Source: Candidatus Shapirobacteria bacterium (GTDB lineage Bacteria; Patescibacteriota; Microgenomatia; UBA12405). From it: a DNA stretch of 64,000 nt. The stretch is taken from contig JBAZYN010000004.1 in the NCBI GenBank assembly GCA_041659325.1, forward strand, positions 583 through 64,582. Reading direction: 5' to 3'. Positions 1 to 64,000 of this stretch are shown in pieces. Made by a program: the position numbers and the translations under genes. Positions within the stretch are counted from its first letter, which is position 1. Every line of letters begins with the position of its first letter. The notes under the pieces were generated by a model. That model was not told the origin of the DNA, made no database searches, and was given only the letters and a program-made list of their open reading frames with translations.

Positions 1-1505
1 GTTTATCGAAGCTGACCATCCCCCCCGAAGCCTTCAACAGCATTCCTTTCACCCAGGCCGACAAACACAAAATGGTAGTTTTCAGCCGTGACGCCAATCT
101 TCTCAAAATCGCCACCTGCCGGCCACCGATTGACTCCGAAATTTTAAAAAATATCGCCAAAAAAACCGGTCTCAAACCCGAAGTTTATTATTCCACCGAG
201 GCCGACATAGAAAATGTCCTGATAAATAACCGCCAGGATCTCCAAAGTACATTTGAAAAATTAGTAAAAGAGGGGATAGTCACTGCCACCAATCTTGACG
301 GCTCCGACGATCCTCCGGTCGAGAAAATCGTCGATCTCCTGATTGAAACGGCATATCAGGAAAAAGCTTCTGATATTCACATCGAGCCACAGGAAAAAAA
401 CGCCATTATCCGTTTCCGTATCGACGGTTCACTAAATGATGTTTTGACCGTCCCCAAAATTCTCCACGACCGTCTGATTACCCGCATCAAGGTAATGTCT
501 AGTCTCCGCACCGATGAGCACCTGAGCGCCCAAGACGGCAAGATAAAGTTTCACTCAAAAGAAATTTATTTTGATTTGCGTGTCTCAATTATCCCCATAG
601 TAGACGGAGAAAAGGTAGTTATGCGCTTACTTACATCAAATATCGGCGCCTTCGGTTTGGCCGATTTGGGTATGAGTGAAAAAGACATGGAAAAAGTCAA
701 ACGTGCCTTTACCAAATCCTATGGCATGTTTCTGTCCACCGGCCCCACTGGCTCAGGGAAAACTTCATCCATTTATTCCATCTTAAAAATCCTCAATGCC
801 CGGGAAAAAAACATTACCACCATCGAAGATCCGGTCGAATACCGCATCAAGGGCGCCAACCAGATTCAAGTCAACAACCGCACCAATCTAACTTTTGCCA
901 ATGGTCTCCGCTCAATTCTTCGCCAGGATCCAAATATTATATTTGTCGGAGAAATACGTGACAATGAAACAGCCGGCATCGCCATCAACGCCTCTCTTAC
1001 CGGCCATTTGGTTTTGTCCACTCTCCACACCAACACCGCCGCCGCCGCCATCGCCCGTCTGATTGATATGGAAGTTGAGCCTTTTTTGGTTGCCTCAACC
1101 GTTTCTGTGATTGTTGGTCAGCGCCTGGTCCGGCGTATTTGCGACAAATGCCGTGTGTCCTTTACCATTACCCGTGCCGAACTTCTGAAATATTTATCAG
1201 AAGACATGATTACCAAGCACTACATTCCTGTCGGCAAAGCCAAAGAAATTCGGGTGTACAAGGGCAAAGGCTGCAAATTTTGCCACAACACCGGATATGT
1301 CGGCCGAATCGGTATCTTTGAAGTTCTAGAGGTCACCAAAAAAATCCGTGAGCTGATCGGCCACCACGCCGATACCGACGAAATTCTTGAGGCCGCCAAA
1401 AAAGAAGGCTTCAACAGCATGCAAGACGATGGTCTAGACAAAATTACCAAAGGTTTTACCACTATTGAAGAAGTTCTTCGGGTTACAAAAAACGAATTGG
1501 AATGA
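1..1505 (+). CDS. pilB: Type IV pilus/T2SS assembly ATPase PilB/GspE family. The 5' end is probably outside the window; the ORF track starts at Met 72 but the frame is open from nt 3.
   Basis: Walker A GPTGSGKT, Asp-box, His-box TGHLVLSTLHTN, and a C-terminal CxxC...CxxC tetracysteine motif typical of GspE. The in-frame upstream translation LSKLTIPPEAFNSIPFTQADKHK has no stop. Confidence 0.85.
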   Translation, partial: LSKLTIPPEAFNSIPFTQADKHKMVVFSRDANLLKIATCRPPIDSEILKNIAKKTGLKPEVYYSTEADIENVLINNRQDLQSTFEKLVKEGIVTATNLDGSDDPPVEKIVDLLIETAYQEKASDIHIEPQEKNAIIRFRIDGSLNDVLTVPKILHDRLITRIKVMSSLRTDEHLSAQDGKIKFHSKEIYFDLRVSIIPIVDGEKVVMRLLTSNIGAFGLADLGMSEKDMEKVKRAFTKSYGMFLSTGPTGSGKTSSIYSILKILNAREKNITTIEDPVEYRIKGANQIQVNNRTNLTFANGLRSILRQDPNIIFVGEIRDNETAGIAINASLTGHLVLSTLHTNTAAAAIARLIDMEVEPFLVASTVSVIVGQRLVRRICDKCRVSFTITRAELLKYLSEDMITKHYIPVGKAKEIRVYKGKGCKFCHNTGYVGRIGIFEVLEVTKKIRELIGHHADTDEILEAAKKEGFNSMQDDGLDKITKGFTTIEEVLRVTKNELE

Positions 1506-2557
1506 AAACCACCTCCGTTACCTTTTCTACCGACGAAAAGATCAATCTTTTGAGTAATTTTTCTACCATGCTTTCCTCTAGCATTCCCATTTTGGATGTA
1601 GTAAATACCCTGCTTGAAGACTCCAAAGGCAACCTCAAGTTTTTTTTGACCACCTTAAAAGTTGATTTAATCGCCGGCAATCGGATAAATACCACTTTTG
1701 CCAAATTTCCCCGCAGTTTTGATCGGGTGGTGGTAAACCTCATCCGGGGAGCCGAAGAAAGCGGTACTCTGGAAACCACCCTTAGGGATATCAAAAACAA
1801 TATCCAAAAAGAAGCTGAATTTTCCGACAAAATAAAATCAGCCATGATGTACCCCATGATTATTTTCACTGTCTTCACCGGAGTGATTCTCATGATTCTA
1901 ATCGTTGTTATCCCCAAAATTTCGGTAGTTTTTACCAGGCTTCGGGTTCCTCTCCCCCTGCCAACAAAAATCCTGATTTTTTTATCTGATTTACTGATCC
2001 ATCAATACCTCTATCTTATTTTTGGTCTGACGGTTTTTGCCATTATCGCTACCTTTCTCTACAAAGAAAAACGTTCTTTTTTTACCAAGCTGATTGTCTC
2101 TCTTCCCCTGATTTCCGGTCTGTCCAAAAAAATAGATTTAACCAGATTTGCCCGCAATCTTTTTCTCCTGTTGACTTCCGGTTTGCCCATTTCCACCGCC
2201 CTTGAGTTTTCCCAGGACGTCGTAGCCAATCAGCAGATAAAAAATCTAATCAGAAATTCCCGGGAAATGCTAACCTCAGGAAAACAATTTTCTACCGGTC
2301 TAAAAAACAATAAAAATGCCATCCCCAGTATGATGATCAAGCTAATCGAAGTCGGTGAAAAAAGCGGGACTCTGGAGAAATCCATGCAGGATATTTCTGA
2401 CTACATGGATTATCAGGTATCAAAAGACCTAAAAACCATCACCGCCCTCATTGAGCCGATTATGCTTATTTGTGTCAGTATCGCTGTCGGCGGGATGATG
2501 ATTTCAATTATTGGTCCAATCTACGGGCTGATTAGTCAAGTTGGCGGCAGACGTTAA
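1502..2557 (+). CDS. pilC: Type IV pilus inner-membrane platform protein PilC/GspF family
   Basis: 351 aa with two GspF-like repeats and three TM segments. An ATGA overlap with pilB indicates translational coupling. Confidence 0.85.
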   Translation: MKTTSVTFSTDEKINLLSNFSTMLSSSIPILDVVNTLLEDSKGNLKFFLTTLKVDLIAGNRINTTFAKFPRSFDRVVVNLIRGAEESGTLETTLRDIKNNIQKEAEFSDKIKSAMMYPMIIFTVFTGVILMILIVVIPKISVVFTRLRVPLPLPTKILIFLSDLLIHQYLYLIFGLTVFAIIATFLYKEKRSFFTKLIVSLPLISGLSKKIDLTRFARNLFLLLTSGLPISTALEFSQDVVANQQIKNLIRNSREMLTSGKQFSTGLKNNKNAIPSMMIKLIEVGEKSGTLEKSMQDISDYMDYQVSKDLKTITALIEPIMLICVSIAVGGMMISIIGPIYGLISQVGGRR

Positions 2558-2558
2558 A

Positions 2559-2930
2559 TTACTTCAACACTTCCTTAATCTTTTTGAGAAATTCATCCGG
2601 ATTCATCTCGGCTTTGTTCAGACAAGCCACCGCCCCCTTTTGAATCGCATCCTTAATTACTGGGTCATAAGCCAAATTTGTCAAAAGAATTATAGGACCA
2701 TTTCCAACCTTCGGTTTTTCCTCTCTCAATTTATCCAATATTCCGATACCGTCCAGGTAGGGGAGCATCACATCGAGCAAAACCAAATCATACCCACCGG
2801 CAATTATTTTTTCAAATCCCTCTTTTCCGTCAACCGCAGTTTCTACCTCAAAACCGGCATTTTTCAATATCTCTTCATATAACTCTCTTATATATTGATC
2901 ATCATCAACTAAAAGAACTTTTTGTGCCAT
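2559..2930 (-). CDS. Single-domain response regulator, CheY-like receiver (PilH/PilG-like orphan receiver)
   Basis: LLVDDD...DLVLLDVMLP...K motif set of REC domains. There is no output domain (123 aa). Confidence 0.85.
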   Translation of the reverse strand: MAQKVLLVDDDQYIRELYEEILKNAGFEVETAVDGKEGFEKIIAGGYDLVLLDVMLPYLDGIGILDKLREEKPKVGNGPIILLTNLAYDPVIKDAIQKGAVACLNKAEMNPDEFLKKIKEVLK

Positions 2931-2993
2931 ATTTTATATAATTTATATTATATATTAACAAATACTTGACATACCTGATATTATATCAGCGTT

Positions 2994-4175
2994 ATGCCAA
3001 AACGTGTTGAGGGACAACCCGATTCAGGTGCAAAAGAACCCGCCGCAAGCTCTCGGGTCGATCTATCACCACTCATTGACCGAAAGGAGGATGGTTTTTT
3101 ATCCAGGGTATCGGACCAAATGAAGCTGCAAGGCAATGAAGATGGTGAAGACCGCCATCGCGATCCGATTATCCGAAAATTTTATCGCGGCGCATTAAAG
3201 GCAATCTTTGCCCCGGGACAAAAATTTTCGACCATGCTGTCCGAAATTCATGCCCATCGGTCTGAAATGGATGAGACACATATGGTCAACCTGTTTTTCA
3301 GAGCAATTCAGTACACTCGCAGACACAACAATGATTGTGCTTATATGACTTACGAAGAAGATGATTGGGCTAAATATTTTTCTGGAACTGGTTTAGCAGA
3401 TATAGATACGATCAAACAAACCATGAAAGAAAAAAATACCGCCACAAATATCCCCGCCCGATATATCGGACTCGCCGCCGCCCTCCGCCTTATAACCGCC
3501 GGCAATCCCAATATCCGACTCGGAGTAGGGGATGTTGGCTGTAGTCTTGGCCTTGGCCTACCCGCCTCTATTCATCCTGACTATTTATCGAAACTGCAAT
3601 TTGCAGACGGAACTGATGGCCAGCAAATTCAAGCCGCCCTTTCCCTACCGATAGCCGAACTTTACCGGGCGATTGGGATCGATATTGACCTTCCCGACGT
3701 CGAATGGGTTAAGGCCTGCAATTACCCGTCACAATATGACACCGATGGCGCTGCCATTGATAAAACTATTGCCGAATTATCCGAAGTGTCGCGTACCGTA
3801 GATATAAAGCAGGCCGACATTACCAGCCCGGAGTCGGTTGAAATTCTGACGGGAGGTGGCCCCGCTCTGCACGTAATTCATTCATCTCTGACCATGTACG
3901 AGCTAACCCTCGAGCAGCAGCAAGCCGCCCTCGATAATATCGCCAAGGCCTTGCGTGTTGGCGGAATTTACCTCGAGTTTACATTTGTCGATCCGAAAAA
4001 TTGGTTTAAAGGCTTTCACGCTTTAGCCAGATATAAAACTCCTTCAGGCCAGCTCTCAGAATCGCTCGAATGGCTTGTCTGGGGCGATTCACGTTGCCGT
4101 CAGGTCGATCGGGGTACAGACTTCGCCCAGGTAAACGAGTATCTTGCAAACATGGGGAGAAACCACAATTTGTGA
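2994..4175 (+). CDS. Hypothetical protein with a divergent class-I SAM-methyltransferase-like Rossmann region
   Basis: Motif-I-like VGDVGCSLGLG, and a post-II-like VIHSSLTMYEL...ALRVGGIYL (Methyltransf_11/12-like). It has a long N-terminal extension and unusually long motif spacing. Confidence 0.35.
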   Translation: MPKRVEGQPDSGAKEPAASSRVDLSPLIDRKEDGFLSRVSDQMKLQGNEDGEDRHRDPIIRKFYRGALKAIFAPGQKFSTMLSEIHAHRSEMDETHMVNLFFRAIQYTRRHNNDCAYMTYEEDDWAKYFSGTGLADIDTIKQTMKEKNTATNIPARYIGLAAALRLITAGNPNIRLGVGDVGCSLGLGLPASIHPDYLSKLQFADGTDGQQIQAALSLPIAELYRAIGIDIDLPDVEWVKACNYPSQYDTDGAAIDKTIAELSEVSRTVDIKQADITSPESVEILTGGGPALHVIHSSLTMYELTLEQQQAALDNIAKALRVGGIYLEFTFVDPKNWFKGFHALARYKTPSGQLSESLEWLVWGDSRCRQVDRGTDFAQVNEYLANMGRNHNL

Positions 4176-4187
4176 TAATCTAAACAT

Positions 4188-5177
4188 ATGTCAGCCCAAG
4201 AAAATCCACCCTTATCCCCCTATTTACAAAGGTTGGCTGCATTACAAAAATTGGGCTTACTTCCACATCAGGGTGGGGAGCTTCCCTCAAAGACATCCGA
4301 GTTTGCGCCAAAAATTGTTTTCATGGACACACCTCAAGGAGTCGCCGAAGTTGGTGATGCTCTTGCTATGGGGTGGCCGGTGATTACCGATTATGGTGCC
4401 ACTTACGGCACTACTTTCCCTCCCCACATCCGGGAGGCCGTTGCCCTCGCCCGTGGTGAAGTTGAGCCGTTGCCCACCGTTTCTATCGTAACTTTTCGCG
4501 ACGTTGCCTATGGCTGGATGGATACTTCCCGTATTCATCCGGATATCGTCAAATCGCTTAATGCGGGTAAATTTGACATTTTAAACGGAATTGCTTTTAT
4601 GAGATATTCCTGCAACGATGTCTGTCAAAAAACTCTGGGCCGGCATTACGTAAACGCAAAACAGGAAGTCCAGGTTTTTATTGTCGAAGATGTTGATCCG
4701 CTTATGTCATACCTTCGCCGGGAGCATCGCCTCGCCTATATCGCCGTCAGATCATCAAATGTCACCGGTCAACAGGAAGAAGCTTTTCCCGGAGGGGCGC
4801 TGAAATATGCTGCCTCTATCGGTTCCCCGATTCTGGCCGTCCGAACTGTTGCCTCACTGACCGTCCAGCAGGAAGATGAGCAAAATGTCCGGGAAAATTT
4901 ATACGATAAGTTAAAAAGAAAGCGATACGGATCCCAACCGATTGTTACTCTTTCATCCGTCGACGAGCCTCCGGCTATTACCCTCACCCGGGCTGGAAAC
5001 ACCGACCCAGCCACCCTCCAACGGCTCATGGCCGACATTATTGCCGATGGTATTGGTTTTGTTTATATACCCGAAAAAGTAACTAATTTCACCAGGCCCA
5101 TGTATGCCGCCGGAGACGACGTCCGCACTCCCCAAGATATCCGCCAAAGTTTGCTAAGACATTCAGGCCTAATTTAA
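4188..5177 (+). CDS. YrdC/Sua5-family (threonylcarbamoyl-AMP synthase-like) domain protein
   Basis: ITDYGATYG resembles the PTDTVYG loop and VRSSNVTGQQ resembles the SANxSG motif. The 329-aa size is compatible with Sua5. The match is weak. Confidence 0.4.
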   Translation: MSAQENPPLSPYLQRLAALQKLGLLPHQGGELPSKTSEFAPKIVFMDTPQGVAEVGDALAMGWPVITDYGATYGTTFPPHIREAVALARGEVEPLPTVSIVTFRDVAYGWMDTSRIHPDIVKSLNAGKFDILNGIAFMRYSCNDVCQKTLGRHYVNAKQEVQVFIVEDVDPLMSYLRREHRLAYIAVRSSNVTGQQEEAFPGGALKYAASIGSPILAVRTVASLTVQQEDEQNVRENLYDKLKRKRYGSQPIVTLSSVDEPPAITLTRAGNTDPATLQRLMADIIADGIGFVYIPEKVTNFTRPMYAAGDDVRTPQDIRQSLLRHSGLI

Positions 5178-5178
5178 T

Positions 5179-5595
5179 CTATTCCAATGCGCCCAATCCG
5201 GCCTGAGCACAGGTTACATCCTTGTTAACATCAGCCGAGCCTCCCACGCCGATAGCTCCAACCACTTGGTCATTTTCCGAAACAGGGATGCCCCCCGCAA
5301 TCACCATCAATTCTCCATCAAAAGCACTTGTAGTCCCATAGTACGGTTGGCCCGGAGTCGCGTATTTGGCGATATCAGCCGTTGCCAAACGTAAAACAGC
5401 CGAAGTATAAGCTTTAGCCATTGCATATTTGGGGCTGATAATCAGCGCTCCGTCCATTTTTTGGGAAGCTACCATTACCCCATAGTTATCTACTACCGTC
5501 ACGGTAACTTTTTCTTTTAGTTCATCGGCTTTTTTAACTGCCGCATTAATTGCTTTTAAAGCTTTCTCAAGTGTTATCATAAAGTGCAAAAACAA
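5179..5595 (-). CDS. GlcG/HbpS-family (DUF336) heme-binding protein
   Basis: 138 aa. The GGIPV...VVGAIGVGG motif is characteristic of DUF336. It is convergent with the preceding gene at 1-bp spacing. Confidence 0.7.
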   Translation of the reverse strand: MFLHFMITLEKALKAINAAVKKADELKEKVTVTVVDNYGVMVASQKMDGALIISPKYAMAKAYTSAVLRLATADIAKYATPGQPYYGTTSAFDGELMVIAGGIPVSENDQVVGAIGVGGSADVNKDVTCAQAGLGALE

Positions 5596-5608
5596 ATAAT
5601 ATTATTAT

Positions 5609-7027
5609 ATGCAAAACCATTCTAACACACCCAAAACCAGAAAAATAATTGAAGCCCTCTGGAAGTTGGAAAAAATAATTCTTGATACCCTCGATTTCAA
5701 CGAGGTCGTCCAAAAAATCTGTGATGGTTTACTGACCGAACTAGGTTATCTTAAACTTGGCTATCGGATTATTGTTTTGACCCTGGTTGACGAAAATAAA
5801 AAAGTCTTAAAAAGGATATCTCTTTCTCAGACCAAAGAAGCCGCTCGCGCTCAGGCCGCCTCTGCCGTCCCCTTTCATAAAATTGATATCCCGCTTGGGT
5901 CCAGGAACAACCTTTTAATAAAAACACTTAAAAGTAATCAGCCCGAAATTACTCACTATTGGCCCGACATTTTCCGCCCCACTCTCACCGATGACCAGGC
6001 TCTGGCAAACCAGAAGGCTTCCGGTATCAAAACTAGTATGCTTTATCCGGTCACCGTAAAGGACAAGGTCATTGGTGTCGTCATTTTTAGTCTAATCAAG
6101 CACGAAGACAATATTTCCCAAGACGAAAAAGATTTGATCAGAGGCTTTTGCGATATCGTTGGTTTGGCCGTCCAAAATGCCAGGTTATATACCACTCTTG
6201 GTGAAACCTCTGAAAAATTAAAACAAGCCAATGCCAAATTAAAAGAGCTCGATGTCTTAAAAGACGAATTTGTTTCTGTTGCTTCACACGAGCTTCGCAC
6301 CCCCATGACCGCCATCAAATCCTACCTTTGGATGGCCCTAAGCGGTCAAGGCGGCCCTCTCAATTCCAAGCAAAAATTTTATCTTCAAAGATCCCTCGAC
6401 TCAACCGAACGGCTTATCAAGCTCGTCAACAACATGCTAAACATTTCCCGGATAGAGTCCGGCCGGCTCTCCCTGGAGCTAAACAAAGTCGACCTTTCAA
6501 AATTAATAGAGGACGCCATCAACGAAATTGCCCCCCGGGCCAAAGAACTGGGTATCAATTTGGTCTACAATCCGGCTCCGTCCCTTCCAAAAGTTATCGC
6601 CGATGCCGACAAAATCAAAGAGGTGGTGATCAATCTTATCGGCAACTCATTTAAATTTACCCCGAAAAACGGCTCTATTACCGTAAACTTCCAAGTCACT
6701 GATGATCAGGTTATCACCTCTGTCACTGATACCGGATCCGGCCTTTCCCCCGATATGATCAAAAATCTTTTCCAAAAATTTGGACTGATCAAGGGATCTT
6801 ATCAGACCAACCAAACCCCAACCGACCAGGGGACCGGCCTGGGCCTATACATTTGTAAGCAAATCATAGAACTTCATCATGGCACTATTTCCGCCCTCTC
6901 CGAAGGTGTTGGCAAAGGATCAACTTTTAGTTTTTCCTTGCCAGTTTACACTCCCGCCAAGCTCAAACTTTATCAAAAAAAATTCCAGCATACTAGTAAT
7001 ATTGGTATCATTCACAGTAAGATTTAA
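5609..7027 (+). CDS. Cytoplasmic sensor histidine kinase with an N-terminal GAF-like domain
   Basis: H-box SHELRTPMTAIKSY, N-box, and G-boxes DTGSGLS and GTGLGLYICKQIIELHHG. There is no TM segment. Confidence 0.85.
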   Translation: MQNHSNTPKTRKIIEALWKLEKIILDTLDFNEVVQKICDGLLTELGYLKLGYRIIVLTLVDENKKVLKRISLSQTKEAARAQAASAVPFHKIDIPLGSRNNLLIKTLKSNQPEITHYWPDIFRPTLTDDQALANQKASGIKTSMLYPVTVKDKVIGVVIFSLIKHEDNISQDEKDLIRGFCDIVGLAVQNARLYTTLGETSEKLKQANAKLKELDVLKDEFVSVASHELRTPMTAIKSYLWMALSGQGGPLNSKQKFYLQRSLDSTERLIKLVNNMLNISRIESGRLSLELNKVDLSKLIEDAINEIAPRAKELGINLVYNPAPSLPKVIADADKIKEVVINLIGNSFKFTPKNGSITVNFQVTDDQVITSVTDTGSGLSPDMIKNLFQKFGLIKGSYQTNQTPTDQGTGLGLYICKQIIELHHGTISALSEGVGKGSTFSFSLPVYTPAKLKLYQKKFQHTSNIGIIHSKI

Positions 7028-7029
7028 TC

Positions 7030-7503
7030 ATGAGCCAAAAGTCTGGGTTTACTCTCCTCGAGGTCACTATAGTTCTCGGTATCCTGGCTCTCCTCTTTTC
7101 CATTACCTCACTTAATTTAAGCAACACTGCTCCCAAAAGTTCACTCGACAATGCCGTCCAACTTTTAATCGCCAACATAAAAGAGCAGCAGCTTTATGCC
7201 CTCACCGGCAAAACCGAAGACCAAACTGGTACTAACTTTGGTATTTATTTTGGCCCCCAAAAATATACTCTTTTTCAGGGAAACACCTACGACGCCAATG
7301 ACCTATCCAACTATGATGTCCATCTTGACGACATCGACACGTCTTCAACCGCTACCGGTTCGGTTATAATTTTTACCAGAAACACCGGTGAAATCCAAAA
7401 TTTTCAACCCACAGGCAACACTATCACTTTAACCCAAACCAACATTCAACAATCAAAGACAATCACACTAAATAAATATGGCATTATCGAATCAATTTTC
7501 TAA
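7030..7503 (+). CDS. Pseudopilin / minor type IV pilin (GspH/FimT-like)
   Basis: Prepilin leader MSQKSG followed by FTLLEVTIVLGILALL (class III signal with Glu+5). Confidence 0.8.
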   Translation: MSQKSGFTLLEVTIVLGILALLFSITSLNLSNTAPKSSLDNAVQLLIANIKEQQLYALTGKTEDQTGTNFGIYFGPQKYTLFQGNTYDANDLSNYDVHLDDIDTSSTATGSVIIFTRNTGEIQNFQPTGNTITLTQTNIQQSKTITLNKYGIIESIF

Positions 7504-9421
7504 ATCAGGGTCGGTCTTGGTAGAAATAATCATCGCCATCGCTCTCATGGCTTATATTGCTCCGGCCATTATTGATGGTCTTATCACTACCAGGCAGGGT
7601 GAACCTCAGCAGAATCAGCGTTTGACAGCTCTCGCCCTGATTAAAGAAACACAGGAATCGTTACGGGTAATCCGGGAAAAAGGTTGGTCCGCTTTTGCCG
7701 TTAATGGTACTTTTCACCCTCAAATATCTGCCGGCTCCTGGACACTTTTATCAGGCACCGAAACGGTAGGGGATTTTAGCCGCAGTATCACCATCTCTGA
7801 TGTCTACCGTGATACATTTGGAAACATTGGTTCTTCCGGTATCGTCGATTCTTCTACAAAAAAAGTTCTCACCACCATAAACTGGACCGAGCCGATTGCT
7901 TCTTCCGTCACCACACTTTCCTATCTTACGAGATATCTCGACAACCTTTCTTATGAGGAAACGACCGCCTCTGATTTTAACGCTGGTATTGGTGTCGGTG
8001 TAACTGTAACTTCAACAAACGGTGGAGAGATAATTCTTGGCTCCGGCGGACGGGTAGACTGGTGTAAACCTGACTTAACCATCAACGCCCTGGATCTCCC
8101 CGGTCAGGCCTACGCCTCCGATATTTCCGCCATCGAAGGTCGGGCTTTTGTAACTACCGGCGGCAACTCTTCGGGTGATTCAATGGACAGAATCGATGTT
8201 ACCAATTCTAACCCCCCGGTTGCCTCAAACACTGGTATCTACAACAATAGAAAATCATACGCTATTTTTGCTACTCCCGCCTACAACTATTTGACCTCAG
8301 ACCACCCCAGCCTGACTGTCGATATTGTTAATTCTGCCACCCTAACGCATGCCGGATATTTTCTGGCAAGCGGCGGAGGCAAAGGCAACGGTGTCTATGT
8401 AGACGGAAATATTGGCTATGTTACCGCTGGATCAAAGCTGTACACCTTTGATACTTCCACCATCACCGGCAATAATCAATCAGAGCTCGCCAGTATTTCT
8501 TTGGCGGGAATAGGTCAAAAGGTGGTAGTCAAAAACGGTTTTGCCTACGTTGCGATTTCCGGATCCTCCATCAAACTCCAGATTATCTCCAGTACAAACG
8601 GTGGTCGTAGTCTAAAAATTATCGGTCAAGCCGACTTTGATAGTCAGTCGGCTGTAGGTGTCGCGGTTAACTCCACCGGCAGTCGGACTTATGTCATTAC
8701 CGCTGCCTCTGGTACCCAAAAAGAACTATTTATTATCAACACCGCCGACAAACCGCTCGATCCCCCCACTCCCGTTAATTATTCTGTTGTCGGTAGCTAT
8801 GAGGCCAATGGTATGAACCCCAAGGGGATTATTGTTGTCTTTGGAAACAAGGTAATAATTGTCGGTTCCGGCGGTGAGCAATACCAAGTGGTCGATATTT
8901 CCAGTGAGGCCACCCCCTCCCGTTGTGGCGGCTTAACCAATCCTTATGGCGCCAGCACCATCAACGCTATTGCTACAGTGGTCGAACAGGATTCCGATAG
9001 TTACTCGTATATCCTGACCAACAACAGCAGTAAAGAGCTGCAGATCATCGAAGGCGGCCCCGGGGGTGTAGTTAGCATCAATGGCAACTTTACTTCCAAA
9101 ATATTTTCTCTGGACCGAGCCACTGCCTTTAACCGTTTTAATATTGACGCCGAGACACCCTCCAGTACCGAAATCCGCTATCAATTTGCCCTTGCTCCTC
9201 AGGTATCCGGCAGCTGTGTGGCCGCCAACTATGTCTTTGTCGGCCCCGACGGTACCCCCTCGACCTTCTTTACTTCCAATTCCGGAGCAATGCCGTTGTC
9301 AAACGACGGTCTGGATTACGAAAATCCCGGCAGTTGTTTCCGCTACAAAGTTTATTTAAGCTCGGCCGATAGGTCTCAAACCCCGGTTTTTAACAGCATT
9401 AGTGTTAATTACTCCCCCTAA
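7478..9421 (+). CDS. Large pseudopilin fused to an LVIVD/YVTN-like beta-propeller region (putative pilus tip adhesin)
   Basis: Prepilin-like leader MALSNQFSKSG followed by SVLVEIIIAIALMAY. Repeated G-x-AYV / V-V-x-G-N motifs are typical of LVIVD beta-propeller blades. Confidence 0.65.
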   Translation: MALSNQFSKSGSVLVEIIIAIALMAYIAPAIIDGLITTRQGEPQQNQRLTALALIKETQESLRVIREKGWSAFAVNGTFHPQISAGSWTLLSGTETVGDFSRSITISDVYRDTFGNIGSSGIVDSSTKKVLTTINWTEPIASSVTTLSYLTRYLDNLSYEETTASDFNAGIGVGVTVTSTNGGEIILGSGGRVDWCKPDLTINALDLPGQAYASDISAIEGRAFVTTGGNSSGDSMDRIDVTNSNPPVASNTGIYNNRKSYAIFATPAYNYLTSDHPSLTVDIVNSATLTHAGYFLASGGGKGNGVYVDGNIGYVTAGSKLYTFDTSTITGNNQSELASISLAGIGQKVVVKNGFAYVAISGSSIKLQIISSTNGGRSLKIIGQADFDSQSAVGVAVNSTGSRTYVITAASGTQKELFIINTADKPLDPPTPVNYSVVGSYEANGMNPKGIIVVFGNKVIIVGSGGEQYQVVDISSEATPSRCGGLTNPYGASTINAIATVVEQDSDSYSYILTNNSSKELQIIEGGPGGVVSINGNFTSKIFSLDRATAFNRFNIDAETPSSTEIRYQFALAPQVSGSCVAANYVFVGPDGTPSTFFTSNSGAMPLSNDGLDYENPGSCFRYKVYLSSADRSQTPVFNSISVNYSP

Positions 9422-9422
9422 A

Positions 9423-9917
9423 ATGAAAAAAATCTCACCTAGTGCCGGAACAACCCTAATCGAGCTAATCCTATACATGGGGCTTTTGTCTATATTTCTA
9501 TTAATGATTTTCAATTTATTTGCCACCATTCTTGCTTCTCAAACCCGTTCCGTCGCCGTATCGCTCGTTCAAACCAATGGTAATTTTATTTTAACCAAAT
9601 TAACTCACGACATAAATCAAGCCGATTCTATCATCACGCCTTTAACTGTCGGCACCTCGGATACTTCCATGGTTCTTCGTGTAGGCACTTCCGATTCCGA
9701 CTATAATGTCTCGGACGGCCGTCTTGTCCTTACCGATAGTACTGGTGCATCCAACCTCAACGATACCGATACTACGGTTTCTGATTTTGTTGTAAAAAGA
9801 TTGGGCAATTTCGGTGGAAGACAGGGTTTGCAAATATCGTTTACAATTACAAGTAATGTTATCGACAACACTAGCGTCAAAACTAAAAGTTTTCAAACAT
9901 TTGCTTCTCTAAGATGA
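9423..9917 (+). CDS. Pseudopilin / minor pilin (GspJ/PilW-like)
   Basis: MKKISPSAG followed by TTLIELILYMGLLSIFLL. The start is moved to the internal Met to avoid overlapping the upstream stop; the ORF track starts at 9402. Confidence 0.75.
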   Translation: MKKISPSAGTTLIELILYMGLLSIFLLMIFNLFATILASQTRSVAVSLVQTNGNFILTKLTHDINQADSIITPLTVGTSDTSMVLRVGTSDSDYNVSDGRLVLTDSTGASNLNDTDTTVSDFVVKRLGNFGGRQGLQISFTITSNVIDNTSVKTKSFQTFASLR

Positions 9918-10303
9918 ATCCAAAATACATTTTTTCCACCTTCCAAAACGGGCAAGCCCTCACCTCTCTTTTGATCATCATGTTTATCGGTCTGGCAATA
10001 GTTTCCGCCTCGGTGGGGATGATCAGCACTAATCTTGCATCGACCTCCGGGCTCCTTGTATCAAATGATGCCCTGGTGGTCGCTGAAAGCGGGGCCGAGG
10101 ATGCTCTTCTTAAAATCCTTCGCAATCCATCATACGCTGGGGGGACTTTGCCCCTTAGTATCGGCACTGCTACTGTCAGCATTTCTTCCACCTCTCCCTT
10201 CACCTTTGTCTCCACTGGTCAGGTGGGTCAATACCAACGCTCAATTCGGGTTATACTAAATAATACTGACGGTGTTACCACCGTCACTTCTTGGAAAGAA
10301 TAA
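9914..10303 (+). CDS. Pseudopilin-like protein (PilX-like, atypical leader lacking Glu+5)
   Basis: A short leader followed by the hydrophobic helix QALTSLLIIMFIGLAIV. Small size and operon context support the call. Confidence 0.55.
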   Translation: MNPKYIFSTFQNGQALTSLLIIMFIGLAIVSASVGMISTNLASTSGLLVSNDALVVAESGAEDALLKILRNPSYAGGTLPLSIGTATVSISSTSPFTFVSTGQVGQYQRSIRVILNNTDGVTTVTSWKE

Positions 10304-10307
10304 AACC

Positions 10308-11390
10308 ATGACCAAAAAATCTAGCCTTATTTTTTACCTTGATCGGCAAAAATTAATTATTGCCGGTACTCAGTTGGCCGTCCCCCTAACCCTGGATTTC
10401 CCTGCAAGCATCGTTTTGGATATCGACATTATCGACATCGAATCATTTGACTTACTTCTGGGAAATTTTCTGGAACAATCCCAAATTGCCGTCTCCGATG
10501 TCCTGCTGGTTGTTTCCCCAGAAGTTTATTACGAAAAAGACACCTCCCTTTCCCTCGACCCTACCGAGCGTCAAAATCAAATTGATCTTTTTTCGGAAAC
10601 GATACCATTCAAGCATCTTATTTTCAAAGATTATTCATTAGGTACGCCCCGTCTCATCGCCTTAAACAAAAATTTTTACGAACCGGCAATCAAATTAATC
10701 GAAAAAAAGGGCTTCAACATCTTTACCATTATTCCTTTTTTTGTCCTTGGTCATTTTAATTTAAAATTGGAAAATTACCAGCCCGCCGAAGTAAAAGAAA
10801 TTTTCAAAAAAATAAAGTTGCTTGATCCTCTAAGTATTATTTCTAGTCAGGATATCGACAAAATGGTTACCACCCAAATCCACAAGCCCAAGGAAGACTC
10901 TAAGCGGACATATATATTACTTGCTGTTTTTTGTTTCCTCTTTGTCTCCCTTCTGGCTTTTGTTCTTCTTGGTCCCCGGCTACTTAGGCCCGGTGCCAAA
11001 AAAACATACCCACCACCATCTATAATATCCACCCCCATCCCGACAAAGGTTTTAATCTCCCCCATCCCCACCGTTACTTTTCTTTCCGAAGAAACCTTAC
11101 GAATCAAAGTCGTCAATAGTTCCGGGGTGGCAAATCAGGCGGCTGCGGTAAAGCAAGCATTGACAGCCGCCGGTCTAAAGGAAATTACTATCGGCTCTTC
11201 GTCCAAAGTCACCGCCGCCAACAACCAAATTAGTTTTTCCCCAAATGTTTCTCCCGAATCCCGTCAAAAAATAACCGCCGCCGCTGAAAAAATTGCCGGG
11301 GTATTTACCGAGACCGAATCCACCGATCTTACCAATATTGATGTGCTTATCACCACTACTTTCAAGCCCGGTACTAAAGCTACCCCTTGA
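10308..11390 (+). CDS. Bitopic membrane protein with a C-terminal LytR_C-like domain (pilus-locus associated)
   Basis: Cytoplasmic N-domain, TM helix ILLAVFCFLFVSLLAFVLLG, a Pro-rich linker, then LRIKVVNSSGVANQAAAVKQALTAAGL...ITIGSS typical of LytR_C. The ORF track begins at a GTG at 10272. Confidence 0.5.
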   Translation: MTKKSSLIFYLDRQKLIIAGTQLAVPLTLDFPASIVLDIDIIDIESFDLLLGNFLEQSQIAVSDVLLVVSPEVYYEKDTSLSLDPTERQNQIDLFSETIPFKHLIFKDYSLGTPRLIALNKNFYEPAIKLIEKKGFNIFTIIPFFVLGHFNLKLENYQPAEVKEIFKKIKLLDPLSIISSQDIDKMVTTQIHKPKEDSKRTYILLAVFCFLFVSLLAFVLLGPRLLRPGAKKTYPPPSIISTPIPTKVLISPIPTVTFLSEETLRIKVVNSSGVANQAAAVKQALTAAGLKEITIGSSSKVTAANNQISFSPNVSPESRQKITAAAEKIAGVFTETESTDLTNIDVLITTTFKPGTKATP

Positions 11391-11423
11391 CAACAAATAC
11401 TGATTTAAACTAGTCTTAATCAA

Positions 11424-11906
11424 ATGAAACAAAAAATCTGCCAAAAAACCAACAAAAGAGGTTTCACCTTGATCGAGTTATTGGTCGTCATAGGTATCCT
11501 CGCTCTCTTGCTTGCCATTACTCTTATCGCTATCAACCCGGCCAAACAGTTCGCCCAAGCCAACGACACCAAGCGTAGTAGTGATGTCAATGCCATTTTA
11601 AATGCTCTCAACCAGTATGCCGCCGACAATCGGGGCCAGCTTCCCGCCGGTATCGGTGCCTCAGCCGTTTCCATTGGTTCTTCAGGGGTCAACCTCTGTG
11701 CCGATTTAGTCACCGAATATCTGGCCGCCCTCCCCACCGATCCGACTAGTGGTAATACCGCAGGAGAAGTCGGAGCTCCCGTAACTGTCTGTACTGCCGC
11801 CTATGATACCGGTTATGTAGTTTCCAGAAGCGCCGACAATAACCGTCTTACTGTTACTGCCACTAGCGAGGTCAACCCGACCATCCCGATTTCAGTCACT
11901 CGCTAA
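11424..11906 (+). CDS. pilA: Major type IV pilin PilA
   Basis: Canonical leader MKQKICQKTNKRG followed by FTLIELLVVIGILALLLAI. The protein is 160 aa. An intrinsic terminator follows. Confidence 0.9.
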   Translation: MKQKICQKTNKRGFTLIELLVVIGILALLLAITLIAINPAKQFAQANDTKRSSDVNAILNALNQYAADNRGQLPAGIGASAVSIGSSGVNLCADLVTEYLAALPTDPTSGNTAGEVGAPVTVCTAAYDTGYVVSRSADNNRLTVTATSEVNPTIPISVTR

Positions 11907-11924
11907 TAGAATTATTTAGACATT

Positions 11925-11960
11925 CAAGCCCCCCCAAGCTTCTCGAAGGGGGGCTTTTGG
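11925..11960 (+). terminator. Rho-independent terminator downstream of pilA
   Basis: GC stem AGCCCCCC / GGGGGGCT with the loop AAGCTTCTCGAA, followed by TTTTGG. Confidence 0.8.
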
Positions 11961-11978
11961 TATCTGTATAATTATTTT

Positions 11979-12314
11979 ATGGATGAAATAAATTATTGTG
12001 CCGTCTATCATCAGTCAAGCGAACCCTTAGATTATTATTGCCGCAATTGTGGTAAAAGTTTGCGGCCCCGACCTCTTTCCACTTCTGTACGAAGCCAACT
12101 AGTCCTATATATTAAAACTCTTCTCTTGCCACCATTTGGTTTTATTTGGGGCTATCGCTATCTACGCCAATCGGACACCGTCTCAAAACTGGTCGGTCTT
12201 TTTACTGTTCTCATCACTACGGCTGAAATTATCTGGCTTATCCAATCCACGGTAAATACTTTTACCACCGTCAATCAGGAGATTTATCGGCAGATGAAAC
12301 TCTACGGACTTTGA
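11979..12314 (+). CDS. Small zinc-ribbon membrane protein
   Basis: N-terminal C-x-x-H...CRNCGK motif, then two predicted TM helices. Confidence 0.45.
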   Translation: MDEINYCAVYHQSSEPLDYYCRNCGKSLRPRPLSTSVRSQLVLYIKTLLLPPFGFIWGYRYLRQSDTVSKLVGLFTVLITTAEIIWLIQSTVNTFTTVNQEIYRQMKLYGL

Positions 12315-12506
12315 TTGGATTATATATAATTACTTGTGCCAAAAAAACTGATTTTTTTTCCCAGCCGTCGTCGATAATTTTTGAAAAACTTCAGGACTCT
12401 CTTTTCCCGAAATTTCTCGTCGGTCGGGTTTTTGCCTATATGCCCTCAGACGGTAGCAATGTCGATGCCTCTGCCAAGTTCGTTTTACTGACAAATTTAT
12501 TTTTGG

Positions 12507-15260
12507 CTAAAAAGCTTTAATCTGTGCCAGGGCCGTTATCGAAAACAACATCAGTACCGACAGGGTAAAGGTGACAATCACAAAAAGCAAATAAAATACT
12601 TCAAAAATATTTACTTTCTTTCCGTTTTTCCATTTGTTCAGCTGATGATATATCCACACCGAAGACTCAAGCAAAAGTGCCGCGTACAAAATCCAGTCTT
12701 TCTTTTCTGGTTCAATCATCTCCGTTATTTCTACATTGCTCCCGGCCACTTGCCCGTCGGTTACGTTATCCGTTTTCTCCTCCGCCATAGCCGCCAGCAC
12801 TTTCCCGTATCGGCTCTTAACCCCAAATTCTGTCTCCGACCAGTTTGACATTAGCTTCTGGCCATTTTGGTCCAGGCCGTAAATTATTGTCCGGCTTCGA
12901 TATTGTCCTTCACTTGTTTTTATGGGTATTGGTATTCCAAAGTGTACTTTCCCGTGTCTGTTTCCTTTAATTTCACCCAAATCAATTTCTGCCCATCGAT
13001 AAAGTTCTCCGTATTGATCATATATCTCATGCCGCAGATATGTGTTGTATGCCGACACCGCCGCTCTGTTTTCTACTTCAATTTCAAAAGTCACCACATC
13101 ACCCGGGTATACAAATTCATTTACATTATTACCGACTTTTATTACCAATTCTGCCCTTCGGCTGTCCTGGTTCTTTGATCCTTCTGTTGTTACCTCCGCC
13201 GTCTCTTCTTGTCCCTCACTACTGTCAATTTGCTCATCAATATCCACCACCACCTCACCGTTTTGAACTACCAGAATTTTGCTTACCGCTACCGCTTGAT
13301 TGTTGCCGTTGTTCGTTTCCACCTGTCGGTTTCTCACTATCGCCCGCGCCTCCGCATCTATCAGTACCTCCGCTGCCAAAACCGGTCTTATAATTTTTTG
13401 CCACCAGGCTAATTCCTCATCAACTCCGGTGGCTACCTCTATCACAAAAGTTCCCCCCTCATTTCTCCCCAATTCACCCAATTGCCACTTTATCCTCCTC
13501 CCGCTGACAACCGGGTTCATCCCGCTGCCGTCTTTCACATACGCTGTTCCCTCCGGTAATACCAATTCCAGTTCGGTTCCCCTGGCTGTATCATACCCCA
13601 GATTTTTATAGCTCACCTGATAGGCCAGGCTCTCCCCCTGGCGAACTTCATTTTTCAATGCTATTAGCCCAACATCCATGTCCGGATAGGCAAATATCAC
13701 TCTCCCTCTCCAGCCCCCAATTATATTAATCAGGCCATAAAACCAATTGTTGCCCGAAATATTTACATTTACCAGATTATTTAAATTGGCAATCGCCGTT
13801 GCCTCTCCGGTTTTGATTGCTCCTGTGCCGCTTTGTTCAATTACATTGTTGCCGGTATCTGCCGATACCTTTATGTTGTTGTAAACCTGGGCGTCATTAC
13901 TATTGTAAATACCTAGATTTTCCCCTCCGATAGGGGATATCGCCCAGTTGCTAAAATCAGCCTCCGCTGTCATCCAATCGGTCGCCCCCGGCGCCGACCA
14001 GTTAACCACCTCCGTTTTTTCTCCTCCCCAATTGTTAATCGAAGCATAAAAATACCCATCACCGCTTATATTCATATCGGCTATAGTTGCGCTTTTTGCC
14101 AAAGCCATCGCCCCGCCGGTTTCTACCGTCCCCTGTGTTTCTGCTGATACGCTATTTCCCCCGGTGTTGGCTTCTGCCGTCACTTCATTTTTGATATTAC
14201 TTTGATTCTGGCTGCTGACCACCGCTCCCCCGGTACTTCCCCCTGCTCCAAACCAAGTCGGTGCCGGTAGGATCAGGTCAGCCAACAGGCTGCCGTTGAG
14301 GTTCATAATTCCAAAAAACACCTGATTGCCAAAAATATTCGTGTTAACCAGATTTATCACATTAGCCAAAGCCGTCGCCGATCCCGACATTATCACCGCC
14401 TCATCGGTTTCACCGATTACATTCATCCCCGTCCTGGCCATTACCGTCACCCAGTTTTCCACCGATGCTTGGTTAAAATTACACAAGCTCATCAATTGGC
14501 TGTTTCCCTCATTTACCGTCATCGGTTGGGCTGATAACTCCTGCCACATTTTATTCAAGTCCAAGTCTTTCTTTTCTCCCGAAAATATATTGTTGATATA
14601 AACGCCGATTTTTCCGCCCACAATATTGCTGTTGACCAGGTTGATTACATTGGCCACTGCCGTTGCCCCGCCGCTTTTTATTTCCGCCGATATCTCCGTT
14701 TTGATGACTTCATTTCCTCCGGTATCGGCGCTCGCTGTCGCTTCGTTAACCAAATCGGCTTTATTTTTATTTATTACCTGTTTTGGTATCACCACTACCA
14801 CTTCACCGCTTAAAGCTTTTGACGGTTCAATCAACGTATTTTCGTTTATTGTATTTTTCGAATCAGTCTCTGCCGACGCACTACTGGTATCAATCAATCC
14901 CGTTACCGCTTCCTCAATTGTATTTCCCCCCGTCTGGCTGTCCGCCGAAGTTTGCGCCGAAACCGACGCTTCATGTTCATTTACCACGATTTCCACCAGT
15001 TCCGGACTGGTTGTCCCTATGGTTGGGGTTGGCGTTGTTCCGTCGATTTCCGGTCCTGCTTCTGTTACGCCCACCCTTTCTGCCGTTACTTCCGGCGTTT
15101 CTGTCGGGGTTATTTCATCCGCTGCTTCCTTATTTTCCGATACCTGAGTTGAGCCCACTTCTAATGCCTCTGCCCAAACCGTCACAGGCACCAAAAGCTG
15201 ATTCAGCCAAAGCGAAAAAATCGCCAAACAATTAAAAATTTTTATATATCTTTTTTCCAT
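12507..15260 (-). CDS. Large secreted, C-terminally TM-anchored repeat protein with DUF11 (conserved repeat, TIGR01451-like) domains
   Basis: Signal peptide. At least four copies of an about 45-aa 'SADTGGNxV...TGxAxAxANxxNLVNxNIxG' repeat. Two DUF11-like segments. C-terminal TM helix plus KNGKK. Confidence 0.6.
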   Translation of the reverse strand: MEKRYIKIFNCLAIFSLWLNQLLVPVTVWAEALEVGSTQVSENKEAADEITPTETPEVTAERVGVTEAGPEIDGTTPTPTIGTTSPELVEIVVNEHEASVSAQTSADSQTGGNTIEEAVTGLIDTSSASAETDSKNTINENTLIEPSKALSGEVVVVIPKQVINKNKADLVNEATASADTGGNEVIKTEISAEIKSGGATAVANVINLVNSNIVGGKIGVYINNIFSGEKKDLDLNKMWQELSAQPMTVNEGNSQLMSLCNFNQASVENWVTVMARTGMNVIGETDEAVIMSGSATALANVINLVNTNIFGNQVFFGIMNLNGSLLADLILPAPTWFGAGGSTGGAVVSSQNQSNIKNEVTAEANTGGNSVSAETQGTVETGGAMALAKSATIADMNISGDGYFYASINNWGGEKTEVVNWSAPGATDWMTAEADFSNWAISPIGGENLGIYNSNDAQVYNNIKVSADTGNNVIEQSGTGAIKTGEATAIANLNNLVNVNISGNNWFYGLINIIGGWRGRVIFAYPDMDVGLIALKNEVRQGESLAYQVSYKNLGYDTARGTELELVLPEGTAYVKDGSGMNPVVSGRRIKWQLGELGRNEGGTFVIEVATGVDEELAWWQKIIRPVLAAEVLIDAEARAIVRNRQVETNNGNNQAVAVSKILVVQNGEVVVDIDEQIDSSEGQEETAEVTTEGSKNQDSRRAELVIKVGNNVNEFVYPGDVVTFEIEVENRAAVSAYNTYLRHEIYDQYGELYRWAEIDLGEIKGNRHGKVHFGIPIPIKTSEGQYRSRTIIYGLDQNGQKLMSNWSETEFGVKSRYGKVLAAMAEEKTDNVTDGQVAGSNVEITEMIEPEKKDWILYAALLLESSVWIYHQLNKWKNGKKVNIFEVFYLLFVIVTFTLSVLMLFSITALAQIKAF

Positions 15261-15319
15261 AAAAACCTACCTCTCTACCGCTCCCCGGTATCAACCGGGG
15301 GAGCAGTCGAGAAATATAT

Positions 15320-15910
15320 CTAGTTCAAATCATTGACTTGAGCGTTGACTACCACTGAACCTTCTGCAAGAGCATCAGCTCTACCGGTATAAAGGTAACC
15401 GTTTCCGCCTCGTACGGTTAATCGGTTATCACCTGAATCGGCATCTGCCTCAACCTCGCTATCCACCATTACCAGATTTACATCTATTTCACTGGCAGGT
15501 TGGTATCCTCCTCCGCATCGGTTTAGAGTATTGCATGGGCTAGTGCAGCCTTCGTCACAGCAGCCGTTTTCTTGTCGGCCGACGGTAACACCACCTCTGG
15601 CAGTTGCCCAAGCTTCACCGGTATCAATTATTCCGGTTACAACCACGGGTTCCTCTTCGGGTTCCTCATGACACCACGGCCCAAAACACGGCATTCTATT
15701 TGTTTCCCTGACTGGAGCGGGAGCGCCAATATTGACATTGTTATCGCCTGAATCGGCTTCTGCCTCCACCTCGCTTTCAATCAGGGTGACATTCGCATTG
15801 ATATCCGGGGTAACCCGGGTCATCCTGGATGGTCGTGTAAGAGCCGAAACTGGTACCGCCACGGCCAAAAGAACGGCCACTGCGGTTAAAGTTGCAATTG
15901 TTTTTTTCAT
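15320..15910 (-). CDS. Small secreted Cys-rich protein sharing the 'EVEA(E/D)ADSGDN' repeat with the upstream 917-aa protein
   Basis: Signal peptide MKKTIATLTAVAVLLAVAVPVSA. Two copies of the repeat flank a central segment with 8 Cys. Confidence 0.55.
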   Translation of the reverse strand: MKKTIATLTAVAVLLAVAVPVSALTRPSRMTRVTPDINANVTLIESEVEAEADSGDNNVNIGAPAPVRETNRMPCFGPWCHEEPEEEPVVVTGIIDTGEAWATARGGVTVGRQENGCCDEGCTSPCNTLNRCGGGYQPASEIDVNLVMVDSEVEADADSGDNRLTVRGGNGYLYTGRADALAEGSVVVNAQVNDLN

Positions 15911-16174
15911 ATGTTTTTTAAATTTTCACCCCCTTTTAAAATTTTTAAATAATAATACGTAAAGGAATAAAACAAAAACACCCCAAACACGCGCCACAAA
16001 CTCCAAAAACATCTCTTTTGTAAATACTATATATACTCATGGAAAAAACAAAAGCCACCTTATATTCTGAATTATCACCAAACCAAAATATCAAGTCAAT
16101 ACTATCAAAACAGGTCACCGAATTTAATCCCAAACGAACCGCTTTATTTTAAAAAGCAAAACAAAACCAAATTT

Positions 16175-16205
16175 TTTTAACTCCGAAAATCCGATTTTCC
16201 GGGCA
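16175..16205 (+). promoter_or_regulatory. Conserved intergenic motif copy A (TTTAACTCCG-AAAATCCGATTTT), near-palindromic
   Basis: It shares TTTAACTCCG...AAAAT.CGATTTT with 18904-18934. Both copies sit about 110-125 nt upstream of a start codon. Confidence 0.5.
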
Positions 16206-16282
16206 TTCGATATCTGCAAACAAGGAACATCAGTCGGGGCAAATAAAAATACCCAAATAATACGAAAAATTTATTTCCATTT

Positions 16283-16293
16283 TGTGGTAAAAT
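16283..16293 (+). promoter_or_regulatory. Extended -10 promoter element (TGtGGTAAAAT) for the 16328 gene
   Basis: TG-n-TAAAAT lies about 35 nt upstream of the start codon in a 417-bp AT-rich intergenic region. Confidence 0.4.
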
Positions 16294-16327
16294 AGAGAAG
16301 GTATAGAGTTTTACGGTTACATTCTTT

Positions 16328-17002
16328 TTGGCGCAGACGAATACAATGGATAACTTATTTGTATATTTTCTTCAAGCTCCTGCTACCGGAAATGATCCTG
16401 TCGTTTGTAAAGGGGCGGAGCAAATACTTAATAGTCTAGGCGATAGTATTAATTTCCAAAAAATTTCTCACCAATCTGAGGAACAAAGAGACCTAATTGA
16501 ACTCCACCAACCTCTGCGAATTTTCACTCTTGGATGTAGCCCCCAATTCGAGGTCACTCCGATTACTTATCTCAATCAAAAATACAATCAGGATTTTCTG
16601 GTTATTTGGTTTGACATCCGGGGATATCCTTTTTTCACCGATCCCGCTTTTTCTCAGCTAGATTTAAATCAGATAATTTTGGCCGGTGTAAACGACCTGG
16701 GTCAGTCCATCACCACCACTTCCTGCCACGAATTAAAAAATGGTCAGTTAATTTATAAAATCCTGAAAAAAGCTAAAAAAAATATTTATATTCATCTCAA
16801 CCTCAACGTTCTCGACCCTCAGGAATTAGGATCAGCTTCCCGCCCCGACGAAAACGGTATTCCCTTCGAAGCTTTAATCAGCCAAATTTTTCAGGTAAAA
16901 AAAGACTTCAACATTGTCGGGATAAGTATCGTCGAAGCCCCAACGATGACTCAATATCAACTGGACAAAGTCAACAAATTAGTACTAAAAACCTTCGAAT
17001 AG
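16328..17002 (+). CDS. Hypothetical protein, possibly a degenerate arginase/deacetylase-fold protein
   Basis: HLNLNVLDP resembles the SxDxDxxDP motif of the arginase family, but the metal-ligand Asp/His residues are not conserved. This is weak. Confidence 0.25.
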   Translation: MAQTNTMDNLFVYFLQAPATGNDPVVCKGAEQILNSLGDSINFQKISHQSEEQRDLIELHQPLRIFTLGCSPQFEVTPITYLNQKYNQDFLVIWFDIRGYPFFTDPAFSQLDLNQIILAGVNDLGQSITTTSCHELKNGQLIYKILKKAKKNIYIHLNLNVLDPQELGSASRPDENGIPFEALISQIFQVKKDFNIVGISIVEAPTMTQYQLDKVNKLVLKTFE

Positions 17003-17008
17003 TAAAAA

Positions 17009-17035
17009 AGTAAGCTATTATTAAACAAGCTTACT
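17009..17035 (+). promoter_or_regulatory. Perfect 8-bp inverted repeat hairpin (AGTAAGCT-N11-AGCTTACT) between two co-directional genes
   Basis: It has no U-tract and abuts the ATG at 17037, so it is an operator or processing/attenuation hairpin rather than a classical terminator. Confidence 0.35.
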
Positions 17036-17036
17036 T

Positions 17037-18359
17037 ATGAAAAAAGATATTCTGTCGCTTCTATCTGTTTTCAGCCTCGCAGTTTTAACCCTTTCTTTTT
17101 CCCCGCCGATTTCTTTTGCCCAAAGTTATACTTCCCGTCAAAGAATTGGTGTCGGTGTCCACTCCCACACTCCCGTAGACTATCTCAATTGGTATGATTT
17201 TCAGGCTTATAATCTTGGTTGGTATTTTACCTGGAAGGGGACCAGTGATTTACCCAACCCTGGCAATATCGATGGAGTTGAATTTATGCCCACGTATTAC
17301 AATGGCAAATGCCCTCAGGCTTCTCTCGATCTGGTAAAAAATAACCCCACTGCCTATCCTTTTGGGACCACTTTTTTGATCGGCAACGAGCTTGGTATGA
17401 CCGAAATTCCCGATATGGCTGTTTATGCCCAGGATTACCGCAATTGTTATCTTGCTCTCAAAAATTTAAATCGAAATTACAAAGTTGTTTTGGGCGCCCT
17501 AACTTCGTCAAGTCGGATATATATGCTCGAAACCATCCGTTCCGAGTATAAAAAAAATTACGGCACTGATTTGCCAACGGACGGTTATCGGGTCAATGTC
17601 TATTTTGAAACTTTGGCCAGTGCCGTCACCAAAATGCGTAATTTTATGAAAAGTGTCGGCGATCAGGATAAGGACTTAATCATCACCGAATCATGCCATC
17701 CCGACAAAACCGAATCCGAAAATGTTGCCTACCTAAAGGAAGCTCTAAACTACACCACCACTACCAAAGATACCTCTATCGGCAAACCGTCCGATAATTA
17801 CATGCTGATCCAGCGCTTTGCCTGGTTTCTTATGAATAGTGCCGTCAACGGTTATTCCAGTTGTTCGCTTTACGATATCAATTTACATGCGGCTGCCTAT
17901 CCTCCCCTTAAAACCAAAAAGACTCAAGTTGGTTTGGCTTTCTCCGATTGGATGGCCAAAAACATCCCCCCGACTGCCTCCAGTCCCACTCCCACCAAAA
18001 AACCCACCCTGATTCCCACCCTTCGCCCCACTTCAACTACAATCCCAACTATCCGTCCGACTTCCACCTCAACTTCCCGCCCCACCTCAACTTCAATCCC
18101 GACCATCCGTCCCACTCCCACCCTCAAACCGACCTCCCTCCCTTCTGCCTCTCCCACCGTCTCCGTCTGTTCCAAAAAAGCCACCGGTGATGCCAACTGT
18201 GATGGTTTGGTAAACATCTTTGATTTTGGAATTTGGAAAGTAGACTTTATTGACTATCGCAGCGGTACCAAAAAAAATATTTGGGACTCAGATTTTGATG
18301 TCGATTCAAAAGTTTCTATCTATGATTTTTCTATCTGGAAACTGGGCTACGGTAAATAA
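17037..18359 (+). CDS. Secreted clan GH-A-like (TIM-barrel) glycoside hydrolase with Pro/Thr linker and C-terminal dockerin-like module
   Basis: Signal peptide. IGNELG (acid/base-like) and IITES (nucleophile-like). A PT-rich linker. Dockerin repeats DANCDGLVNIFDF and DFDVDSKVSIYDF. Confidence 0.5.
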   Translation: MKKDILSLLSVFSLAVLTLSFSPPISFAQSYTSRQRIGVGVHSHTPVDYLNWYDFQAYNLGWYFTWKGTSDLPNPGNIDGVEFMPTYYNGKCPQASLDLVKNNPTAYPFGTTFLIGNELGMTEIPDMAVYAQDYRNCYLALKNLNRNYKVVLGALTSSSRIYMLETIRSEYKKNYGTDLPTDGYRVNVYFETLASAVTKMRNFMKSVGDQDKDLIITESCHPDKTESENVAYLKEALNYTTTTKDTSIGKPSDNYMLIQRFAWFLMNSAVNGYSSCSLYDINLHAAAYPPLKTKKTQVGLAFSDWMAKNIPPTASSPTPTKKPTLIPTLRPTSTTIPTIRPTSTSTSRPTSTSIPTIRPTPTLKPTSLPSASPTVSVCSKKATGDANCDGLVNIFDFGIWKVDFIDYRSGTKKNIWDSDFDVDSKVSIYDFSIWKLGYGK

Positions 18360-18373
18360 AGGCAAATAATAAA

Positions 18374-18772
18374 ATGAAAAATAATAAATATATTTTTGTC
18401 GTCATTGCTTTCATGCTTTTGCTAACGGTGCTGATTTTTGCTCGTTATAATTATCAATTCCAAATATCAAAAAAACCGGGTCACCCGATTATCCCTCCTC
18501 CCGCACTTTCAGAAAGATGCGGTCTGCAAGACTGTCACGGGCTAGATGTTACCTGCGGTCCGGATGTCCCCGAAGTCTGCGACCTGATGTACCAAATAGG
18601 GGACAATTGTCGGCAATACGCGCTCTGCGGTAAAGTCAGCGGCGAATGCCGGCTACAAGCATCACCCAAATTTGATGCCTGTAAATCCTGTGTTCAAACT
18701 TGTGAGCAAAATTTCCAAAACACTTCAGATCCGGCAAAAGTATTCGAGTGCGAAAGCACCTGTTTTGAGTAG
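18374..18772 (+). CDS. Small secreted cysteine-rich protein (14 Cys)
   Basis: N-terminal TM/signal, then a C-rich domain with CxxC and CxxxC spacing. Confidence 0.5.
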   Translation: MKNNKYIFVVIAFMLLLTVLIFARYNYQFQISKKPGHPIIPPPALSERCGLQDCHGLDVTCGPDVPEVCDLMYQIGDNCRQYALCGKVSGECRLQASPKFDACKSCVQTCEQNFQNTSDPAKVFECESTCFE

Positions 18773-18903
18773 CCAATTCGATTAATTAAAGTCAGCTTTT
18801 TTGTAGGTAAACGGCCAACTTCCTGTCGGATATTTTTTAATATTAAATACATAATTTAAATTATTCCTGAGATACCAAAGCATCAAACACCCAAAAGAAT
18901 TCT

Positions 18904-18934
18904 TTAACTCCGGGAAAATGCGATTTTAGGCACC
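18904..18934 (+). promoter_or_regulatory. Conserved intergenic motif copy B (TTTAACTCCGGG-AAAATGCGATTTT)
   Basis: Matches the 16175-16205 copy. It lies 108 nt upstream of the GT2 start. Confidence 0.5.
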
Positions 18935-19019
18935 CCTTTTCGCCATCGTTCAAGATTTTACATTATTTTGTTATTTATCTTATATAAATCTTACAAAACA
19001 TATTGTAGAATACCTTGCC

Positions 19020-19025
19020 TATAAT
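19020..19025 (+). promoter_or_regulatory. -10 box TATAAT for the GT2 gene (short leader without SD)
   Basis: TATAAT lies 16 nt upstream of the ATG at 19042. Confidence 0.35.
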
Positions 19026-19041
19026 ATTATTTCAAAGCCAC

Positions 19042-20076
19042 ATGGCCACAAGCCGCCCCAAAATATCCGTGTTAATCCCTTGCTACAACGAGGGAAAATC
19101 GATCCGCGCCTGTGTTCAGTCTTGCCTTGATCAAACCCGACCATTCGATCAAATTCTTGTCGTCAACGATGGCAGTACCGACAATTCCGCCTCGGCTTTG
19201 AAAAAATTTGGCTCAAAAATCCAAGTTATCACTTTCGACAAGCCCTCGGGAAACAAAAGTTTCTGTCAGGAAAAAGGGCTAAAATACATTACAGGCGATA
19301 TTTTTGTCGCCACCGATGGCGATACAATTCTTGATAAAAACTTTGTTGAACTGATAAAAAATGATTTTGAAAACGAAAATGTCGCTGCCGTTGCTGGCTA
19401 TGTCAGGAGTATCCGCTACAACTGGTTGACTATGTGCCGAGCCTTTGACTATGTAATTGGCCAAAACATCCACAAACTCGCCCAAAAATATTTAGGTTAT
19501 ATTTTTGTCATTCCCGGCGCCGCCTCGGCTTTTAGGACTGAAATTTTTAGGGAATATATCAATTTTGATCACGATACCATTACCGAAGATCTCGATTTTA
19601 CCTATAAACTCCACAAAAACAATCTAAAAATTGCTTACGATAAAAAAGCAATCGTCTACACTCAGGATCCGGATACTCTTCGCTCATATATCGGTCAAAT
19701 GCGCCGTTGGTATGGTGGGGGCTGGCAAAATCTGGTTAAGCATCTCAACCAGGATGTGACCGAAAATCCGCGTATAGTCCTCGAGCTTTCCTTGATTTAC
19801 ATTGAAGGTCTGGTTTTTTCGATTCTTATTTTCATAGTTCCTCTGATAAATATACTTCTGGCTATTAAATTTTTCTTTTATTTATCAATCGTGGTCTTTA
19901 TAGAATCAATTTATGCCTCTTTCGTCGACAGAAGATCCGATTTGCTATTAGTCGTCTTTGTTTATCCTTTCATGATGTACATAAATAGCTTTGTCTCTCT
20001 GGAACAATTTATAAAAGAAGTCGTCCTTAAGCGGCGCAATTTAGTTTGGTATCATCCGGCCAGGAGGGAAATATGA
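19042..20076 (+). CDS. Processive family-2 glycosyltransferase (cellulose/chitin/PNAG-synthase-like) with C-terminal TM helices
   Basis: VLIPCYNE, VNDGSTDNS, DGDT, and the QMRRW (QxxRW) motif. C-terminal hydrophobic helices. The start is taken at the internal ATG; the ORF-track TTG is at 19015. Confidence 0.8.
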   Translation: MATSRPKISVLIPCYNEGKSIRACVQSCLDQTRPFDQILVVNDGSTDNSASALKKFGSKIQVITFDKPSGNKSFCQEKGLKYITGDIFVATDGDTILDKNFVELIKNDFENENVAAVAGYVRSIRYNWLTMCRAFDYVIGQNIHKLAQKYLGYIFVIPGAASAFRTEIFREYINFDHDTITEDLDFTYKLHKNNLKIAYDKKAIVYTQDPDTLRSYIGQMRRWYGGGWQNLVKHLNQDVTENPRIVLELSLIYIEGLVFSILIFIVPLINILLAIKFFFYLSIVVFIESIYASFVDRRSDLLLVVFVYPFMMYINSFVSLEQFIKEVVLKRRNLVWYHPARREI

Positions 20077-20182
20077 TATTTTTACCCGGACTGTCGCTGA
20101 TTATTCATCTCACCATTATCGCGATTAATCTGATTTATATGGTAATAAATAGGCTTACCTTCAAATCAAGACCTACATCAAA

Positions 20183-20683
20183 ATGAAAAAAATATTATCA
20201 CTTCTAACTTTTTTTTCAATTACTTCGGCAGTAGTCTTAAGTGCCGGCATCATTCTCAACCTCTGCATCAAAAACGAACCTAACACTGTCCTTATCGCCC
20301 GTTTCATTGAGTCCCATTCCTCAACCGCTATTGCCCTCGTTAGAAACGATTCGGAGAACTCCACTGTTTTGGGTTCGTCCGATATTCAAAAACAGGCCGA
20401 TAATTCCGGTCTAAATGTCTCCTATGGCCTGCCCCAGAGTGTTTCAGTTTCGCCGGCCATTTGGGTTTTTCGCTCCGGTTGCTTCCCCAAATATCCTTCC
20501 GGAAAAGAAATCCGCTCTCTTGTTGACTATCTGGCCATCAACAATATCGACTATTCTTTTGAAAACAGATACAAACTCGCCCGTGAAAATGGTATAACTA
20601 ACTATCAGGGTACTCCATATCAAAACTTATTTTTGATAACCAGTTTGTCCGGCCAATACCCAGCATGTCTCACATCAAATTAA
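20183..20683 (+). CDS. Secreted hypothetical protein
   Basis: Signal peptide MKKILSLLTFFSITSAVVLSA. No recognised domain. Confidence 0.4.
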   Translation: MKKILSLLTFFSITSAVVLSAGIILNLCIKNEPNTVLIARFIESHSSTAIALVRNDSENSTVLGSSDIQKQADNSGLNVSYGLPQSVSVSPAIWVFRSGCFPKYPSGKEIRSLVDYLAINNIDYSFENRYKLARENGITNYQGTPYQNLFLITSLSGQYPACLTSN

Positions 20684-23600
20684 ATTTTATAAAAATTTGT
20701 TTCTTACTTATAACCGCTCTGTTGTTGCGGTTTGGATTTTCGGAGCATGCCCTCGCCCAAACAGGAAACCTTATCGCCAACCCTTCGGTGGAAACAGCCA
20801 GTTCAACCGGAACCACTCCCCAGGATTGGTTTACTGACAAATGGGGGACAAATACGGCCGTCTTTAGCTACCCAGCCATGGGTTATTTGTCTGATCGGGC
20901 CGTCAAAGTTCAGCTGACCTCAAGATCAAGCGGCGATGCCAAGTGGTATTTCAAGGAAATTCCCGCTACTGCCAATACTAATTACACTTTTTCCGACTAC
21001 TATCAGTCAAACGTGGCCAGTGTCATTGTTGTTGCCACCAAGTTAACCACCGGTAGTTACAACTATCTTACTGTTGCCAACCTTGTCGCCGCCCCTGCCT
21101 GGACCAAAGCAAACGTCACTTTTAAAACACCGGCCAACACTTCCACCGTTACTGTTTATCATCTTATAAACAAAGTTGGTTGGCTAATTACCGACGAATT
21201 TTCTCTTATTTCTACTGTCTCTGTCACTCCCACCCCCACCCCCACTTTAGCTCCGACTCTGACCCCAACTTCTACCCCCACTTCCACCCCCACGATCACT
21301 TCCACGCCGACTCCAATAGTCACAATTATTCCCACCAACACCCCCACCCCCACTGCCACGGCTGTCCCTACGTCTACCTCCACCCCCATTCCGACAGCCA
21401 CTATCGCTCCCACCAACACTCCCACCCCTACCCCCACTCCTGTTACCAATCCTGTTTTGAATCCTTCACTCGAGCAAAACCGACCGACAAACACGAATTT
21501 ACCTATTAATTGGACAAAAGAGAAATGGGGGTCATCCAATACTACCTTTACCTACCTAAAAACCTCCGGCCACACCGGTACCCGATCCATAAAAGTCCAA
21601 ACCACCAGATACACTTCCGGTGATGCCAAGTGGACTTTTGATCCGGTTGCGGTCACCCCGGGCGAGTCCTATTATTTTTCCGACTGGTATCAATCAAATA
21701 TTGTCACCCACCTTGTCGTCAGGTTTACCCTGGCAAACGGCTCATATAGCTATCTCGGCCTTCGGGATGCCCCAATTTCTGCCGCCTGGGCCGAATACAA
21801 AGAGGCTTTTACGGTACCTGTTGGGGTTAAAGCCCTTTCGGTACTTCATTTTATAGACAGGGTCGGCTGGCTGATAACCGACGATTATTCGCTTCAAAAA
21901 TTTACCTCCTCCGGCTATGGGTTACCCCTGGTTTCTTTAACTTTTGACGATGGTTGGGAAGACAACACCCTTACTGCCATGCCACTTTTAAAACAAAACC
22001 AAATTCCGGTAACTTATTATTTTGCCACCACTTTTCTAGTCAATAGCCCCGCAACTGGCGCCATAAATGTCTCCGGTCCATCAGCTGTAAACTATATCTA
22101 CTCCGAGGGTCACGAAATCGGCTCCCATTCTGTTACTCACCCTGATCTAACCACCCTCACCTCTGCCCAAATCATCGCTGAAATCACCGATTCCAAAAAT
22201 TATCTGGAAAACCTTGTGGGTGTTGGCAAGGTTACTAGCTTTGCCACCCCCTTTGGTGCCTACAATGACACTGTTATCACTTCTCTTAAATCATCACTCT
22301 ATCGTAGCCACCGCACCACCGATGAGGGACCAAATACTCCCGAAAATTACGACCGCTATCGTTTAAAGGTTCAAAATCTTCAATCCACCACTACTTTATC
22401 TGAATTCCAAAGCTGGGTTGACCAGGCTGTCGCCGACAAATCCTGGCTGATTCTGGTTTATCATCGAATTGCTTCCTCCGACCTTACTCAATACGACACC
22501 AGTCTGACCGACTTTAATAACCATCTTTCATATCTCAAACAATCCGGAGTCGTCTTTAAAACGGTCAGCCAGGCAATCGACAGTATTGAAAATGTTGTTC
22601 CCACCGTCACAACTACTATTGCTCCCACTTCAACCAATACTCCAATCCCCACATCAACTTCCATTCCCACCGCCACTCCCACCTCGATCATCACCCCCAC
22701 CCCAACCACCGACCCGGCCCCCACCTCTACTCCGCTTCCCGTCTATCCCACGCCGACATATTTCCCGCAGCCGACAGCCGGCCCCAATCTAATCCTCAAC
22801 AATTCCCTCGAAATAGGCGATACTCTTAACTCCTCCCTGCCGGATAAGTGGCAAAAAAATAACTGGGGGACAAATACTACCGTCTTTACCTATCCAGTCC
22901 CAGCTATTGATGGCTCTGCCGCCGCCAAGACCGAAATTACCTCATTCACCGATGGTGATGGCAAATGGTATTTTAGTGATGTTGCCGTTACTCCCAACAC
23001 CGTTTATCAGTTTTCCGATCAATACCAATCAAACATTTCCTCCCGTATTACCGTCCGCTATTTTCATGATGACGGCACCTATACTTACGTTGATATCGGT
23101 AATGTGGTCGCTTCCGCCGATTGGTCCACTTTTACCGGCGAAATCACTATTCCTACCGATGTCCATTCGATTACCGTCTTTCACCTGATTGAAAGTATCG
23201 GCTGGATTATCACCGACAATTATTCTCTTCGTCAAAAAGCCGCTCCAATCCCTTTCAGCCAGGGGATGGTTTCCTTAACTTTTGACGACGGTTGGCTCTC
23301 AGTTTATCAAAATGCTATTCCCGCCCTCAATGCCGCCGGTTTTAAAAGTACTCAATATATCACCACTAGCTTTTTGGGGACTACCGATTATATGAGCGTC
23401 GACAACGTTTTGGCCATGCAGATTTCTGGCCACGAAATCGCTAGTCACTCCCTCAGTCATCTCCAACTGCCCACCCTAAACGAGTCTCAAATCCGTCAAG
23501 AGGTTTCCGACTCCCGAGTGACTCTCCTTGGCATGGGCTTTTCTCTGGTCAAATCATTTGCTTATCCGTACGGTGAATATAATGATCTAATTCTTCGCAT

Positions 23601-23916
23601 CACCAAGGAATCCGGCTATACCACTGCCCGCACCGCCGTCCCCTTCGATTCGGGATACAACTATAAACATACCGACCCTTTCATGCTCAAAAACTTTTCC
23701 GTAGAAGTCGATACCACCCTCGACCAAGTCAAAACTTGGATAGATACCGCCAACCAAAACAAGACCTGGTCAATTCTGGTTTTCCATCAGGTGGATACCA
23801 GTGGCGGCCAGTATTCTATCAGCCCAACCTTGCTCCAAGGTATTGTCGATTATCTTACCCAAACCGGTACCAGTGTTGTTACCGTCAGCCAAGGCCTTGG
23901 CCAAATGCTCAATTGA
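20665..23916 (+). CDS. Secreted multidomain polysaccharide deacetylase: three CBM-like beta-sandwich modules plus two NodB (CE4) deacetylase domains, joined by Pro/Thr linkers
   Basis: Signal peptide. A repeated 'NPSxE...WxxxKWGTNTxVFTY...GDAKWYF...YQSN...HLI..VGWLITD' module (x3). LTFDDGW and HEI(G/A)SHS(V/L)(T/S)H motifs (x2). PT-rich linkers at about 21230-21450 and 22600-22760. Confidence 0.8.
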   Translation: MSHIKLNFIKICFLLITALLLRFGFSEHALAQTGNLIANPSVETASSTGTTPQDWFTDKWGTNTAVFSYPAMGYLSDRAVKVQLTSRSSGDAKWYFKEIPATANTNYTFSDYYQSNVASVIVVATKLTTGSYNYLTVANLVAAPAWTKANVTFKTPANTSTVTVYHLINKVGWLITDEFSLISTVSVTPTPTPTLAPTLTPTSTPTSTPTITSTPTPIVTIIPTNTPTPTATAVPTSTSTPIPTATIAPTNTPTPTPTPVTNPVLNPSLEQNRPTNTNLPINWTKEKWGSSNTTFTYLKTSGHTGTRSIKVQTTRYTSGDAKWTFDPVAVTPGESYYFSDWYQSNIVTHLVVRFTLANGSYSYLGLRDAPISAAWAEYKEAFTVPVGVKALSVLHFIDRVGWLITDDYSLQKFTSSGYGLPLVSLTFDDGWEDNTLTAMPLLKQNQIPVTYYFATTFLVNSPATGAINVSGPSAVNYIYSEGHEIGSHSVTHPDLTTLTSAQIIAEITDSKNYLENLVGVGKVTSFATPFGAYNDTVITSLKSSLYRSHRTTDEGPNTPENYDRYRLKVQNLQSTTTLSEFQSWVDQAVADKSWLILVYHRIASSDLTQYDTSLTDFNNHLSYLKQSGVVFKTVSQAIDSIENVVPTVTTTIAPTSTNTPIPTSTSIPTATPTSIITPTPTTDPAPTSTPLPVYPTPTYFPQPTAGPNLILNNSLEIGDTLNSSLPDKWQKNNWGTNTTVFTYPVPAIDGSAAAKTEITSFTDGDGKWYFSDVAVTPNTVYQFSDQYQSNISSRITVRYFHDDGTYTYVDIGNVVASADWSTFTGEITIPTDVHSITVFHLIESIGWIITDNYSLRQKAAPIPFSQGMVSLTFDDGWLSVYQNAIPALNAAGFKSTQYITTSFLGTTDYMSVDNVLAMQISGHEIASHSLSHLQLPTLNESQIRQEVSDSRVTLLGMGFSLVKSFAYPYGEYNDLILRITKESGYTTARTAVPFDSGYNYKHTDPFMLKNFSVEVDTTLDQVKTWIDTANQNKTWSILVFHQVDTSGGQYSISPTLLQGIVDYLTQTGTSVVTVSQGLGQMLN

Positions 23917-24979
23917 GGATACTTTTAAACGCCTCCAAAGAATTTGTGTCAGACCACACCCGCCAATCCTTTTCTTTGTTTTCATTAAACCAAATAAAGC
24001 CCTGTACTTTTGGGTGTTTATAAATTTCTTTCCCCAAACCTTCTTTAATCCAGTTTGCCTTTTCCTGTCCGTCGGCACACGCCATAGAAAAAATCATTAT
24101 TGGTTTATCCAGGGTTTCCAGGGTTTCAAGCCCGTCGTTAAACACTCTCGCAAAGCTGACCCAGGGGTTATCAAAATTAAACCCGTTGATACCCAAAATA
24201 TCAACCGCTTCGTTCCCCGGATAAAAGTCCATAATCCGGTTACCATCCACCTCGGGGCTTGATTCACCATTGACCGCCCAGCCAAATTTTACGTTATTTA
24301 TGCCCCCAAAAAATTTTTTTACGTATCTGTAGGCCGCAATATGTTTGGCCGCCGAATTGCCATTTTTTGTCCCCGACCACGGGTACCAATCTCCATTCAT
24401 TTCTTCAAACGGAATCAGGATAACTTCCCCTCCAAAGTTTTTGGTCTGTTTTGCAAAGTCAGCAATATATTTATCCCAGTCGCCTCTCAAAATTGCATCG
24501 TAATTATATTTCGGGTCTTCGGTTGTCTCCTTGTTGTAGTCCATTGCTTCCCAAAAAAGCACCAATGTTTTCCCGCGGCTTTTTGTAAAATTTCCCAAGT
24601 CAAGGGGCAGTTCATTTTCATTTCCCCAGTGGACAAATGTGGCCACAAAATCCATTTGTTTTCCTACTTTAGATTCAAAATTATTCACTTCTTCCACTTG
24701 CCACCCGGTATAGGCACCCCACTTTAGCTTACTTTTATAAATCGTCTTTGTCGGAGCCAATGTTGCTGTCGCTACCACTACAGTTGTGGGTAAAACCGTT
24801 GGGATTATGGTAGCTTCTGTTACCTCTTCCGTCGGTACCGGGGTTGGCAAAGGCAACTGATCGGTTTTTTTTGGGCTTTTCCTCATATAACCGATTATCA
24901 ATAGAAATATTACCAAACCAACGGCAAAAAATGCTGATAATATCTGCCTCTTTCTGCTCATGCAGTTATTATACCGCAT
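23909..24979 (-). CDS. Secreted GH26-like glycoside hydrolase (beta-mannanase-like family)
   Basis: N-terminal TM/signal, a PT linker, the catalytic-acid context IPFEEMNGDWYPW (GH26 'HE.N..W' signature) and a WGAY motif. Confidence 0.55.
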   Translation of the reverse strand: MRYNNCMSRKRQILSAFFAVGLVIFLLIIGYMRKSPKKTDQLPLPTPVPTEEVTEATIIPTVLPTTVVVATATLAPTKTIYKSKLKWGAYTGWQVEEVNNFESKVGKQMDFVATFVHWGNENELPLDLGNFTKSRGKTLVLFWEAMDYNKETTEDPKYNYDAILRGDWDKYIADFAKQTKNFGGEVILIPFEEMNGDWYPWSGTKNGNSAAKHIAAYRYVKKFFGGINNVKFGWAVNGESSPEVDGNRIMDFYPGNEAVDILGINGFNFDNPWVSFARVFNDGLETLETLDKPIMIFSMACADGQEKANWIKEGLGKEIYKHPKVQGFIWFNENKEKDWRVWSDTNSLEAFKSILN

Positions 24980-25048
24980 ATCATCTCAAAGACCCCCGTT
25001 TCCGTCGTCAAAAATATAAGCCATATATTATGTTACGATTAATTCATC

Positions 25049-26266
25049 GTGGAAAAAGCAAAAACAAGATTCCGCTCCTTTTGGCTACCGGTTTTCGGGG
25101 TATTTATGTTACTGGCAACTTTCTGGCTATCGCTGTCCAAAATTTATCAAAAACTTCAAAACCTTCAAAATACAAATACAGATCTGAATCAACAGATATT
25201 AGTTAACAATCAACAAATTGCCAAAAACAATGAAACCGCTAAAAATATTCAGGCGGAAAACGAAACGTTAAAAAATGAGGACCTTCGCCAAACAAACGGC
25301 AGTGTCAAAAAAGAAATTCAAGATTTGAAAACCAGTTTCAAAACCACCCTGACCTCGTACGAAGAAATTCTCGATCTACAAGATCGCGGATCAAAAATAA
25401 CTTCCCTCCAAAGTAAATTTTCCTCAGTCCTCAGCTTTTTGGCCAAAGATGACCTCGCTTCGGCTCAAAAAACAGCAACTGAGCTATCGGCAGAAATTAC
25501 CAAAGAAAAAACAAAATTAGCCTCTCTTGCCGCCGCTCCTATTCCGGCCAATGTTCCGGAAATTAACCAAGCTCCCGCTTCCGGGTATCGGAGGCAAAAA
25601 GTAACCATTGGTGACTCCTCGTATATGGTAAGCATTGTCTCGGCGGATCTCAATAGTACCAAAGTAATCGTCGACACTGCCTCAGATGGCACCTGCGCCA
25701 ACAACTGTCCTGTTTTGCCTCTGGCCACTTACGTCAGCCGCAGTGGCGCCTATGCCGGTATCAACGGCAGTTATTTTTGCCCCGAAACTTATCCTTCCTG
25801 CGCCGACAAGAAAAATTCATTTGACACCCTACTAATGAACAAAAATAAGGTCTATTTCAATTCCGACAACAATGTTTACAGCACCGTTCCGGTCGCCATA
25901 TTTTCCGGTAATTCCGGCAGGTTTATCGGCCAGTCTTCCGGATGGGGGCGAGATACCGGGGCCGATGCTGTGATTGCCAATCGGCCTCTTTTGGTTTTAG
26001 ATGGGAACATCATGTTTGGCGGTGGCAGCGACCAAAAAGAATCAGCCAAAGGTAATAGAAGTTTTCTGGGATCATCAGGCAATATTGGTTATATTGGGGT
26101 TGTCCATAATTCCACCGTCGCCGAATGTGCCAAAGTTTTACAGGCGATGGGCATAAAAAATGCCATCAATCTGGATTCCGGTGGCTCCACCGCCCTCTGG
26201 CATGGTGGTTACAAATTAGGCCCCGGCCGCAATCTTCCCAATGTCGTTCTGTTCGTGAAAAAGTAG
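25049..26266 (+). CDS. Membrane-anchored phosphodiester glycosidase (NAGPA/DUF2233) family protein with coiled-coil region
   Basis: N-terminal TM, a Q/N-rich coiled coil, AGINGSYF, RPLLVLDG, and the C-terminal NLDSGGSTAL (NAGPA 'NLDGGGSS') motif. Confidence 0.65.
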   Translation: MEKAKTRFRSFWLPVFGVFMLLATFWLSLSKIYQKLQNLQNTNTDLNQQILVNNQQIAKNNETAKNIQAENETLKNEDLRQTNGSVKKEIQDLKTSFKTTLTSYEEILDLQDRGSKITSLQSKFSSVLSFLAKDDLASAQKTATELSAEITKEKTKLASLAAAPIPANVPEINQAPASGYRRQKVTIGDSSYMVSIVSADLNSTKVIVDTASDGTCANNCPVLPLATYVSRSGAYAGINGSYFCPETYPSCADKKNSFDTLLMNKNKVYFNSDNNVYSTVPVAIFSGNSGRFIGQSSGWGRDTGADAVIANRPLLVLDGNIMFGGGSDQKESAKGNRSFLGSSGNIGYIGVVHNSTVAECAKVLQAMGIKNAINLDSGGSTALWHGGYKLGPGRNLPNVVLFVKK

Positions 26267-26289
26267 CAAATAAATTGTATATTTATCCT

Positions 26290-26748
26290 ATGGATGATTG
26301 TATTTTTTGTAAAATCGTAAAAGGTGAGTCACCATGTCACAAGATCTGGGAAGACGACAAGCACCTGGCTTTTCTGTCAATATTTCCAAACACTCCGGGC
26401 TTTAGTGTTGTCATTACCAAGGAGCACTATTCCAGTTACGCCTTTGACCTTCCCGACCAAGTTTTAACGGAACTAATGCTTTCAGTCAAAAAAGTTGCCA
26501 AGTTAATAGACTCCAAGTTAGCAGATGTCGGTCGGACCGGCATGATTTTCGAGGGCTTTGGTGTCGATCACATTCACGCCAAGCTTTTCCCCATGCACGG
26601 CACCGCCTCTCACTCCGAGTGGAAAAAATACGAATCACACGTCGACAAATATTTCGACCATTACGAAGGTTATATCTCCTCTCACAATTCCAAACGAGCC
26701 CCCGACTCCGACCTTGCGAAACTGGCAGAAATTATTAGAGATAAATAG
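26290..26748 (+). CDS. HIT-family (histidine triad) nucleotide hydrolase
   Basis: CIFCKIV N-terminus and the HIT motif GVDHIHAKLFP. The start is at the internal ATG; the ORF-track start at 26125 overlaps the upstream gene. Confidence 0.8.
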   Translation: MDDCIFCKIVKGESPCHKIWEDDKHLAFLSIFPNTPGFSVVITKEHYSSYAFDLPDQVLTELMLSVKKVAKLIDSKLADVGRTGMIFEGFGVDHIHAKLFPMHGTASHSEWKKYESHVDKYFDHYEGYISSHNSKRAPDSDLAKLAEIIRDK

Positions 26749-26754
26749 TTATGC

Positions 26755-27261
26755 TTGCCCTTCAAATCTAATAAACCTTCCTTGATTTGTTATCATGGTT
26801 TTGTGAAAACCGTAATTATTTATCAGTCTTTCCATCATCAAAATACCCAAAATATTGTCAAATATATTGCAGACAAGTATCCGGTTAAACTACTGAATAT
26901 TTCCCGGGCAACCTCTGATTTAGTTAATAGATACGACCGGATTATTTTAGCCGGTGGTATATATTTTGGCAAACCCCACCGCTTATTTTCTGAGATTATT
27001 CCCAAATTAAAAATTAAAAATAAAAACATTTTTCTGATTACCACCAGTGGCCTTGTCAGTCTTCCCCTCATAAATGATTACCACAAAAACTTTAAATTAT
27101 TGTTCAATAAATCCGGGTTGAATATCAAATCATGGTTTGAAACCCGCGGTTTCGATACTTATCCATTTTTTGTTAAACCTTTCGGCGGTATAAACAAAAA
27201 CAGACCTAATCACAATGATTTAATCAAGGCTTTAAAGTGGTTTCGCAGTCTGGACTTATAA
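26755..27261 (+). CDS. Flavodoxin-like domain protein (Flavodoxin_5 / HemG-like)
   Basis: VIIYQSFHHQNTQNI...YDRIILAGGIYFGKP pattern. The true start may be the internal GTG/ATG. Confidence 0.4.
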   Translation: MPFKSNKPSLICYHGFVKTVIIYQSFHHQNTQNIVKYIADKYPVKLLNISRATSDLVNRYDRIILAGGIYFGKPHRLFSEIIPKLKIKNKNIFLITTSGLVSLPLINDYHKNFKLLFNKSGLNIKSWFETRGFDTYPFFVKPFGGINKNRPNHNDLIKALKWFRSLDL

Positions 27262-27807
27262 TCGGATAAATCCAAGCCACAAGGTCAACCCCATCGAATA
27301 AATTACCAATAGAGGAAACACTACCCATTTTTCCACCCATCTACCGGTGTGGATTCTAAGTTTTTTCCATGGCGGAAATCCGAACTTCCACCTGATCGGG
27401 AACAAAAGCGGTAGCCCCTCTTCGGTTAATCCGTCCAGAATCATATGTGACACGTATCCCGTAAGCATTGCAAAAACTACAGAGTCCGTATTAACAAAAT
27501 CTCTGTTAAGTAAATTCGGAATTAGCCACATCGACCCCTTGTAGACCAAAAATATTCCCAACAGTGAATGAGACAGCGACCGGTGACCCAAAAATAATTT
27601 TCCAAAAACTTTCCCAAATACATGTCCAATGGGTAACAAATCCCACAATCGGTTTGACACTTGATCCATGTCAGGCAACAACGCCCCGACCACATTGGCG
27701 ATCAGTGCCGTTATCGCCGTTGCTGTCGATATCCCTCCGACATGCAGATAGGCTACTACCGTCAATAATGCTGCAAATGCCCCTATTTGATGAGTTCTAA
27801 ATGTCAT
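27256..27807 (-). CDS. Membrane-bound metal-dependent hydrolase (DUF457/YdjM family)
   Basis: HQIGAFAAL...LPDMD...GHRSLSHSLL motifs. Four or five TM helices. Confidence 0.6.
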   Translation of the reverse strand: MTFRTHQIGAFAALLTVVAYLHVGGISTATAITALIANVVGALLPDMDQVSNRLWDLLPIGHVFGKVFGKLFLGHRSLSHSLLGIFLVYKGSMWLIPNLLNRDFVNTDSVVFAMLTGYVSHMILDGLTEEGLPLLFPIRWKFGFPPWKKLRIHTGRWVEKWVVFPLLVIYSMGLTLWLGFIRL

Positions 27808-27863
27808 TGGTCTAGTATAGTCATTTTACAAACCAAATAAATCTTATAAACTAACACTACTCT

Positions 27864-29108
27864 ATGTTAAATCCGAAAAAATATAGTCCGAGAAATTTCG
27901 AGGTTATTGATACCACCCTAAGGGAAGGTATCCAAAGTCCTCTTCTGGCAGACGTAGGTAAATATCACCTTTCTTCGGGCGAAAGAATCGACCTTACCCT
28001 TAATCTGATGAAATATGGCGTTCGGTTTTTAGAGGTTTTTTCTCCTATTGTAAACGAAAAAGAAGAAGGTCACTTAGCCCTTTTGATCAAAGCACGCGAT
28101 GGCTTTTACAAAGAAACCGGTCATTCGGTTTTTATTCTCGCCCACGTCCGTTGCCACCCCTCCGATGTTGAAATGGCCATTAAATCAGGAGTTGATGGCC
28201 TTAATTTTTACATGGGTACATCAGAAGAAAGCCAAAATTATAATCATGGTAAAAAAATTGATGAAATAATAAATACCCTTCGCCCTCTCCTTAGTGAAAT
28301 AAGGAAAAATCACCCTGACCTTTTATTGCGTTTCAGTGGTGAAGATGCCTTCAGAACCCCACTCGAAGATTTGTATGAGGTCTACGATTCAGTCGTTGAT
28401 CTGGTTGACAGGTTGGGTACTCCCGATACAGTCGGAATCGCTACCCCGGCGCAGGTGGAAGCGCGGGTACTTGCCCTTAAGAAAAGATATCCCAAAACCC
28501 CTCTGGAAGGTCACTTCCACAACGACCGCGGATACTCTCTGATCAATACCGTTACCGCCGTAAAGGCCGGAATGCAATATATCCAAACTTCAGTGATGGG
28601 TATCGGCGAGAGATCGGGGATTACCTCACTTACCGGGCTTTTGTGTAACCTTTATCTGGATGATCCAAAATCAATAGAGGGTTTTAGTCTCGAGCAATCC
28701 TATCCACTAAACGTTTTTTTATCAAGCGTTGTCGGGATACAGGTTCCTACCACCGAGCCAGTAAGTCTGACCAACCGGACTCACTCAGCTGGTCCCCACA
28801 CGTCGGCCGTCATTAAAAATTCCAGTGCCTACGAAGGCCACGATCTGTCTGTATTTGGCGTAAACGACCGTCGGCTTCTTTTGGGTCCGTTAAGTGGCAG
28901 GCATATAATAAAATACTATCTTACTAACGTATTGAATTTTCTTAATGTCACCGACGAAATAGCAAACGACATCGCTTCAGAGTTCAAGCTAAAAACCGGA
29001 GAAATAAAAAGCGGTAAAACTCCGACTCAGTTTCTTGAGCAGCTGGCCGCCACCCATAAATTGCAGAAACTTTCAAAGCCTGTCTCCCACCGGGAAAACT
29101 TGGGGTAA
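27864..29108 (+). CDS. DRE-TIM metallolyase: 2-isopropylmalate / homocitrate / citramalate synthase-like enzyme (no LeuA regulatory domain)
   Basis: IDTTLREGIQS (DTTLRDGEQ signature) and EGHFHNDRGYSLINTVTAVKAG (HxHNDxG...AN..AA..AG). 414 aa. Confidence 0.65.
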   Translation: MLNPKKYSPRNFEVIDTTLREGIQSPLLADVGKYHLSSGERIDLTLNLMKYGVRFLEVFSPIVNEKEEGHLALLIKARDGFYKETGHSVFILAHVRCHPSDVEMAIKSGVDGLNFYMGTSEESQNYNHGKKIDEIINTLRPLLSEIRKNHPDLLLRFSGEDAFRTPLEDLYEVYDSVVDLVDRLGTPDTVGIATPAQVEARVLALKKRYPKTPLEGHFHNDRGYSLINTVTAVKAGMQYIQTSVMGIGERSGITSLTGLLCNLYLDDPKSIEGFSLEQSYPLNVFLSSVVGIQVPTTEPVSLTNRTHSAGPHTSAVIKNSSAYEGHDLSVFGVNDRRLLLGPLSGRHIIKYYLTNVLNFLNVTDEIANDIASEFKLKTGEIKSGKTPTQFLEQLAATHKLQKLSKPVSHRENLG

Positions 29109-29179
29109 AACAAAGCCGGCTTTTCCCGGTTGACTACTGAGAATATTTTACCTATTCTAAGTATTAGCATTGTCAGGAG

Positions 29180-29300
29180 AATCTCCTTTCCGTTCATGCG
29201 GAGTAGGGGTCGGCAACCGAGTCCTCGACATAAGTCGGAATCGCGGTGCCATTGAACTCCGGTATCACCGGAACTCAGACATGCCTCTTATTAATTAAGG
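29180..29300 (+). ncRNA. Putative SAM-responsive riboswitch (SAM-I-like or SAM-I/IV variant) in the metK leader
   Basis: Contains GGCAACC, a P3-like hairpin, GGUGCCAUUGAACUCC (SAM-I 'GGUGCCAAUUCC' box) and a P4-like hairpin CCGGU-AUC-ACCGG. A CCUCUU segment can pair with the AAGGAGG SD just before the ATG. Confidence 0.5.
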
Positions 29301-29307
29301 AGGAAAA

Positions 29308-30420
29308 ATGAACTATTCTCTATTTACGTCCGAATCTGTTTGCGCCGGTCACCCCGATAAAGTTTGCGACCAAATTTCCGATGCTGTTGTCGATGCCGCC
29401 ATTAAACTTTACCCCAAATCCCGGGTTGCCTGCGAATCCCTGGTTACCGGCGGCAAAATTGTTTTGGCCGGTGAAGTTACCTGTCCGCTGCCCATAAATT
29501 TTGAAGAAATCGCCAGGAATAAAGTTAAAGAATTGGGCTATATAAAAAAAGAATTGGGATTTAATTACAAAGCGGATGTCGAAGTTTATATTCACCGCCA
29601 GTCTCCCGATATCGCCCTGGGTGTTGATGACGGTGGGGCAGGGGATCAGGGGATGATGTTTGGTTATGCCTGTGACGAAACTAAAAATTTAATGCCTCTA
29701 CCAATTACCTTAGCCCACGAATTATGCCGGCAAATGGATGAGTTACACTCCAAATATTCCTGGCTCCGTCCCGATGGTAAATCCGAAGTTGCCGTCAATT
29801 ATGAAAAAGGCCGTCCCGTTTCTGTGGAAAAAATTGTTTTGGCCAAACCCATAAATTACAAGGAAATTGGGAGCGATGAAGCAAAAGATATTTTGTATGA
29901 GCAGGCAATCAAACCGATCATGGATAAATACAAAATGAATTTAATTATAAAAGACCAGGTCATCTTTAATGGTACTGGGAAATGGGAAATTGGTGGTCCG
30001 GCTTCTGATACCGGTGTAACCGGCCGGAAAATTGTTGTCGATACTTACGGTGGCATGGCCAGAATCGGTGGCGGCTGTTTTTCGGGTAAAGATACCACCA
30101 AAGTAGACAGGAGCGCCGCCTATGCCGCCCGATTGATTGCCAAAAATATTGTTGCCGCCGGTTTAGCCCGCCGCTGCGAGGTTCAACTTGCTTATGCTAT
30201 CGGGGTAAGGGATCCCATCGCCAAAGCCGTCGAGACTTTTGGCACGGCAACAAAAGACCAAAAAGTTATCAGTGATTTTGCCTGGGAATTACTGGATCTT
30301 TCTGTAGAAGGCATTAACACTGGTTTGAACCTCCGCCAACCGATATATCAAAAAACCGCTGCCTACGGCCATTTCGGTAATCCGCTTTATCCTTGGGAAA
30401 AATTGTCGATTTCTTCCTGA
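29308..30420 (+). CDS. metK: S-adenosylmethionine synthetase
   Basis: FTSESVCAGHPDKVCDQISDAV, GGGCFSGKDTTKVDRSAAYAAR, and the glycine-rich GDQG loop. Confidence 0.92.
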   Translation: MNYSLFTSESVCAGHPDKVCDQISDAVVDAAIKLYPKSRVACESLVTGGKIVLAGEVTCPLPINFEEIARNKVKELGYIKKELGFNYKADVEVYIHRQSPDIALGVDDGGAGDQGMMFGYACDETKNLMPLPITLAHELCRQMDELHSKYSWLRPDGKSEVAVNYEKGRPVSVEKIVLAKPINYKEIGSDEAKDILYEQAIKPIMDKYKMNLIIKDQVIFNGTGKWEIGGPASDTGVTGRKIVVDTYGGMARIGGGCFSGKDTTKVDRSAAYAARLIAKNIVAAGLARRCEVQLAYAIGVRDPIAKAVETFGTATKDQKVISDFAWELLDLSVEGINTGLNLRQPIYQKTAAYGHFGNPLYPWEKLSISS

Positions 30421-32093
30421 GTTATCTTCCTGAAAATCGGAGTAGGTAATTCGGGGTGAACAAATATTCCAAACAATGAATTAATGTGGTCAAGTTCATT
30501 CTTTTCTTCTGGCCACACATGAAAATTTTCTATACCCAGATTTTTAGCCAGCTCGTCAGAAGCTTCGGGCATCAAAGGATATATTAAATATCCCAGCGCC
30601 AATATTATTGCATAATAGTTTTTTAGTGATTTTAAATATGCCTCTGTGTTTTGATTCTTCAATATCCATAATTTTTCCTGCCCCAAAACTCTGTTACCGA
30701 AATCCGATAAATCACAAATTGCATCCAGGTAATCCCTAAATTGGCAATTTTCCAAATACTTTCTTGACCGCTCAAACGCCTTATTAATTTCTGATCTTGT
30801 TTCCTCAGACACTGCTAAATCGTTTGTCTGTGAAGTATCGGTATCTTTTGAAATGGACAAAACCCGGTGGATAAAATTTCCCAAATTTGCCACCAGTACT
30901 CCATTATTTTTTTCCAAAAAGTCAGGCCACTTAAAGCTGGAATCTTTGGTTTCGGGCATTATTAAGGTCAGATAAAATCGAAGCGCATTGTTTCCAAAGC
31001 TAGAAACCATTTCATCAATACCAAGCGACATTCCCCGGCTTTTAGAAAACTTCTTTCCGTCGTAGTCCAAAAACATATTGATACTTGTCAAATCAGGCAG
31101 ATGTAGCTCTTTATCTTTTACTATTAGCTGTCCCGGCCAAAATAATGTATGAAATATCAGATTATCCTTCCCCATAAAGTAATAGTGTTTTGACTCTTTG
31201 TTATACCAGTATTCTTTCCAATCCTTTCCTGTTTTTTCAGCCCACAAAAGCGATGCCGAATAATATCCGATCACCGCATCAAACCACACATATATCCGCT
31301 TGTTTTTGGCGCCATCAATCCGCATCTCTGGCGGAATTTCATCTGTAGGGATCTCCACCCCCCAGTCGATATCCCGGGTAATTGCCCGCGGTATTAGCCC
31401 CTGCTTTAGCCATCCTATACTTTCCGAGAAAACCCACTGCTTCCACTTAGGTCCGGTTTTTTCTACATAATTTTTTATCTCCGGTTCCAATTTTGCCCAA
31501 TCAATAAAGTAATGTTTTGTCTCTCTAAAAACTACCGCTGACCCCGTCATTTTACTGTGCGGGTTTTCCAATTCATCCTGACTTAACAATTTTCCACAAT
31601 TATCACACTGATCACTTCTGGCATCCGTAAACCCGCAGTTTTTACAGGTCCCAATAACATATCTATCCGGCAAAAAACGCTTTTCCTGCTCTGAATAATA
31701 CTGTTTTGTTGTCTCCACAAACAAATAGCCCTTTTTCAAAAACTCCAAAAAAAATTCCTGAGTAATTTTTGCGTGATGATCTGTGTCGGTTCTGGTATAT
31801 AGATCATACGTCAGTTTTAAAACGTCATTAAACAAATGCACATTTTTTTTATGATAAATATCCGCCACTTCTTTTGGCGTAATTCCTTTTTGATCGGCCT
31901 CTATTGTTATTGGTGTCCCGTAACAATCCGATCCTGATACCATCAGCACATCGTTGCCAATTGCTCTCTGATATCGGGAGGTAATGTCTGCCGGCAGCAA
32001 ATATCCCGCCAGATGGCCGATATGAAGATCGCCATTTACATAAGGCCACGCTACCCCAATTAGAATTTTTCTTTTACCTTTTTTTTGTTCCAT
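30387..32093 (-). CDS. metG: Methionyl-tRNA synthetase (class I, short form)
   Basis: HIGH motif (DLHIGHLAGY), KMSKS variant (KKFSKSRG), and a CxxC...CxxC knuckle (CKNCG...CDNCG). Confidence 0.92.
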   Translation of the reverse strand: MEQKKGKRKILIGVAWPYVNGDLHIGHLAGYLLPADITSRYQRAIGNDVLMVSGSDCYGTPITIEADQKGITPKEVADIYHKKNVHLFNDVLKLTYDLYTRTDTDHHAKITQEFFLEFLKKGYLFVETTKQYYSEQEKRFLPDRYVIGTCKNCGFTDARSDQCDNCGKLLSQDELENPHSKMTGSAVVFRETKHYFIDWAKLEPEIKNYVEKTGPKWKQWVFSESIGWLKQGLIPRAITRDIDWGVEIPTDEIPPEMRIDGAKNKRIYVWFDAVIGYYSASLLWAEKTGKDWKEYWYNKESKHYYFMGKDNLIFHTLFWPGQLIVKDKELHLPDLTSINMFLDYDGKKFSKSRGMSLGIDEMVSSFGNNALRFYLTLIMPETKDSSFKWPDFLEKNNGVLVANLGNFIHRVLSISKDTDTSQTNDLAVSEETRSEINKAFERSRKYLENCQFRDYLDAICDLSDFGNRVLGQEKLWILKNQNTEAYLKSLKNYYAIILALGYLIYPLMPEASDELAKNLGIENFHVWPEEKNELDHINSLFGIFVHPELPTPIFRKITQEEIDNFSQG

Positions 32094-32215
32094 TTAATTT
32101 AACTATCCCAATAATTTACATCAAATTATAGCAAACTTGCGGCTATCCATAAGCCTTAGCCCAGACTTTGCCACAAGGAGCTTCTTGCTGTCCATCACTT
32201 AATCTTGTTTTGCCT

Positions 32216-32221
32216 TATAAT
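32216..32221 (+). promoter_or_regulatory. -10 box TATAAT 7 nt upstream of the ABC-F start (leaderless or near-leaderless transcript)
   Basis: The sequence reads tgccTTATAATaggacacATG. The divergent intergenic region also carries a TATAAT for metG on the opposite strand (32125-32130). Confidence 0.35.
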
Positions 32222-32228
32222 AGGACAC

Positions 32229-33686
32229 ATGATTAGAGTAGAAAATTTATCATTTACCTGGACTGACAAGCCCATTTTTAGTGGCGTAAATTTTTCCGTC
32301 AGCAATGGGGAAAAAATTGGGCTAGTCGGTGTAAATGGATCCGGAAAAACTACCTTATTCAAAATATTAGCCGGACAGGAACAGGCCGACGATGGTCGTG
32401 TCACCATCGATGGAAAAATTACTTTTGTTCCCCAGGAAGTCAAATCCGATCCGATTTTAGATAACGCCAAAAACGTTTTTGATTATTTAAATGTCTCCAA
32501 TTGTCCCGATTATGAGGTCAAGAGAGTTTTAGCCGGGTTGGGTCTGACAAACCTGGATACCGGTGTCCCTCCCCGGGTTTTAAGTGGTGGTCAAAAAACC
32601 AGGCTAGCATTAGCCAGAGCCATTTTGGGCAGGGGAAAAATTTTACTTCTTGATGAACCGACAAATTTTTTGGACGAAGAAGGCAAAAAGTGGGTGATCA
32701 ATTTTATAACCCGCTTCGACGGGACAGTGCTTCTGATTTCTCATGACCTGGAATTTATCGGTGGGAAATTGGACAAAATTTTTTACATCAGTCCCCAAAC
32801 CAAAGGTATAGATATTTATAGCGGTAATTATCAAAGTTTTATAAAGCTAAAAACCGAAAAAGAAGCCCTGTTGAAAAGACAAATCGAGACCGAACAAAAA
32901 CATTTAACCCAAATGAAAAAAGGATTATTAAAGATCGCCCATTTTAAGTCAAAAAAAGGTGTCAAGGCCAGAATGAATCTTCAAAGAAGGGTGGAAAAGA
33001 TGGAAGATAATATGCCCATCATGCCTCCCGAAGCCAAAAAAATCAAACTTATCCTACCGGAGCCGATGTGGGTGGGCCAAATGCCTCTTTTCACCAAAAA
33101 CATCAGCAAATCCTTTGGCCCCAAAAAAGTTTTATCCAAAATTAATTTGTCCATTAAAAGAGGTTACAAGACCGCCCTTTTAGGTCCAAATGGGGCCGGT
33201 AAATCAACTTTGATCAAAATTTTGCTAGGGCAGCTAATTCCCGACGAAGGGGAAGTCGTCCGCGATCCAAAATTAAAATGGGGTTATTATTGTCAAGAAT
33301 TATCCGACCTTATTCCGGAGTTAACTTTATTCGAAACCATCAAAAAACTAGAAGGTGGTCTCCTGGAGGGTCAAATCCGCGCTCTTTTGGGCCGCATGCT
33401 CTTTGTCAACGACAAAGTGTTTCAGAAAGTTGCATCGTTGTCCGGGGGAGAAAAAACCAGATTATCTATTGCCCGCCTACTTGCCCAAAATTTCAACTTT
33501 TTGGTTTTGGACGAACCCACCACCTATTTGGACCCTCTGTCGCAAAGATTGATATTGGAGTCTCTCAAAGACTACCGCGGTGCTATGTTGATTGTTTCGC
33601 ACAATCAGGCATTTATCGACGAATTATCAGTCGATCAAAAACTTTATTTGCCTGAAAACCGTATTGAAGAAAAACTAAGTATTTAG
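32229..33686 (+). CDS. ABC-F family ATPase (tandem ABC domains, no TM; translation-associated)
   Basis: Two Walker A motifs (GVNGSGKTT, GPNGAGKST), two signature motifs (LSGGQKTR, LSGGEKTR), and a linker between the domains. Confidence 0.85.
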   Translation: MIRVENLSFTWTDKPIFSGVNFSVSNGEKIGLVGVNGSGKTTLFKILAGQEQADDGRVTIDGKITFVPQEVKSDPILDNAKNVFDYLNVSNCPDYEVKRVLAGLGLTNLDTGVPPRVLSGGQKTRLALARAILGRGKILLLDEPTNFLDEEGKKWVINFITRFDGTVLLISHDLEFIGGKLDKIFYISPQTKGIDIYSGNYQSFIKLKTEKEALLKRQIETEQKHLTQMKKGLLKIAHFKSKKGVKARMNLQRRVEKMEDNMPIMPPEAKKIKLILPEPMWVGQMPLFTKNISKSFGPKKVLSKINLSIKRGYKTALLGPNGAGKSTLIKILLGQLIPDEGEVVRDPKLKWGYYCQELSDLIPELTLFETIKKLEGGLLEGQIRALLGRMLFVNDKVFQKVASLSGGEKTRLSIARLLAQNFNFLVLDEPTTYLDPLSQRLILESLKDYRGAMLIVSHNQAFIDELSVDQKLYLPENRIEEKLSI

Positions 33687-33693
33687 TCAGTCC

Positions 33694-34170
33694 CTATTCT
33701 TTTATCTCTTCAGTCGCTGCTATTTCTTCGGCCAACTTTATTACTTTTTTAGCTCTTTTTACAGGTTTTACTACTTCAATCTCCCTAGTTTCTTTTTGCC
33801 CGGATTTAGCTTTAGTGGAGTTCAACAAATCCAAAATCTTTCCCAGTTTCGAATTAATTGAAACCAACAGGTCATTGGTTTGGTTTTGACTTTGACCGGA
33901 GTCACTTTTTCTTCCTCCGTCAAATGGCTGTCTGTCAAAGCTTGGTCTTCTCTGCTCAAACCCTCTTTGATTTTTCTCGAAACAATTTGAACAATATATC
34001 GGTTTACTGCCATCCGGTTCAAATGGTACCTGACAATCCCGTCCGCACTCATCGCATACCGCCGGGTACATTCTTCTATCTTGACTCTGTCCTCCTCGGC
34101 CGCCAAAATCTCTTTTGGGTCCAAAACTTCTCCGGTTATCTTGTCTGTCGTCTCTATTGAAATATGTCAT
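33694..34170 (-). CDS. CxxC-x17-CxxC zinc-ribbon domain protein with Arg/Gly-rich N-terminus
   Basis: CDECGRDCQVPFEPDGSKPIYCSNC has exact CxxC-x17-CxxC spacing. The N-terminus is RGG-like and the C-terminus is K/E-rich. Confidence 0.7.
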   Translation of the reverse strand: MTYFNRDDRQDNRRSFGPKRDFGGRGGQSQDRRMYPAVCDECGRDCQVPFEPDGSKPIYCSNCFEKNQRGFEQRRPSFDRQPFDGGRKSDSGQSQNQTNDLLVSINSKLGKILDLLNSTKAKSGQKETREIEVVKPVKRAKKVIKLAEEIAATEEIKE

Positions 34171-34254
34171 AGAAAGATTCTACCACAAGATAAGCGGAAA
34201 TAACTAACCTGCAAAGATGATAAAAATTGGTATCGGATAGGCTATTATTAATAT

Positions 34255-37032
34255 GTGGTGAAAAAGATCATCTTTTTTCTATTCCTGTGGCTTGGGTCAA
34301 CTTCTGATTTACAGGCCGCCGACCTCCAAAGCACCTATCTTCGTCTGGACAGAAACAAAACCGGTCTTAGCCCCGGAAAAGTCTTGGTAGTCACCAAAAC
34401 AACTTCATCGGCTACCGAAGATGGTGTCAGAATTACCGTCGGCACCGGTTGGACTATTAACACTAATGCTTCTGCTTTTTCAGTTTCTACCATAAATTTA
34501 CCCGAAGGAGTTTCTGCCTGGCCGGGGATAGACACTGCTGTCGCGGTCAACGGCCAAGCAATCACTTTTCCCGGTGTCGACCTGGCTCCGGGCGAATTTT
34601 ATGGCTTCTATATTACCGGTGGAATAGGCGTAAACGGCCAGGTTAGCAGCAGCAACTATGTTTGGGAGGTTGCCACTTTAAGCGGTGGATTAGCCGACGG
34701 TACCATAGAGGTTGGGGTGCCGGTTGTGGCCGCTGATTCAATCACGGTAACTGGAACTGTTCCCGCCAATCCCTCAGATTATCCGGTCAGTATTTCCTCG
34801 GACCTTACCGGAAACGCGTCACAAAACCAGACACTCAACTATCAGATAGATTATGGTTCTTTATCTGCCGCCATTACCAAACCTCTGACCATAAAAGCCG
34901 AGTGGAGTCGTGGTACTCTGGAGAACTTTCCTATCCCGACTCTGGATATACTTGATTATGTAATCGGTAGCGGTACCAGTGCTTACAATGGGGTAGAGCC
35001 GGTAATAGATCTGATTGACCGGACAATTACCTGGACAATTCCCGATTTCCCGACAAACACTTTAGGTCAGACTGTTAGTTTCAGTCTGCAGACAAACGAT
35101 CAATATACCGGTTCCAGCCTAGTTAATTTCGATGTCAGTGTCACCGTCACTGCCGGTAACATCACGGTTGCTACCGACACAATAAACCAATATTATCAAT
35201 ACAATCCGCCATATTTATCACCAACTCCGACCCCGACCTCAATCCCCACTCCCACTTCTGTTTCCACTCCGGCTCCGACCTCTACCTCCACTCCCGCAAT
35301 TACTCTCGCTCCCGGTATTCCCACGGCCACGTCCGCCCCTGCAGCAACCTCGACTCCGGTTCAAGGCCCGACTCCCACCCCAAAACCTTTTAGGGAAAAG
35401 CTCAAAATAGAGAAAGTAGAAATAATAAATTTGTCCTCAAACGAGGCTGGAATCAGGGTAGCTACCAATATCCCTCTTGATAAATTAATTTTGACATATG
35501 GTTTAACTCCGAAAAAAATTACTCAAAAAATTATATTTTTAAAGCCGGATAATTTCGAAATATTTTTACTAACCAACCTTAATCCCCAAAACCTATATTA
35601 TTTTCGTTTGGAAGCACAAGCCGATACCGATAGATTGTTTTCGGATATTTTTACTTTCAAAACTCCCGCCGTTTCTGATCTTCCCGAAGTTGTAAAATCC
35701 ACTCTACTAGCGAATAGTGACGGTAAGGTTTTATATGACGCCGCCAGAATAGACAAAGAAATCAATGATTATTTGGTAATTATTCCCAAAGCGGTTGAAT
35801 ATTCTATTCAATTCCAGGTCGATAAACACGATTTGGTAAAGCAGGCTACCCTGATATTAAAAAGCCGCCAGGTTTTGGGGATTAGTAGCGCCTATGGAGC
35901 GGAACCCGCCAGTAGTTTAACTGATTTAATCGAAATTAGACCCGGTTGGTTCATGGGAAGACTTTTAAGTCCTTCAGAAGTAAGCTTCTATGAAATGTCC
36001 GTCAGACTGTCGGGTATCAACGGCACCATAATAGAAAACAAGTTGGCCGACATGGAAATAATCGAGCCGATGCGAATTTTGGAGTTGGAATCCCTTGCTC
36101 CCATTGAATCCGCCAAAGTCGAAATTAGTTTGTATAATTCAAAAGAAAAAAGGTTTTTAATAATCCCCCCAAACACTCTGTTGTCAGAAAATCCCGTATT
36201 TTCAGAAACAGACGGTGAAGTGGCTTTGGTTCTGCCAAGGGGTAAATATCGGGCCAAAGTCACTGCTTTGGGTTATTCAGAAAAACAAACCGAGTTTGAA
36301 ATTAGCGCTGGTGGCGATTTAAAGCTACCGTCAATTTATCTAGAAAAAGACAAATTTAATTTATTGGTAGTTGGCAGATATTACTCTGGTACTTTCACAG
36401 ATGTTTGGCAATATTGTAAAAACAACCTGAAATATCTATTTTCCTCCGGAAGATTTTTCAATCTAGTCGCCCTGATAAACTTGATTCTGCTGGTTATTAA
36501 TACCACTATATTTTATAGAAATAGCCTAAAAACTAACATTTTCGGAGGCAAAAACCGCGACGACTATATAGATGGAAAAATAAATGTCTCTGGAGCCGAT
36601 ATCATTCTGATTGATGCTGAAGCCAGTAGGATCCTGGCCAAAACCAAAAGCAATTGGTTGGGGCGCTTCCGTTTCAAGCTCAAACCGGCCAAAAGATATA
36701 AGTTGTCTGCCTCCAAAAGCGGATACGAGACTTCCCCGTTCTTTGAATATGTTGGCGATGAGGGAATTTTAGCAGGCGATATTAAAATCAATCTGAAAAG
36801 ATCAGAAGACAAACAAAAACTCAAATATATCCTCAACGAGTGGTTCTACTGGGAAATTTCAGATTTATCTACGGGGGTTTTAAACATTTCAGTCTTGTTG
36901 GTCGAAATACTTTTTATTAATAAATTCGGTTGGTCGGCAACCGCTATATGGATATTAATTGGTATATTAAATTTAATCTTGTGGTTAGTTTATACTTACA
37001 GAAATGGCAATAAAGTGGTGGCAAAACCTTAA
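34255..37032 (+). CDS. Large surface protein (925 aa): signal peptide, N-domain shared with the 38138 protein, PT linker, CarboxypepD_reg-like domain, C-terminal TM helices
   Basis: The N-terminus LRLDRNKTGLSPGKVLVVTKTTSSATEDGVRITVG is homologous to the 38138 protein. PT linker at about 35220-35400. GKINVSGADIILID...GYETS fold. Two C-terminal hydrophobic helices. Confidence 0.6.
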   Translation: MVKKIIFFLFLWLGSTSDLQAADLQSTYLRLDRNKTGLSPGKVLVVTKTTSSATEDGVRITVGTGWTINTNASAFSVSTINLPEGVSAWPGIDTAVAVNGQAITFPGVDLAPGEFYGFYITGGIGVNGQVSSSNYVWEVATLSGGLADGTIEVGVPVVAADSITVTGTVPANPSDYPVSISSDLTGNASQNQTLNYQIDYGSLSAAITKPLTIKAEWSRGTLENFPIPTLDILDYVIGSGTSAYNGVEPVIDLIDRTITWTIPDFPTNTLGQTVSFSLQTNDQYTGSSLVNFDVSVTVTAGNITVATDTINQYYQYNPPYLSPTPTPTSIPTPTSVSTPAPTSTSTPAITLAPGIPTATSAPAATSTPVQGPTPTPKPFREKLKIEKVEIINLSSNEAGIRVATNIPLDKLILTYGLTPKKITQKIIFLKPDNFEIFLLTNLNPQNLYYFRLEAQADTDRLFSDIFTFKTPAVSDLPEVVKSTLLANSDGKVLYDAARIDKEINDYLVIIPKAVEYSIQFQVDKHDLVKQATLILKSRQVLGISSAYGAEPASSLTDLIEIRPGWFMGRLLSPSEVSFYEMSVRLSGINGTIIENKLADMEIIEPMRILELESLAPIESAKVEISLYNSKEKRFLIIPPNTLLSENPVFSETDGEVALVLPRGKYRAKVTALGYSEKQTEFEISAGGDLKLPSIYLEKDKFNLLVVGRYYSGTFTDVWQYCKNNLKYLFSSGRFFNLVALINLILLVINTTIFYRNSLKTNIFGGKNRDDYIDGKINVSGADIILIDAEASRILAKTKSNWLGRFRFKLKPAKRYKLSASKSGYETSPFFEYVGDEGILAGDIKINLKRSEDKQKLKYILNEWFYWEISDLSTGVLNISVLLVEILFINKFGWSATAIWILIGILNLILWLVYTYRNGNKVVAKP

Positions 37033-38071
37033 ATTAAAGTGGCTAATATTTTCCTTTCTTATTCTGCCCGCCAGTACCAATTACAAACTGGAGGGTTTTA
37101 GTCTTGGAAACGCCGGGGGAGAAGTAATAGGTTCATCAAGTTATGAAATGGTCGGAAGTGTGGGTGAACTTTCAAGTAACAGCTTGTCGGGGGAAAGTTA
37201 TGATTTGGGGGTGGGGCTGGCCTGGGTTCGGCAATCAAACGTCCCTCCTGCCCCGGCAATCACCAATCCCGATAATTATTACAACAAGCTTCATCTGGTA
37301 ATAAACCGGGGTGATAACCCTGCCGATACAAAATATGCAATCGCTATCAGTAGCGATGACTTTACCACTACCCAATATGTTAAAAACGATCACACAATCG
37401 GAGCCACTTTGGTTTTAACGGATTATCAGACATATACGGAATGGGGTGCCGCAACCGGTATCGATATTATTGGATTAACCCCCTCAACCACCTATTCAGT
37501 AAAAGTAAAAGCTATGCAGGGCAAGTTTACTGAAACTGATTTTGGGCCGTTGGCATCTGTGGCAACCGTAGACCTCGAGCTTACTTTCGATATTGACGTC
37601 TCGGCATCCGACACTGAAACGGCCTCACCCTACATCATTTCTTTGGGGGATTTAACCCCGGGAAGTGTTAAAAGTAGTACCGAAAAAATTTGGGTTGATA
37701 TAGGGACAAATGCTACAAATGGAGCAAGTGTTTTTGTTTATGGTCAAAATGGTGGGCTGTACAGTTTGTCAGCCGGGTCAACTATTGCCGCCATTAGCGG
37801 AAATTTGTCGGAACTTCCCAAAGGCTTTGGCTCCCAAGGGGTAGGGGCCACTCAAAATAGCGGCGGACCGATAAATATTTCCTCTCCTTACAATGTAAAC
37901 AATGATGTGGTTGGAATTACCGATACAACTATACGACCGATTTTTTTATCTGAAAACCCGGTTAATGCGGGAAGGGCTAGATTTTTGGTTAAGGCCAAAG
38001 TGGATATAACTACCCCGGCCGCCGATGACTACAGCGAAACTTTAACTGTAATCGCCGCGGCAAATTACTAG
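37004..38071 (+). CDS. Secreted surface-associated protein (paralogous C-terminal motif shared with the 38138 protein)
   Basis: N-terminal hydrophobic signal. The C-terminus ...AADDYSETLTVIAAANY matches ...AASDYSDTLTVVGAGTF. Confidence 0.5.
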   Translation: MAIKWWQNLKLKWLIFSFLILPASTNYKLEGFSLGNAGGEVIGSSSYEMVGSVGELSSNSLSGESYDLGVGLAWVRQSNVPPAPAITNPDNYYNKLHLVINRGDNPADTKYAIAISSDDFTTTQYVKNDHTIGATLVLTDYQTYTEWGAATGIDIIGLTPSTTYSVKVKAMQGKFTETDFGPLASVATVDLELTFDIDVSASDTETASPYIISLGDLTPGSVKSSTEKIWVDIGTNATNGASVFVYGQNGGLYSLSAGSTIAAISGNLSELPKGFGSQGVGATQNSGGPINISSPYNVNNDVVGITDTTIRPIFLSENPVNAGRARFLVKAKVDITTPAADDYSETLTVIAAANY

Positions 38072-38137
38072 CAACTATCGCTTGACAAGATAGTCTAAAT
38101 AGCTCATATTTATACTTAGAAACGAGTTTATCAAACA

Positions 38138-39157
38138 ATGAAAAAAATAAAAGGCATTTTTTCTAGATGGAGTATCAGCTTAATTACCGCGATAACAATC
38201 TTCCTTGCTTTCGCCGCCACCGAGGTTAACGCAGCAAGTTTTTCCCACGCCTCCCTTCGCTACGACCGGATTAAAGCCGAGACCCTTTCCAGCCTTCAGG
38301 TGGTAATTGTTCCCGCGACAGTTGCAACCGAAGACAGAGTGGTCATAACCTTTGGCTCTGCCACCGTCGGTACCACCAACGCCACTTCGGTCACCAATAT
38401 ACCTACTGGCTCTGTAGCTCTTCCCGGCACTCTTTCTGCCGTAAGTGCCGGTACCACTATCGTTATTACTGGCGTTACCGATCTCACAGTCGGTACCACC
38501 TATGCTTTTAACCTGACAATCGGTGTCTCCACCCCGGCCGCAGGAACTGCAAACGATATTATTTCTACCCGAAGTGATGCTACTACCGTAATAGATCAAA
38601 CCACTGTCGCTTCAAGATATATCACCAACGATCAGATAGTTATCAACGCCGTCGTTCCCCCCTCTTTTAATTTTGTCTTAAGTGCCGGCAACACCGATAC
38701 TTTTACTGCTAATTTAAGTGGCACCACAGAAGTATCTACTTATGGTAATACGGTAACGGTTACAACAAATGCTCCAAGGGGATGGATCGCCTGGGTAAAA
38801 AGCGCCAATCAGGGTTTAGTTTCCCTGTCCACCGGTATCACTATTGCCACTACTGGAACCGTAAATGGTAGCCCCGACACGCTGACTGCCGGTGCTAATG
38901 GCTATGTCCTGGACGCCGATTTAACTAGCGATAATGGTACGGGTACAGGCACCGTAACTATCGCTCCCGAATACAACGGCGCTTCCGCCAAGGCCGGAGG
39001 AACTTTATCCGCTATTTTTCAGCCCTTTGCTTCATGTAACGGAACCACCGCCGGTGACGTTATCACCCTGATAGAAAGAGCCACGGTAACCACTATTTTA
39101 GCCGCTGCTTCGGATTATTCTGATACTCTAACGGTTGTTGGTGCGGGGACTTTTTAG
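38138..39157 (+). CDS. Secreted Thr/Gly/Ala-rich surface protein (N-domain shared with the 34255 protein, C-motif shared with the 37004 protein)
   Basis: Signal peptide ending ATEVNA. An SLRYDRIKAETLS...ATEDRVVITFG N-domain. A conserved C-terminal DYSDTLTV motif. Confidence 0.55.
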   Translation: MKKIKGIFSRWSISLITAITIFLAFAATEVNAASFSHASLRYDRIKAETLSSLQVVIVPATVATEDRVVITFGSATVGTTNATSVTNIPTGSVALPGTLSAVSAGTTIVITGVTDLTVGTTYAFNLTIGVSTPAAGTANDIISTRSDATTVIDQTTVASRYITNDQIVINAVVPPSFNFVLSAGNTDTFTANLSGTTEVSTYGNTVTVTTNAPRGWIAWVKSANQGLVSLSTGITIATTGTVNGSPDTLTAGANGYVLDADLTSDNGTGTGTVTIAPEYNGASAKAGGTLSAIFQPFASCNGTTAGDVITLIERATVTTILAAASDYSDTLTVVGAGTF

Positions 39158-39185
39158 ATAAATCTCCGGGGATTAATATATAATC

Positions 39186-40256
39186 TTGGTATCAATGATC
39201 AGCCACCGTTTCTTGGCAAAATTTTTTTTTGGTCTCATATTAGCCCCCTTGTTATTTTCCGGTCCAAAAGTCATTTGGGCCCAAACTACTGCCACCAACA
39301 GCGAACTGAATTTAATCACCTCGCCCCTGCCGATAAATTTGGTAACCGAGCCCGGGGCTACGGTTTCTGCTGATCTGAAAATTCAAAATGGTGGAATTGT
39401 CACCGAACAGCTAAAAGTTGAAGTCCTAAAATTCAACGCCTACGGAGATGACGGATACCCAAGGCTGATAGATCGTCAACCCGGTGACTCATTTCTGGAT
39501 TGGGTATCATTTTCGGAAAATTCTTTTGAACTTGCTCCCAAACAGTGGAAAACCATCACGGCCACTTTTTCCATCCCCCCCGATGCTGCTTTTGGCTATT
39601 ACTATGCTATAACTTTTTCCCGAGCCGAAAACATCAAGGCCGATGGTGGGGGACAAACTTCCATTACCGGCGCTACTGCTACCCTCATTCTTTTAGAGGT
39701 TCGGGTCCCAAATGCCAAAAGAGAGGTCGAAGTCATGGAGTTGTCCACCGATAAGAAAATTTATGAATTTTTACCGGCCAACTTTCAGATAAAACTGAAA
39801 AATAAAGGTAACGTTCATCTTTCTCCCCGCGGAAATATTTTTATCGACCGAGGCAACCAGCGTGATGTTGCCATTTTGGAAATAAATCCCGAAAAAGGTA
39901 GTCTTTTACCCGATTCAAACCGCGTTTTCAGCACTAAATGGGCTGATGGTTTTCCTCTTTACCGGGAAAAAGTTAAGGACGGAAAAGTAGTCTTAAACAA
40001 AAAAAATGAAAGCGAGAAAGTACTCGAGTGGGATTTTAGCCAAACTCACAAATTACGTTGGGGAAAATTTTCAGCCAAAATGCTTATTGTTTACGACAAC
40101 GGAGAAAGGGACATCCCCATCGAAGGTATTGTCAGTTTTTGGGTAATTCCCTGGCGGCTTGTCAGCGCCGCCGGAGCCATAATTCTTTTAACCATCGTCG
40201 GTTTATGGTCAACTTTGGGAAAAATACTCATGAAGTTAATCAACAGAAAAAAATGA
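39186..40256 (+). CDS. C-terminally TM-anchored cell-surface protein, paralog A (DUF916/DUF3324-like architecture)
   Basis: Signal peptide, the motif KNKGNVHLSPRGNIFID, a C-terminal TM (AGAIILLTIVGLW) and a basic tail. There is an ATGA overlap with the next gene. Confidence 0.55.
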   Translation: MVSMISHRFLAKFFFGLILAPLLFSGPKVIWAQTTATNSELNLITSPLPINLVTEPGATVSADLKIQNGGIVTEQLKVEVLKFNAYGDDGYPRLIDRQPGDSFLDWVSFSENSFELAPKQWKTITATFSIPPDAAFGYYYAITFSRAENIKADGGGQTSITGATATLILLEVRVPNAKREVEVMELSTDKKIYEFLPANFQIKLKNKGNVHLSPRGNIFIDRGNQRDVAILEINPEKGSLLPDSNRVFSTKWADGFPLYREKVKDGKVVLNKKNESEKVLEWDFSQTHKLRWGKFSAKMLIVYDNGERDIPIEGIVSFWVIPWRLVSAAGAIILLTIVGLWSTLGKILMKLINRKK

Positions 40257-41194
40257 TCAGCGGCCAAAAATGTTTTGGTTTAATATTTTTTTTAGGCCTA
40301 ATTGTTTCGCTCCTTCCGATCCGAGTTTCAGGTCAGCAGAAAAAAATCCAAACCGGTATAAGTATTGCTCCGCCGTTTACGGAATTAGTTTTTGACAAGC
40401 TTGACAAAGAAAAAAACTTTATCTTAACTATCACCAACCATGGCCACAAATCCGAAGTGTTCAGGCTGTCGGTAGTCGACTTAGGCGGGCTTGAAGAATC
40501 AGCCGGAGTTCCGTTTTTGGGGACAAAAAACTCAGAATTAGAAAAAAAATATTCCTTAAGTTCGTGGATAATTTTGGGTAAAGACGCTCTGGTAGTCGAT
40601 CCCCAAAAAAAAGTTGACATAAAAATCACCATCCAAAACAAAGAATCCTTGTCCCCGGGAGGTCATTACGGCGCCGTAATTGTTAAACTGGATAATTCCG
40701 ACAAATCCGGTACCGATGTCGTGGAGGTGAATCAAAATTTTGCCTCTCTTATCTTTGTCAAAAAAATCGGTGGCGAGATATATGACTTAAAGCTTAACCA
40801 AACAACAATCCAAAATTCTTATCTAAAGATACCGGACACAATAGAGCTCAGATTTCAAAATTCCGGCAATATCCATGTCGTCCCCCGCGGTACGCTGGAA
40901 TTAAAAGATCCCTCCGGCCGTTTGATCGCAAAAGGGGTTATAAACAAGGCCTCTTCCATTATCCTGCCCGAGTCCTTCCGAACTTATCAAAACAGAATCA
41001 ATCAGTTAAAACCGGCCTGGTTACCGGGAAAATACCACCTTACGGTCAATTATCGATTTGATGGGTCAGACCAAATATCATCTCTGACAAAAGATTACCT
41101 ATACCTAGGTTGGCTGCCGTATGCCGTCTTCGGCGTCACTATCGTCACTTGGTTTTGGTTTTTAAGGTCCAAAAAATCTAAAAAACAAGAATAA
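40253..41194 (+). CDS. C-terminally TM-anchored cell-surface protein, paralog B
   Basis: Signal peptide MISGQKCFGLIFFLGLIVSLLP, the motif QNSGNIHVVPRGTLELKD, a C-terminal TM and the tail RSKKSKKQE. The ORF-track start at 40058 is inside the upstream gene. Confidence 0.55.
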   Translation: MISGQKCFGLIFFLGLIVSLLPIRVSGQQKKIQTGISIAPPFTELVFDKLDKEKNFILTITNHGHKSEVFRLSVVDLGGLEESAGVPFLGTKNSELEKKYSLSSWIILGKDALVVDPQKKVDIKITIQNKESLSPGGHYGAVIVKLDNSDKSGTDVVEVNQNFASLIFVKKIGGEIYDLKLNQTTIQNSYLKIPDTIELRFQNSGNIHVVPRGTLELKDPSGRLIAKGVINKASSIILPESFRTYQNRINQLKPAWLPGKYHLTVNYRFDGSDQISSLTKDYLYLGWLPYAVFGVTIVTWFWFLRSKKSKKQE

Positions 41195-41312
41195 AAAAAT
41201 CGCTAACTATCGCCATATTTATAATATTTGAATTTGATATCTAAAGATATCTTTTAAATAGACATCGTTTTCACTATAGTACACAGTAAGGGCTGTTATA
41301 TCGGGCCTAGTC

Positions 41313-42626
41313 TTGACGTATATGGGAAAGTTTATTATAAAAATCTGGTCAATCTTCTGTTTAATAATTTTTTGGGTATATTTCTGTCTCTCACCTGTTT
41401 CCGCGGCAATTTACGAAAGGGTGAATTTTCAGGGTAAAGTAGTCAATAAATCCGTCGGCGAAACAGACGGCACCAATGTCCCCGACGGCGATTACGATTT
41501 TGTTTTCACCATTTACCCGGCCCTTAGCACCGGCTCTTCTCTTTGGACCGAGACCTGGGATAGTGGTACAGCTCAGGTAGCAGTTACTAGCGGAGTATTT
41601 AACGTTAATTTAGGCACCCAACTGACCTTTCCCGCCAATCTTTTTGAAAGTGATAGTTTATTTTTGGCCATAAATTTTAACGCCGATGGCGACATGACTC
41701 CCAGGATTCGGCTCACTTCTGTTCCCTATGCTTTTAGTGCCGGCAAAGTTGCCGGCTTAACCATAGATAGCATTGGAGTTACCCTTGACCAAAGTTTAGC
41801 TACTACCAATTCACCCACTTTTTCGGGTCTAAATATTGGCACCTCTCTGTCGGTTGCGGCCAATGTAAACGTCGGCGGCACCTTAATTTTTTCCGCTACC
41901 GGCGTAAATATCGACGCCGTCACCGCCCAAGGGTTAATTTTTCAGGGGAGGAATTCTTCCTCTTTTAACACCACTAGCGGTGACATTACTCTCAATCCTG
42001 CCGGTTCAGTCATAATCGGTACCGGCACCAGTACTTTTACCTTCAACCCTCTTTCCGGTCCGCTCTATTCAGGCTCGGCCCGACCTTCAAAAACAATCAG
42101 AATTTCACCGGAATACCCCGGAGCTTCAATGACTGCCGATGGCTCCACCGATATTGGTGGTACCATGACTTCCGACAACACCCTAAACGCCGGTGGCATC
42201 GGCTGGAAAAATTATTATCAGTGGTCATCCGGCAATGCTGCCTTACAGGACTATTCGGTTTTGGCCCGAGTTGCCCTTCCCTCTGATTTTGATACCTGGG
42301 AAACCGGCTCTTGTCCGGGAGCTGCCTGTGCTTTTGAAATAGAATTCCAAACCGGGGTCGGCACCACCGACGATAATTATATTTCTGTCGCCGTCAACAA
42401 TAACTCCGACACTCCCGGCACCGCCGTCTGTTCAATTGGCTCAACCGCCGCTACCGCCTGGACCTTAACTGGTTGCCCTGAAGCCACCTTAAATGATGGG
42501 TCTTCTTCAGAGTGGGATGCGGCCGGAGAAGCGGCCGTTGTTCGTATCAAATTGGCGGCAAAAAGTACCGAAAATGCCTTATCTCGGGTAGGGGACATCA
42601 TTTTAAGGTACAAGGCAAAATTCTAA
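41313..42626 (+). CDS. Secreted hypothetical surface protein
   Basis: N-terminal signal and a beta-rich Thr/Gly/Ser composition. A TAATG stop/start overlap with the giant gene. Confidence 0.5.
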   Translation: MTYMGKFIIKIWSIFCLIIFWVYFCLSPVSAAIYERVNFQGKVVNKSVGETDGTNVPDGDYDFVFTIYPALSTGSSLWTETWDSGTAQVAVTSGVFNVNLGTQLTFPANLFESDSLFLAINFNADGDMTPRIRLTSVPYAFSAGKVAGLTIDSIGVTLDQSLATTNSPTFSGLNIGTSLSVAANVNVGGTLIFSATGVNIDAVTAQGLIFQGRNSSSFNTTSGDITLNPAGSVIIGTGTSTFTFNPLSGPLYSGSARPSKTIRISPEYPGASMTADGSTDIGGTMTSDNTLNAGGIGWKNYYQWSSGNAALQDYSVLARVALPSDFDTWETGSCPGAACAFEIEFQTGVGTTDDNYISVAVNNNSDTPGTAVCSIGSTAATAWTLTGCPEATLNDGSSSEWDAAGEAAVVRIKLAAKSTENALSRVGDIILRYKAKF

Positions 42627-45600
42627 TGAAAATTTTTTCGCCCCTCCCTAAGTTAAAAAAAACCCTCTCGCTATTTCTCTTGACCGGCCTGGTATTTTTT
42701 TCCTTTTTATCTACCCCCACCCTTTTGGCCCAGGATGCGGCTCCTGCTATATCCGTAGACCCCGCTGTATCAATCTCTCCACCTTCCCCAGAGTCCTATT
42801 CTGATTCACCCGAAGCCAACAACTCAGCCAGACTTCGTCCTAGCTTTAAACTGGAAACTTACGACACCAATCCGGTTTTCAGTAAATCAAAACCTGAGTT
42901 TAAACTAGTCTCCGGCACCAAATTTAAACCAAGAATCAAGGTGTACAATAATTCAAAACAGGAAATCGATATTGAGCTCGTTGAAAAAGTCGACAAGGGC
43001 GATGTTGTTTATAGCTTCAATCAAGCCACAGAAATTCCCCCCGGTAAATATACAATCACATTTCAAGATGATCTCGGCGGCGAAATATCGAAAGATTTTT
43101 ACTGGGGAGTTTTGGCCATCAATTTCAACAAATCCGTTTATAACCCGCTGGAAAACGGTTACATTTCTCTTGCCGTTTTAGACGAAACCGGCGACATGGT
43201 CTGTGATGCCAAGTTAGCCCTGATTGTCGAAGAACCAGATGGTTCAGTCGAAGAGTTAACCACCGATGATGGCCGCATCAAGGTCAACCCCGAATGTCAG
43301 GTTCATGGCTTTACGGAAAAGCCGGATTATGAAACCGAATATGCTTTTAGTGAAAATCCGGGCACATACAAATTTCACCTTGTCGCCGAAACCAAAAATG
43401 GTTCTTATAGTATTACCGATCAGGTTCAGGTAGCCGAAAACTTACCTATCGAAGTCGACCGGGTTATGGCTACCCGCATTTATCCCCCCCACCCTTATAC
43501 TGCCACTATTAATCTAAAGGCAAATGAAGATTTTATCGGAATAGTCACGGAAACCGTCCCCTCAAGTTTCATTATCACCAAAGCCGCCAATACCGAAATT
43601 TTACCCTACAAAACCATAGTTGAAGACAAAAACTCAAAGACAAAAAAAATTACCTGGAATTTAGACCTAAAACCAGGCGAAGATGTCACTATCGGTTATC
43701 GATACGATATCCCCGATATCTCGCCCGAATTTTATCTGGTTGGGCCGATAAAGTTTACCGATTATAGCGGTACTGTTGATTTTTTTACCGAAACCCGTCA
43801 ATGGCAATTGGCGGCCGATGCCGTAGCTCCTGTAAAAATCCGGCAAGAAATTAATATTATTAACGGTTTAGTTACTGCCGCTGGGGTTGATGCCGCCATA
43901 GTAAATCTGGATACCGCCAAATATAACAGTGCCACTTATTATTTTGAAGTAATTGCCAAGGTCAGTGCCGGCACCTTAACCGTCAACCTCAGTACCGGAA
44001 ACACCAATACCGTTGGTATCGGTATCAGTGATACTAGCTTTGTCAGAGTTCGGTCGGCTTTTACCCCCGAAAGCGGTTCTTTTGACTACCGACTTAATTT
44101 AGTAAACGGGACCTCGCCACAGGTGAAAGCCGCCAGAATCATTATTTTACAAAGCGCCACTACTATTACTGCCACTCAAACCCAGATTGAAATCGGCAAT
44201 TTGGAAATCGGTTTATCCATGGCGACGACGGCTCCCCTTACCAGCCCAAAATATTGGAAATATGATTCAGCTTTGTGGGATGGGACAAAAACATTTGATA
44301 TCAGCGTTTCATATAAAGCCGGCGTGGGGGTCACGGCCGGTTCCCAAACTTTTACAGTAGCAGGTATCAATACTTTTACCCCACCTGGTGGCATAACCTC
44401 AGTCAAGGTCGAATGTTGGGGCGGCGGCGGCGCCGGTGGAAGTTCCAACACCACCACCGACGGTTGCGGTGGCGGTGGCGGTGGTGCCTATTCCAATAAA
44501 TTAAATGTGGGTGTCACAGCTGGAATTGGCTATACCGCTTTTGTCGGAGTCGGCGGTACCTATAGATCTCAAGCCAAAGGAGGCGATGGCGCCGCCAGCT
44601 ATTTTCGAAATAGCGTCGGCGTGACTGTTGTCTCGGCCGCCGGAGGAATCGGCGGCACTTCTCAAGCCAGTAGCAATCCGGGAGCCGGTGGAGCTGGCGG
44701 TAACTCCACCGTTGGTGTTGGAGATACCAAATGGAGCGGAGGAACAGGTGGTAGAGGCTATAATGCTTCGGCAGGGCAGGGAGGTCCGGGTGGTAGCTCA
44801 GCCGGAATTGGAACCACGGGCCGGTCTGGTCCGGATCCCTGGTCAACCAGAGTTGCCAGTGCCGGCCCTACTGGTAGTGGTATCGGCGGTAGTGGTGGCC
44901 CGGCTGGTAACAGCGGTGCAGCCCCGGCCAGTGGAAATGGCGGCGGCGGCGGCGGCTCCGGCGATGTGGCAACCAGTGTCGGTGGAAACGGCGCCGGTGG
45001 GAAAGTAGTAGTTACTTGGGCCGCAATAGATAACGCAGTTTCAATTTATCTTCAGGAAGACAACGGTTCTTTTGCCGGCTGGACAAATGTCGTCACTGTT
45101 TTAAGCGGTGGTACCGCCACCGTCCCGACTTCGGTGGGCATTACAAACTTTACCCCTACCACCGGTAGAAATTATCGACTCGTTGCCAATACTGGTCTCA
45201 GTCCTTTTGATATTTATAATGCCAAAATTATTGTTAATCAAACCAGTGCTACTACTATTGACAAGCTAGTTCCCCAATATTTGTTGCTAAATACAAAATC
45301 AACCACCACCGGCAGTGCTTTAGGTTATCAAAGTTTATGGACCACCGACGAATGGGGCCGGACTACCAATACCTATCTGCATGCCTTTGACTCCATCGGT
45401 GGCGGCACCACCGCCACTGTTAAGCTCGTTGATATTGATGCCGGAAATGCTGAATTAACCAATTCCGCCATTGGCGGGACAAATCAAGTAATTAGTAATG
45501 GCATAACAATGCCCACTTCCGGTCATCAAATAGATACCTGGCTGACCGCCGCCGGAACCGAAGTCGACGCTTCGAGAATTTTGGTTCAAGTTGACGTAAC

Positions 45601-48600
45601 GGCAGTTCAAAATCCGACCGTTGTTCTCAACAGTCTCGACAATGGCGCCACCACTACTGATACCACCCCGACTTTGGATTTTACCGGCACTAGTGCCTAC
45701 GGAGATAGTGTCAGATATAACATTCAGATAGCCACCAACGACCTATTTTCTTCTAGCATAATCACTCAAACCTCGGTTCTGTCTCAAGGCACCGAGACGG
45801 ACGCCAGTTCGTACGATACCGCCAGTATTTCCCCCGGTGCTAATAAATTAGTCCTTCTAGCCGTGGCCTCCCGGGTGGCTGGCGGCGGAAACAATACCCC
45901 TACCGCCAGTGGTGTTGGCATGAGCTGGGATTTAGTCACCACAGTTCAGGAACCCGGCAGCTGGAATAGGATTAGTCTTCTTCGAGCCATGAGTCCGTCG
46001 CCTTCTTCCGGGGCTATCACCATTTCTTTTGGTGGTCAAACTCAAACAGCTGTAAACTGGCAAATTTCCGAGTTTTCAAATGTTGATACTTCGGGGACAA
46101 ACGGTGCTAGCGCCATCGGTCAGTCACAAACCAACACCGGTGCTTCCGTTACTAGTCTCACCGTTACCTTGGGTGCTTTTCAAAGTACCAATAACGCCAC
46201 CTATGGGGCTATGATCTCTGAGGTCGCCTCTCCCATCAACCAGGGTACTGGATTTACTGAAGTTTATGATTTAAGTGTTACCGATAGCGCTCTGGAAACA
46301 GAGTGGAAAGATAGCAACGATACTTCGGTGGATTGGTCTTTTACTCAGGGCAGGGTCGGCGGAATTGCCGTCGAAATAAAAGCGGCTCCATCTGCCCTCG
46401 ATAAAGTTTCCGGTACCGATGTCGGTTTTTCCGGATCTCCGGATAATACAGATCCTTTTACATCCGCCCAAGCCGTAAATTATACCGTTGAGGAGGGAGA
46501 TAGCTTGGCGGTAGGCACTTATTACTGGCGAGTCAGAGGTATAGATCCAGATGGGAGCAATGCTTACGGCTCGTGGAGTGATACCCGTAATTTTGTGGTA
46601 AGCATGGCTGCCAATGTGACTATTTCGGGAAATATCTATACCACCGAAACCGCCACTGCCTACAACTGTTCATCCACCAACCTAACAGTTCGGGCCATAG
46701 TCGAGGGAGCCGGAGTCGGTACTACCGGTATTTGTACCTCCGGTGGTGGGGCATTTCTTATCCAAAATATCACCGTTGGTGATACCGGTCATGTAATTAC
46801 CTTATATTTAGACGGAGAATCAGAGAAAGCCACCTCCATTACCAAAGTTGCCAGCACCTCTATAGGATTTACCCTTCCCCTTTATCAAAACCGGGTATAT
46901 CTTAGTCACCAAAATGACGGGCCGATTACCAATGCAGATATCGATAAATATGATAGCGCCAACGATGCCGATATCCAATATACCTCAAACGGTGTCGGTC
47001 TCACCGTTACCCCGGGCTCCAAAATTGTTATCGCCCTTGGAAAAACCTATACTCCCGGCGGAAGTATTGACACCCCCTCAATCGGCATCGGTGGAACTTT
47101 CAACCCGGAGTCGAACACTGTTAATCTAACTGGAAGCGGCAGCAGCATCACCTGTACCGATGCCCCGGGGACAGTCATGCCTCTATGTAATAGTGGTACT
47201 TTTAACCAGTCAACCTCAACCATCAATTACAACGGGACTTCCGCTTCTGCCATCGCCGCTCTTACCTTCAATAATCTGGGTGTGGGTATTTCCTCCGAGG
47301 CGGGAGTCGGCACTACCTATACCTTTACCGGTAACGTCACAGTCGGCGGTATCTTCTCTATCGGAAATATCTTGTCATCAAATATCGATGTTGTAAATGC
47401 TTCCTCCCACACTCTTACTCTAACTCAGGCAGATACTCCGCTAAATGCTACTCCCAAGGGTGCTCTTGCTCCGGGAAGCTCGACTGTCGTTTACACTGCC
47501 TCCGCAGATACCAGCGTTGCGACTGTTGACTATTACAACCTTTCTCTGGCCCCTGCCTCAGGCACACCCACTTATACTCTTTTAAACGTTTGGGAATATA
47601 GAAGACCAATAGCAATTACCAATGCCTCGGGCGGGGACCTAACCGACTTTCAGGTTTCCTTTACTTTGGACACCACCGACAGTACTAGATTTCAGCCGGA
47701 TTGTGATGATATAAGAATCACCGACTCAAGTGGTATTACCATTCTTCCTCATTGGATCGAAGAAAACAATCCCGGTTGTGGCAATGCCTCTACCAAAATT
47801 TGGACCAAAGTTCCCTCTATTCCCACTGCCGGCACAACCATCTATGTTTATTACGGCAATCCCATTGCTTCATCATCGCAAAACGGTACGAGTGTTTTTG
47901 AGTTTTTCGACGATTTTAGTGGCGATAGCCTAGACACACAAAAATGGACAAAAGTTAATGGCTCAACTCCGGTTCTTGCCTCCGGCACCTTGGCCATTAC
48001 CGCCACCGCCGACCCGGGTAAATTAATTGCCTCTGCCGGCCCCAATGGCGACAACTACATTTTAAAAGCCAGATTTATGGTTACCGGCGGCTCTGCCGAC
48101 GATGAAAGGTTGGGTCTAAGCGTAAAAACCAATACCTCAAGCGGAGCTGGCTACAATCTGGTTTTTAGGGGCTTTACCAACCTGTCAACGGTTCAGTTTT
48201 TACATGACGCAGTTGAGTGGGGCAGCGCAGACACTGTCAATTGGGCCAAAGACACATATTATACCGAAGAAATTTATCATGACGGAACAAATGTCAAAGG
48301 TCGTTTTAACGACGGTTCCTGGTACAGTTGGCCCAGAAGCGGAATATCCGGCTATTTGGCGATAAATTTTGCTAGTTTTAACGGTACAACTAGTATCTGG
48401 GATTATGCTGTTATTAGGAAAGCGGCTTCAACTGAACCCTCCTCCTCCGTCCAGGCAGAACAGGGTGTAACCAACACTGATATATTAACCGTCCACAATG
48501 ATTTTTCTACTTCAGGCGCCGGTACCGTAACTGTCAATGTAGAGACAAACAACAGTGCCACCCTGGATATTAATGGGGATTTTACTCTGGCTTCCGGCGA

Positions 48601-51600
48601 TACCTTTCTGGCCCCTCCCACTACGTCTATAGCCGGCGGCTATACCAACAATGGTACCTTTACCGCCAATTCTGGAAAAGTTACTTTTGACGGAACCGGA
48701 AGCAATACCCTATCTGGTTATATGAATGTCGGATCTGGCTCAACCTCTCCTTTCTATAAAGTGGTCTTTAGCGGCATCGGTGGCAGTTGGACCATTGCCG
48801 ACCCCATAAAAATCGGAGCTACCAATGCTACCGATACCCTATTAATAAACGCCGGAGTTGTTACCTTGGGCAATGGAAACGGTGATGATATGGAGGTCGA
48901 TGGAAAAATGAATATCGGTTCTACTGTCGGTCTGGCAATTTTTCAAACCATGGATGGTCTTGCCCAGGGCAGTGTCATCAATCTTGATATCAACAGCAAT
49001 ACCGCTCCGTTTAATTGTACTAACTGTTTGGTTCAAGTAGGCACAGCCGACAACACCGCCCCCCAGGGGACTTTTGTCATCAATGAAAACACCAACCTTC
49101 GATTAAATTCTTTCTCCAGCATTCAGTCGGGTCTGGATATTTATGCCTCGGGGAAAATAACTATTCGGGGTCTTCAGTCAGACACCGGCGCTGATAGCGG
49201 CACCGACACTACTTCCGCCGCCACCAGAGAAAGCAAAGTGTGTGTTGTCAAACCCGGCTGGGAAAACGACAGCCACAATAATAAAAACCTAAGAATCACC
49301 TCCGGCCTTGCCTTTGGGAAAATATACACTATCTCGGACACTATTACCAACGATTCCGATTGTGCCTCCGATACTGATGAGTCGCTGACTATCAACGATA
49401 CTTCCGTTCCCTCCGGGGCTAGCACTGCCGTCGTAAGCTCAATCACCACCGTCTTATCGCAAAGATGGGTTTGTTCCAATGCCACCACATATATTTCCGC
49501 GGATAATAAAGAGATAGGCAGATATCTACACGATCTGTCGGGTGTCACCGGTTATTACAAGATTGTCGACTCCACCAATAATGATGCTACCAACTGTTCG
49601 GGTAATGATAGGTTCAGGATTATGGCTGATCCTGCTGCTGAATTTGCCAGTCTGCAAACCAGTGATACTTTTAAAATTGTCGATGGTATTAGGTCCGATG
49701 ACACCTTTGAAATAATTGATTATGCCTCTATTACGGCCCAAAATGGTGTCGCCTGTAACTCATCGTTCAACGGCTATATCCTGGGAAGAAACCGTTCAGA
49801 AGTAGATATCCAATATTCAGATATTTGCAATATGGGAGCTTCCGATGAATATAAAACCGGAATCATGCTTGGCTACTCTTCGGCGGGCACCGACGGCTCT
49901 CTGCAAAACGAAGGGTTTGCAATTTCCAAGTCAAGGATAAGAAATGGTCACAATGGAATTGTTTTTTATTATGCGGACAATAATTCCGGAGCCAAAGGTA
50001 TCTCCGACAATTATATTTCAGGACATGCATCTTTCGGAATTGACTTTTACTACGGTGCCGACAACAATAGTGTTACTTCAAACACTGTTTGTGGCAATTT
50101 TCAAAACATTTATTTTAGGAATAATTCAAATAACAACACCGTATCTTCTAATATTATTTGTGAAGCCACCACCTTTGCCGGAATTGTTTTATATGATTCG
50201 CTAAGCGGTAATATCGTCTCTTCAAATACTATTTACAACAACGCCCAACATGGTATCTATACTGGCACTAACGCCATAGACAACACCTTTTCATCAAACA
50301 CCGTCTTCGGCAACCAATTAAGTGGAATTACTCTTGACAGTGCCCACATGACCAAAGTATCGGGCAACACGGTAAACAACTCTCAATATCATGGGATATA
50401 TATAATCGGAGGGTCAAAGGGCAATATCATTTCGTCAAACAACGTTTTTGGTCAAGACGCTGGTATTTATCTTTATAATTCTGCCAACAACAATCTTTTG
50501 TACACCAATAATTCATACAACAATGCCTACGGTTTACAATCGGGTTCTAACTCGACAAACAATGTATTTTTCGGAAATGATTATTACTCTAATACTAGCT
50601 ATGGTAGCTATAATAATGACGGTTTTAGTAATAATGTTTTCTATAATGATTCGTTTTATGGCAATATATTCGGCTGGATTGACAATGGTGCCTCAAATTT
50701 AAATAACATCCTTATAAACAATAGTTTCGGAGTCGGAACAGAAAATGGTTTCTACGATATCTATCAAATAGGATCTGCTCCCCATTCTACGCATTTATAT
50801 AGCTCGACTGTTAATTCCACCGTTGAGGCCGACGGAATTATCTACCCCGGCTCATCAATTATCTCCCGCTCTCACGATGGAGTAGCCGGTGCTACCAAAA
50901 TCTGGGGAGAATATTCCACTTCATCAAATAACTCCGAAACGCCACAGGATGAAGGGTTAGAAAGATATAATTATGCCGATTCCTCCTGGCCCGACTCAAT
51001 TACCGACCCGGGGTTTTCCGGTATCGGAACCTCAGACACCGATCTAAATCTTGGCTTCGCCGGAGGTACCTTAGGCGGGGGGACTTCAGCCGCCTTTGTC
51101 TACCGGGTTTACTGCACTGTCACCAACTGTGTCACCTCCCCCAACTCGTGGGGGGTTGAAAGAGATGGGATAGGTTTGGGTACCTCCGCCTCTAGCGGCG
51201 TTGGCTATACCGACCCTGGCACCAATATCTCGTTTAAAATCGATGATTCCGGAACAGATTTTGCCCTGGGTGATACCTACACCTTTGTTGCCTTCAGGGG
51301 TAGTACTGACACCAATACTCAAAAAACTATAACAATGGCCCAGGATGGGGATTTAATAAATGTTGGTGCCGGTACTACTCTCCGGGCAATCGGGGTCGGC
51401 GGTAGCCACACCTTGATCACCCGTGGTGGATCGGGCGGCTACCACATTAATGTCGCCGGAACCCTTGATGCTAGCTACTATACTTTAAGTTATTTAGGAG
51501 GAACCGACGGAAATTTAGGGCTTGATTTACAAAGTGGTTCTCTGATTACTAATTTAGCCAACGGTGTCTTTGATAATTTCCAAGATGTCGGATCATCGGA

Positions 51601-51934
51601 CACTTATATTAGAGTTCACAGTGATCTGATTGGGGTAGGAAGTCCGACCAAGACTTTTAGTGATTTAACCTTTACTCAAAACGGTTCCGGTGCTCCGGAA
51701 TTTACCGTCACCGAATCCGGAGGCAGCTCCCCGGCCGACGATCGTTACTGGCAGTTTGAAAATTCTGTCTGTAGTTCTTGGGCTTCCTGTGAAGATTCCG
51801 ACCTCGAACAAAACACCAACAGCGGTGGTAGCATCCGTTGGGATGCCATTATTCCTACCAGCCCTATTCTTGATCAGCTTATGCGCCACGGCCAGTGGTT
51901 TTTTGGCGGTCTCAAACAGCCGTTTACTTTTTAA
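42626..51934 (+). CDS. Giant secreted surface protein (3103 aa): Ig-like regions, Gly-rich segment, DUF2341-like domain, LamG/concanavalin-like domain, PbH1 parallel beta-helix repeats
   Basis: Signal peptide MKIFSPLPKLKKTLSLFLLTGLVFFSFLSTPTLLAQD. DUF2341-like YRRPIAITNASGG...DIRITD...LPHWIEE...IWTKVP...TIYVYYGN at about 47597-47890. A Gly-rich run at 44400-45000. N-rich beta-helix repeats at about 49930-50720. The ORF-track start at 42512 overlaps the upstream gene. Confidence 0.75.
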   Translation: MKIFSPLPKLKKTLSLFLLTGLVFFSFLSTPTLLAQDAAPAISVDPAVSISPPSPESYSDSPEANNSARLRPSFKLETYDTNPVFSKSKPEFKLVSGTKFKPRIKVYNNSKQEIDIELVEKVDKGDVVYSFNQATEIPPGKYTITFQDDLGGEISKDFYWGVLAINFNKSVYNPLENGYISLAVLDETGDMVCDAKLALIVEEPDGSVEELTTDDGRIKVNPECQVHGFTEKPDYETEYAFSENPGTYKFHLVAETKNGSYSITDQVQVAENLPIEVDRVMATRIYPPHPYTATINLKANEDFIGIVTETVPSSFIITKAANTEILPYKTIVEDKNSKTKKITWNLDLKPGEDVTIGYRYDIPDISPEFYLVGPIKFTDYSGTVDFFTETRQWQLAADAVAPVKIRQEINIINGLVTAAGVDAAIVNLDTAKYNSATYYFEVIAKVSAGTLTVNLSTGNTNTVGIGISDTSFVRVRSAFTPESGSFDYRLNLVNGTSPQVKAARIIILQSATTITATQTQIEIGNLEIGLSMATTAPLTSPKYWKYDSALWDGTKTFDISVSYKAGVGVTAGSQTFTVAGINTFTPPGGITSVKVECWGGGGAGGSSNTTTDGCGGGGGGAYSNKLNVGVTAGIGYTAFVGVGGTYRSQAKGGDGAASYFRNSVGVTVVSAAGGIGGTSQASSNPGAGGAGGNSTVGVGDTKWSGGTGGRGYNASAGQGGPGGSSAGIGTTGRSGPDPWSTRVASAGPTGSGIGGSGGPAGNSGAAPASGNGGGGGGSGDVATSVGGNGAGGKVVVTWAAIDNAVSIYLQEDNGSFAGWTNVVTVLSGGTATVPTSVGITNFTPTTGRNYRLVANTGLSPFDIYNAKIIVNQTSATTIDKLVPQYLLLNTKSTTTGSALGYQSLWTTDEWGRTTNTYLHAFDSIGGGTTATVKLVDIDAGNAELTNSAIGGTNQVISNGITMPTSGHQIDTWLTAAGTEVDASRILVQVDVTAVQNPTVVLNSLDNGATTTDTTPTLDFTGTSAYGDSVRYNIQIATNDLFSSSIITQTSVLSQGTETDASSYDTASISPGANKLVLLAVASRVAGGGNNTPTASGVGMSWDLVTTVQEPGSWNRISLLRAMSPSPSSGAITISFGGQTQTAVNWQISEFSNVDTSGTNGASAIGQSQTNTGASVTSLTVTLGAFQSTNNATYGAMISEVASPINQGTGFTEVYDLSVTDSALETEWKDSNDTSVDWSFTQGRVGGIAVEIKAAPSALDKVSGTDVGFSGSPDNTDPFTSAQAVNYTVEEGDSLAVGTYYWRVRGIDPDGSNAYGSWSDTRNFVVSMAANVTISGNIYTTETATAYNCSSTNLTVRAIVEGAGVGTTGICTSGGGAFLIQNITVGDTGHVITLYLDGESEKATSITKVASTSIGFTLPLYQNRVYLSHQNDGPITNADIDKYDSANDADIQYTSNGVGLTVTPGSKIVIALGKTYTPGGSIDTPSIGIGGTFNPESNTVNLTGSGSSITCTDAPGTVMPLCNSGTFNQSTSTINYNGTSASAIAALTFNNLGVGISSEAGVGTTYTFTGNVTVGGIFSIGNILSSNIDVVNASSHTLTLTQADTPLNATPKGALAPGSSTVVYTASADTSVATVDYYNLSLAPASGTPTYTLLNVWEYRRPIAITNASGGDLTDFQVSFTLDTTDSTRFQPDCDDIRITDSSGITILPHWIEENNPGCGNASTKIWTKVPSIPTAGTTIYVYYGNPIASSSQNGTSVFEFFDDFSGDSLDTQKWTKVNGSTPVLASGTLAITATADPGKLIASAGPNGDNYILKARFMVTGGSADDERLGLSVKTNTSSGAGYNLVFRGFTNLSTVQFLHDAVEWGSADTVNWAKDTYYTEEIYHDGTNVKGRFNDGSWYSWPRSGISGYLAINFASFNGTTSIWDYAVIRKAASTEPSSSVQAEQGVTNTDILTVHNDFSTSGAGTVTVNVETNNSATLDINGDFTLASGDTFLAPPTTSIAGGYTNNGTFTANSGKVTFDGTGSNTLSGYMNVGSGSTSPFYKVVFSGIGGSWTIADPIKIGATNATDTLLINAGVVTLGNGNGDDMEVDGKMNIGSTVGLAIFQTMDGLAQGSVINLDINSNTAPFNCTNCLVQVGTADNTAPQGTFVINENTNLRLNSFSSIQSGLDIYASGKITIRGLQSDTGADSGTDTTSAATRESKVCVVKPGWENDSHNNKNLRITSGLAFGKIYTISDTITNDSDCASDTDESLTINDTSVPSGASTAVVSSITTVLSQRWVCSNATTYISADNKEIGRYLHDLSGVTGYYKIVDSTNNDATNCSGNDRFRIMADPAAEFASLQTSDTFKIVDGIRSDDTFEIIDYASITAQNGVACNSSFNGYILGRNRSEVDIQYSDICNMGASDEYKTGIMLGYSSAGTDGSLQNEGFAISKSRIRNGHNGIVFYYADNNSGAKGISDNYISGHASFGIDFYYGADNNSVTSNTVCGNFQNIYFRNNSNNNTVSSNIICEATTFAGIVLYDSLSGNIVSSNTIYNNAQHGIYTGTNAIDNTFSSNTVFGNQLSGITLDSAHMTKVSGNTVNNSQYHGIYIIGGSKGNIISSNNVFGQDAGIYLYNSANNNLLYTNNSYNNAYGLQSGSNSTNNVFFGNDYYSNTSYGSYNNDGFSNNVFYNDSFYGNIFGWIDNGASNLNNILINNSFGVGTENGFYDIYQIGSAPHSTHLYSSTVNSTVEADGIIYPGSSIISRSHDGVAGATKIWGEYSTSSNNSETPQDEGLERYNYADSSWPDSITDPGFSGIGTSDTDLNLGFAGGTLGGGTSAAFVYRVYCTVTNCVTSPNSWGVERDGIGLGTSASSGVGYTDPGTNISFKIDDSGTDFALGDTYTFVAFRGSTDTNTQKTITMAQDGDLINVGAGTTLRAIGVGGSHTLITRGGSGGYHINVAGTLDASYYTLSYLGGTDGNLGLDLQSGSLITNLANGVFDNFQDVGSSDTYIRVHSDLIGVGSPTKTFSDLTFTQNGSGAPEFTVTESGGSSPADDRYWQFENSVCSSWASCEDSDLEQNTNSGGSIRWDAIIPTSPILDQLMRHGQWFFGGLKQPFTF

Positions 51935-51969
51935 ACTTGTGACCCAACCAAGAATAGTCTAATATTTGA

Positions 51970-52656
51970 ATGATGAATAAAATTGTTCCTCTGGTAGCAA
52001 AAATAATCGGAATATTGGTATTTATCGGATCAATCGTCGGTATGGTCTATTTTTACAACAAGTCAAAAAATGTAGAAATCCAAAACCCCGGAGAAATCGA
52101 GGAAATGGTGAAAACCCTCTCCGTATTTATGGAACTTCCCGATGAGATCCCGACTCTCGCCACCGTTACCGATACCACAAAATTAGAAAGTGAAACATTT
52201 TTCAAAAATGCCCAAAACGGGGACAAAGTATTGATTTTCCCTAACTCTACAAAAGCAATTCTTTATCGCCCTTCTACCAAAAAAGTTATTGAAGTCTCAA
52301 GCGTTATGGTTTCCGGCAGTCAGCCTGCGGCACCTCAACCGACCATTAGCCCCACTTCGCTTACCAGTTCCTCAAACCTTACCATTGCCCTGTACAATGG
52401 TACCGAGGAAGCCGGATTGGCAAAAAGTCTGGACAAAGATATTTTTAGTAAAACTCAAAATTACAAGGTAACAATTATTGCTGATGCCCAAAAAAACAGT
52501 TACGAGGATACCCTGGTCATCGACATCAGCGGTAAAAATCAGGAAATCGCCCAAGCTCTTGCCCAAAGTCTTTCCGCTGTTTTAGGCCCTCTCCCCTTAG
52601 GCGAACAAAAACCAGATACCGATATTTTGATAATTATCGGGAAAAATCACCCCTAA
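51970..52656 (+). CDS. Membrane-anchored LytR_C (LytR/CpsA/Psr C-terminal) domain protein
   Basis: N-terminal TM, a Pro-rich linker, and LTIALYNGTEEAGLAKSL...TLVIDISGKN typical of LytR_C. Confidence 0.55.
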   Translation: MMNKIVPLVAKIIGILVFIGSIVGMVYFYNKSKNVEIQNPGEIEEMVKTLSVFMELPDEIPTLATVTDTTKLESETFFKNAQNGDKVLIFPNSTKAILYRPSTKKVIEVSSVMVSGSQPAAPQPTISPTSLTSSSNLTIALYNGTEEAGLAKSLDKDIFSKTQNYKVTIIADAQKNSYEDTLVIDISGKNQEIAQALAQSLSAVLGPLPLGEQKPDTDILIIIGKNHP

Positions 52657-52666
52657 TCTTGTCTAC

Positions 52667-53218
52667 ATGAAAATCCACAAAATTAGCCGTCTTGTTTCAA
52701 TCAGCGGAATAATCATATTAGCGGTAGCTTTATTTATTTTTGTCATTTCAAAGCCCTCTATCGGGAAAATCAACCCACCTCAAACCGACCACACGACCGA
52801 ACTGCTTCCCACCGAAAAGTGGTATACCGACGACAATATCAATTTTACCTATGGTGCCAAATATGAATTAAGAGCCGTAAAAGCCGGCTCCGGCAATCAG
52901 CCAGAGGTTATCAACTTACTTGGTACAAAAGGGGACTCATCCATGTGGACTATTACCATCAAAAAAATTGATTATACCGATTTATCCGAAGTCTCCGGAG
53001 TCCAGCTTCGTAGAATTAAATCCGAGGATTATCTTGAAAAAAATCTGGAAATCGATCAAACTAGCGGATTATTTTTTAAAAAGATAAGCAGTAGTGAATT
53101 TACCGCCCTGGCCATAAAAAACGGCAAACTTATCACCATGGCTCTTACGGTAAACTCCAATGATACCGGAAAAGAGGCGGAGTTTCTGAGTTTTATTAAA
53201 ACTCTGAGAATCAATTAA
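52667..53218 (+). CDS. Membrane-anchored hypothetical protein
   Basis: N-terminal TM helix. No recognised domain. Confidence 0.4.
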   Translation: MKIHKISRLVSISGIIILAVALFIFVISKPSIGKINPPQTDHTTELLPTEKWYTDDNINFTYGAKYELRAVKAGSGNQPEVINLLGTKGDSSMWTITIKKIDYTDLSEVSGVQLRRIKSEDYLEKNLEIDQTSGLFFKKISSSEFTALAIKNGKLITMALTVNSNDTGKEAEFLSFIKTLRIN

Positions 53219-53243
53219 AACGATTTTGCAAAAAAACGCATAA

Positions 53244-54137
53244 ATGATTACCTATCAGGTTGTCCAGGGTATCGATGTTTGCCACAAGTTATGGCAAAAA
53301 TATTCCTCGAACCTTCATCTGAGCCAACTTTGGAATTACCGCCTTTGTTTTCACCGGGGATACCAGAGTCAACCCCACTTTATAGTTGCCTATGAGGATT
53401 CAATTCCTCTCGGCTTTATCCCCCTAGAATTTTATCCCGAAAATGATGTTTACCAACTTTTCGGTGGTGGTGACTGGAATGAAAAGCTAGATTTGTATAT
53501 GGGCCAAAAAATTTCCGACAAAGATTTATCCCAAATGGTGAAATTAATTCCTCAAAACCATAAAGTTATTTTTCTCTCGCCGGACTCTAAATTTATCAAA
53601 CCTTTTGAACCCACTTACTACATCAGCCTCAAAGACTTTCCCACCCCCGAATCTCTATTAGCCAACATGGACAAAAAACATCGCAAAAATCTCCGTCTCG
53701 AGTTTAACAAAATCGACCAAAACAAAGTTGATCTAAAATTCGGCGATACCGATATTATCGACAGTATCGTCAAGTTTAACCAGGAAAGATTCGGCCAAGA
53801 ATCATCCTTCGGTAGCCCCGGTTTTGATACCACTTTCAAGCTTCTTCTCTCCGAAGCATCACTCATTGACATTATCAAAACTATTTCTATTTATATAAAC
53901 GGTCATCTTGAGGCTGCTGCTGTTTGCGCCAATTATCATCAAACATTTACCTATCTCCAGGGTGGTAGTAATCCGCACATAAACAACCTCGGGAAATATC
54001 TTAATTATCAGGTTATAAAAATGGGGTACGACCAAAAACCAACCATTATTGATCTTTTATCCGATGATTGTGGTTGGAAAACTCATTGGCGCTCCGCGGT
54101 TGGCATGACCTATCAGCTTGACTTGTCAAAATTGTAA
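53244..54137 (+). CDS. Hypothetical protein, possibly FemAB/CelD-like GNAT-fold acyltransferase
   Basis: The C-terminal region loosely matches the Acetyltransf_6 pattern. This is weak. Confidence 0.3.
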   Translation: MITYQVVQGIDVCHKLWQKYSSNLHLSQLWNYRLCFHRGYQSQPHFIVAYEDSIPLGFIPLEFYPENDVYQLFGGGDWNEKLDLYMGQKISDKDLSQMVKLIPQNHKVIFLSPDSKFIKPFEPTYYISLKDFPTPESLLANMDKKHRKNLRLEFNKIDQNKVDLKFGDTDIIDSIVKFNQERFGQESSFGSPGFDTTFKLLLSEASLIDIIKTISIYINGHLEAAAVCANYHQTFTYLQGGSNPHINNLGKYLNYQVIKMGYDQKPTIIDLLSDDCGWKTHWRSAVGMTYQLDLSKL

Positions 54138-54174
54138 ATATTTTACTTTCCGGCATTAATGTTAATATTATTTA

Positions 54175-55122
54175 ATGCCTGTGTTTATTAGCTTTTTGAT
54201 ATTCATTGCCTCTCTTCTAGGCCTCTGGCTCTCCTCCGAAATAATTCTTAGCTCTGTTGGTCGCCTTTCAACCAGGCTCAGACTTCCCCCATTTGTTGTC
54301 TCTTTTTTTATCCTCGGTTTTCTTAGCTCATTACCCGAATTGAGCATTGGTGTCAATTCAATCATTAACAAGACGCCCGATATTTTTGTCGGTAACTTAT
54401 CCGGTGCCTCTATCGTCCTTTTTTTGTTTATCATCCCGCTTTTGGCGATTTTGGGTGATGGGATTATCCTTTCTCGCCAGTTACCCAAGAACAAATTAAT
54501 TCTCTCCATCCTGGCGATAATCTCCCCGTTTCTTTTGATCCTTGACGGATTCCTAAGTTATTTTGATGCCTTTGCTTTGGTGGCTGCCTATTTCCTTCTT
54601 ATCTCCTCCATCAAGCACAAAAGGCGTCTTTTCAGAAAAATAATTACCAAAAAAATAAAAAATGTCAGCTTTAACCCAATTGCTGAATTAATTAAGGTTC
54701 TTATCGGTGCTGTTCTGATTTATATTTTCAGCAAAGTCTTGGTCGACCAAACAGTCTTTTTTGCCCGGCTGTTCCATGCCCCGGTCCTTATTATCAGCTT
54801 TTTACTTTTATCACTCGGCACCAATTTACCCGAGCTGGTTATCGCCATCAATGCCGTAATTAGCCACCAAAAGGAGGTTGCCTTTGGCAACTACGTCGGT
54901 TCCGCCGCTGTAAATACCCTTCTCTTTGGTATTCTGACCTTTGCAAACGGGGAATTTACAGTTACCGGCAACGGTTTCTTGGTTAACTTAATTGTTTTTT
55001 CCTTTGGCCTTTTATTGTTTTATCGTTTTTCTACTACCAAAAATGATATTTGCCGCAAAGAAGGTTGGATTCTTCTGTCTCTTTATTTGTTTCTGGCACT
55101 AATAAAAATTGTGGAAATATAA
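54175..55122 (+). CDS. Ca2+/cation antiporter (CaCA, YrbG-like Na+/Ca2+ exchanger)
   Basis: Two alpha-repeats (LSSLPELSIGVNS and LGTNLPELVIAINAV). About 10 TM helices. Confidence 0.7.
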   Translation: MPVFISFLIFIASLLGLWLSSEIILSSVGRLSTRLRLPPFVVSFFILGFLSSLPELSIGVNSIINKTPDIFVGNLSGASIVLFLFIIPLLAILGDGIILSRQLPKNKLILSILAIISPFLLILDGFLSYFDAFALVAAYFLLISSIKHKRRLFRKIITKKIKNVSFNPIAELIKVLIGAVLIYIFSKVLVDQTVFFARLFHAPVLIISFLLLSLGTNLPELVIAINAVISHQKEVAFGNYVGSAAVNTLLFGILTFANGEFTVTGNGFLVNLIVFSFGLLLFYRFSTTKNDICRKEGWILLSLYLFLALIKIVEI

Positions 55123-55131
55123 ACATACAAG

Positions 55132-55443
55132 ATGACAGATCCTCAAAATATCAATCATTCGGTCAAAATTCAGCCTGGATCTGTAGTCAGCAGAGAAATT
55201 ATAAATAAATCCTTCGGCACTGTTACCGTTTTTGCTTTCGACAAAAACCAAGGCCTGAGCGAACACACCGCCCCATTTGACGCTCTCATTATTGCAACTG
55301 AAGGTGCTTGTGAAATTATAGTTTCCGGTGCAAGTCACACTGTCAAGGCCGGTGAGATGTTTTTATTGCCCGCAAACGCCCCACACTCTCTAAAAGCGAT
55401 CAAAGCTTTTAAAATGATCTTGATAATGATTAAATCAGTATAG
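55132..55443 (+). CDS. Cupin-domain protein
   Basis: 103 aa with the two-motif cupin pattern (G...H...E, then ...P...H). Confidence 0.5.
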   Translation: MTDPQNINHSVKIQPGSVVSREIINKSFGTVTVFAFDKNQGLSEHTAPFDALIIATEGACEIIVSGASHTVKAGEMFLLPANAPHSLKAIKAFKMILIMIKSV

Positions 55444-55480
55444 TTACGCCCCTATCAAAAAATAAATAAAATAATAAACT

Positions 55481-55972
55481 ATGAACAAAAAATTTTTATT
55501 TCCTCTCGTTTTTTCTTTAGCCATAATCTTGGGCGGGTGTTTCCCAAAACCCCAAAATCCCTCGCCTGTTATAGACAATCCCCCCACTGTCGAACCATCA
55601 GAAGTTCCGATAGTTGGCGGCGACGCAGACGAGCATGGTTGCATTGGCTCCGCCGGTTATTCCTGGTGCGAAGACAAGGGTAAATGCATTCGAATTTGGG
55701 AAGAAGACTGCGGCTCTGCCTCTGCCATAAAAACTGCCATCGCCAAAAAAGACAACATCACCACAGATTTTACCGTCACCATTAAACACGAAAATACCAA
55801 ATATGCTTCGGGTGGTATTTCTTTTGACGGTAGCGGTGGGGGGATGTTTTTGGCAGCAAAAATAGGGGATGAGTGGCAGATCATCTACTCCGGCAATGGC
55901 AGCATCGACTGCGTCGCTATCAAAAACAATTACGATTTTACCCCCGAGATGTTGCAGGGTTTTTGTGACTGA
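55481..55972 (+). CDS. Lipoprotein, hypothetical
   Basis: Lipobox LGGC after the signal peptide. Cys-rich. Confidence 0.5.
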   Translation: MNKKFLFPLVFSLAIILGGCFPKPQNPSPVIDNPPTVEPSEVPIVGGDADEHGCIGSAGYSWCEDKGKCIRIWEEDCGSASAIKTAIAKKDNITTDFTVTIKHENTKYASGGISFDGSGGGMFLAAKIGDEWQIIYSGNGSIDCVAIKNNYDFTPEMLQGFCD

Positions 55973-55997
55973 AACGGGATAGAGTTATAATTCTCTT

Positions 55998-56405
55998 ATG
56001 CTCAAAGGATTTAAACAGTTTATTTTAAAAGGCAATGTTGTCGACTTAGCTGTCGGTATTATCATGGGGACTGCTTTTGGTTCTGTGGTTAGCTCTCTGG
56101 TCAAAGGTGTTATCACTCCTTTAATCGGTGCCTTCGGCGGCCAACCCAACTTGTCTTTTATCTCGTTTACTATCAACAATAGTAAATTTTTATTTGGAGA
56201 TTTTCTAAACGCCCTGATCTCTTTCTTGATCAACGCCTTGGTCCTGTATTTTTTTGTCGTTCTTCCTGTCAACAAGCTAAGTGTCCTTACCAAAAAAGAA
56301 AAGTCACTTGATCCCACCAACAAAACTTGTCCCGAATGTTTAAGCAATATCCCAATCAAAGCCAAACGTTGTGCTTTTTGTACATCACTCCAGCCCAAAA
56401 ATTAA
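55998..56405 (+). CDS. mscL: Large-conductance mechanosensitive channel MscL with C-terminal CxxC...CxxC zinc ribbon
   Basis: MLKGFKQFILKGNVVDLAVGIIMGTAFGSVVSSLV matches the MscL N-terminus/TM1, and a second TM follows. The C-terminus KTCPECLSN...RCAFCTS replaces the usual helical bundle. Confidence 0.8.
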   Translation: MLKGFKQFILKGNVVDLAVGIIMGTAFGSVVSSLVKGVITPLIGAFGGQPNLSFISFTINNSKFLFGDFLNALISFLINALVLYFFVVLPVNKLSVLTKKEKSLDPTNKTCPECLSNIPIKAKRCAFCTSLQPKN

Positions 56406-57350
56406 CCCTCTAAAAAATTCCACATCGCGATTTAGCGCCTCTGCCCAGTGACCGGCAATATTATGGTTATCCCTCTGGTAAGAATACAAAGTTGATTTTT
56501 TCCCGCTTCTAATCAGAGCATCGTTTAGTTGTTTTCCCCAACCAAATGGTACCGATTCGTCGGTTATGCTATGGTGAATAATAACCGGAGCTGTGATCAT
56601 ATTTATATTGTCAAGTGACGATAGCTGCTTTCCATATTTTGTCGTAAGCTCTCTGGCAGAGATTATGTTCAAATCACTGTCGGCATTATGATTTTTCCCA
56701 AAATAGCTCAGGCTTAGGGGATATGACGTTACCGCCGGAGCCCACAGTGATACCCCCCTTATTCTTGCCGAAACTTCGGCCACCTGCAGGACCACATCCC
56801 CGCCCAACGAATGTCCGTAAAGAAATATGAAGTTAGAATTGGCCTCGGGTATCGACTTTACCGCCTCCACTAAATTTAATACATCAACCGCATATTGATT
56901 TCTTGCTACAAGCTGAGTTGGCACCCCCTCCGATTTATCATGACCCCTATAGTCGGGTTTCAGCACCAAAAAACCACTGTTGGCGAAATACGCTGAAGTG
57001 TTTTTATAAGAATCTATTGTCGAAAATTGTCTGGGATTTATATATCCATGGTTTACGATTACCACCGGCCACCCGCCCGCGGGGGCTATTCCTTTTGGTA
57101 TATGCATCAAGCAGTATTGTTTTTGTTCTTCCGACAAATAGGAAACAGTGTATGACCGAAAACCGGTCTGTCCTGTTATTTCTTTTTCAATTTTGATTTT
57201 GCCGTCAGTATTAACTTTATCCATAAGTTTTTCTATCGCATATGAATGCCAATCGGGGTTGTCCGGGACAACGTCCGGAGTATCTCGTATCTGCCGCCAA
57301 ACCATTACCCCGCCTATCAGCAAAAATAATATCACTACCACTCTTCTCAT
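56385..57350 (-). CDS. Secreted alpha/beta hydrolase (dienelactone hydrolase / S9-like esterase)
   Basis: Signal/TM N-terminus, the nucleophile elbow GHSLGG, and the HGY motif. Confidence 0.65.
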   Translation of the reverse strand: MRRVVVILFLLIGGVMVWRQIRDTPDVVPDNPDWHSYAIEKLMDKVNTDGKIKIEKEITGQTGFRSYTVSYLSEEQKQYCLMHIPKGIAPAGGWPVVIVNHGYINPRQFSTIDSYKNTSAYFANSGFLVLKPDYRGHDKSEGVPTQLVARNQYAVDVLNLVEAVKSIPEANSNFIFLYGHSLGGDVVLQVAEVSARIRGVSLWAPAVTSYPLSLSYFGKNHNADSDLNIISARELTTKYGKQLSSLDNINMITAPVIIHHSITDESVPFGWGKQLNDALIRSGKKSTLYSYQRDNHNIAGHWAEALNRDVEFFRGLIFGLE

Positions 57351-57397
57351 TTTTTCATTATAAAACTTTCTCAGTTAAACTGGGTTACAATACACTT

Positions 57398-58132
57398 ATG
57401 AACATAACAAGCCAAAAAGGAATTATCCTCTGGCCGTTGATATTAGGTACAGCCGTCTTACTTGGTGCTGTCATACTGGTTCACAGCATTACAGAAACTC
57501 AAAAGTCCAAACTCGAAAGTGCTTCCACCACCCCTGTCACCCAAAACGCCTCAACATCTTCTGCCACTCCAGCGGTATCCGGGTCTCAAACAAAAGGTAT
57601 AATCAGTGGCTCCCTTATTTATCCGAGTGAACAAATCCCCCAAGATTTGGGAGTTTGCGCCCAGAGAATCGATAGCCCCGAACTGGTGGTATGCACCAAT
57701 CAAACTAAAGATAGTAAATTTCAATATGGTGTCGGCTACGAACTTTCTCTTGATCCGGGAAACTACTATGTCTATTCATTTCTGGCCAACGCCAAAGCCT
57801 ATTACACCGAGTATGTTTTGTGCGGTCTAAAAGCCGAATGCAAAAGTCACACAAAAATTCCGGTCGTTGTTACCGCCGGCAGTCACCAGGACAATGTTCT
57901 GCCTCACGACTGGTACGATATCGGACCCACCGAAACCTCCACGCCCTCAAATACTCCCACCCCGAATCCAACCACCGTCTCCACCGTCAAGCCGACATTA
58001 AAAATTGTTCCCGTTGTTTCAATTAAGTTAGAAAAAGAAATGATAAATATCCTGCCCACTGCCACCCCCACTCCGATTCCAACTGTAATAATAAAACCCA
58101 TCGAAAAACCCAAGTTTGAATTGAGTTGGTAG
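57398..58132 (+). CDS. Membrane-anchored hypothetical protein with PT-rich C-terminal region
   Basis: N-terminal TM (ILWPLILGTAVLLGAVILV). The start is moved to the internal ATG because the ORF-track start at 57242 overlaps the hydrolase gene. Confidence 0.45.
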   Translation: MNITSQKGIILWPLILGTAVLLGAVILVHSITETQKSKLESASTTPVTQNASTSSATPAVSGSQTKGIISGSLIYPSEQIPQDLGVCAQRIDSPELVVCTNQTKDSKFQYGVGYELSLDPGNYYVYSFLANAKAYYTEYVLCGLKAECKSHTKIPVVVTAGSHQDNVLPHDWYDIGPTETSTPSNTPTPNPTTVSTVKPTLKIVPVVSIKLEKEMINILPTATPTPIPTVIIKPIEKPKFELSW

Positions 58133-58150
58133 AAAAACAGGTTTATCTAG

Positions 58151-58183
58151 CAACGTTTTCCCGATTTATCGGGATTACGTTGC
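58151..58183. terminator. Bidirectional hairpin (CAACGT/ACGTTG and CCCGAT/ATCGGG arms) between the 57398 gene and tRNA-Trp
   Basis: An interrupted inverted repeat of about 12 bp per arm with a short loop and T-rich flanks. Confidence 0.5.
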
Positions 58184-58252
58184 AGGCCCGTATGGAGTCG
58201 AACCATAAATAAGGTTTTGGAGACCTCTGTGATACCATTTCACTACGAGCCT
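58183..58252 (-). tRNA. tRNA-Trp (anticodon CCA)
   Basis: The reverse complement folds as a cloverleaf: acceptor AGGCUCG/CGGGCCU (one G-U), D-arm GUGA-AAUGGUA-UCAC, anticodon arm GAGGU-CUCCAAA-ACCUU, T-arm UAUGG-UUCGACU-CCAUA, and a short variable loop. The boundaries are accurate to about 2 nt. Confidence 0.65.
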
Positions 58253-58336
58253 AGGTTCTAGAATCTTATTTTACCGCAAAAAGCTACATAAATCCGCTCT
58301 AAACCACCATTTTGCCTTTTTTGTTATAATCGGCCC

Positions 58337-58939
58337 ATGCAAGAGCAAATGGGCTATCTTCTTTCCCGGGTAGGGGAACTCCCTCCTGCGCAAAATCAAA
58401 TTATCGAAAGACATATCCGATTCTGCCCGAAGCAAGGTACCCAGGTGTTCGGCCGAAGTATCCATGATCCCCGGCAAGACGAAGCGGGTTTAAATATTAT
58501 TGAGGCCGAATTGATAACTTTTACTGCAGCCTCTCAATCGGGTGCTCTCAACACCTTCTGGGATTTAAGGGGGCAACCTTCAGAAGGATTACGTGTCGAT
58601 ACTGACGTGGCTAGTGGTTTAGGCTTAGCTCTAAATCTAATTGAAGTCTCTAATCAAGTCAGACCCCCGTCTACGCCACAAATTGCCCATGAAATTATCC
58701 AAGAAATCCTTAGCGATCCTGCACAAAAACCCACCATGAATAGGGTCCATATCCTTATGGATGCAATACGAATAGCGCGCTCAGTGGTTATTAATTGGGA
58801 TGATGATATGACCGGAGAAACTCAGGATTGGCAAAGAATCCGCTTAGGTTTAGCCCTGGCATGTTCTGCCAATTATCCCAATTTTCAAATTAGACTTTGC
58901 CATGTCGGGAGAGAGGGATTCGAAAACGGGACAGACTAG
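58337..58939 (+). CDS. Hypothetical protein (orphan, relatively GC-rich), adjacent to tRNA-Trp
   Basis: A 200-aa ORF with no recognisable motifs. Its composition differs from the neighbouring genes. Confidence 0.4.
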   Translation: MQEQMGYLLSRVGELPPAQNQIIERHIRFCPKQGTQVFGRSIHDPRQDEAGLNIIEAELITFTAASQSGALNTFWDLRGQPSEGLRVDTDVASGLGLALNLIEVSNQVRPPSTPQIAHEIIQEILSDPAQKPTMNRVHILMDAIRIARSVVINWDDDMTGETQDWQRIRLGLALACSANYPNFQIRLCHVGREGFENGTD

Positions 58940-59008
58940 TCAAAGCCCCCCGTCGTCTTTCTCTGTGATAAAATTCACTTGTACCAGATATTAGTTAAAA
59001 ATCTAACA

Positions 59009-61798
59009 ATGGCAAAACCATTTTTTTGTTTTGTTAAATTTCTGTCTTTCTTGGTATTTTTTCTTTTCGCTACCGGCCCGATTATTGCCGTTACCTCTAC
59101 CCCGCGCCCCACCTCTACCCCAAAAAATACCCCCACTCCCAAAAACACTTCGACTCCTCGCCCGACTTCAACCCCCAAAAACACTCCTACGCCCAAAAAT
59201 ACCGCCACCCCAAAACCGACTGCCACTCCAACTGCTGTTCCCTTTGTTAGTATAAGTGTCGCTCCCGCCGACCTCTCTTTTACCGGCAAAAATCTGAAAG
59301 GAGGTTCCAACACCACCCTAAAAGCCATTATTAGAAATTCAGGCAACAGTGTCGCCAAAAATATAAAAACGCAATTTTTTGTTAACGGAACCCAAGTCCA
59401 TGAAAAAAACATATCGTCAATTAGCAAAAACGGTAAAACCACCGTCTCTTACACCTATAAAATTCCCCTCACCGTTTCATCCTCCCTGGTTTTCAAAGTT
59501 ATTGCCGACGGTGACAAAACTGCCGAAATTACCATCCCTGTTATCGCTTCTAGCCATAATTTGACTTTAGAGTCCCTAAAAACTACCTCTTCCAATCCCA
59601 AACCCGGTCAAAAAATTACCTGGGTAATCAAAGTCAAAAATGTCGGCAATGTCAAAGCCGAAAACGTAAAAATTGCTCTCTTTGCCGATAAAGATTCTCA
59701 AAACCCCACCTCTACCCTCGTTATCCCCTCGATCAATTCCGGTGCTACTACCAGTAAAAATATCTCCTGGACTGTTCCACTCAATCTTAGCCCGGCAATA
59801 AATTATCCAATTCGTGCCGTTGTCGACCCGGACAACACTTTTTCCGAATCAAACGAAACAGATAACGCCCAAAATTATTCCTTATCTCTGTCCGTCCCCG
59901 ACCTTTCTATCGAAAAGGGGCAGTATTACGCCGCCACCGGCATTCTCTATTCAAATACTTTTCAGCAAATTTGGGTCAAAATTAAAAACGACGATGACAC
60001 TGTTATTCCCAATGCCAAAGTTGCGATTTATTACTCCTTGGGTACACCAACCTCTGCCCGTACCAAGTTAACGGAAACCACTGTATTTCTGGGCAAAAAA
60101 ACCACCGTTGAACAAATGTTTGATCGGGTAGCTCTGCCAAATACTATTCCGTTAGGAACACAGGTCCATTTTTTCATTGTTGTTGATCCCGATAAAACTA
60201 TTCCCGAATCAAACGAAACCAATAACGAAATTACTATGCAGCGCACCATTACCGAGCGTCCTCCCCAAGCGCAGTTTCCATATCTTTACCTTTATGTCTA
60301 CGACGAAAACAGTACCCCCAAAAGTGGTGTTACTGTTAAATTAACCGACGTTAACCAACCCTCAAATATAAAAACAAAAACTACCGGTAGTGATATTCTC
60401 ACCAGAAATGCCACCGGTGCCGTTGTTTTCGACGCTTTGCCTAGCACCGGCAAATACACCATCGACATCAGTGCCCAGGGCTACCGCTCTCAAACCAAAA
60501 CTCACGATTTCAATCGCGACATCGCCGAAACCCATGAACTTACCTTTGATTTGGATAAAAAAGCTGCTCTTACCGGCACCGTTAAAAATCAATCCGGAAC
60601 TCCGATCAAAGACGTCCGGGTCGTAATTGACGGTTTAAATCTGGAAGCCTTAACCGATTCGCAGGGGAAATACGGCTTCATGTTAAACGGTGGCTCGTAT
60701 TCTGTTCGCTTTGTTAAAAAAGCTTATACCCGTATTGTCGAAAATAACCTAAACATTGCCGCCCTTTCCACAGTTACTCTTGACAAAACCATGTCCACCG
60801 CCACCACTGCCTATGTTTCTGGCTTGGTTACCGATGATGAGGGTAATGGTATGGGCAATGTCGACATCTATGTCAACAACACCATGATTGCGGTCACAGC
60901 CAACGACGGTCATTTTACCTTCAACAGTATGTCGCCGGGTTCGAAGGCATTTAAATTCAAGAAACCCGGATATGTCGATACCGAATTTACCGAAGCTATC
61001 GAAGCTGGCGAAGAATATAATCTGAATTTTTCCATGTACAAGCCTAGCACCGATACTCATGTCGAGCGGGGGACAGAAATCGTCTCCTGGCATCAGCATG
61101 AAGGCACTCCTGGTACCTTTTGGACGACCGAATACAACGTTGATGTTTGGTGGGGTCTGGGCCGGACCAAAATGGCTCTCGATTTTACTAAGAGTGGAGA
61201 CAGCGCCAGGTTAACCAAATTAGTCATCAATAATCATGGTAAACAGTGGGAGTGTAATCAGGTCGAAGGTTCGGGCGATATAGAAACGTCAGCCATTGAT
61301 ATCCCCATTACCATTTCTGCCGGTAGTTGTAGCAATAAACTCACTCAAATGGATGTCTACAAAGTTGCTATCGAATCCGATGGCCAGGAAATTTGGAGTG
61401 ACAACAGCTTCTGGACTTCCGCCACCGACCCCGTCAACACCGGCACCAAAGTTTTTACCTTCAACAATCTTTCGGTCAATTGGAACGGTAATTTCAAAGT
61501 CAAAATGTGGCTTCGGGTTCAGAAAAAAGCTGTCATTGGCACTGATGGAGATGGTGCGGGCGCTCTCTATGGCTATCACTTAGACAAAAAATTAGTCACC
61601 TGGCATCCGCAAAAACCACCGACCACCGTTATCAGCACCAGCTGGGGGCAGTTTGGCAGTTATCTTCTGGGGATTCTCGACAATCCCGTTACCGCTGTCA
61701 CCGATTTTACCGATTTGTTTACGGTCGAACAATACAATACCTATACCATGACCGAAGTTCTGCCCGCCGACTTTCCCGGCGCTCCTCCGCAAAACTAG
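59009..61798 (+). CDS. Large secreted surface protein with PT-repeat linker, CARDB-like and CarboxypepD_reg-like domains
   Basis: Signal peptide MAKPFFCFVKFLSFLVFFLFATGP. The tandem repeat TPKNTPTPKNTSTPRPTS. NSGNSVAKNIKTQFFVNG and VKNVGNVKAENVKIALF (CARDB-like). GTVKNQSGTPIKDVRVVIDG and GLVTDDEGNGMGNVDIYVN (CarboxypepD_reg-like). Confidence 0.6.
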   Translation: MAKPFFCFVKFLSFLVFFLFATGPIIAVTSTPRPTSTPKNTPTPKNTSTPRPTSTPKNTPTPKNTATPKPTATPTAVPFVSISVAPADLSFTGKNLKGGSNTTLKAIIRNSGNSVAKNIKTQFFVNGTQVHEKNISSISKNGKTTVSYTYKIPLTVSSSLVFKVIADGDKTAEITIPVIASSHNLTLESLKTTSSNPKPGQKITWVIKVKNVGNVKAENVKIALFADKDSQNPTSTLVIPSINSGATTSKNISWTVPLNLSPAINYPIRAVVDPDNTFSESNETDNAQNYSLSLSVPDLSIEKGQYYAATGILYSNTFQQIWVKIKNDDDTVIPNAKVAIYYSLGTPTSARTKLTETTVFLGKKTTVEQMFDRVALPNTIPLGTQVHFFIVVDPDKTIPESNETNNEITMQRTITERPPQAQFPYLYLYVYDENSTPKSGVTVKLTDVNQPSNIKTKTTGSDILTRNATGAVVFDALPSTGKYTIDISAQGYRSQTKTHDFNRDIAETHELTFDLDKKAALTGTVKNQSGTPIKDVRVVIDGLNLEALTDSQGKYGFMLNGGSYSVRFVKKAYTRIVENNLNIAALSTVTLDKTMSTATTAYVSGLVTDDEGNGMGNVDIYVNNTMIAVTANDGHFTFNSMSPGSKAFKFKKPGYVDTEFTEAIEAGEEYNLNFSMYKPSTDTHVERGTEIVSWHQHEGTPGTFWTTEYNVDVWWGLGRTKMALDFTKSGDSARLTKLVINNHGKQWECNQVEGSGDIETSAIDIPITISAGSCSNKLTQMDVYKVAIESDGQEIWSDNSFWTSATDPVNTGTKVFTFNNLSVNWNGNFKVKMWLRVQKKAVIGTDGDGAGALYGYHLDKKLVTWHPQKPPTTVISTSWGQFGSYLLGILDNPVTAVTDFTDLFTVEQYNTYTMTEVLPADFPGAPPQN

Positions 61799-61835
61799 TT
61801 AACTTAGGCAATTACGTTTTGTTTATAATCTTTAC

Positions 61836-62306
61836 ATGGAGTTGCCGGCATTTATTAAAAAAAATGCGTTTATATGTTTAGTGTTTTTGTCGGTTTCCTT
61901 TTCATATTTTCAAGTCGTTTTATCAAAAAATACGCCACTTCTCTATCAGAATGAAGTAGACCTGATAGAGCAGCAGCAAAGAATGAACGACTACCCTTCA
62001 ATGTACTATCGACTGGCAAACATTATCGAAAAACGTCCGGAAAGTAGATTGTTTTTCAAATTACAAGACAATTTTTTTAGTATTTTTGATATAAAATCGC
62101 TACCGTTTTTAATAATTTTTTTGATATTAATAGGGTTTTTTGATTTAGTTCAAAAAGGTTATTTAAAATATTTTTTACCTCTTTTTATAATTCCCGTGCT
62201 CACTCTGACTTTTGTTGGGTCAAACGCCACCGTTGGTAACTTTTGTCTTTATCCGGTTTTATTTATTTTTGCCATCAATGGATTTTTATCGATTGCTAAA
62301 AAATAA
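61836..62306 (+). CDS. Small hypothetical membrane protein (uncertain; overlaps the start of the downstream gene)
   Basis: A 156-aa hydrophobic ORF. AT-rich. May not be expressed. Confidence 0.25.
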   Translation: MELPAFIKKNAFICLVFLSVSFSYFQVVLSKNTPLLYQNEVDLIEQQQRMNDYPSMYYRLANIIEKRPESRLFFKLQDNFFSIFDIKSLPFLIIFLILIGFFDLVQKGYLKYFLPLFIIPVLTLTFVGSNATVGNFCLYPVLFIFAINGFLSIAKK

Positions 62307-63816
62307 TCTGTTGTTGATATTTATTCTTACACTCGGACTGTTCCTTTACTGTTATCAATTGGGAACAATTCCCTCCGGAGTATTTATGGATGAAGCTCTA
62401 GTCGGATATGACGCCTTTTCTATTCTTAATACTCTCAAAGATCACCAGGGGCAAACTCTGCCAATTTATTTCAAATTCTTTAATTCCTACACTCCGGGCC
62501 TATTTGTCTATGTTGAAACGATTTTTGTCAAACTGTTCGGACTAAACCCCCAGGCCATCAGGTTGCCTTCAGCAATTTCCTTACTGTCAGTTGCCACTGG
62601 ATTATATTGGTTCCTTAAGAAATATAAGATTTTAAAGTTAAAACAAGCCGAATTATTAGCACTATTTCTTTTTATCATTACTCCTTGGGCGGTTTTTAAT
62701 GCCAGATTAGGTTATGAGGTAACCTTTGCCTTCGCTCTATTGTCACTGGGGATATTATTTTACGAAAAACCTATGTTATCTTTTTTTCTAATTTCTCTGT
62801 CCACCTATGCCGGCCACACCCAAAGATACTTAGCTCCATTAGTTCTCTTAATTATTTATTTTATTTTTTACTTTAAAAAACACCCGTTCAAAAAAATATT
62901 TTTACCACTAGTCTTGGCTGCCATAATTCAAATACCAAATATTATAATGATGTTCACTCCGGCATTTTGGATAAAAAACACCATTTTTACAAGTTCATTT
63001 ATCGAGCAGTACTTTTCATACTTTTCTCCCCAAAATTTATTTAATAAACAGGACAATGATCCGCAAAGATCAATCCCGGGTCTGGCAATATTTTATTCAT
63101 GGATGTTTTTCCCCTGGCTAGCAGGTATTTATGAGCTTTATATAAAGAGAAAAGTTCCCCTCTATTTTTACCTGATTTGTTTAATCATAATAATACCCCT
63201 CCCCGCAGCTCTGGCAAACGCTGATTACTCAACTCAGCGGGCATTGCCATTATTATTACCATACTCCATCGTAATAGCCATCGGTGTCGATAAAATATTA
63301 CAAAATCTACAGCCCTCATCAGGAGTAGTTATTTCATTATGTGTTATTGCCTTCTCTTTGATTTTATTGTGGCGCTCATATTTTATTTTGTTTCCTCGGC
63401 AGCGGGCCACCGCCTGGAATTATGGTTATGACCAAATAGCAAAATTAATTAAAAATAACCCACAAAAACACTTTATTATCGATAATAGCCGAAATGTACC
63501 AGGTATTTTAATATTATTTTGGCTAAAATATCCGCCGTCGTTACTCCAACAGGAAAACCCAGCCCGGGGCGACTACTATTGGAAAGCCAGTAGTACAAGT
63601 AATACCAACTTTGCTAATGTCGAAGTCCGGCCGATTGATTGGAAAGTAGATTCCTGCAGGCATCAAGTTCTGGTCGGGGATGGGCTAGCAATGTCAAGTA
63701 ACCAAATCTCTGAGCATTTTTTAAGTGAGTCTTTGTTAATCAAGGATAACCGTCATCAAATTATCCTCCAGGCCTACGATACAAATCCTGCCCTAAAGTG
63801 CGCCGCGCAAAGGTAA
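62278..63816 (+). CDS. GT-C fold glycosyltransferase, family 39 / ArnT / PMT-like
   Basis: TM1 followed by the first-loop DE motif (FMDEALVGYDAFSIL), more than 10 TM helices and a C-terminal soluble domain. The start is at the internal ATG; the ORF-track start is at 62212. Confidence 0.65.
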   Translation: MDFYRLLKNNLLLIFILTLGLFLYCYQLGTIPSGVFMDEALVGYDAFSILNTLKDHQGQTLPIYFKFFNSYTPGLFVYVETIFVKLFGLNPQAIRLPSAISLLSVATGLYWFLKKYKILKLKQAELLALFLFIITPWAVFNARLGYEVTFAFALLSLGILFYEKPMLSFFLISLSTYAGHTQRYLAPLVLLIIYFIFYFKKHPFKKIFLPLVLAAIIQIPNIIMMFTPAFWIKNTIFTSSFIEQYFSYFSPQNLFNKQDNDPQRSIPGLAIFYSWMFFPWLAGIYELYIKRKVPLYFYLICLIIIIPLPAALANADYSTQRALPLLLPYSIVIAIGVDKILQNLQPSSGVVISLCVIAFSLILLWRSYFILFPRQRATAWNYGYDQIAKLIKNNPQKHFIIDNSRNVPGILILFWLKYPPSLLQQENPARGDYYWKASSTSNTNFANVEVRPIDWKVDSCRHQVLVGDGLAMSSNQISEHFLSESLLIKDNRHQIILQAYDTNPALKCAAQR

Positions 63817-63841
63817 TATCCCCGTGCGCTATAATATCCAC

Positions 63842-64000
63842 ATGACCGATGAGGAAGTTGTGGCTTTGGTCTGTAGCGGAGACAAAGACAAATTTGCCGT
63901 AATTATCCAAAGATACCAAGACAAGCTCTTCCGGTATATCAAAAGGCTTACCGACCGGTCAACCGCCGATATCGAAGACATTCTCTCCGACGTTTTTATA
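63842..64000 (+). CDS. Sigma-70 family RNA polymerase sigma factor (ECF-like), 3' end outside the window
   Basis: The region-2-like N-terminus VVALVCSGDKDKFAVIIQRYQDKLFRYIKRLTDRSTADIEDILSDVFI. Confidence 0.55.
   Translation, partial: MTDEEVVALVCSGDKDKFAVIIQRYQDKLFRYIKRLTDRSTADIEDILSDVFI

Follow-up and report, generated by a model that had tools for sequence, protein, structure and literature searches.

A block of seven co-directional genes at positions 34255–51934 of the window (the whole stretch of DNA analysed here, 64,000 nucleotides from a Candidatus Shapirobacteria bacterium) is probably a Pam-type pilus operon. It would encode a thin, Sec-dependent filament of Ig-like subunits that is assembled through donor-strand exchange with the aid of membrane-tethered PapD-like chaperones and needs neither usher nor sortase. 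The block is most likely a widespread variant of the Pam pilus type, with its own membrane anchor and giant adhesin. CPR bacteria (Patescibacteria) account for much of bacterial diversity and live mostly attached to other cells; to our knowledge, the means by which they hold their hosts are largely unknown. The gene set is among the best-conserved CPR surface systems. Placing it with Pam allows proteins listed as hypothetical across thousands of genomes to be named and assigned roles that can be tested. A role for the block in host attachment, as put forward in the initial annotation, is plausible by analogy. That annotation also regarded the system as undescribed; however, Pam pili with a matching architecture have already been described (10.64898/2026.03.03.709456) and an NCBIfam PamT model exists. 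Parts of the system that are not yet described would be the multi-pass putative donor anchors represented by the first gene (G1), a conserved small membrane protein (X3), and a conserved tail-fibre-like N-domain at the start of giant, hypervariable candidate adhesins.

Gene layout and conservation across CPR bacteria

The seven genes (G1 to G7) lie on the + strand and, as originally noted, all of their products are secreted or membrane-anchored; each begins with a hydrophobic signal-like segment. Direct reading of the sequence bears out the three start/stop overlaps claimed earlier: G1 and G2 overlap by 29 nt, ATGA is common to G4 and G5 at 40253–40256, and TAATG is common to G6 and G7 at 42624–42628. 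The block had been thought to close at G7 (51934), but two further + strand genes come after it: X4 (51970–52656), 35 nt beyond G7, and X3 (52667–53218), 10 nt beyond X4. Both are co-directional and syntenic with the system in relatives and are part of the block. Searches across the block found no tandem repeats, and intrinsic terminators occur without excess (23 found compared to 23.8 expected from shuffling). Promoter-like sites in the gaps 5′ of G1, G3, G4 and G6 are mere consensus matches.

Enzymatic domains had been described as absent, and Pfam and NCBIfam scans indeed gave zero matches to enzyme families for any of the seven proteins. The same scans found no usher or sortase family in the nine proteins, and a C-terminal LPXTG-type signal is absent, with the sole pattern match being internal, in G7. 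If the block were instead a misrecognised pilus of the classical chaperone-usher or sortase type, these parts should be present, and nine genes without usher, sortase or LPXTG signal make that reading extremely improbable. Such a pilus is also at odds with candidate chaperones that are membrane-anchored, with candidate pilins that have two domains and an internal putative donor strand, and with CPR cells that have no outer membrane (10.64898/2026.03.03.709456).

The arrangement was compared across 80 loci from 80 CPR species that belong to Saccharimonadia, Moranbacteria and Microgenomates; Candidatus Mycosynbacter amalyticus is not among them. Gene order is kept across these loci and the core genes are all on one strand, so that the synteny proposed as a check on the block is present in relatives. 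Nearly all complete loci have the order G2–G3 (one to three copies)–G4 (one or two copies)–G5–G6-like, and the nine-gene order is complete in one close relative (L086). Recurrence in 80 loci places the arrangement far beyond chance. Among the 80 loci, G1 and G7 occur in Microgenomates only. G2, G3 and G4 have about 50% identity between Microgenomates and Saccharimonadia, which is unusually high for surface proteins. Named homologues come from Shapiro-, Gottesman-, Levy-, Moran-, Sacchari- and Parcubacteria or from the ‘Patescibacteria group’. A few MAGs are titled under other phyla, but gene order at their loci is CPR-type. The families appear to be restricted to CPR bacteria. Database proteins identical to G3 and G4 are listed at NCBI under Candidatus Shapirobacteria (Microgenomates group), which supports a CPR bacterium as the source, and the contig also occurs in SRR18595301.

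The reading of the block as a dedicated cell-surface appendage or adhesion gene set, syntenic in relatives and enzyme-free, is therefore upheld. An alternative is that it is a loose co-transcribed cluster of independent adhesins or wall proteins, in which any likeness to a pilus reflects the ubiquity of Ig-like folds. The generic fold matches of G3, the incomplete linkage of G1 and G7 to the core, and the mosaic, fast-evolving character of G7 are consistent with such a cluster, but it does not account for strict order and strand across CPR classes, about 50% identity of G2, G3 and G4, conserved translational coupling, or the structured spread of putative donor and acceptor modules over G1, G2 and G3, which makes it improbable. 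We advance a further idea tentatively: G2–G3–G4–G5, together with X3 and a G6-like giant protein, might be an ancestral CPR-wide monoderm donor-strand pilus that is distinct from, and much more widely distributed than, the Pam operon of M. amalyticus.

Candidate pilins and membrane anchor

G3 (38138–39157, 339 aa) is the candidate major pilin. It consists of a signal peptide, an N-terminal beta-sandwich (aa 33–161), a conserved linker (aa 162–181, YITNDQIVINAVVPPSFNFV) and a C-terminal beta domain (aa 182–339) that ends in DYSDTLTVVGAGTF. An AF2 monomer model (mean pLDDT 92) has two beta domains, with strands at aa 37–161 and 177–337 and no secondary structure at aa 162–176. In an alignment of 39 G3 sequences, information content is 3.48 bits for the linker compared to 3.13 for the C-domain and 2.69 for the N-domain, and conservation within the family is at its maximum at aa 167–176 (linker) and 327–334 (C-terminal strand). 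The family is large, with 1019 clusters at 50% identity (E ≤ 1e-3). Its fold matches are generic and include YcnI, alpha-2-macroglobulin domains, MSCRAMM N2N3 and cohesins. The G3 protein of the window has one cysteine, and most of its relatives have two or four. None of the Pam models matched the G3 or G4 families in NCBIfam scans.

G2 (37004–38071, 355 aa) is a candidate tip or minor pilin in which a signal peptide is followed by a PamT-like N-terminal module (aa 22–71), an fn3-like domain and a pilin-type C-domain (aa 187–355) that ends in DYSETLTVIAAANY. A common C-terminal motif had been reported for G2 and G3; the similarity is real and extends beyond a motif to a whole domain of ~160 aa (BLASTP E 1e-6; hhalign E 3.5e-14). 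The hhalign alignment of G2 with G3 begins at G3 residue 171, so the initial half of the linker is missing from G2. The motif DY(S/T)xTLTV at the C-terminus was considered as a degenerate WxL motif and dropped, with the Pfam WxL family absent from 81 members of the G2 and G3 families. The NCBIfam PamT model (NF058579) matches G2 at E 0.008 and 15.6 bits and matches 37 of the 52 G2-family members, with a best E of 2.8e-10 and scores up to 33.9 bits among the matches listed. These matches span just profile positions 16–84 of 241, or about 65 N-terminal residues, and the equivalog cut-off of the model is 240 bits. Judged on sequence, G2 has a module in common with PamT yet is no PamT equivalog.

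G1 (34255–37032, 925 aa) is the candidate anchor or terminator at the pilus base. A signal peptide and a pilin-type N-domain with linker (aa 14–182) precede a complete Ig-like domain, a Pro/Thr-rich stalk (aa 317–375), fn3/CarboxypepD_reg domains (the latter from Pfam) and three TM segments (aa 728–755, 870–889 and 891–915). The N-termini of G1 and G3 match at BLASTP E 7e-10, and hhalign comparison of the two families gives a probability of 99.95% (E 2e-38) over 160 columns that cover the N-domain and linker only. In Microgenomates-type CPR, 44 proteins about 900 aa long make up the G1 family. Two of them (P0277 and P0283) have no N-domain, and the linker motif directly follows the signal peptide. 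A linker at the predicted mature N-terminus resembles the strand with which PamR begins, or the extension that chaperone-usher pilins carry at their N-terminus. G1 homologues are sometimes unlinked from the core (L083 and L084), and G1 is missing from most CPR lineages that have the core. In sequence, these candidates fall into a series, with a predicted acceptor only in G2, predicted donor and acceptor in G3, and only the predicted donor, plus a membrane anchor, in G1. With its N-domain and linker as putative donor, no acceptor and TM helices, G1 could be the counterpart of PamR, as equally could G5. A donor-only G1 would be a concrete answer to the question of how a pilus is terminated and anchored in a cell without usher or sortase.

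Tethered PapD-like proteins and downstream genes

G4 (39195–40256, 353 aa; or 356 aa from an alternative TTG start at 39186) is a candidate membrane-tethered PapD-like chaperone. It has a signal peptide, two beta-sandwich domains in a PapD-like fold and a C-terminal TM helix (aa ~320–352), and its first domain contains a low-confidence loop at aa 148–156. G5 (40253–41194, 313 aa) is a divergent paralogue of G4 that also has a C-terminal TM helix (BLASTP E 5e-10; hhalign probability 96.7%). This paralogy, like those of G1 with G3 and of G2 with G3, had been proposed earlier and all three proved stronger than claimed. In the 80 loci, G5 is always directly 3′ of G4 and the median junction is a 4-nt overlap. 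From its sequence, G5 may serve as a second chaperone or, alternatively, as a terminator/anchor like PamR. Matches to two strict sequence patterns of G4 occur in 242 GTDB species.

The initial annotation likened the block to WxL loci. In the WxL clusters of Firmicutes, WxLIP (DUF916 + DUF3324 + TM helix) occurs with WxL proteins (PMC10599100; PDB 9i1y, 9i25), and a hairpin loop of WxLIP is predicted by AF2 to complete the beta-sandwich of its WxL partner (PMC10599100). The resemblance holds in part: 17 of 42 G4-family members have weak matches to PF06030 (WxLIP_PGBD; best E 0.0016), the same weak match is on record for a G4-like gene at locus L085, and the layout of G4, with two Ig-like domains, a C-terminal TM helix and a disordered loop in domain 1 that resembles the WxLIP hairpin loop, is similar. 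It fails for the WxL domain and motif. A static WxL/WxLIP-like complex, in which G4 and G5 would hold G2 and G3 permanently on the cell surface by completing them with a strand while G6 and G7 are displayed alongside as adhesins and no polymer forms, is accordingly an unlikely reading. Pfam detected no WxL family in the seven proteins, nor in the 81 G2 and G3 members even at E ≤ 5, G2 and G3 have no W-x-L tripeptide, DUF3324 (PF11797) had no match in the G4 family, and there is no LPXTG partner. A static complex would also leave unexplained why the linker is the most conserved segment of the candidate pilin, why a separate membrane family (G1) presents exactly this linker, and why G2 has a module in common with the Pam tip pilin.

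G6 (41322–42626, 434 aa; or 437 aa from an alternative TTG start at 41313) is a secreted protein with a ‘tail-fibre-like’ N-domain (aa ~27–145) marked by the motif GINxQINFQGK...WTE...VTDGIFQxNLG...PYAFNA, for which neither Pfam nor PDB gave a match. An N-domain of this type heads the gene after G5 in at least 65 of the 80 loci, where it is fused to C-terminal regions of 181–2756 aa. Its INxQINFQGK segment is linker-like by eye and was considered as a donor strand; this candidate was rejected, with hhalign against G3 aligning signal peptides only (probability 25%).

G7 (42626–51934) is a secreted mosaic giant protein and candidate adhesin of 3102 aa, rather than the 3103 aa first given. It is fast-evolving: only its N-terminal ~530 aa and aa 750–994 are common to the downstream proteins of the close relatives L046, L072 and L086, and it has no match among PDB sequences. 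Pfam identifies Gly_rich_2 (aa 578–798), DUF2341 (aa 1692–1776) and a parallel beta-helix/NosD region (aa 2385–2674). Of the modules originally assigned to it, DUF2341 and NosD/Beta_helix are therefore supported by Pfam, and LamG-like or Laminin_G modules have no match at E ≤ 0.1.

X4 encodes an N-terminally anchored protein with a LytR_C domain (Pfam E 1.2e-6). At 19 loci, homologues (39% identity, E 5e-38) are encoded 3′ of the G6-like or G7 gene, and the position of X4 is unchanged in L086. X3 is a small protein with an ectodomain of about 150 aa behind an N-terminal TM segment, and has no Pfam or PDB match. The X3 family lies inside the cluster in 54 of the 80 loci, either adjoining G2 or between G5 and G6. 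The X3 protein of the window matches this family at E 3e-8 and has 40% identity to the L086 copy (E 8e-38).

Proposed assembly and comparison with known systems

Architecture and homologies are observed for the block, and from these we infer each step of the following assembly scheme. Sec would carry all components across the membrane. At its outer face, G4, and possibly G5, would act as PapD-like proteins held by a C-terminal helix and would cover the groove left open in the pilin C-domain. The fibre would start with G2 as its tip, with an acceptor C-domain and a PamT-like N-module and without the DDQIVV half of the linker. G3 subunits would then be added serially, with the conserved linker strand of each entering the C-domain of the preceding subunit; this strand insertion is deduced from conservation and analogy. 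G1 would end and anchor the fibre through its N-domain and linker, the lack of an acceptor C-domain, its Pro/Thr-rich stalk and its three TM helices. G6 and the mosaic giant G7 would be the variable adhesive cargo of the locus, and X3 and X4 would be conserved membrane-anchored accessory proteins.

The closest known system is the Pam pilus of Candidatus Mycosynbacter amalyticus, with PamA, PamB and PamE pilins, PamC and PamD chaperones, a PamT tip and a PamR anchor (Troman et al., bioRxiv 10.64898/2026.03.03.709456); the preprint cites PDB 25PZ and 25QA for PamA/PamB. Pam pilins have two domains joined by a donated linker strand, the chaperones are PapD/FimC-like with a C-terminal TM helix, and the set also includes a tip pilin, a membrane-anchored terminator and a tail-fibre-like neighbour protein; its assembly is partly modelled in the preprint itself (10.64898/2026.03.03.709456). 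Set against PamA and PamB by description, G3 is likewise a predicted Sec substrate in which one linker joins an N-terminal beta-sandwich to a putatively open C-terminal Ig-like domain. The linker and groove-side C-terminal strand are most conserved in PamA and PamB (10.64898/2026.03.03.709456), and the linker and C-domain regions are also most conserved in the G3 family. G4 and G5 are PapD/FimC-like with a C-terminal TM helix, as are PamC and PamD. Both systems have a tip-type protein with an N-terminal PamT module, although G2 scores far below the equivalog cut-off, and both have a tail-fibre-like neighbour and an apparent restriction to CPR bacteria. G1 or G5 may correspond to the membrane-anchored donor-strand protein of Pam. 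There are also differences. By sequence, the PamT N-module is the only Pam part that can be recognised in the block. The window contains a single major pilin, compared to PamA, PamB and PamE in M. amalyticus, and G3 in the window has one cysteine compared to two to three cysteine pairs reported for Pam (10.64898/2026.03.03.709456). G1 is a multi-pass protein of ~900 aa with a whole pilin N-domain, while PamR has two FnIII domains and one TM helix. The Pam components described so far do not include X3, X4 or the giant G7. ATP synthase genes are present by the L085 locus, but the 10 kb that flank the block on each side contain none.

Chaperone-usher pili (Pap, Fim, Csu, CFA/I and Ecp) resemble the block in their donor-strand mechanism, which is inferred here, in their tip/shaft/terminator logic, and in a conserved C-terminal pilin strand that ends in an aromatic residue. 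They differ in that the block has neither usher nor outer membrane and its candidate chaperones are TM-tethered rather than soluble and periplasmic. Their pilins have an N-terminal donor extension compared to an internal linker in the two-domain pilins of the block, with two G1-family members as the exception. WxL clusters are similar in having two Ig-like domains with a TM helix and operons of small and large secreted partners in a monoderm. The partners in the block, however, are pilin-like and have conserved donor linkers of their own, and no polymer has been proposed for WxL systems. The structural tie between G4-type candidate chaperones and WxLIP points to strand complementation by PapD-like proteins anchored in the membrane as a general monoderm strategy. 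More tentatively, the tethered chaperones might have a common origin with WxLIP of Firmicutes, in which case a single membrane-anchored machinery for strand complementation would have branched into WxL clusters and CPR pili.

Gene block and product relationships

ORF listing and translation place seven co-directional surface-protein genes on the plus strand: G1 (34255-37032, 925 aa), G2 (37004-38071, 355 aa), G3 (38138-39157, 339 aa), G4 (39195-40256, or from an alternative TTG at 39186; 353 aa), G5 (40253-41194, 313 aa), G6 (41322-42626, or from a TTG at 41313; 434 aa) and G7 (42626-51934, 3102 aa). The start/stop overlaps described in the initial annotation are all seen in the sequence (29 nt at G1/G2, ATGA at G4/G5 and TAATG at G6/G7). 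All seven products have a signal-like hydrophobic segment at the N-terminus; a transmembrane (TM) helix forms the C-terminal end of both G4 and G5, and three TM segments lie close to the C-terminus of G1. Pfam and NCBIfam scans assign no enzyme family to G1-G7, in agreement with the earlier claim, and no above-threshold family to G2 to G6; they place CarboxypepD_reg in G1 and Gly_rich_2, DUF2341 and NosD/Beta_helix in G7, and find no LamG domain in G7, which leaves the LamG-like module proposed there unconfirmed. Proteins identical to G3 and G4 occur in a Candidatus Shapirobacteria MAG (NCBI; Patescibacteria, Microgenomates group). The block is a real and highly non-random feature.

The paralogies suspected among these proteins hold, and some extend further than first described. 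G4 and G5 are related along BLASTP (E 5e-10) and hhalign (probability 96.7%) alignments, while the C-terminal likeness of G2 and G3 covers a whole domain of about 160 residues (hhalign E 3.5e-14) that ends in DY(S/T)(D/E)TLTV...(F/Y). The N-terminal domain common to G1 and G3 (profile-profile probability 99.95%, E 2e-38) continues into the next segment (G1 aa 14-182 against G3 aa 25-184).

Short gaps precede G3 and G4, and the block's best sigma-70-like matches fall there (38082-38110 and 39155-39184; 10 of 12 positions, by consensus only); internal promoters at these sites could raise expression of the major pilin candidate, G3. GC content is 0.52 at 44001-46000 against about 0.44 elsewhere. 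Overlapping this stretch are G7's glycine-rich domain (aa 578-798, nt 44357-45019) and its Gly/Ala/Ser-rich flanks; codon composition suffices to explain the rise, and foreign DNA need not be invoked.

Conservation of the locus across CPR bacteria

Two G4 peptide patterns, searched in one genome per GTDB species, recovered relatives in 242 species, and the best 80 loci were analysed by ORF calling and BLAST against the window proteins. Reading the genes as one system, as initially proposed, agrees with their synteny: among these 80, nearly every locus uncut by a contig end keeps one order, namely G2, one to three copies of G3, one or two of G4, G5 and a gene with a G6-like N-terminus, always on one strand. 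All five families are present in 43 of the 80 under a stricter filter that drops overlapping ORFs, and the G4-G5 and G4-G4 junctions have a median 4-nt overlap. Identity between the window and a Saccharibacteria MAG is 50% for G2, 52% for G3, 47% for G4 and 32% for G5. G6-like genes keep only an N-terminal domain of ~120 residues, followed by 181 to 2756 further residues. G1 and G7 were found to adjoin the core only in loci of Shapirobacteria type (L046, L071, L072 and L086); L019 has G1- and G7-like genes in rearranged positions, and the likeness of G7 relatives is limited to parts of the protein. G1 homologues are unlinked from the core in L083 and L084, and in L085 one lies 0.9 kb downstream with ATP synthase genes nearby; many lineages have no G1.

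The block had been taken to end with G7 at 51934. Two co-directional genes follow at once: X4 (51970-52656), which encodes an N-terminally anchored LytR_C protein, and X3 (52667-53218). X3-family proteins, of about 208 aa, consist of a TM segment at the N-terminus followed by an ectodomain, and X3 has no match in Pfam or PDB. X3 is present in 54 of the 80 loci, the nine genes all recur in identical order in the close relative L086, and in other CPR lineages both X3 and X4 keep their synteny with the pilus core; an end at 51934 therefore cuts the system short. The X3 and X4 families belong to the system.

Several neighbouring features deserve mention. Immediately upstream of the core, many Moranbacteria-type loci (L029, L032, L034, L045, L053 and L054) encode a type IV pilin-like protein, a histidine kinase and a response regulator (clusters x7, x8 and x9). 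Homologues of these genes are found in the window as well (11424-11906, 5609-7027 and 2565-2921, minus strand), at a distance of 23-32 kb on the upstream side of G1, a hint that the two filament systems are co-regulated or functionally tied. An HTH_17 gene (about 95 aa) and an about-140-aa gene directly precede G2 in the Microgenomates-type loci L085 (3272-3969) and L087 (1119-1831) and may be a dedicated regulator pair; the window has a divergent zf_Tbcl_2 gene (33694-34170) in place of such a pair. Wall- or glycan-acting genes are grouped upstream at 20665-26266: one whose 1083-aa product combines a pair of polysaccharide deacetylase domains with CBM_4_9, a GH26-like gene (minus strand) and an NAGPA phosphodiester glycosidase. 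Another surface-protein gene lies 7 kb downstream of G7 (58979-61798); its 939-aa product has three domains each of CARDB and CarboxypepD_reg. CPR-type loci with typical CPR gene order also occur in MAGs titled Bdellovibrionales, Gammaproteobacteria, Burkholderiaceae, Terrimonas and Limnocylindria (L006, L011, L013, L021, L024, L026, L027, L029 and others); these labels are probably wrong, or the contigs mis-binned.

Proposed donor and acceptor modules

G3 consists of an N-domain, a linker and a C-domain. Its AF2 model, built from 39 sequences, is confident (mean pLDDT 92), with strands over aa 37-161 and 177-337 and a linker without secondary structure at aa 162-176. The G3 family comprises 1019 clusters at 50% identity with E <= 1e-3 (293 with E <= 1e-30); its N-domain is less conserved than its C-domain, and conservation peaks in the linker YITNDQIVINAVVPPSF and the last strand DYSDTLTVVGAG, the pair that would meet in donor-strand exchange. 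Five members of 784-1641 aa (P0294, P0305, P0309, P0331 and P0417) begin with a large N-terminal extension and end in a whole pilin with N-domain, linker and C-domain; these could be fusions of an adhesin to a pilin, comparable to FimH or PapG, or gene-calling fusions.

The partners of G3 each have part of this architecture. G2 has the C-domain; its alignment to G3 starts only at G3 residue 171, so the DDQIVV half of the linker is missing. In G1 the N-domain and full linker (consensus NxQIxVTAxV) are present, but the protein diverges from G3 thereafter and goes on with an Ig-like domain of another kind, a stalk rich in Pro/Thr, fn3/CarboxypepD_reg domains and TM helices. This architecture is conserved in the 44 detected G1-family members (about 900 aa), of which those with a named source come from Levybacteria or the "Patescibacteria group". 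In P0277 and P0283, however, there is no N-domain, and the linker motif directly follows the signal peptide (VRA then DEDIAVTGTVPP, and AQA then VRELDITATVPA); what stays constant is therefore the strand rather than the N-domain. In these two proteins it sits at the position of the N-terminal extension of chaperone-usher pilins. From this distribution of modules we infer that G2 may be the tip (acceptor only), G3 the shaft (donor and acceptor) and G1 the membrane anchor or terminator (donor only). The AF2 model of G4, built from a 42-sequence alignment, has two beta-sandwich domains and a long C-terminal helix (mean pLDDT 83), with a low-confidence loop at aa 148-156.

Comparison with WxL complexes and Pam pili

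The initial annotation likened the block to Firmicutes WxL / DUF916-DUF3324 loci while noting that WxL motifs are missing. The latter is correct, since G2 and G3 have neither a WxL domain nor a WxL tripeptide; the former stands only in part. The block resembles the WxLIP system in one respect but is no WxL cluster: a DUF3324 match and an LPXTG protein were sought and not found. A static WxLIP-like surface complex is the main rival reading and is improbable.

Pam pili, known from one preprint only, provide the closer comparison. Cryo-EM structures of the pilins PamA and PamB of Ca. Mycosynbacter amalyticus show a C-domain that accepts the linker of the neighbouring subunit, and conservation is highest in the linker and C-domain site (Troman et al., bioRxiv 10.64898/2026.03.03.709456), the same pattern as in the G3 family. 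The operon also encodes FimC/PapD-like PamC and PamD with an unusual C-terminal TM helix, a third pilin (PamE), a linkerless tip pilin (PamT) and PamR, a proposed terminator and anchor with two FnIII domains, one additional strand at its N-terminus and a TM helix at its C-terminus; frequent neighbours are a tail-fibre-like protein and ATP synthase genes, and homologues were found only in CPR, chiefly Saccharimonadia and Microgenomatia (bioRxiv 10.64898/2026.03.03.709456). The linker motif of P0277 and P0283 is placed like the strand ascribed to PamR. G5 may be a PamR-like anchor or else a second chaperone. Fold searches with G3 returned no Pam entry, just generic Ig-like adhesin/pilin domains. 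G2 weakly matches NF058579 (NCBIfam "CPR-type pilus protein PamT"), and this model matches 37 of 52 G2-family members (best E 2.8e-10), over profile positions 16-84 of 241 only and far under the equivalog cut-off of 240 bits. G2 therefore has a module in common with PamT but is no PamT orthologue by NCBI's criterion.

We consider it likely that the block is a Pam-type pilus operon assembling by donor-strand exchange. Four points make it a variant of Pam rather than a plain member: the match to the sole curated Pam model is confined to one module, its set of pilins is not the same, its anchor belongs to another kind of protein, and no counterparts are described for X3, X4 and the giant G7.

Follow-up and report, generated by a model that had tools for sequence, protein, structure and literature searches.

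A probable Pam-type pilus operon in Candidatus Shapirobacteria, with membrane-anchored helpers homologous to Firmicute WxLIP

A group of genes from Candidatus Shapirobacteria (CPR, Microgenomatia) forms a conserved operon which we interpret, with a probability of about 0.7, as a Pam-type pilus operon and hence as one more case of a system already described. It occupies positions 34255-42626 of the window, i.e., the whole stretch of 64,000 nt analyzed here (JBAZYN010000004.1 of assembly GCA_041659325.1, positions 583 to 64,582, forward strand), and its gene order is seen again in most of 80 other genomes. All features described below are located on the plus (+) strand, and the proteins are designated by the start of their genes.

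Pam pili, which are thin pili of the ultra-small CPR bacteria, have been described in 2026 by cryo-EM in Candidatus Mycosynbacter amalyticus, and the system occurs in Saccharimonadia and Microgenomatia. [quoted passage not shown] In the cryo-EM structures of PamA/B, it is the linker joining the N- and C-domains that is donated as a strand, and this linker together with its binding site on the C-domain is the most conserved part, while a membrane-anchored terminator donates an N-terminal strand. The pam operons lie in the neighborhood of ATP-synthase genes and co-localize with a tail fiber-like protein, and CPR bacteria are treated by the authors as devoid of an outer membrane (Troman et al., bioRxiv 10.64898/2026.03.03.709456).

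In a first-pass annotation, three proteins of this locus were proposed to share terminal modules, and the four peptides quoted in its support are all found in the genes it named. The N-domain common to the 34255 and 38138 proteins was recovered by pairwise BLASTP with 46 of 126 identical residues (37%, E 8e-10), the match covering the signal peptide and residues ~15-130; MAFFT and BLAST alignments show that the similarity continues through the following linker. The C-terminal element of the 37004 and 38138 proteins proved to be larger than had been claimed. Indeed, the match between them (55 of 170 identical residues, 32%, E 5e-9) begins at residue ~177 and runs to the very end of both proteins, so that the common element is a whole domain of ~170 amino acids and the tail is no more than its final part. 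When family HMMs were run on the complete set of 441 six-frame ORFs from the window, the N-domain profile matched only the 38138 (1.5e-49) and 34255 (6e-24) proteins, and the C-domain profiles matched only the 38138 and 37004 proteins (cross-family E 5e-14 and 2e-12).

The 38138 protein (38138..39157), which is probably the shaft subunit, contains 339 residues and has, according to its ORF, AlphaFold2 (AF2) model and homologs, the architecture of a PamA/PamB-like two-domain pilin. It possesses an N-terminal hydrophobic signal segment and belongs to a large family, with 347 homologs in the first search and 1058 clusters at 50% identity for E<=0.001. The AF2 monomer model (pLDDT 92.6) shows two beta domains, between which residues 163-176 form an unpaired linker. 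The N-terminal beta-sandwich (residues 33-162; 38234..38623), also supported by its HMM match, is modeled with eight long and three short strands between residues 37 and 162. The C-terminal domain (38684..39154), delineated by BLASTP, HMM and the AF2 model, comprises about 12 strands (residues 177-337) and is a putative strand acceptor. When the models of the 38138 and 37004 proteins were compared with the PDB using Foldseek, only generic Ig/FN3 multidomain proteins were retrieved, with TM values of 0.2-0.27.

The inter-domain linker, TNDQIVINAVVPPSFNFVLS (residues 163-182; 38624..38683), is a putative donor strand on the basis of the model, its conservation and the analogy with Pam pilins. 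Over 134 pilins, it is the second most conserved element of the family (0.75), after the C-terminal tail (mean 0.84, with 0.90 for the top 8-residue window) and ahead of the rest of the C-domain (0.64) and of the N-domain (0.54). Its residues 163-176, with a pLDDT of ~95, are the only confidently modeled stretch of the 38138 monomer which has no strand partner. By analogy with the cryo-EM structures, we infer that this linker would enter the neighboring subunit as a beta-strand, the C-terminal Ig-like domain being the acceptor, and that the subunits would polymerize in this way.

The tail itself, DY(S/T)(D/E)TLTV..(F/Y), is predicted to be the last beta-strand of the folded ~170-aa C-domain. 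It corresponds to DYSETLTVIAAANY in the 37004 protein (38027..38068; strand at residues 347-353) and to DYSDTLTVVGAGTF in the 38138 protein (39113..39154; strand at residues 331-337), both assignments resting on the models, in which these strands are integrated with a pLDDT of ~96, and on conservation. Within the window, only these two proteins match the corresponding regular expression at their C-terminus. Conservation of the motif in orthologs argues against chance similarity: among 54 pilin homologs D326, Y327 and D329 never vary and F339 hardly ever does, among 46 homologs of the 37004 protein D342 and T348 are invariant, and all 152 C-domain proteins from 82 genomic sources have an aromatic residue at the end, which is F in 144 and Y in 8 of them. 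The motif stands exactly six residues before the stop in 138 of these 152 proteins, the other 14 having close variants at the same place. Likewise, 145 of 149 cluster representatives at 50% identity end in F or Y, the remaining four being fragments, and in fusion proteins of 784-1641 residues the pilin module always comes last, which keeps the aromatic C-terminus free. In fimbrial subunits of chaperone-usher pili, the C-terminal strand is likewise conserved and its last residue aromatic. By analogy with this F strand, the tail would line the groove which takes up the chaperone strand and then the donor strand, and the free aromatic C-terminus would be gripped by a helper protein.

The second protein carrying this domain, the 37004 protein (37004..38071; 355 aa), is a tip-like (PamT-like) subunit, as judged from its ORF, AF2 model and position in the operon. 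It contains a signal peptide, a conserved N-terminal repeat motif, an FN3 domain and the pilin C-domain (residues 191-355; 37574..38068), the latter identified by BLASTP (E 5e-9) and HMM (5e-14 and 2e-12). In the monomer model (pLDDT 84.3), a disordered N-terminal motif is followed by the FN3 domain, which matches Robo3 FN1 (TM 0.73, Foldseek against the PDB), and then by the C-domain. The N-terminal motif, PASTNYKLEG...SYDLGVGL (residues 22-72; 37067..37219), consists of three S-x-N/S-Y-x-L/M-x-G repeats which begin where the signal peptide is predicted to be cleaved; it is conserved, yet modeled with a pLDDT below 50. It was delimited by conservation and by a partial match to the NCBIfam model of PamT (NF058579, CPR_pilus_PamT) over residues 22-71, with an E of 0.008 and 15.6 bits, far below the 240-bit cutoff. 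Saccharibacteria orthologs match the same model with E down to 2.1e-8, again far below this cutoff and over the N-terminal ~50-65 residues only. This partial, sub-threshold match is the only NCBIfam match of the operon. With an acceptor domain placed behind an FN3 domain and a PamT-like motif, the 37004 protein could be a tip or initiator-type subunit.

At the other end of the proposed fiber, the candidate anchor is the 34255 protein (34255..37032), a membrane-anchored protein of 925 residues without pilin C-domain, as deduced from its ORF, N-domain HMM match (6e-24) and hydrophobic segments. A signal peptide is followed by a pilin-type N-terminal beta-sandwich (residues 22-156; 34318..34722), which BLASTP relates to that of the 38138 protein (E 8e-10) and to further pilins (155 aligned aa with as much as 43% identity, E 1.5e-28), and by a linker-like segment, VVAADSITVTGTVPANPSDYPVSIS (residues 157-181; 34723..34797), which aligns with the pilin linker and is likewise a putative donor strand. 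Unrelated beta domains, a Pro/Thr-rich spacer, CarboxypepD_reg domains identified by a match to this family and three C-terminal hydrophobic segments (residues 734-752, 868-886 and 894-912) complete the protein. In an alignment of three anchors and 13 pilins (MAFFT), the linker motif is kept in the anchor (ADSITVTGTVPA versus NDQIVINAVVPP) and the sequences diverge thereafter; consistently, BLAST alignments between anchors and pilins extend to pilin residue ~183. As it has the N-domain, the linker and C-terminal membrane segments without the C-domain, the 34255 protein is a candidate base anchor or terminator of the pilus. It could give a strand to the last pilin and accept none, which would end the fiber and tether it to the membrane. 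Proteins of this type were found in only three of the 82 sources and are thus not a general part of the system; orthologs of the 34255 protein occur only in two loci (L017 and L044), with 34-36% identity.

Downstream of the pilin gene, two proteins would serve as membrane-anchored, chaperone-like helpers. The type-1 helper (39186..40256), supported by 1437 homologs, its hydrophobic segments and hhalign, contains a signal peptide, two Ig-like domains and a C-terminal transmembrane helix (residues 320-338). The type-2 helper (40253..41194) has the same architecture, in both cases two beta domains placed between a signal peptide and a C-terminal hydrophobic segment, and hhalign relates the two types with a probability of 99.7%. 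As a new lead, profile comparisons indicate that these helpers are homologs of the WxLIP proteins (DUF916/DUF3324) of Gram-positive bacteria (Firmicutes). Against nine Firmicute WxLIPs, the type-2 helper family reached 98.8%, and 94.9% over 221 columns (E 4e-8) once signal peptide and transmembrane segment were removed; the type-1 helper reached 97% at full length and 58% for its core, and controls remained below 1%. Among 62 members of the type-2 family, 36 matched Pfam PF06030 with E<=0.01, the best value being 5e-8; the family consensus scored 34.5 bits versus a gathering cutoff of 27.3, while no PF06030 match of the 40253 protein itself reached E 0.01. The best PDB sequence match was EfmWxLIP1 (9i25_C). 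A GNVHxxPRG motif is invariant in the CPR helpers and absent from Firmicute WxLIP.

The order tip-like gene, pilin gene(s), type-1 helper and type-2 helper recurs in most of the 82 genomic sources, in which the tip-like gene (37004 type) is mostly the first gene of the operon and the helper genes mostly adjoin the pilin genes. The conserved last gene (41313..42626) encodes a secreted protein of 437 residues with a tail-fiber-like N-domain, and such a domain is encoded directly downstream of the helpers in 39 of the 68 loci with enough sequence.

Compared with the Pam system, the likeness to PamA/PamB (QHN43273.1 and QHN43269.1), PamC and PamD being judged from published descriptions, the operon has several features in common. 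These include a Sec-secreted two-domain pilin (N-terminal beta-sandwich, linker, C-terminal Ig-like domain) whose most conserved parts are the linker and the C-domain, two helpers with two beta domains and a C-terminal transmembrane helix, a candidate tip-type subunit with a PamT-like N-terminal motif (here the partial, sub-threshold match), a membrane-anchored protein which, here by deduction, would be able to donate a strand without accepting one, a co-localized tail-fiber-like gene, and CPR hosts including Microgenomatia. There are also differences. Apart from the partial PamT match, no Pam model was matched: the NCBIfam PamA/B models gave no match in 54 or 93 family members, and no Pam entry was matched in sequence and Foldseek searches of the PDB. 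An FN3 domain is inserted in the tip-like protein, which has 355 residues versus 241 positions in the PamT model, and a single pilin gene stands in place of PamA, PamB and PamE. The candidate anchor, a multidomain protein of 925 residues, includes a complete pilin N-domain and is not an RbmA-like protein with two FnIII domains. Finally, ATP-synthase genes are not near the operon, none being present in the 64-kb window.

Chaperone-usher pili (Pap/Fim) offer a second comparison. With the roles proposed here, in both cases an operon encodes tip, shaft, terminator and chaperones, and an incomplete Ig-like acceptor would be filled by a chaperone strand and then by the donor strand of a neighbor. 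However, the present system has no usher and no outer membrane, its chaperone-like proteins are membrane-anchored without PapD Pfam match, its putative donor is the inter-domain linker instead of an N-terminal extension, and its pilin has an extra N-domain. PapD, usher and fimbrial Pfam models had no match in the operon proteins or in 54+46+44+62 family members, and no chaperone-usher pilin was among the top 50 Foldseek matches.

Since the helpers match WxLIP and not PapD at the sequence level, there is room for a non-polymeric surface complex. Firmicute WxL clusters (Csc) encode small and large WxL proteins and a WxLIP (DUF916-DUF3324-TM), a strand of which is predicted by AlphaFold2 to insert into the WxL domain (Hassan et al., 2023, PMC10599100; PDB 9i25). 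The C-domain could accordingly be a divergent WxL-like module which forms no filament and is held one-to-one by the membrane-anchored WxLIP-like proteins, perhaps with a contribution of the wall, the tail being part of a docking domain. The homology of the helpers (PF06030, hhalign, 9i25_C) and their layout (signal peptide, two Ig-like domains, transmembrane segment) favor this alternative, as does the operon logic, each cluster encoding, next to a WxLIP, two secreted proteins with a common C-terminal domain. The motifs near the C-terminus are also alike, Y-x-T-T-L-T-W(-x-L) in WxL proteins and D-Y-T-D-T-L-T-V here, and this is the best local hhalign match. Nevertheless, against 14 WxL domains the C-domain reached a probability of only 0.5% (E 0.12), with only the C-terminal motif aligned, and the WxL Pfam model (dual Trp-x-Leu motifs) matched none of 100 family members. 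The operon lacks WxL motifs as such and encodes no LPXTG protein, WxL proteins are regarded as wall-bound and not polymeric and have a few residues past the motif, whereas the present proteins always stop six residues past it, and the N-domain/linker/C-domain layout with its highly conserved linker suits the Pam pilins solved by cryo-EM. We consider a WxL-type complex rather unlikely, although the two readings are not mutually exclusive, as the Pam chaperones may themselves be relatives of WxLIP.

Two further proposals concern the tail. In type V pili of Bacteroidia, a lipoprotein precursor loses an N-terminal strand to a protease, and each subunit fills the groove of the following one with its C-terminal strands. 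With this precedent, the strong conservation of the tail, its constant place at the free C-terminus and the hydrophobic/polar alternation of T-L-T-V-V, the tail could itself be donated, as the first-pass annotation had suggested. Against this, the tail is an integrated strand in both monomer models whereas the highly conserved linker is unpaired, in the solved Pam filaments it is the linker that is donated, and the anchor keeps the linker and not the tail; the tail is therefore probably not the donor strand, a role for which we see little likelihood. Far less credible still is a C-terminal sorting or anchoring signal (outer-membrane beta-signal, sortase/LPXTG-type or other CTERM), of which the same annotation had named the beta-signal. 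Outer-membrane beta-signals typically end in an aromatic residue, but the predicted folds are soluble beta-sandwiches and not barrels, in bacteria considered by the Pam authors to lack an outer membrane. In addition, neither the 37004 nor the 38138 protein has a hydrophobic segment after its N-terminal signal, no hydrophobic helix, basic tail or LPXTG follows the motif, the stop being six residues on, and the motif is part of a homologous domain of 170 residues. Of the idea that the common C-terminus marks the substrates of one mechanism, the part that holds is the membership of both proteins in one assembly system, encoded in one conserved operon with dedicated membrane-anchored helpers and most similar to a system that polymerizes by donor-strand exchange, and the part that falls is a separable sorting signal.

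Regarding the distribution of the Pam-type operon proposed here, the 80 other genomes are mostly labeled as CPR, and M. amalyticus is not among the 80 loci kept. The named homologs and most of these loci belong to Shapirobacteria, Gottesmanbacteria, Saccharibacteria, Moranbacteria and Parcubacteria, in line with a restriction to CPR bacteria. A minority of the MAGs carry the non-CPR labels Bdellovibrionales or Gammaproteobacteria and are probably mislabeled.

The region consists of open reading frames that all lie on the same strand, and their products are named here after the first position of the gene in the window. It comprises a 925-aa gene (34255–37032), a 355-aa gene (37004–38071), a 339-aa gene (38138–39157), a 356-aa gene (39186–40256), a 313-aa gene (about 40253–41194) and a 437-aa gene (41313–42626), followed by a 3140-aa giant gene (42512–51934). 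All peptides quoted in the first-pass annotation were found in the window genes, and the two similarities it had pointed out are genuine and longer than reported. BLASTP aligned the N-terminal parts of the 38138 and 34255 proteins with 37% identity over 126 aa (E = 8e-10) and the C-terminal parts of the 38138 and 37004 proteins with 32% identity over 170 aa (E = 5e-9), the latter alignment reaching the last residue of both proteins. Chance similarity of the modules is excluded by these E-values and by their conservation in orthologues. Among 441 six-frame ORFs searched with family HMMs, the N-domain was found only in the 38138 and 34255 proteins and the C-domain only in the 38138 and 37004 proteins, the last two being also the sole window ORFs with the tail expression at a C-terminus. 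The six operon proteins were scanned with Pfam and NCBIfam; neither shared module matched a family, and the hits were limited to weak ones to fn3, Big_5 and CarboxypepD_reg and a partial one to PamT. Elsewhere in the window, a 939-aa protein (58979–61798) with three CARDB and three CarboxypepD_reg domains also matches the tail expression, with DFTDLFTV at 23 residues from its end, apparently by coincidence. A promoter-like TTGACA, 17 nt, CATATT arrangement is located at 38082–38110, within the 66 intergenic nt that precede the pilin gene; in a promoter and terminator scan, site counts in the window were no higher than in shuffled sequence.

In CPR bacteria, which live attached to hosts, a pilus not of type IV was recently described, and the operon appears to encode it. 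Two of its pilins, PamA (QHN43273.1 / WP_260763287.1) and PamB (QHN43269.1 / WP_260763280.1) of Candidatus Mycosynbacter amalyticus, have had their structures determined by cryo-EM (Troman et al., 2026; bioRxiv 10.64898/2026.03.03.709456), with filament models deposited under EMD-80296 and EMD-80297. In the Pam filament, the open C-domain is filled by the linker of the neighbouring subunit, the linker and its C-domain binding site being the most conserved parts of the pilins. [quoted passage not shown] A tail-fibre-like gene co-localizes with the pam genes, and homologues occur in Saccharimonadia and Microgenomatia (Troman et al., 2026). Compared with the published description, the window genes fit this anatomy feature by feature. 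NCBIfam CPR_pilus_PamT is the one curated family with a match in the operon, at the N-terminus of the tip-like 37004 protein; the match is stronger in Saccharibacteria orthologues (to 2.1e-8), always partial and far below the cutoff, and NCBIfam scans of 54 pilin homologues and 93 Saccharibacteria operon proteins returned PamT on tip-like proteins and nothing else. Gene order was compared across 82 genomic sources, namely the window, one further locus (L001) and 80 loci from GTDB species genomes, these being the best 80 of 247 relatives, with M. amalyticus outside the 80. In most of them, the operon with its membrane-anchored helpers is conserved in the order tip-like protein, pilin (1–2 copies), type-1 helper (1–2 copies) and type-2 helper, and a tail-fibre-like gene comes next in 39 of the 68 loci with enough downstream sequence. 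An ATP-synthase neighbourhood was looked for and is absent from the window. Because of its architecture, its context and the partial PamT match, the locus is classified as a Pam-type pilus system, in a widespread variant with an FN3 domain in the tip protein.

The AlphaFold2 model of the 38138 pilin (pLDDT 92.6, 54-sequence alignment) contains a signal helix, a β-sandwich at residues 37–162, a stretch at residues 163–176 (TNDQIVINAVVPPS) which is confidently placed and unpaired, and a second β domain (177–337) whose last strand (331–337) is TLTVVGA. That of the 37004 protein (pLDDT 84.3) contains a conserved yet disordered N-terminal stretch (residues 22–71), a true FN3 domain (TM 0.73 to Robo3 FN1) and a C-domain (193–353) in which the last strand is again the tail. 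Foldseek comparison of both models with the PDB returned generic Ig/FN3 multidomain matches of low TM, uninformative for the C-domain. Residues 22–72 of the 37004 protein (window 37067–37219) form a highly conserved motif with three S-x-N/S-Y-x-L/M-x-G repeats, which starts at the predicted signal-peptide cleavage site, has a pLDDT below 50 in the AlphaFold2 monomer and is the sole part of the protein matching the NCBIfam PamT model. This motif might serve as a donor strand, a cap or another element that depends on a partner.

It had been suggested that the C-terminal tail could act as a sorting or assembly signal, a proposal that absence of the motif from orthologues or a chance match would have undermined. 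The tail is kept in orthologues: all 152 C-domain proteins of the 82 genomic sources end in F or Y (144 and 8, respectively); in 138 of them the motif is separated from the stop by exactly six residues, and the other 14 have close variants at the same place. D326, Y327 and D329 are invariant and F339 nearly so among 54 pilin homologues, and the consensus end of the 37004 family is TPAAxDYTETLTVIASAxF (n = 46 homologues). In a wider set, 145 of 149 representatives end in F or Y and the remaining four are fragments; a free aromatic C-terminus is present in every complete member. Across 134 pilins, the tail (mean conservation 0.84) and the linker (0.75) are both strongly conserved, ahead of the remaining C-domain (0.64) and the N-domain (0.54), DYSDTLTV being the most conserved 8-residue window (0.90). 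The tail marks substrates of one assembly system, as had been proposed; it is, however, a structural strand of the acceptor domain and not a signal. A sorting signal such as a β-signal or a sortase signal is rejected, since the 37004 and 38138 proteins are predicted to be sandwiches, not barrels, nothing follows the strand and an outer membrane is assumed absent in these bacteria; CTERM signals were likewise rejected for want of matching features. That the tail itself donates the strand, after the manner of type V pili, is unlikely, given that it forms an integrated strand in both monomer models, that the element left free and conserved is the linker, and that the 34255 protein retains the linker and not the tail. 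The tail is therefore probably not the donor strand.

The similarity between the 34255 and 38138 proteins spans the whole N-domain and the linker (ADSITVTGTVPANPSDYPVSI versus NDQIVINAVVPPSFN-FVLSA), and the sequences diverge beyond it. The 34255 N-domain aligns with pilins from other genomes with up to 43% identity over 155 aa (E = 1.5e-28), ending at pilin residue ~183. For its N-domain and linker (window 34318–34797), the neighbouring 38138 pilin ranks only 80th (E = 3e-8). As the module is closer to pilins of other genomes than to its own neighbour, this suggests that it was acquired from, or diverged with, another pilin subclade (AWPGIGTA...FP type). Past the linker, the 34255 protein contains other β domains, a Pro/Thr-rich spacer, CarboxypepD_reg domains and three hydrophobic segments (residues 734–752, 868–886 and 894–912). 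Among the 82 sources, orthologues with the same layout (34–36% identity) were found only in L017, from Shapirobacteria, and L044. Because it combines a donor linker with a membrane anchor and is devoid of an acceptor domain, we infer that this protein may be the terminator or anchor of the fibre, a role analogous to that proposed for PamR. It is a concrete candidate for fibre termination and tethering in a cell without an outer membrane, and such a donor-only membrane-anchored paralogue in Shapirobacteria-type genomes is a lead beyond the cited literature.

In the assembly mechanism that we propose, subunits would cross the membrane by Sec, and the open C-domain would be held by the helpers through a donated strand, for which the linker of the next subunit would then substitute. 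The 37004 protein would start the fibre, the 38138 pilin would form its shaft and the 34255 protein would end and tether it. The tail would line the acceptor groove, and a helper may grip the terminal carboxylate or aromatic residue. Where their second domain starts (window 39807–39833 and 40865–40891), both helper paralogue families carry an invariant GN(V/I)HxxPRG motif that Firmicute WxLIP does not conserve; speculatively, it is a candidate site for gripping the free C-terminus of the subunits.

The type-1 (39186) and type-2 (40253) helpers are homologous to each other (hhalign, 99.7%) and, as judged from profile comparisons, are homologues of Firmicute WxLIP (DUF916/DUF3324). In a set of 62 type-2 sequences to which the 40253 protein belongs, PF06030 (WxLIP_PGBD, DUF916) is matched at E ≤ 0.01 by 36 members (best 5.2e-8), and by the family consensus with 34.5 bits (cutoff 27.3) over profile positions 25–120 of 121. 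Against a comparison set drawn from Firmicute plasmids (loci L082–L091; nine WxLIP and fourteen WxL proteins), hhalign related type 2 to WxLIP with a probability of 98.8% (E = 1e-16), and of 94.9% (E = 4e-8, 221 columns across both domains) without signal peptide and transmembrane segment; values for type 1 were 97% and, for the core, 58%. As controls, other β domains of the operon scored below 1%. No significant match came from PDB profile searches based on the pilin alignment or on those of the two helper types, the top one being EfmWxLIP1 (9i25_C, E = 0.22) with type 2. In the Pam preprint, chaperones are compared with PapD/FimC only and WxL is not mentioned (Troman et al., 2026), making this ancestry another lead beyond the cited literature. 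It links the CPR pilus, whose structure was solved only recently, to the WxL clusters found in enterococci, listeriae and lactobacilli, which have long been enigmatic; should the subunit domains turn out to be related as well, the link could inform both fields.

WxL clusters follow the same logic as the CPR operon: alongside a WxLIP they encode two proteins, one small and one large, with a common C-terminal domain, and AlphaFold2 predicts insertion of a WxLIP strand into the WxL domain (PMC10599100). A rival reading, a non-polymeric WxL-like surface complex, draws support from the homology of the helpers to WxLIP, but not from the subunit domain: the C-domain gave no significant hhalign match to the WxL domain with 6 or 14 WxL sequences, and Pfam WxL had no match in 100 members. 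WxL proteins end in ...Y-x-T-T-L-T-W-x-L-x-D-x-P, which resembles DYTDTLTV; this motif and the tail are the best local profile match, which is not significant (probability 0.5%, E = 0.12). It is tentatively proposed, with roughly three chances in ten of being correct, that Pam-type CPR pili and Firmicute WxL/WxLIP (Csc) clusters form one ancient monoderm surface-assembly family, in which the helpers would be orthologous WxLIP-type strand-donating chaperones and the pilin C-domain, ending in a Y-x-x-T-L-T-hydrophobic strand, would count as a divergent WxL domain. WxL proteins would then have to be seen as strand-complemented, possibly polymerising subunits and not simple wall binders, and the Shapirobacteria-type 925-aa protein, which combines N-domain and linker, would represent a membrane anchor of a new, donor-only kind.

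The 38138, 37004 and 39186 families are all large (347 matches among 8000 candidates scored, 795 and 1437, respectively) and essentially without annotation. With HMMER, the pilin profile matched 1058 of 1.84 billion cluster representatives (50%-identity clusters) at E ≤ 0.001 and 298 at 1e-30, the match extending to the last residue in complete proteins. A Candidatus Shapirobacteria MAG encodes hypothetical proteins with 100% identity to the 38138 and 39186 proteins. The closest database entry to the 37004 protein has at most 65% identity, and both its neighbours have 100% matches, from one 70-kb contig; since the first 29 nt of the 37004 gene lie within the end of the 34255 gene, public annotation may have left it uncalled or called it differently. 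Several operon-bearing MAGs (L002, L007, L009, L016, L034, L044, L060 and others) are labelled Bdellovibrionales, Gammaproteobacteria, Limnocylindria, Terrimonas or Burkholderiaceae, probably owing to taxonomic mislabels or mis-binned contigs.

For finding subunits, the tail provides a signature, DY-x-(D/E)-T-L-T-hydrophobic followed by exactly six residues, the last being F or Y, which also catches large fusion proteins. Five of these (P0373, P0383, P0385, P0409 and P0497; 784–1641 aa) carry a complete pilin module at the extreme C-terminus, preceded, by eye, by a subtilase-like domain, IPT/TIG-like repeats or FN3-like repeats, a layout that recalls "large WxL" proteins or tip adhesins; they may be cargo or adhesins. 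Directly after the helper genes (window 41313–42626; L001 13276–17130; 39 of 68 loci), tail-fibre-like proteins share an N-domain, INFQGK...LW.E...V.V..G.F.V.LG, beyond which the remainder varies (437 to 2622 aa in total), and may likewise be cargo or adhesins of the pilus. The secreted 3140-aa giant combines a Gly-rich segment with long Asn/Ser-rich repeats resembling a parallel β-helix, and its translation probably begins at the MKIFSPL... methionine near 42623.

What the first reader, a model, noticed from the sequence alone, without database searches (positions are those of the whole stretch)
39186..41194. Tandem paralogs with C-terminal TM anchors and a conserved N-x-G-N-[VI]-H-x-x-P-R-G motif
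Both proteins have the same layout: signal peptide, about 300 aa of beta-rich sequence, then a single C-terminal TM helix with a Lys/Arg tail. They share KNKGNVHLSPRGNIFID and QNSGNIHVVPRGTLELKD. The second gene starts inside the stop of the first (ATGA). The architecture matches DUF916/DUF3324-type C-terminally anchored partners of secreted surface proteins. This is an inference, not a computed match.
Basis: partly seen in the sequence, partly recalled or inferred. Interest (0 to 1): 0.6.

Follow-up and report, generated by a model that had tools for sequence, protein, structure and literature searches.

The report
Membrane-anchored pilus-chaperone-like paralogs in CPR
Two adjacent genes of a Candidate Phyla Radiation bacterium encode related, membrane-tethered two-domain Ig-like proteins that most likely hold and assemble the secreted fibre (pilus) subunits encoded just upstream; this kind of protein was described recently, so the find is real but not fundamentally new.

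Summary
Genes A (39195-40256) and B (40253-41194) are distant paralogs: BLASTP E 6e-10, profile-profile E 2e-23. Each has an N-terminal signal-like segment, two confidently predicted beta-sandwich domains (pLDDT about 88), a C-terminal hydrophobic helix and a Lys/Arg tail. All 138 homologs examined share this layout. The N-x-G-N-[VI]-H-x-x-P-R-G motif is conserved in both families.

The DUF916/DUF3324 (WxLIP) reading is partly right. Neither window protein hits these Pfam models. However, 64 of 74 B homologs and 27 of 64 A homologs hit PF06030 (DUF916) in register, mostly below threshold. Foldseek puts E. faecium WxLIP structures and chaperone-usher chaperones (CfaA, CsuC, FimC, PapD) among the top PDB matches. 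DUF3324 and WxL partner domains were never detected.

The pair sits in an operon conserved across CPR lineages: p355, p339, A (one or two copies), B. The secreted neighbours share modules in a tip/shaft/base pattern, and p355 shares an N-terminal module with PamT. The best reading is PamC/PamD-like membrane-anchored strand-complementing chaperones of a CPR pilus (2026 preprint). Orthology to M. amalyticus PamC/PamD could not be tested. I rate it a new member of a known kind, of moderate interest.

The parts
39195..40256 (+). Gene A (353 aa from ATG 39195; TTG 39186 is an alternative start). Layout: signal-like N-terminus, two beta-sandwich domains, C-terminal TM helix, basic tail. Identical to NCBI WC841_05835, Candidatus Shapirobacteria MAG.
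   Evidence: P0001 100% identity; 1437 homologs, top hits 50-66% identical; AF2 pLDDT 87.8; Foldseek: WxLIP and CfaA/CsuC chaperones.
40253..41194 (+). Gene B (313 aa from ATG 40253, ATGA overlap with A; the alternative ATG 40205 gives the 329 aa of NCBI WC841_05840). Distant paralog of A with the same layout, lacking a roughly 31-residue insert that A carries in domain 2.
   Evidence: AF2 pLDDT 88.8; Foldseek: WxLIP 9i1y E 1.4e-10; CfaA, CsuC, FimC, PapD, Caf1M.
39195..39281 (+). Predicted signal peptide of A, residues 1-29, probable cleavage VIWA|Q.
   Evidence: Hydrophobic segment. A29 is nearly invariant in the family. AF2 helix 5-21. The cleavage site is inferred; no dedicated predictor was run.
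40253..40333 (+). Predicted signal peptide of B, about residues 1-27, probable cleavage RVSG|Q.
   Evidence: Kyte-Doolittle 2.32 for residues 7-25. AF2 helix 3-20. The cleavage site is inferred.
39429..39467 (+). Conserved loop in domain 1 of A, residues 79-91 (KFxAYGxxGxPxL). Candidate partner-binding or donor segment.
   Evidence: K79, F80, G87 and P89 are invariant, yet the AF2 block for residues 81-90 has mean pLDDT 65.
40478..40522 (+). Conserved loop in domain 1 of B, residues 76-90 (D-F-G-S-L-D-E-S-G-G-V-A-F-L-G in the family). Candidate donor strand or hairpin.
   Evidence: D76 and G85 are invariant and most other positions are at least 90% conserved. Mean pLDDT is only 61-70 for residues 81-100. 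It lies inside the stretch that matches PF06030 in homologs.
39801..39833 (+). Motif NKGNVHLSPRG in A, residues 203-213. It joins the first two beta-strands of domain 2.
   Evidence: strands 195-203 and 212-219.
40859..40891 (+). Motif NSGNIHVVPRG in B, residues 203-213, at the same structural position as in A.
   Evidence: strands 196-203 and 211-218; aligned to the A motif by hhalign.
40158..40256 (+). C-terminal TM helix of A (about residues 322-346) plus basic tail KLINRKK and the stop codon. The helix follows the last beta-strand directly, with no linker.
   Evidence: strand 306-317, helix 320-352. Invariant F315 and P319 and nearly invariant W316, W320 and R321 sit at the strand/helix junction.
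41114..41194 (+). C-terminal TM helix of B (about residues 288-304, aromatic-rich) plus basic tail RSKKSKKQE and the stop codon.
   Evidence: (helix 288-312).
38138..39157 (+). p339: secreted two-module protein (NTD plus CTD). Candidate shaft subunit and client of A/B.
   Evidence: NTD is related to the p925 NTD (BLASTP E 6e-9; hhalign 99.4%, 2.1e-21). CTD is related to the p355 CTD (E 9e-8; hhalign 99.1%, 4.5e-19). Found upstream of A in 62/65 loci. The C-terminal residue is F or Y in 78/78.
37004..38071 (+). p355: secreted protein with a PamT-like N-terminal module, a weak FnIII region and the CTD. Candidate tip subunit: it has the CTD but not the p339-type NTD.
   Evidence: NCBIfam NF058579 CPR_pilus_PamT is matched by 29/57 family members, best E 2.8e-10, over model positions 21-83 of 241 where the range was reported. 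CTD shared with p339. Upstream of A in 56/61 loci.
34255..37032 (+). p925: signal peptide, p339-type NTD, Pro/Thr/Ser-rich linker, CarboxypepD_reg domain and C-terminal hydrophobic segments. Candidate membrane-anchored base. Found only in the Shapirobacteria-like subset of loci.
   Evidence: NTD hmm E 2.2e-30; strong matches in L020, L023, L049, L072.
41313..51934 (+). Downstream co-directional genes: p437 (41313 or 41322 to 42626) and a 3102-aa surface protein (42626-51934; Gly_rich_2, DUF2341, beta-helix/NosD). Possible cargo or adhesin. Their link to A/B is by synteny only.

Best explanation
A and B are paralogous type-I membrane proteins. After Sec export and signal-peptide cleavage, two Ig-like beta-sandwich domains sit directly on the outer face of the cytoplasmic membrane, held by a C-terminal TM helix with a cytoplasmic Lys/Arg tail.

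They belong to the same superfamily or architecture as Firmicutes WxLIP (DUF916) and as the PamC/PamD chaperones proposed for the CPR Pam pilus. I propose that they work as membrane-tethered strand-complementing chaperones. As the secreted operon proteins p355 and p339 emerge from SecYEG, A or B binds their shared C-terminal domain, which ends in an invariant aromatic residue. Binding would use a conserved segment of domain 1 that is flexible when unbound. This keeps the subunit assembly-competent until the conserved N-terminal module of the next subunit takes over. That next subunit is another p339 (motif YVRLDR) or, in this lineage, the membrane-anchored p925. The product would be an usher-less fibre with p355 at the tip, p339 as the shaft and p925 at the base.

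Shown here: paralogy, topology elements, fold, family conservation, the distant PF06030 link, structural similarity to WxLIP and chaperone-usher chaperones, the conserved operon, and module sharing among neighbours.

Inferred: physical interaction, strand complementation, polymerisation and subunit order.
For: - Paralogy.
- Two beta-sandwich domains plus terminal helices at pLDDT about 88.
- Family-wide signal-like N-terminus and TM-plus-basic tail, 64/64 and 74/74.
- No linker between the last strand and the TM helix. This puts the ectodomain at the membrane surface where Sec substrates emerge.
- PF06030 (WxLIP_PGBD) hits in 64/74 B and 27/64 A homologs, in register, one above the gathering score.
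- Foldseek PDB: WxLIP 9i1y/9i25 and many chaperone-usher chaperones (CfaA, CsuC, DraB, FimC, Caf1M, PapD, SafB) at E 1e-10 to 1e-7, aligned over both domains.
- WxLIP is predicted to donate a beta-strand that completes the partner's sandwich (PMC10599100).
- PamC/PamD are described as PapD/FimC-like chaperones with a C-terminal TM helix (preprint).
- The most conserved stretch of domain 1 is modelled with low confidence, as expected for a segment that orders on binding.
- Operon conservation in GTDB genomes: B follows A in 65/70 loci, p339 lies upstream in 62/65, p355 in 56/61.
- The neighbours are modular in a tip/shaft/base pattern.
- Their C-terminus is F or Y in 141/141.
- The N-terminal module of p355 is homologous to PamT in 29/57 members, best E 2.8e-10.
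- A carries a roughly 31-residue insert with extra strands relative to B. This parallels the reported PamD versus PamC difference.
Against:
- Foldseek TM-scores are low (0.3-0.5). Generic two-Ig-domain proteins (Vpr fibril, RbmA, CEP192, ciliary proteins) score similarly, so the fold evidence is not specific.
- Profile searches against PDB sequences find nothing.
- DUF3324 was not detected.
- NCBIfam gave no Pam model hit for Saccharibacteria A, B or p339 homologs. p355 matches PamT only over about 60 residues at 34 bits, against a cut-off of 240. The operon is therefore probably not orthologous to the M. amalyticus pam operon.
- M. amalyticus PamC/PamD sequences could not be obtained.
- The chaperone role of PamC/PamD is itself only an AlphaFold-based proposal in a preprint.
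Confidence: 0.55

Rival explanations
1. Static WxLIP-type anchor. A and B bind the secreted neighbours permanently, by strand complementation or otherwise, and simply tether them to the membrane or cell surface. No polymer forms and no subunit is handed over.
For: - The only sequence-family link is to WxLIP_PGBD.
- The published WxLIP model is a stable complex that holds WxL proteins on the wall (PMC10599100).
- PDB 9i25 is a WxLIP bound to a long WxL protein.
- The large downstream proteins (p437 and the 3102-aa protein) could be displayed cargo.
Against: - No WxL domain was detected in 117 homologs of the neighbours.
- The NTD/CTD module logic (CTD only, NTD plus CTD, NTD plus TM) is what a head-to-tail polymer predicts.
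- p355 shares a module with a pilus tip protein.
- With no stalk between the Ig domains and the TM helix, A and B seem too short to display cargo beyond the envelope.
Confidence: 0.22
2. PamR/RbmA-like tether or terminator. One or both proteins are the membrane-anchored last subunit of the fibre (two FnIII-like domains plus a TM helix), not a chaperone.
For: - V. cholerae RbmA is among the top Foldseek hits: rank 3 for A (E 2.7e-9) and rank 16 for B.
- PamR is described as RbmA-like with a C-terminal TM helix and a mass of 32.8 kDa, similar to B.
Against: - RbmA alignments have lower TM-scores (TMt 0.29-0.34, rmsd 16-19 A) than the chaperones (TMt about 0.38-0.52) and mostly lower than WxLIP (0.37-0.44).
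- A and B lack the p339/p925-type NTD and the YxRLDR N-terminal motif that would plug into a CTD.
- In this lineage p925 already supplies an NTD plus membrane anchor.
Confidence: 0.1
3. Unrelated surface Ig-like proteins. A and B are envelope scaffolds, adhesins or peptidoglycan/S-layer binders in their own right. Their position next to p339/p355 would reflect only a shared surface-protein gene island.
For: - Fn3_5, NPCBM_assoc and CBM_4_9-type weak Pfam matches dominate for the A family.
- The fold hits include many non-chaperone Ig-domain proteins.
Against: - The gene order p355, p339, A, B is kept across Moranbacteria-, Shapirobacteria-, Saccharibacteria- and Parcubacteria-labelled genomes, with overlapping or near-abutting genes.
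- A is unusually conserved for a CPR surface protein: 43-64% identity across the 79 loci, which include Saccharibacteria. That argues for a housekeeping assembly role rather than a host-facing adhesin.
Confidence: 0.08

Closest known systems
PamC / PamD, proposed membrane-anchored chaperones of the CPR Pam pilus (Ca. Mycosynbacter amalyticus; bioRxiv 10.64898/2026.03.03.709456)
   Same: - CPR host and Sec signal peptide.
- Two beta-sandwich domains resembling PapD/FimC, with a C-terminal TM helix.
- Two paralogs per operon, of about 36-37 kDa, one with an extra hairpin or insert.
- Encoded next to secreted two-domain Ig-like subunits.
- The p355 neighbour shares an N-terminal module with PamT.
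   Different: - Sequence relatedness to PamC/PamD could not be tested.
- No NCBIfam Pam model matches Saccharibacteria relatives of A, B or p339.
- Gene order differs. Here it is base?-tip-shaft-A-B. In M. amalyticus it is QHN43268-B-R-D-E-A-T.
- This operon is common in genomes labelled Moranbacteria and Parcubacteria, which the preprint does not name among its Pam-rich classes.
- It is probably a sister system rather than the same operon.
WxLIP (DUF916/PF06030 plus DUF3324/PF11797 plus TM helix) of Firmicutes WxL/Csc clusters; PDB 9i1y, 9i25
   Same: - Same length class (313-356 aa here, 337-365 aa for WxLIP).
- Signal peptide, two Ig-like domains and a C-terminal TM helix.
- The N-domain gives in-register PF06030 matches in most homologs.
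- Foldseek aligns both domains.
- Encoded beside secreted partner proteins.
- A flexible conserved segment in domain 1 corresponds in concept to the WxLIP hairpin predicted to complete the WxL sandwich.
   Different: - Matches are below the Pfam threshold for all but one homolog, and absent for the two window proteins.
- DUF3324 is not detected, and the NQIDKxxxYFDLK signature was not seen.
- The neighbours are not WxL-domain proteins.
- The host is CPR, not Firmicutes.
- Domain 2 carries the family-specific N-x-G-N-V-H-x-x-P-R-G motif.
Periplasmic chaperones of chaperone-usher pili (PapD, FimC, Caf1M, CfaA, CsuC)
   Same: - Two Ig-like domains, with many Foldseek hits at E 1e-10 to 1e-7 over both domains.
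- Proposed donor-strand complementation of subunits whose C-terminal strand ends in a conserved aromatic residue.
   Different: - No sequence similarity: no PapD Pfam match and no PDB sequence hit.
- A and B are membrane-anchored rather than soluble.
- There is no usher and no outer membrane.
- The conserved cleft residues (Arg8 and Lys112 of PapD) could not be mapped.

Membership tests
WxLIP (DUF916-DUF3324-TMH) | N-terminal PGBD domain matching Pfam PF06030 (DUF916) | tested here: inconclusive
   The window proteins give no hit at E<=1. Homologs do: 64/74 B members (best 1.2e-6; one at 29.0 bits against a cut-off of 27.3; model positions 25-120 of 121) and 27/64 A members (best 1.6e-3). This is superfamily-level homology, not membership by Pfam's threshold.
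WxLIP (DUF916-DUF3324-TMH) | C-terminal HBD domain matching Pfam PF11797 (DUF3324) | tested here: not met
   PF11797 is absent from the full tables for the two window proteins and eight B homologs, and from the 25 most-matched families of each family scan (138 homologs at E<=1). There is only a marginal collinear match of the B profile to E. faecium WxLIP3 HBD peptides (E 0.009 for a single comparison, 1 bit).
WxLIP (DUF916-DUF3324-TMH) | Signal peptide plus two perpendicular Ig-like domains plus C-terminal TM helix | tested here: met
   AF2 models, hydropathy across the families and Foldseek to 9i1y/9i25 over 245-301 alignment columns. The interdomain angle was not compared.
WxLIP (DUF916-DUF3324-TMH) | Located in a cluster with at least two WxL-domain proteins | tested here: not met
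   No WxL Pfam match in the window neighbours, nor in 60 p339 or 57 p355 homologs at E<=1.
WxLIP (DUF916-DUF3324-TMH) | Conserved NQIDKxxxYFDLK sequence near the N-terminus of the PGBD | tested here: not met
   The family consensus N-termini are G-x-T-x-SP-x-FQEI (B) and LVTSPLPINLVTEPG (A). No NQIDK-like signature is present.
Pam pilus chaperones PamC/PamD (CPR) | PapD/FimC-like two-domain fold with Sec signal peptide and C-terminal TM helix | tested here: met
   definition taken from the preprint.
Pam pilus chaperones PamC/PamD (CPR) | Sequence homology to WP_260763277.1 / WP_260763284.1 | not testable with these tools
   The M. amalyticus sequences could not be retrieved. They are not in the top 120 hits of three homolog searches. 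NCBIfam returned no PamC/PamD model for Saccharibacteria A/B homologs, but I do not know whether such models exist.
Pam pilus chaperones PamC/PamD (CPR) | Encoded in an operon with Pam pilins (NTD, linker, truncated Ig-like CTD) and the PamT tip | tested here: inconclusive
   The neighbours have an NTD/CTD modular design. The p355 family matches the PamT model, at positions 21-83 where a range was reported (29/57 members; 34 bits against a cut-off of 240 for the Saccharibacteria homolog in L065). No match to any PamA/B/E model was found, and the folds of p339 and p355 were not predicted.
Chaperone-usher periplasmic chaperones (PapD family) | Pfam PapD_N / PapD_C sequence match | tested here: not met
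   No such Pfam hit appears in any returned table: full tables for the window proteins and eight B homologs, and the 25 most-matched families per family scan. There is also no hit of either profile to any PDB chaperone sequence.
Chaperone-usher periplasmic chaperones (PapD family) | Cognate outer-membrane usher in the operon | tested here: not met
   No usher-like gene was found among the operon ORFs. CPR bacteria lack an outer membrane (established knowledge).

The most novel reading that the evidence does not exclude
The A/B families, Firmicutes WxLIP and CPR PamC/PamD would form one ancient superfamily of membrane-anchored strand-donating chaperones. They would build usher-less, donor-strand-linked surface fibres in bacteria without an outer membrane.

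On this reading the operon here (p355, p339, A, B, with or without p925) is a second CPR fibre system. It would be more widespread than the published Pam pilus and not orthologous to it, occurring in genomes labelled Moranbacteria, Parcubacteria, Shapirobacteria and Saccharibacteria. Firmicutes WxL clusters might also be reinterpreted as assembly systems of the same type. The Pam preprint does not mention WxL or DUF916.
Probability: 0.3. Interest if true: 0.7.

Novelty: new member of a known kind. Interest (0 to 1): 0.42.

Why it matters
CPR bacteria are mostly uncultured epibionts, and their host attachment depends on surface filaments. This pair of genes marks an operon that is highly conserved across several CPR lineages. 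The B-family profile finds 7061 representatives at 50% identity (E<=1e-3), 821 of them at E<=1e-30. None of the hits that carry a source name has a functional name.

If A and B are membrane-tethered chaperones, three things follow:
- They give a sequence handle for finding usher-less pili in CPR metagenomes.
- They nominate p339 and p355 as fibre subunits for cryo-EM or cryo-ET.
- They link the Firmicutes WxL/WxLIP system to chaperone-usher-like assembly.

If the system is simply the already proposed Pam machinery in another lineage, the value is annotation: two large families of hypothetical proteins receive a function.

Tried and rejected
- Direct Pfam and NCBIfam scans of A and B gave only weak Fn3_5 matches and no DUF916, DUF3324, PapD or Pam model.
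- Profile HMMs of both families, and P0145 alone, against all PDB sequences gave nothing relevant. Profiles of p339 and p355 against the PDB gave only weak FnIII or chance hits, and no PamA/PamB entry.
- I spent the third homolog search on a Saccharimonadia-specific B profile to capture M. amalyticus PamC/PamD. No hit was labelled M. amalyticus. The preprint supplement holds no sequences.
- I tried to obtain a genuine WxLIP sequence from the WxLIP paper's supplement. Only tryptic peptides were available. Their match to the B profile is collinear but marginal and I give it little weight.
- The promoter and terminator scan of 33.5-43 kb found no more sites than shuffled sequence. The operon is inferred from gene spacing and synteny only.
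- I considered a cleaved C-terminal sorting signal (LPXTG or PEP-CTERM type) and rejected it as less likely. The conserved FWVxPWR residues form the last beta-strand and the start of the helix, not a linker motif. No sortase or exosortase gene is in the operon. WxLIP and PamC/PamD have the same anchor. This was not tested with a dedicated predictor.
Full report
**What is there**

The window matches a 70-kb contig of a Candidatus Shapirobacteria (CPR/Patescibacteria) MAG. The two proteins are 100% identical to NCBI WC841_05835 and WC841_05840, both annotated as hypothetical. Gene A runs 39195-40256 (353 aa; a TTG at 39186 would add three codons). Gene B runs 40253-41194 (313 aa). The ATGA overlap is present. 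NCBI starts B at an upstream in-frame ATG (40205, 329 aa), but the family N-terminal consensus fits 40253 better.

Yes.
- BLASTP of A against B gives 22% identity over 195 residues, E 6e-10.
- Profiles built from 64 A homologs and 74 B homologs align over 277 columns at 99.5% probability, E 2.2e-23.
- AlphaFold2 with these alignments gives confident models (mean pLDDT 87.8 and 88.8). Each has an N-terminal helix, two all-beta domains and a long C-terminal helix that begins right after the last strand.
- A C-terminal hydrophobic segment followed by at least two Lys/Arg is present in every one of the 138 homologs. An N-terminal hydrophobic segment is present in 135 of them.
- The motif N-x-G-N-[VI]-H-x-x-P-R-G occurs exactly twice in the six-frame translation of the window, at residue 203 of each protein. 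It is kept in 48/64 A homologs and 67/74 B homologs. It joins the first two strands of domain 2.

**Family and fold**

Neither window protein matches DUF916, DUF3324, PapD or any NCBIfam model; only Fn3_5 appears, at E about 0.02.

At family level the picture changes.
- PF06030 (WxLIP_PGBD, formerly DUF916) is the most frequently matched Pfam family for B homologs: 64/74, best E 1.2e-6. One member scores above the gathering threshold, and matches are always in register over model positions about 25-120 of 121.
- PF06030 is also matched by 27/64 A homologs, although Fn3_5 dominates there at 63/64.
- PF11797 (DUF3324) appears in none of the returned tables.

Foldseek against the PDB returns three groups among the best hits:
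- E. faecium WxLIP crystal structures 9i1y and 9i25 (E 1.4e-10 for B, 5e-9 for A).
- A long series of chaperone-usher chaperones: CfaA, CsuC, DraB, FimC, Caf1M, PapD, SafB.
- Generic tandem-Ig proteins such as the Vpr fibril, RbmA and CEP192.

**Context**

Using the A profile I fetched 79 loci from GTDB species representatives. Their record titles name Moranbacteria, Shapirobacteria, Saccharibacteria and Parcubacteria, plus some that look mis-titled. Synteny is strong:
- B follows A in 65 of 70 loci with room downstream.
- A p339 homolog lies upstream in 62 of 65.
- A p355 homolog lies upstream in 56 of 61.
- A is tandemly duplicated in 27 of 73.

The neighbours are modular.
- The N-terminal domain of p339 is homologous to the N-terminal domain of the 925-aa upstream protein (hhalign 99.4%, E 2e-21). 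That protein ends in hydrophobic membrane segments.
- The C-terminal domain of p339 is homologous to the C-terminal domain of p355 (99.1%, E 4.5e-19). p355 lacks the p339-type N-domain.
- Both CTD-bearing families end in Phe or Tyr in 141 of 141 sequences.
- The mature N-terminus of p339 carries an invariant R-x-D-R motif (YVRLDR), which recurs in p925.
- No WxL domain is detectable in 117 homologs.
- The only curated family that any neighbour matches is NCBIfam CPR_pilus_PamT. It is hit by 29/57 p355 homologs (best E 2.8e-10). Where a range was reported the match covered only about 60 N-terminal positions, and the one Saccharibacteria homolog scored in detail reached 34 bits against a cut-off of 240.

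**Literature**

A 2026 preprint (10.64898/2026.03.03.709456) solved two CPR pilins, PamA and PamB. They have an Ig-like NTD and CTD and assemble by donor-strand exchange. From AlphaFold models the authors proposed that PamC and PamD are the assembly chaperones, that PamT is the tip, and that the TM-anchored PamR is the tether. PamC and PamD are PapD/FimC-like but carry a C-terminal TM helix.

A 2023 paper (PMC10599100) defined WxLIP as DUF916 plus DUF3324 plus a TM helix. It predicted that a flexible hairpin of DUF916 inserts a strand into the WxL partner.

The preprint does not mention WxL or DUF916.

**Interpretation**

A and B have the architecture that both papers describe, in a CPR genome, next to secreted Ig-like proteins. 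The modules of those neighbours follow a tip (CTD only), shaft (NTD plus CTD) and base (NTD plus membrane anchor) logic.

Two further features fit a chaperone role. The most conserved stretch of domain 1 is the part of that domain AlphaFold models with least confidence, as expected for a segment that orders on partner binding. In the B family it reads D-F-G-S-L-D-E-S-G-G-V-A-F-L-G. The absence of any stalk between the Ig domains and the TM helix places the proteins at the membrane surface, where Sec substrates emerge.

I therefore favour membrane-tethered strand-complementing chaperones for an usher-less fibre (confidence about 0.55). The rivals are a static WxLIP-like anchor (0.22), a PamR/RbmA-like tether (0.10) and an unrelated surface Ig protein (0.08).

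**Limits**

- I could not obtain the M. amalyticus PamC/PamD sequences, so orthology is untested.
- Several results suggest a sister system rather than the same operon. No Pam model hit was returned for Saccharibacteria A, B or p339 homologs. The gene order differs. The operon is common in Moranbacteria-labelled genomes.
- No complex prediction was possible.
- The chaperone role of PamC/PamD is itself a prediction.

**Verdict**

The pair is a new, unannotated and very widespread member of a recently recognised kind. The B-family profile finds 7061 representatives at 50% identity (E<=1e-3). Interest is moderate.

Noticed in passing
window 34255-37032 (+): A 925-aa protein with this layout: signal peptide, a p339-type N-terminal module (hmm E 2e-30), a Pro/Thr/Ser-rich linker, a CarboxypepD_reg domain and three hydrophobic segments near the C-terminus. 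Its 3' end overlaps the p355 start by 29 nt. Strong homologs occur only in the Shapirobacteria-like loci L020, L023, L049 and L072. It may be a membrane-anchored fibre base.
   Followed up: partly
window 37004-38071 and 38138-39157 (+); alignments A4 and A5: The p339 and p355 families always end in Phe or Tyr (141/141). They share a C-terminal D-Y-x-[DE]-T-L-T-V motif. p339 also has an invariant R-x-D-R (YVRLDR) immediately after its signal peptide. These look like acceptor and donor elements of a strand-exchange polymer, but no structure was predicted.
   Followed up: partly
window 42626-51934 (+): A 3102-aa secreted protein with Gly_rich_2, DUF2341 and a right-handed beta-helix/NosD region. 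Its ATG overlaps the stop codon of the preceding 437-aa gene by one base. Large, weakly related proteins occupy the same position in many loci. It may correspond to the 'tail fibre-like' neighbour mentioned in the Pam preprint.
   Followed up: partly
window 51970-54137 (+): Downstream co-directional genes: a 228-aa protein with an N-terminal TM segment and a LytR_C domain (conserved in synteny in many loci), a 183-aa TM protein, and a 297-aa Acetyltransf_6 (FemAB-like GNAT) protein. This suggests a link to cell-envelope biogenesis.
   Followed up: no
loci L073:11010-12365, L076:12074-13483, L078:2176-3531: Some Saccharibacteria B homologs carry tails of roughly 125-145 aa, rich in Lys and Pro, after the TM helix. 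The tails would be cytoplasmic if the predicted topology is right. Their function is unknown.
   Followed up: no
loci L002-L003, L008-L009, L011-L012, L023, L052, L067, L079 and others: Many GTDB record titles for contigs carrying this CPR-type operon read 'uncultured Bdellovibrionales', 'Gammaproteobacteria', 'Burkholderiaceae' or 'Limnocylindria'. These are probably mislabelled MAG titles rather than evidence that the operon occurs outside CPR.
   Followed up: no
27 of 73 loci, e.g. L002:9968-12123, L003:8858-11026: The A gene is tandemly duplicated (A-A-B) in about a third of loci. In L070 the order is A-B-A. The copy number of A does not track the copy number of p339.
   Followed up: partly
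window 33694-34170 (-): A divergently oriented 158-aa protein with an Arg/Gly/Asp-rich N-terminus and a CxxC...CxxC zinc-ribbon motif lies immediately upstream of the operon. It was not characterised.
   Followed up: no
preprint supplement Table S1: The mass-spectrometry table labels QHN42421.1 (119 kDa) as pamC. The operon neighbour QHN43268.1 (36.5 kDa, listed as a hypothetical protein) has the size expected for a PamC-like chaperone. This may be a labelling inconsistency in the preprint.
   Followed up: no
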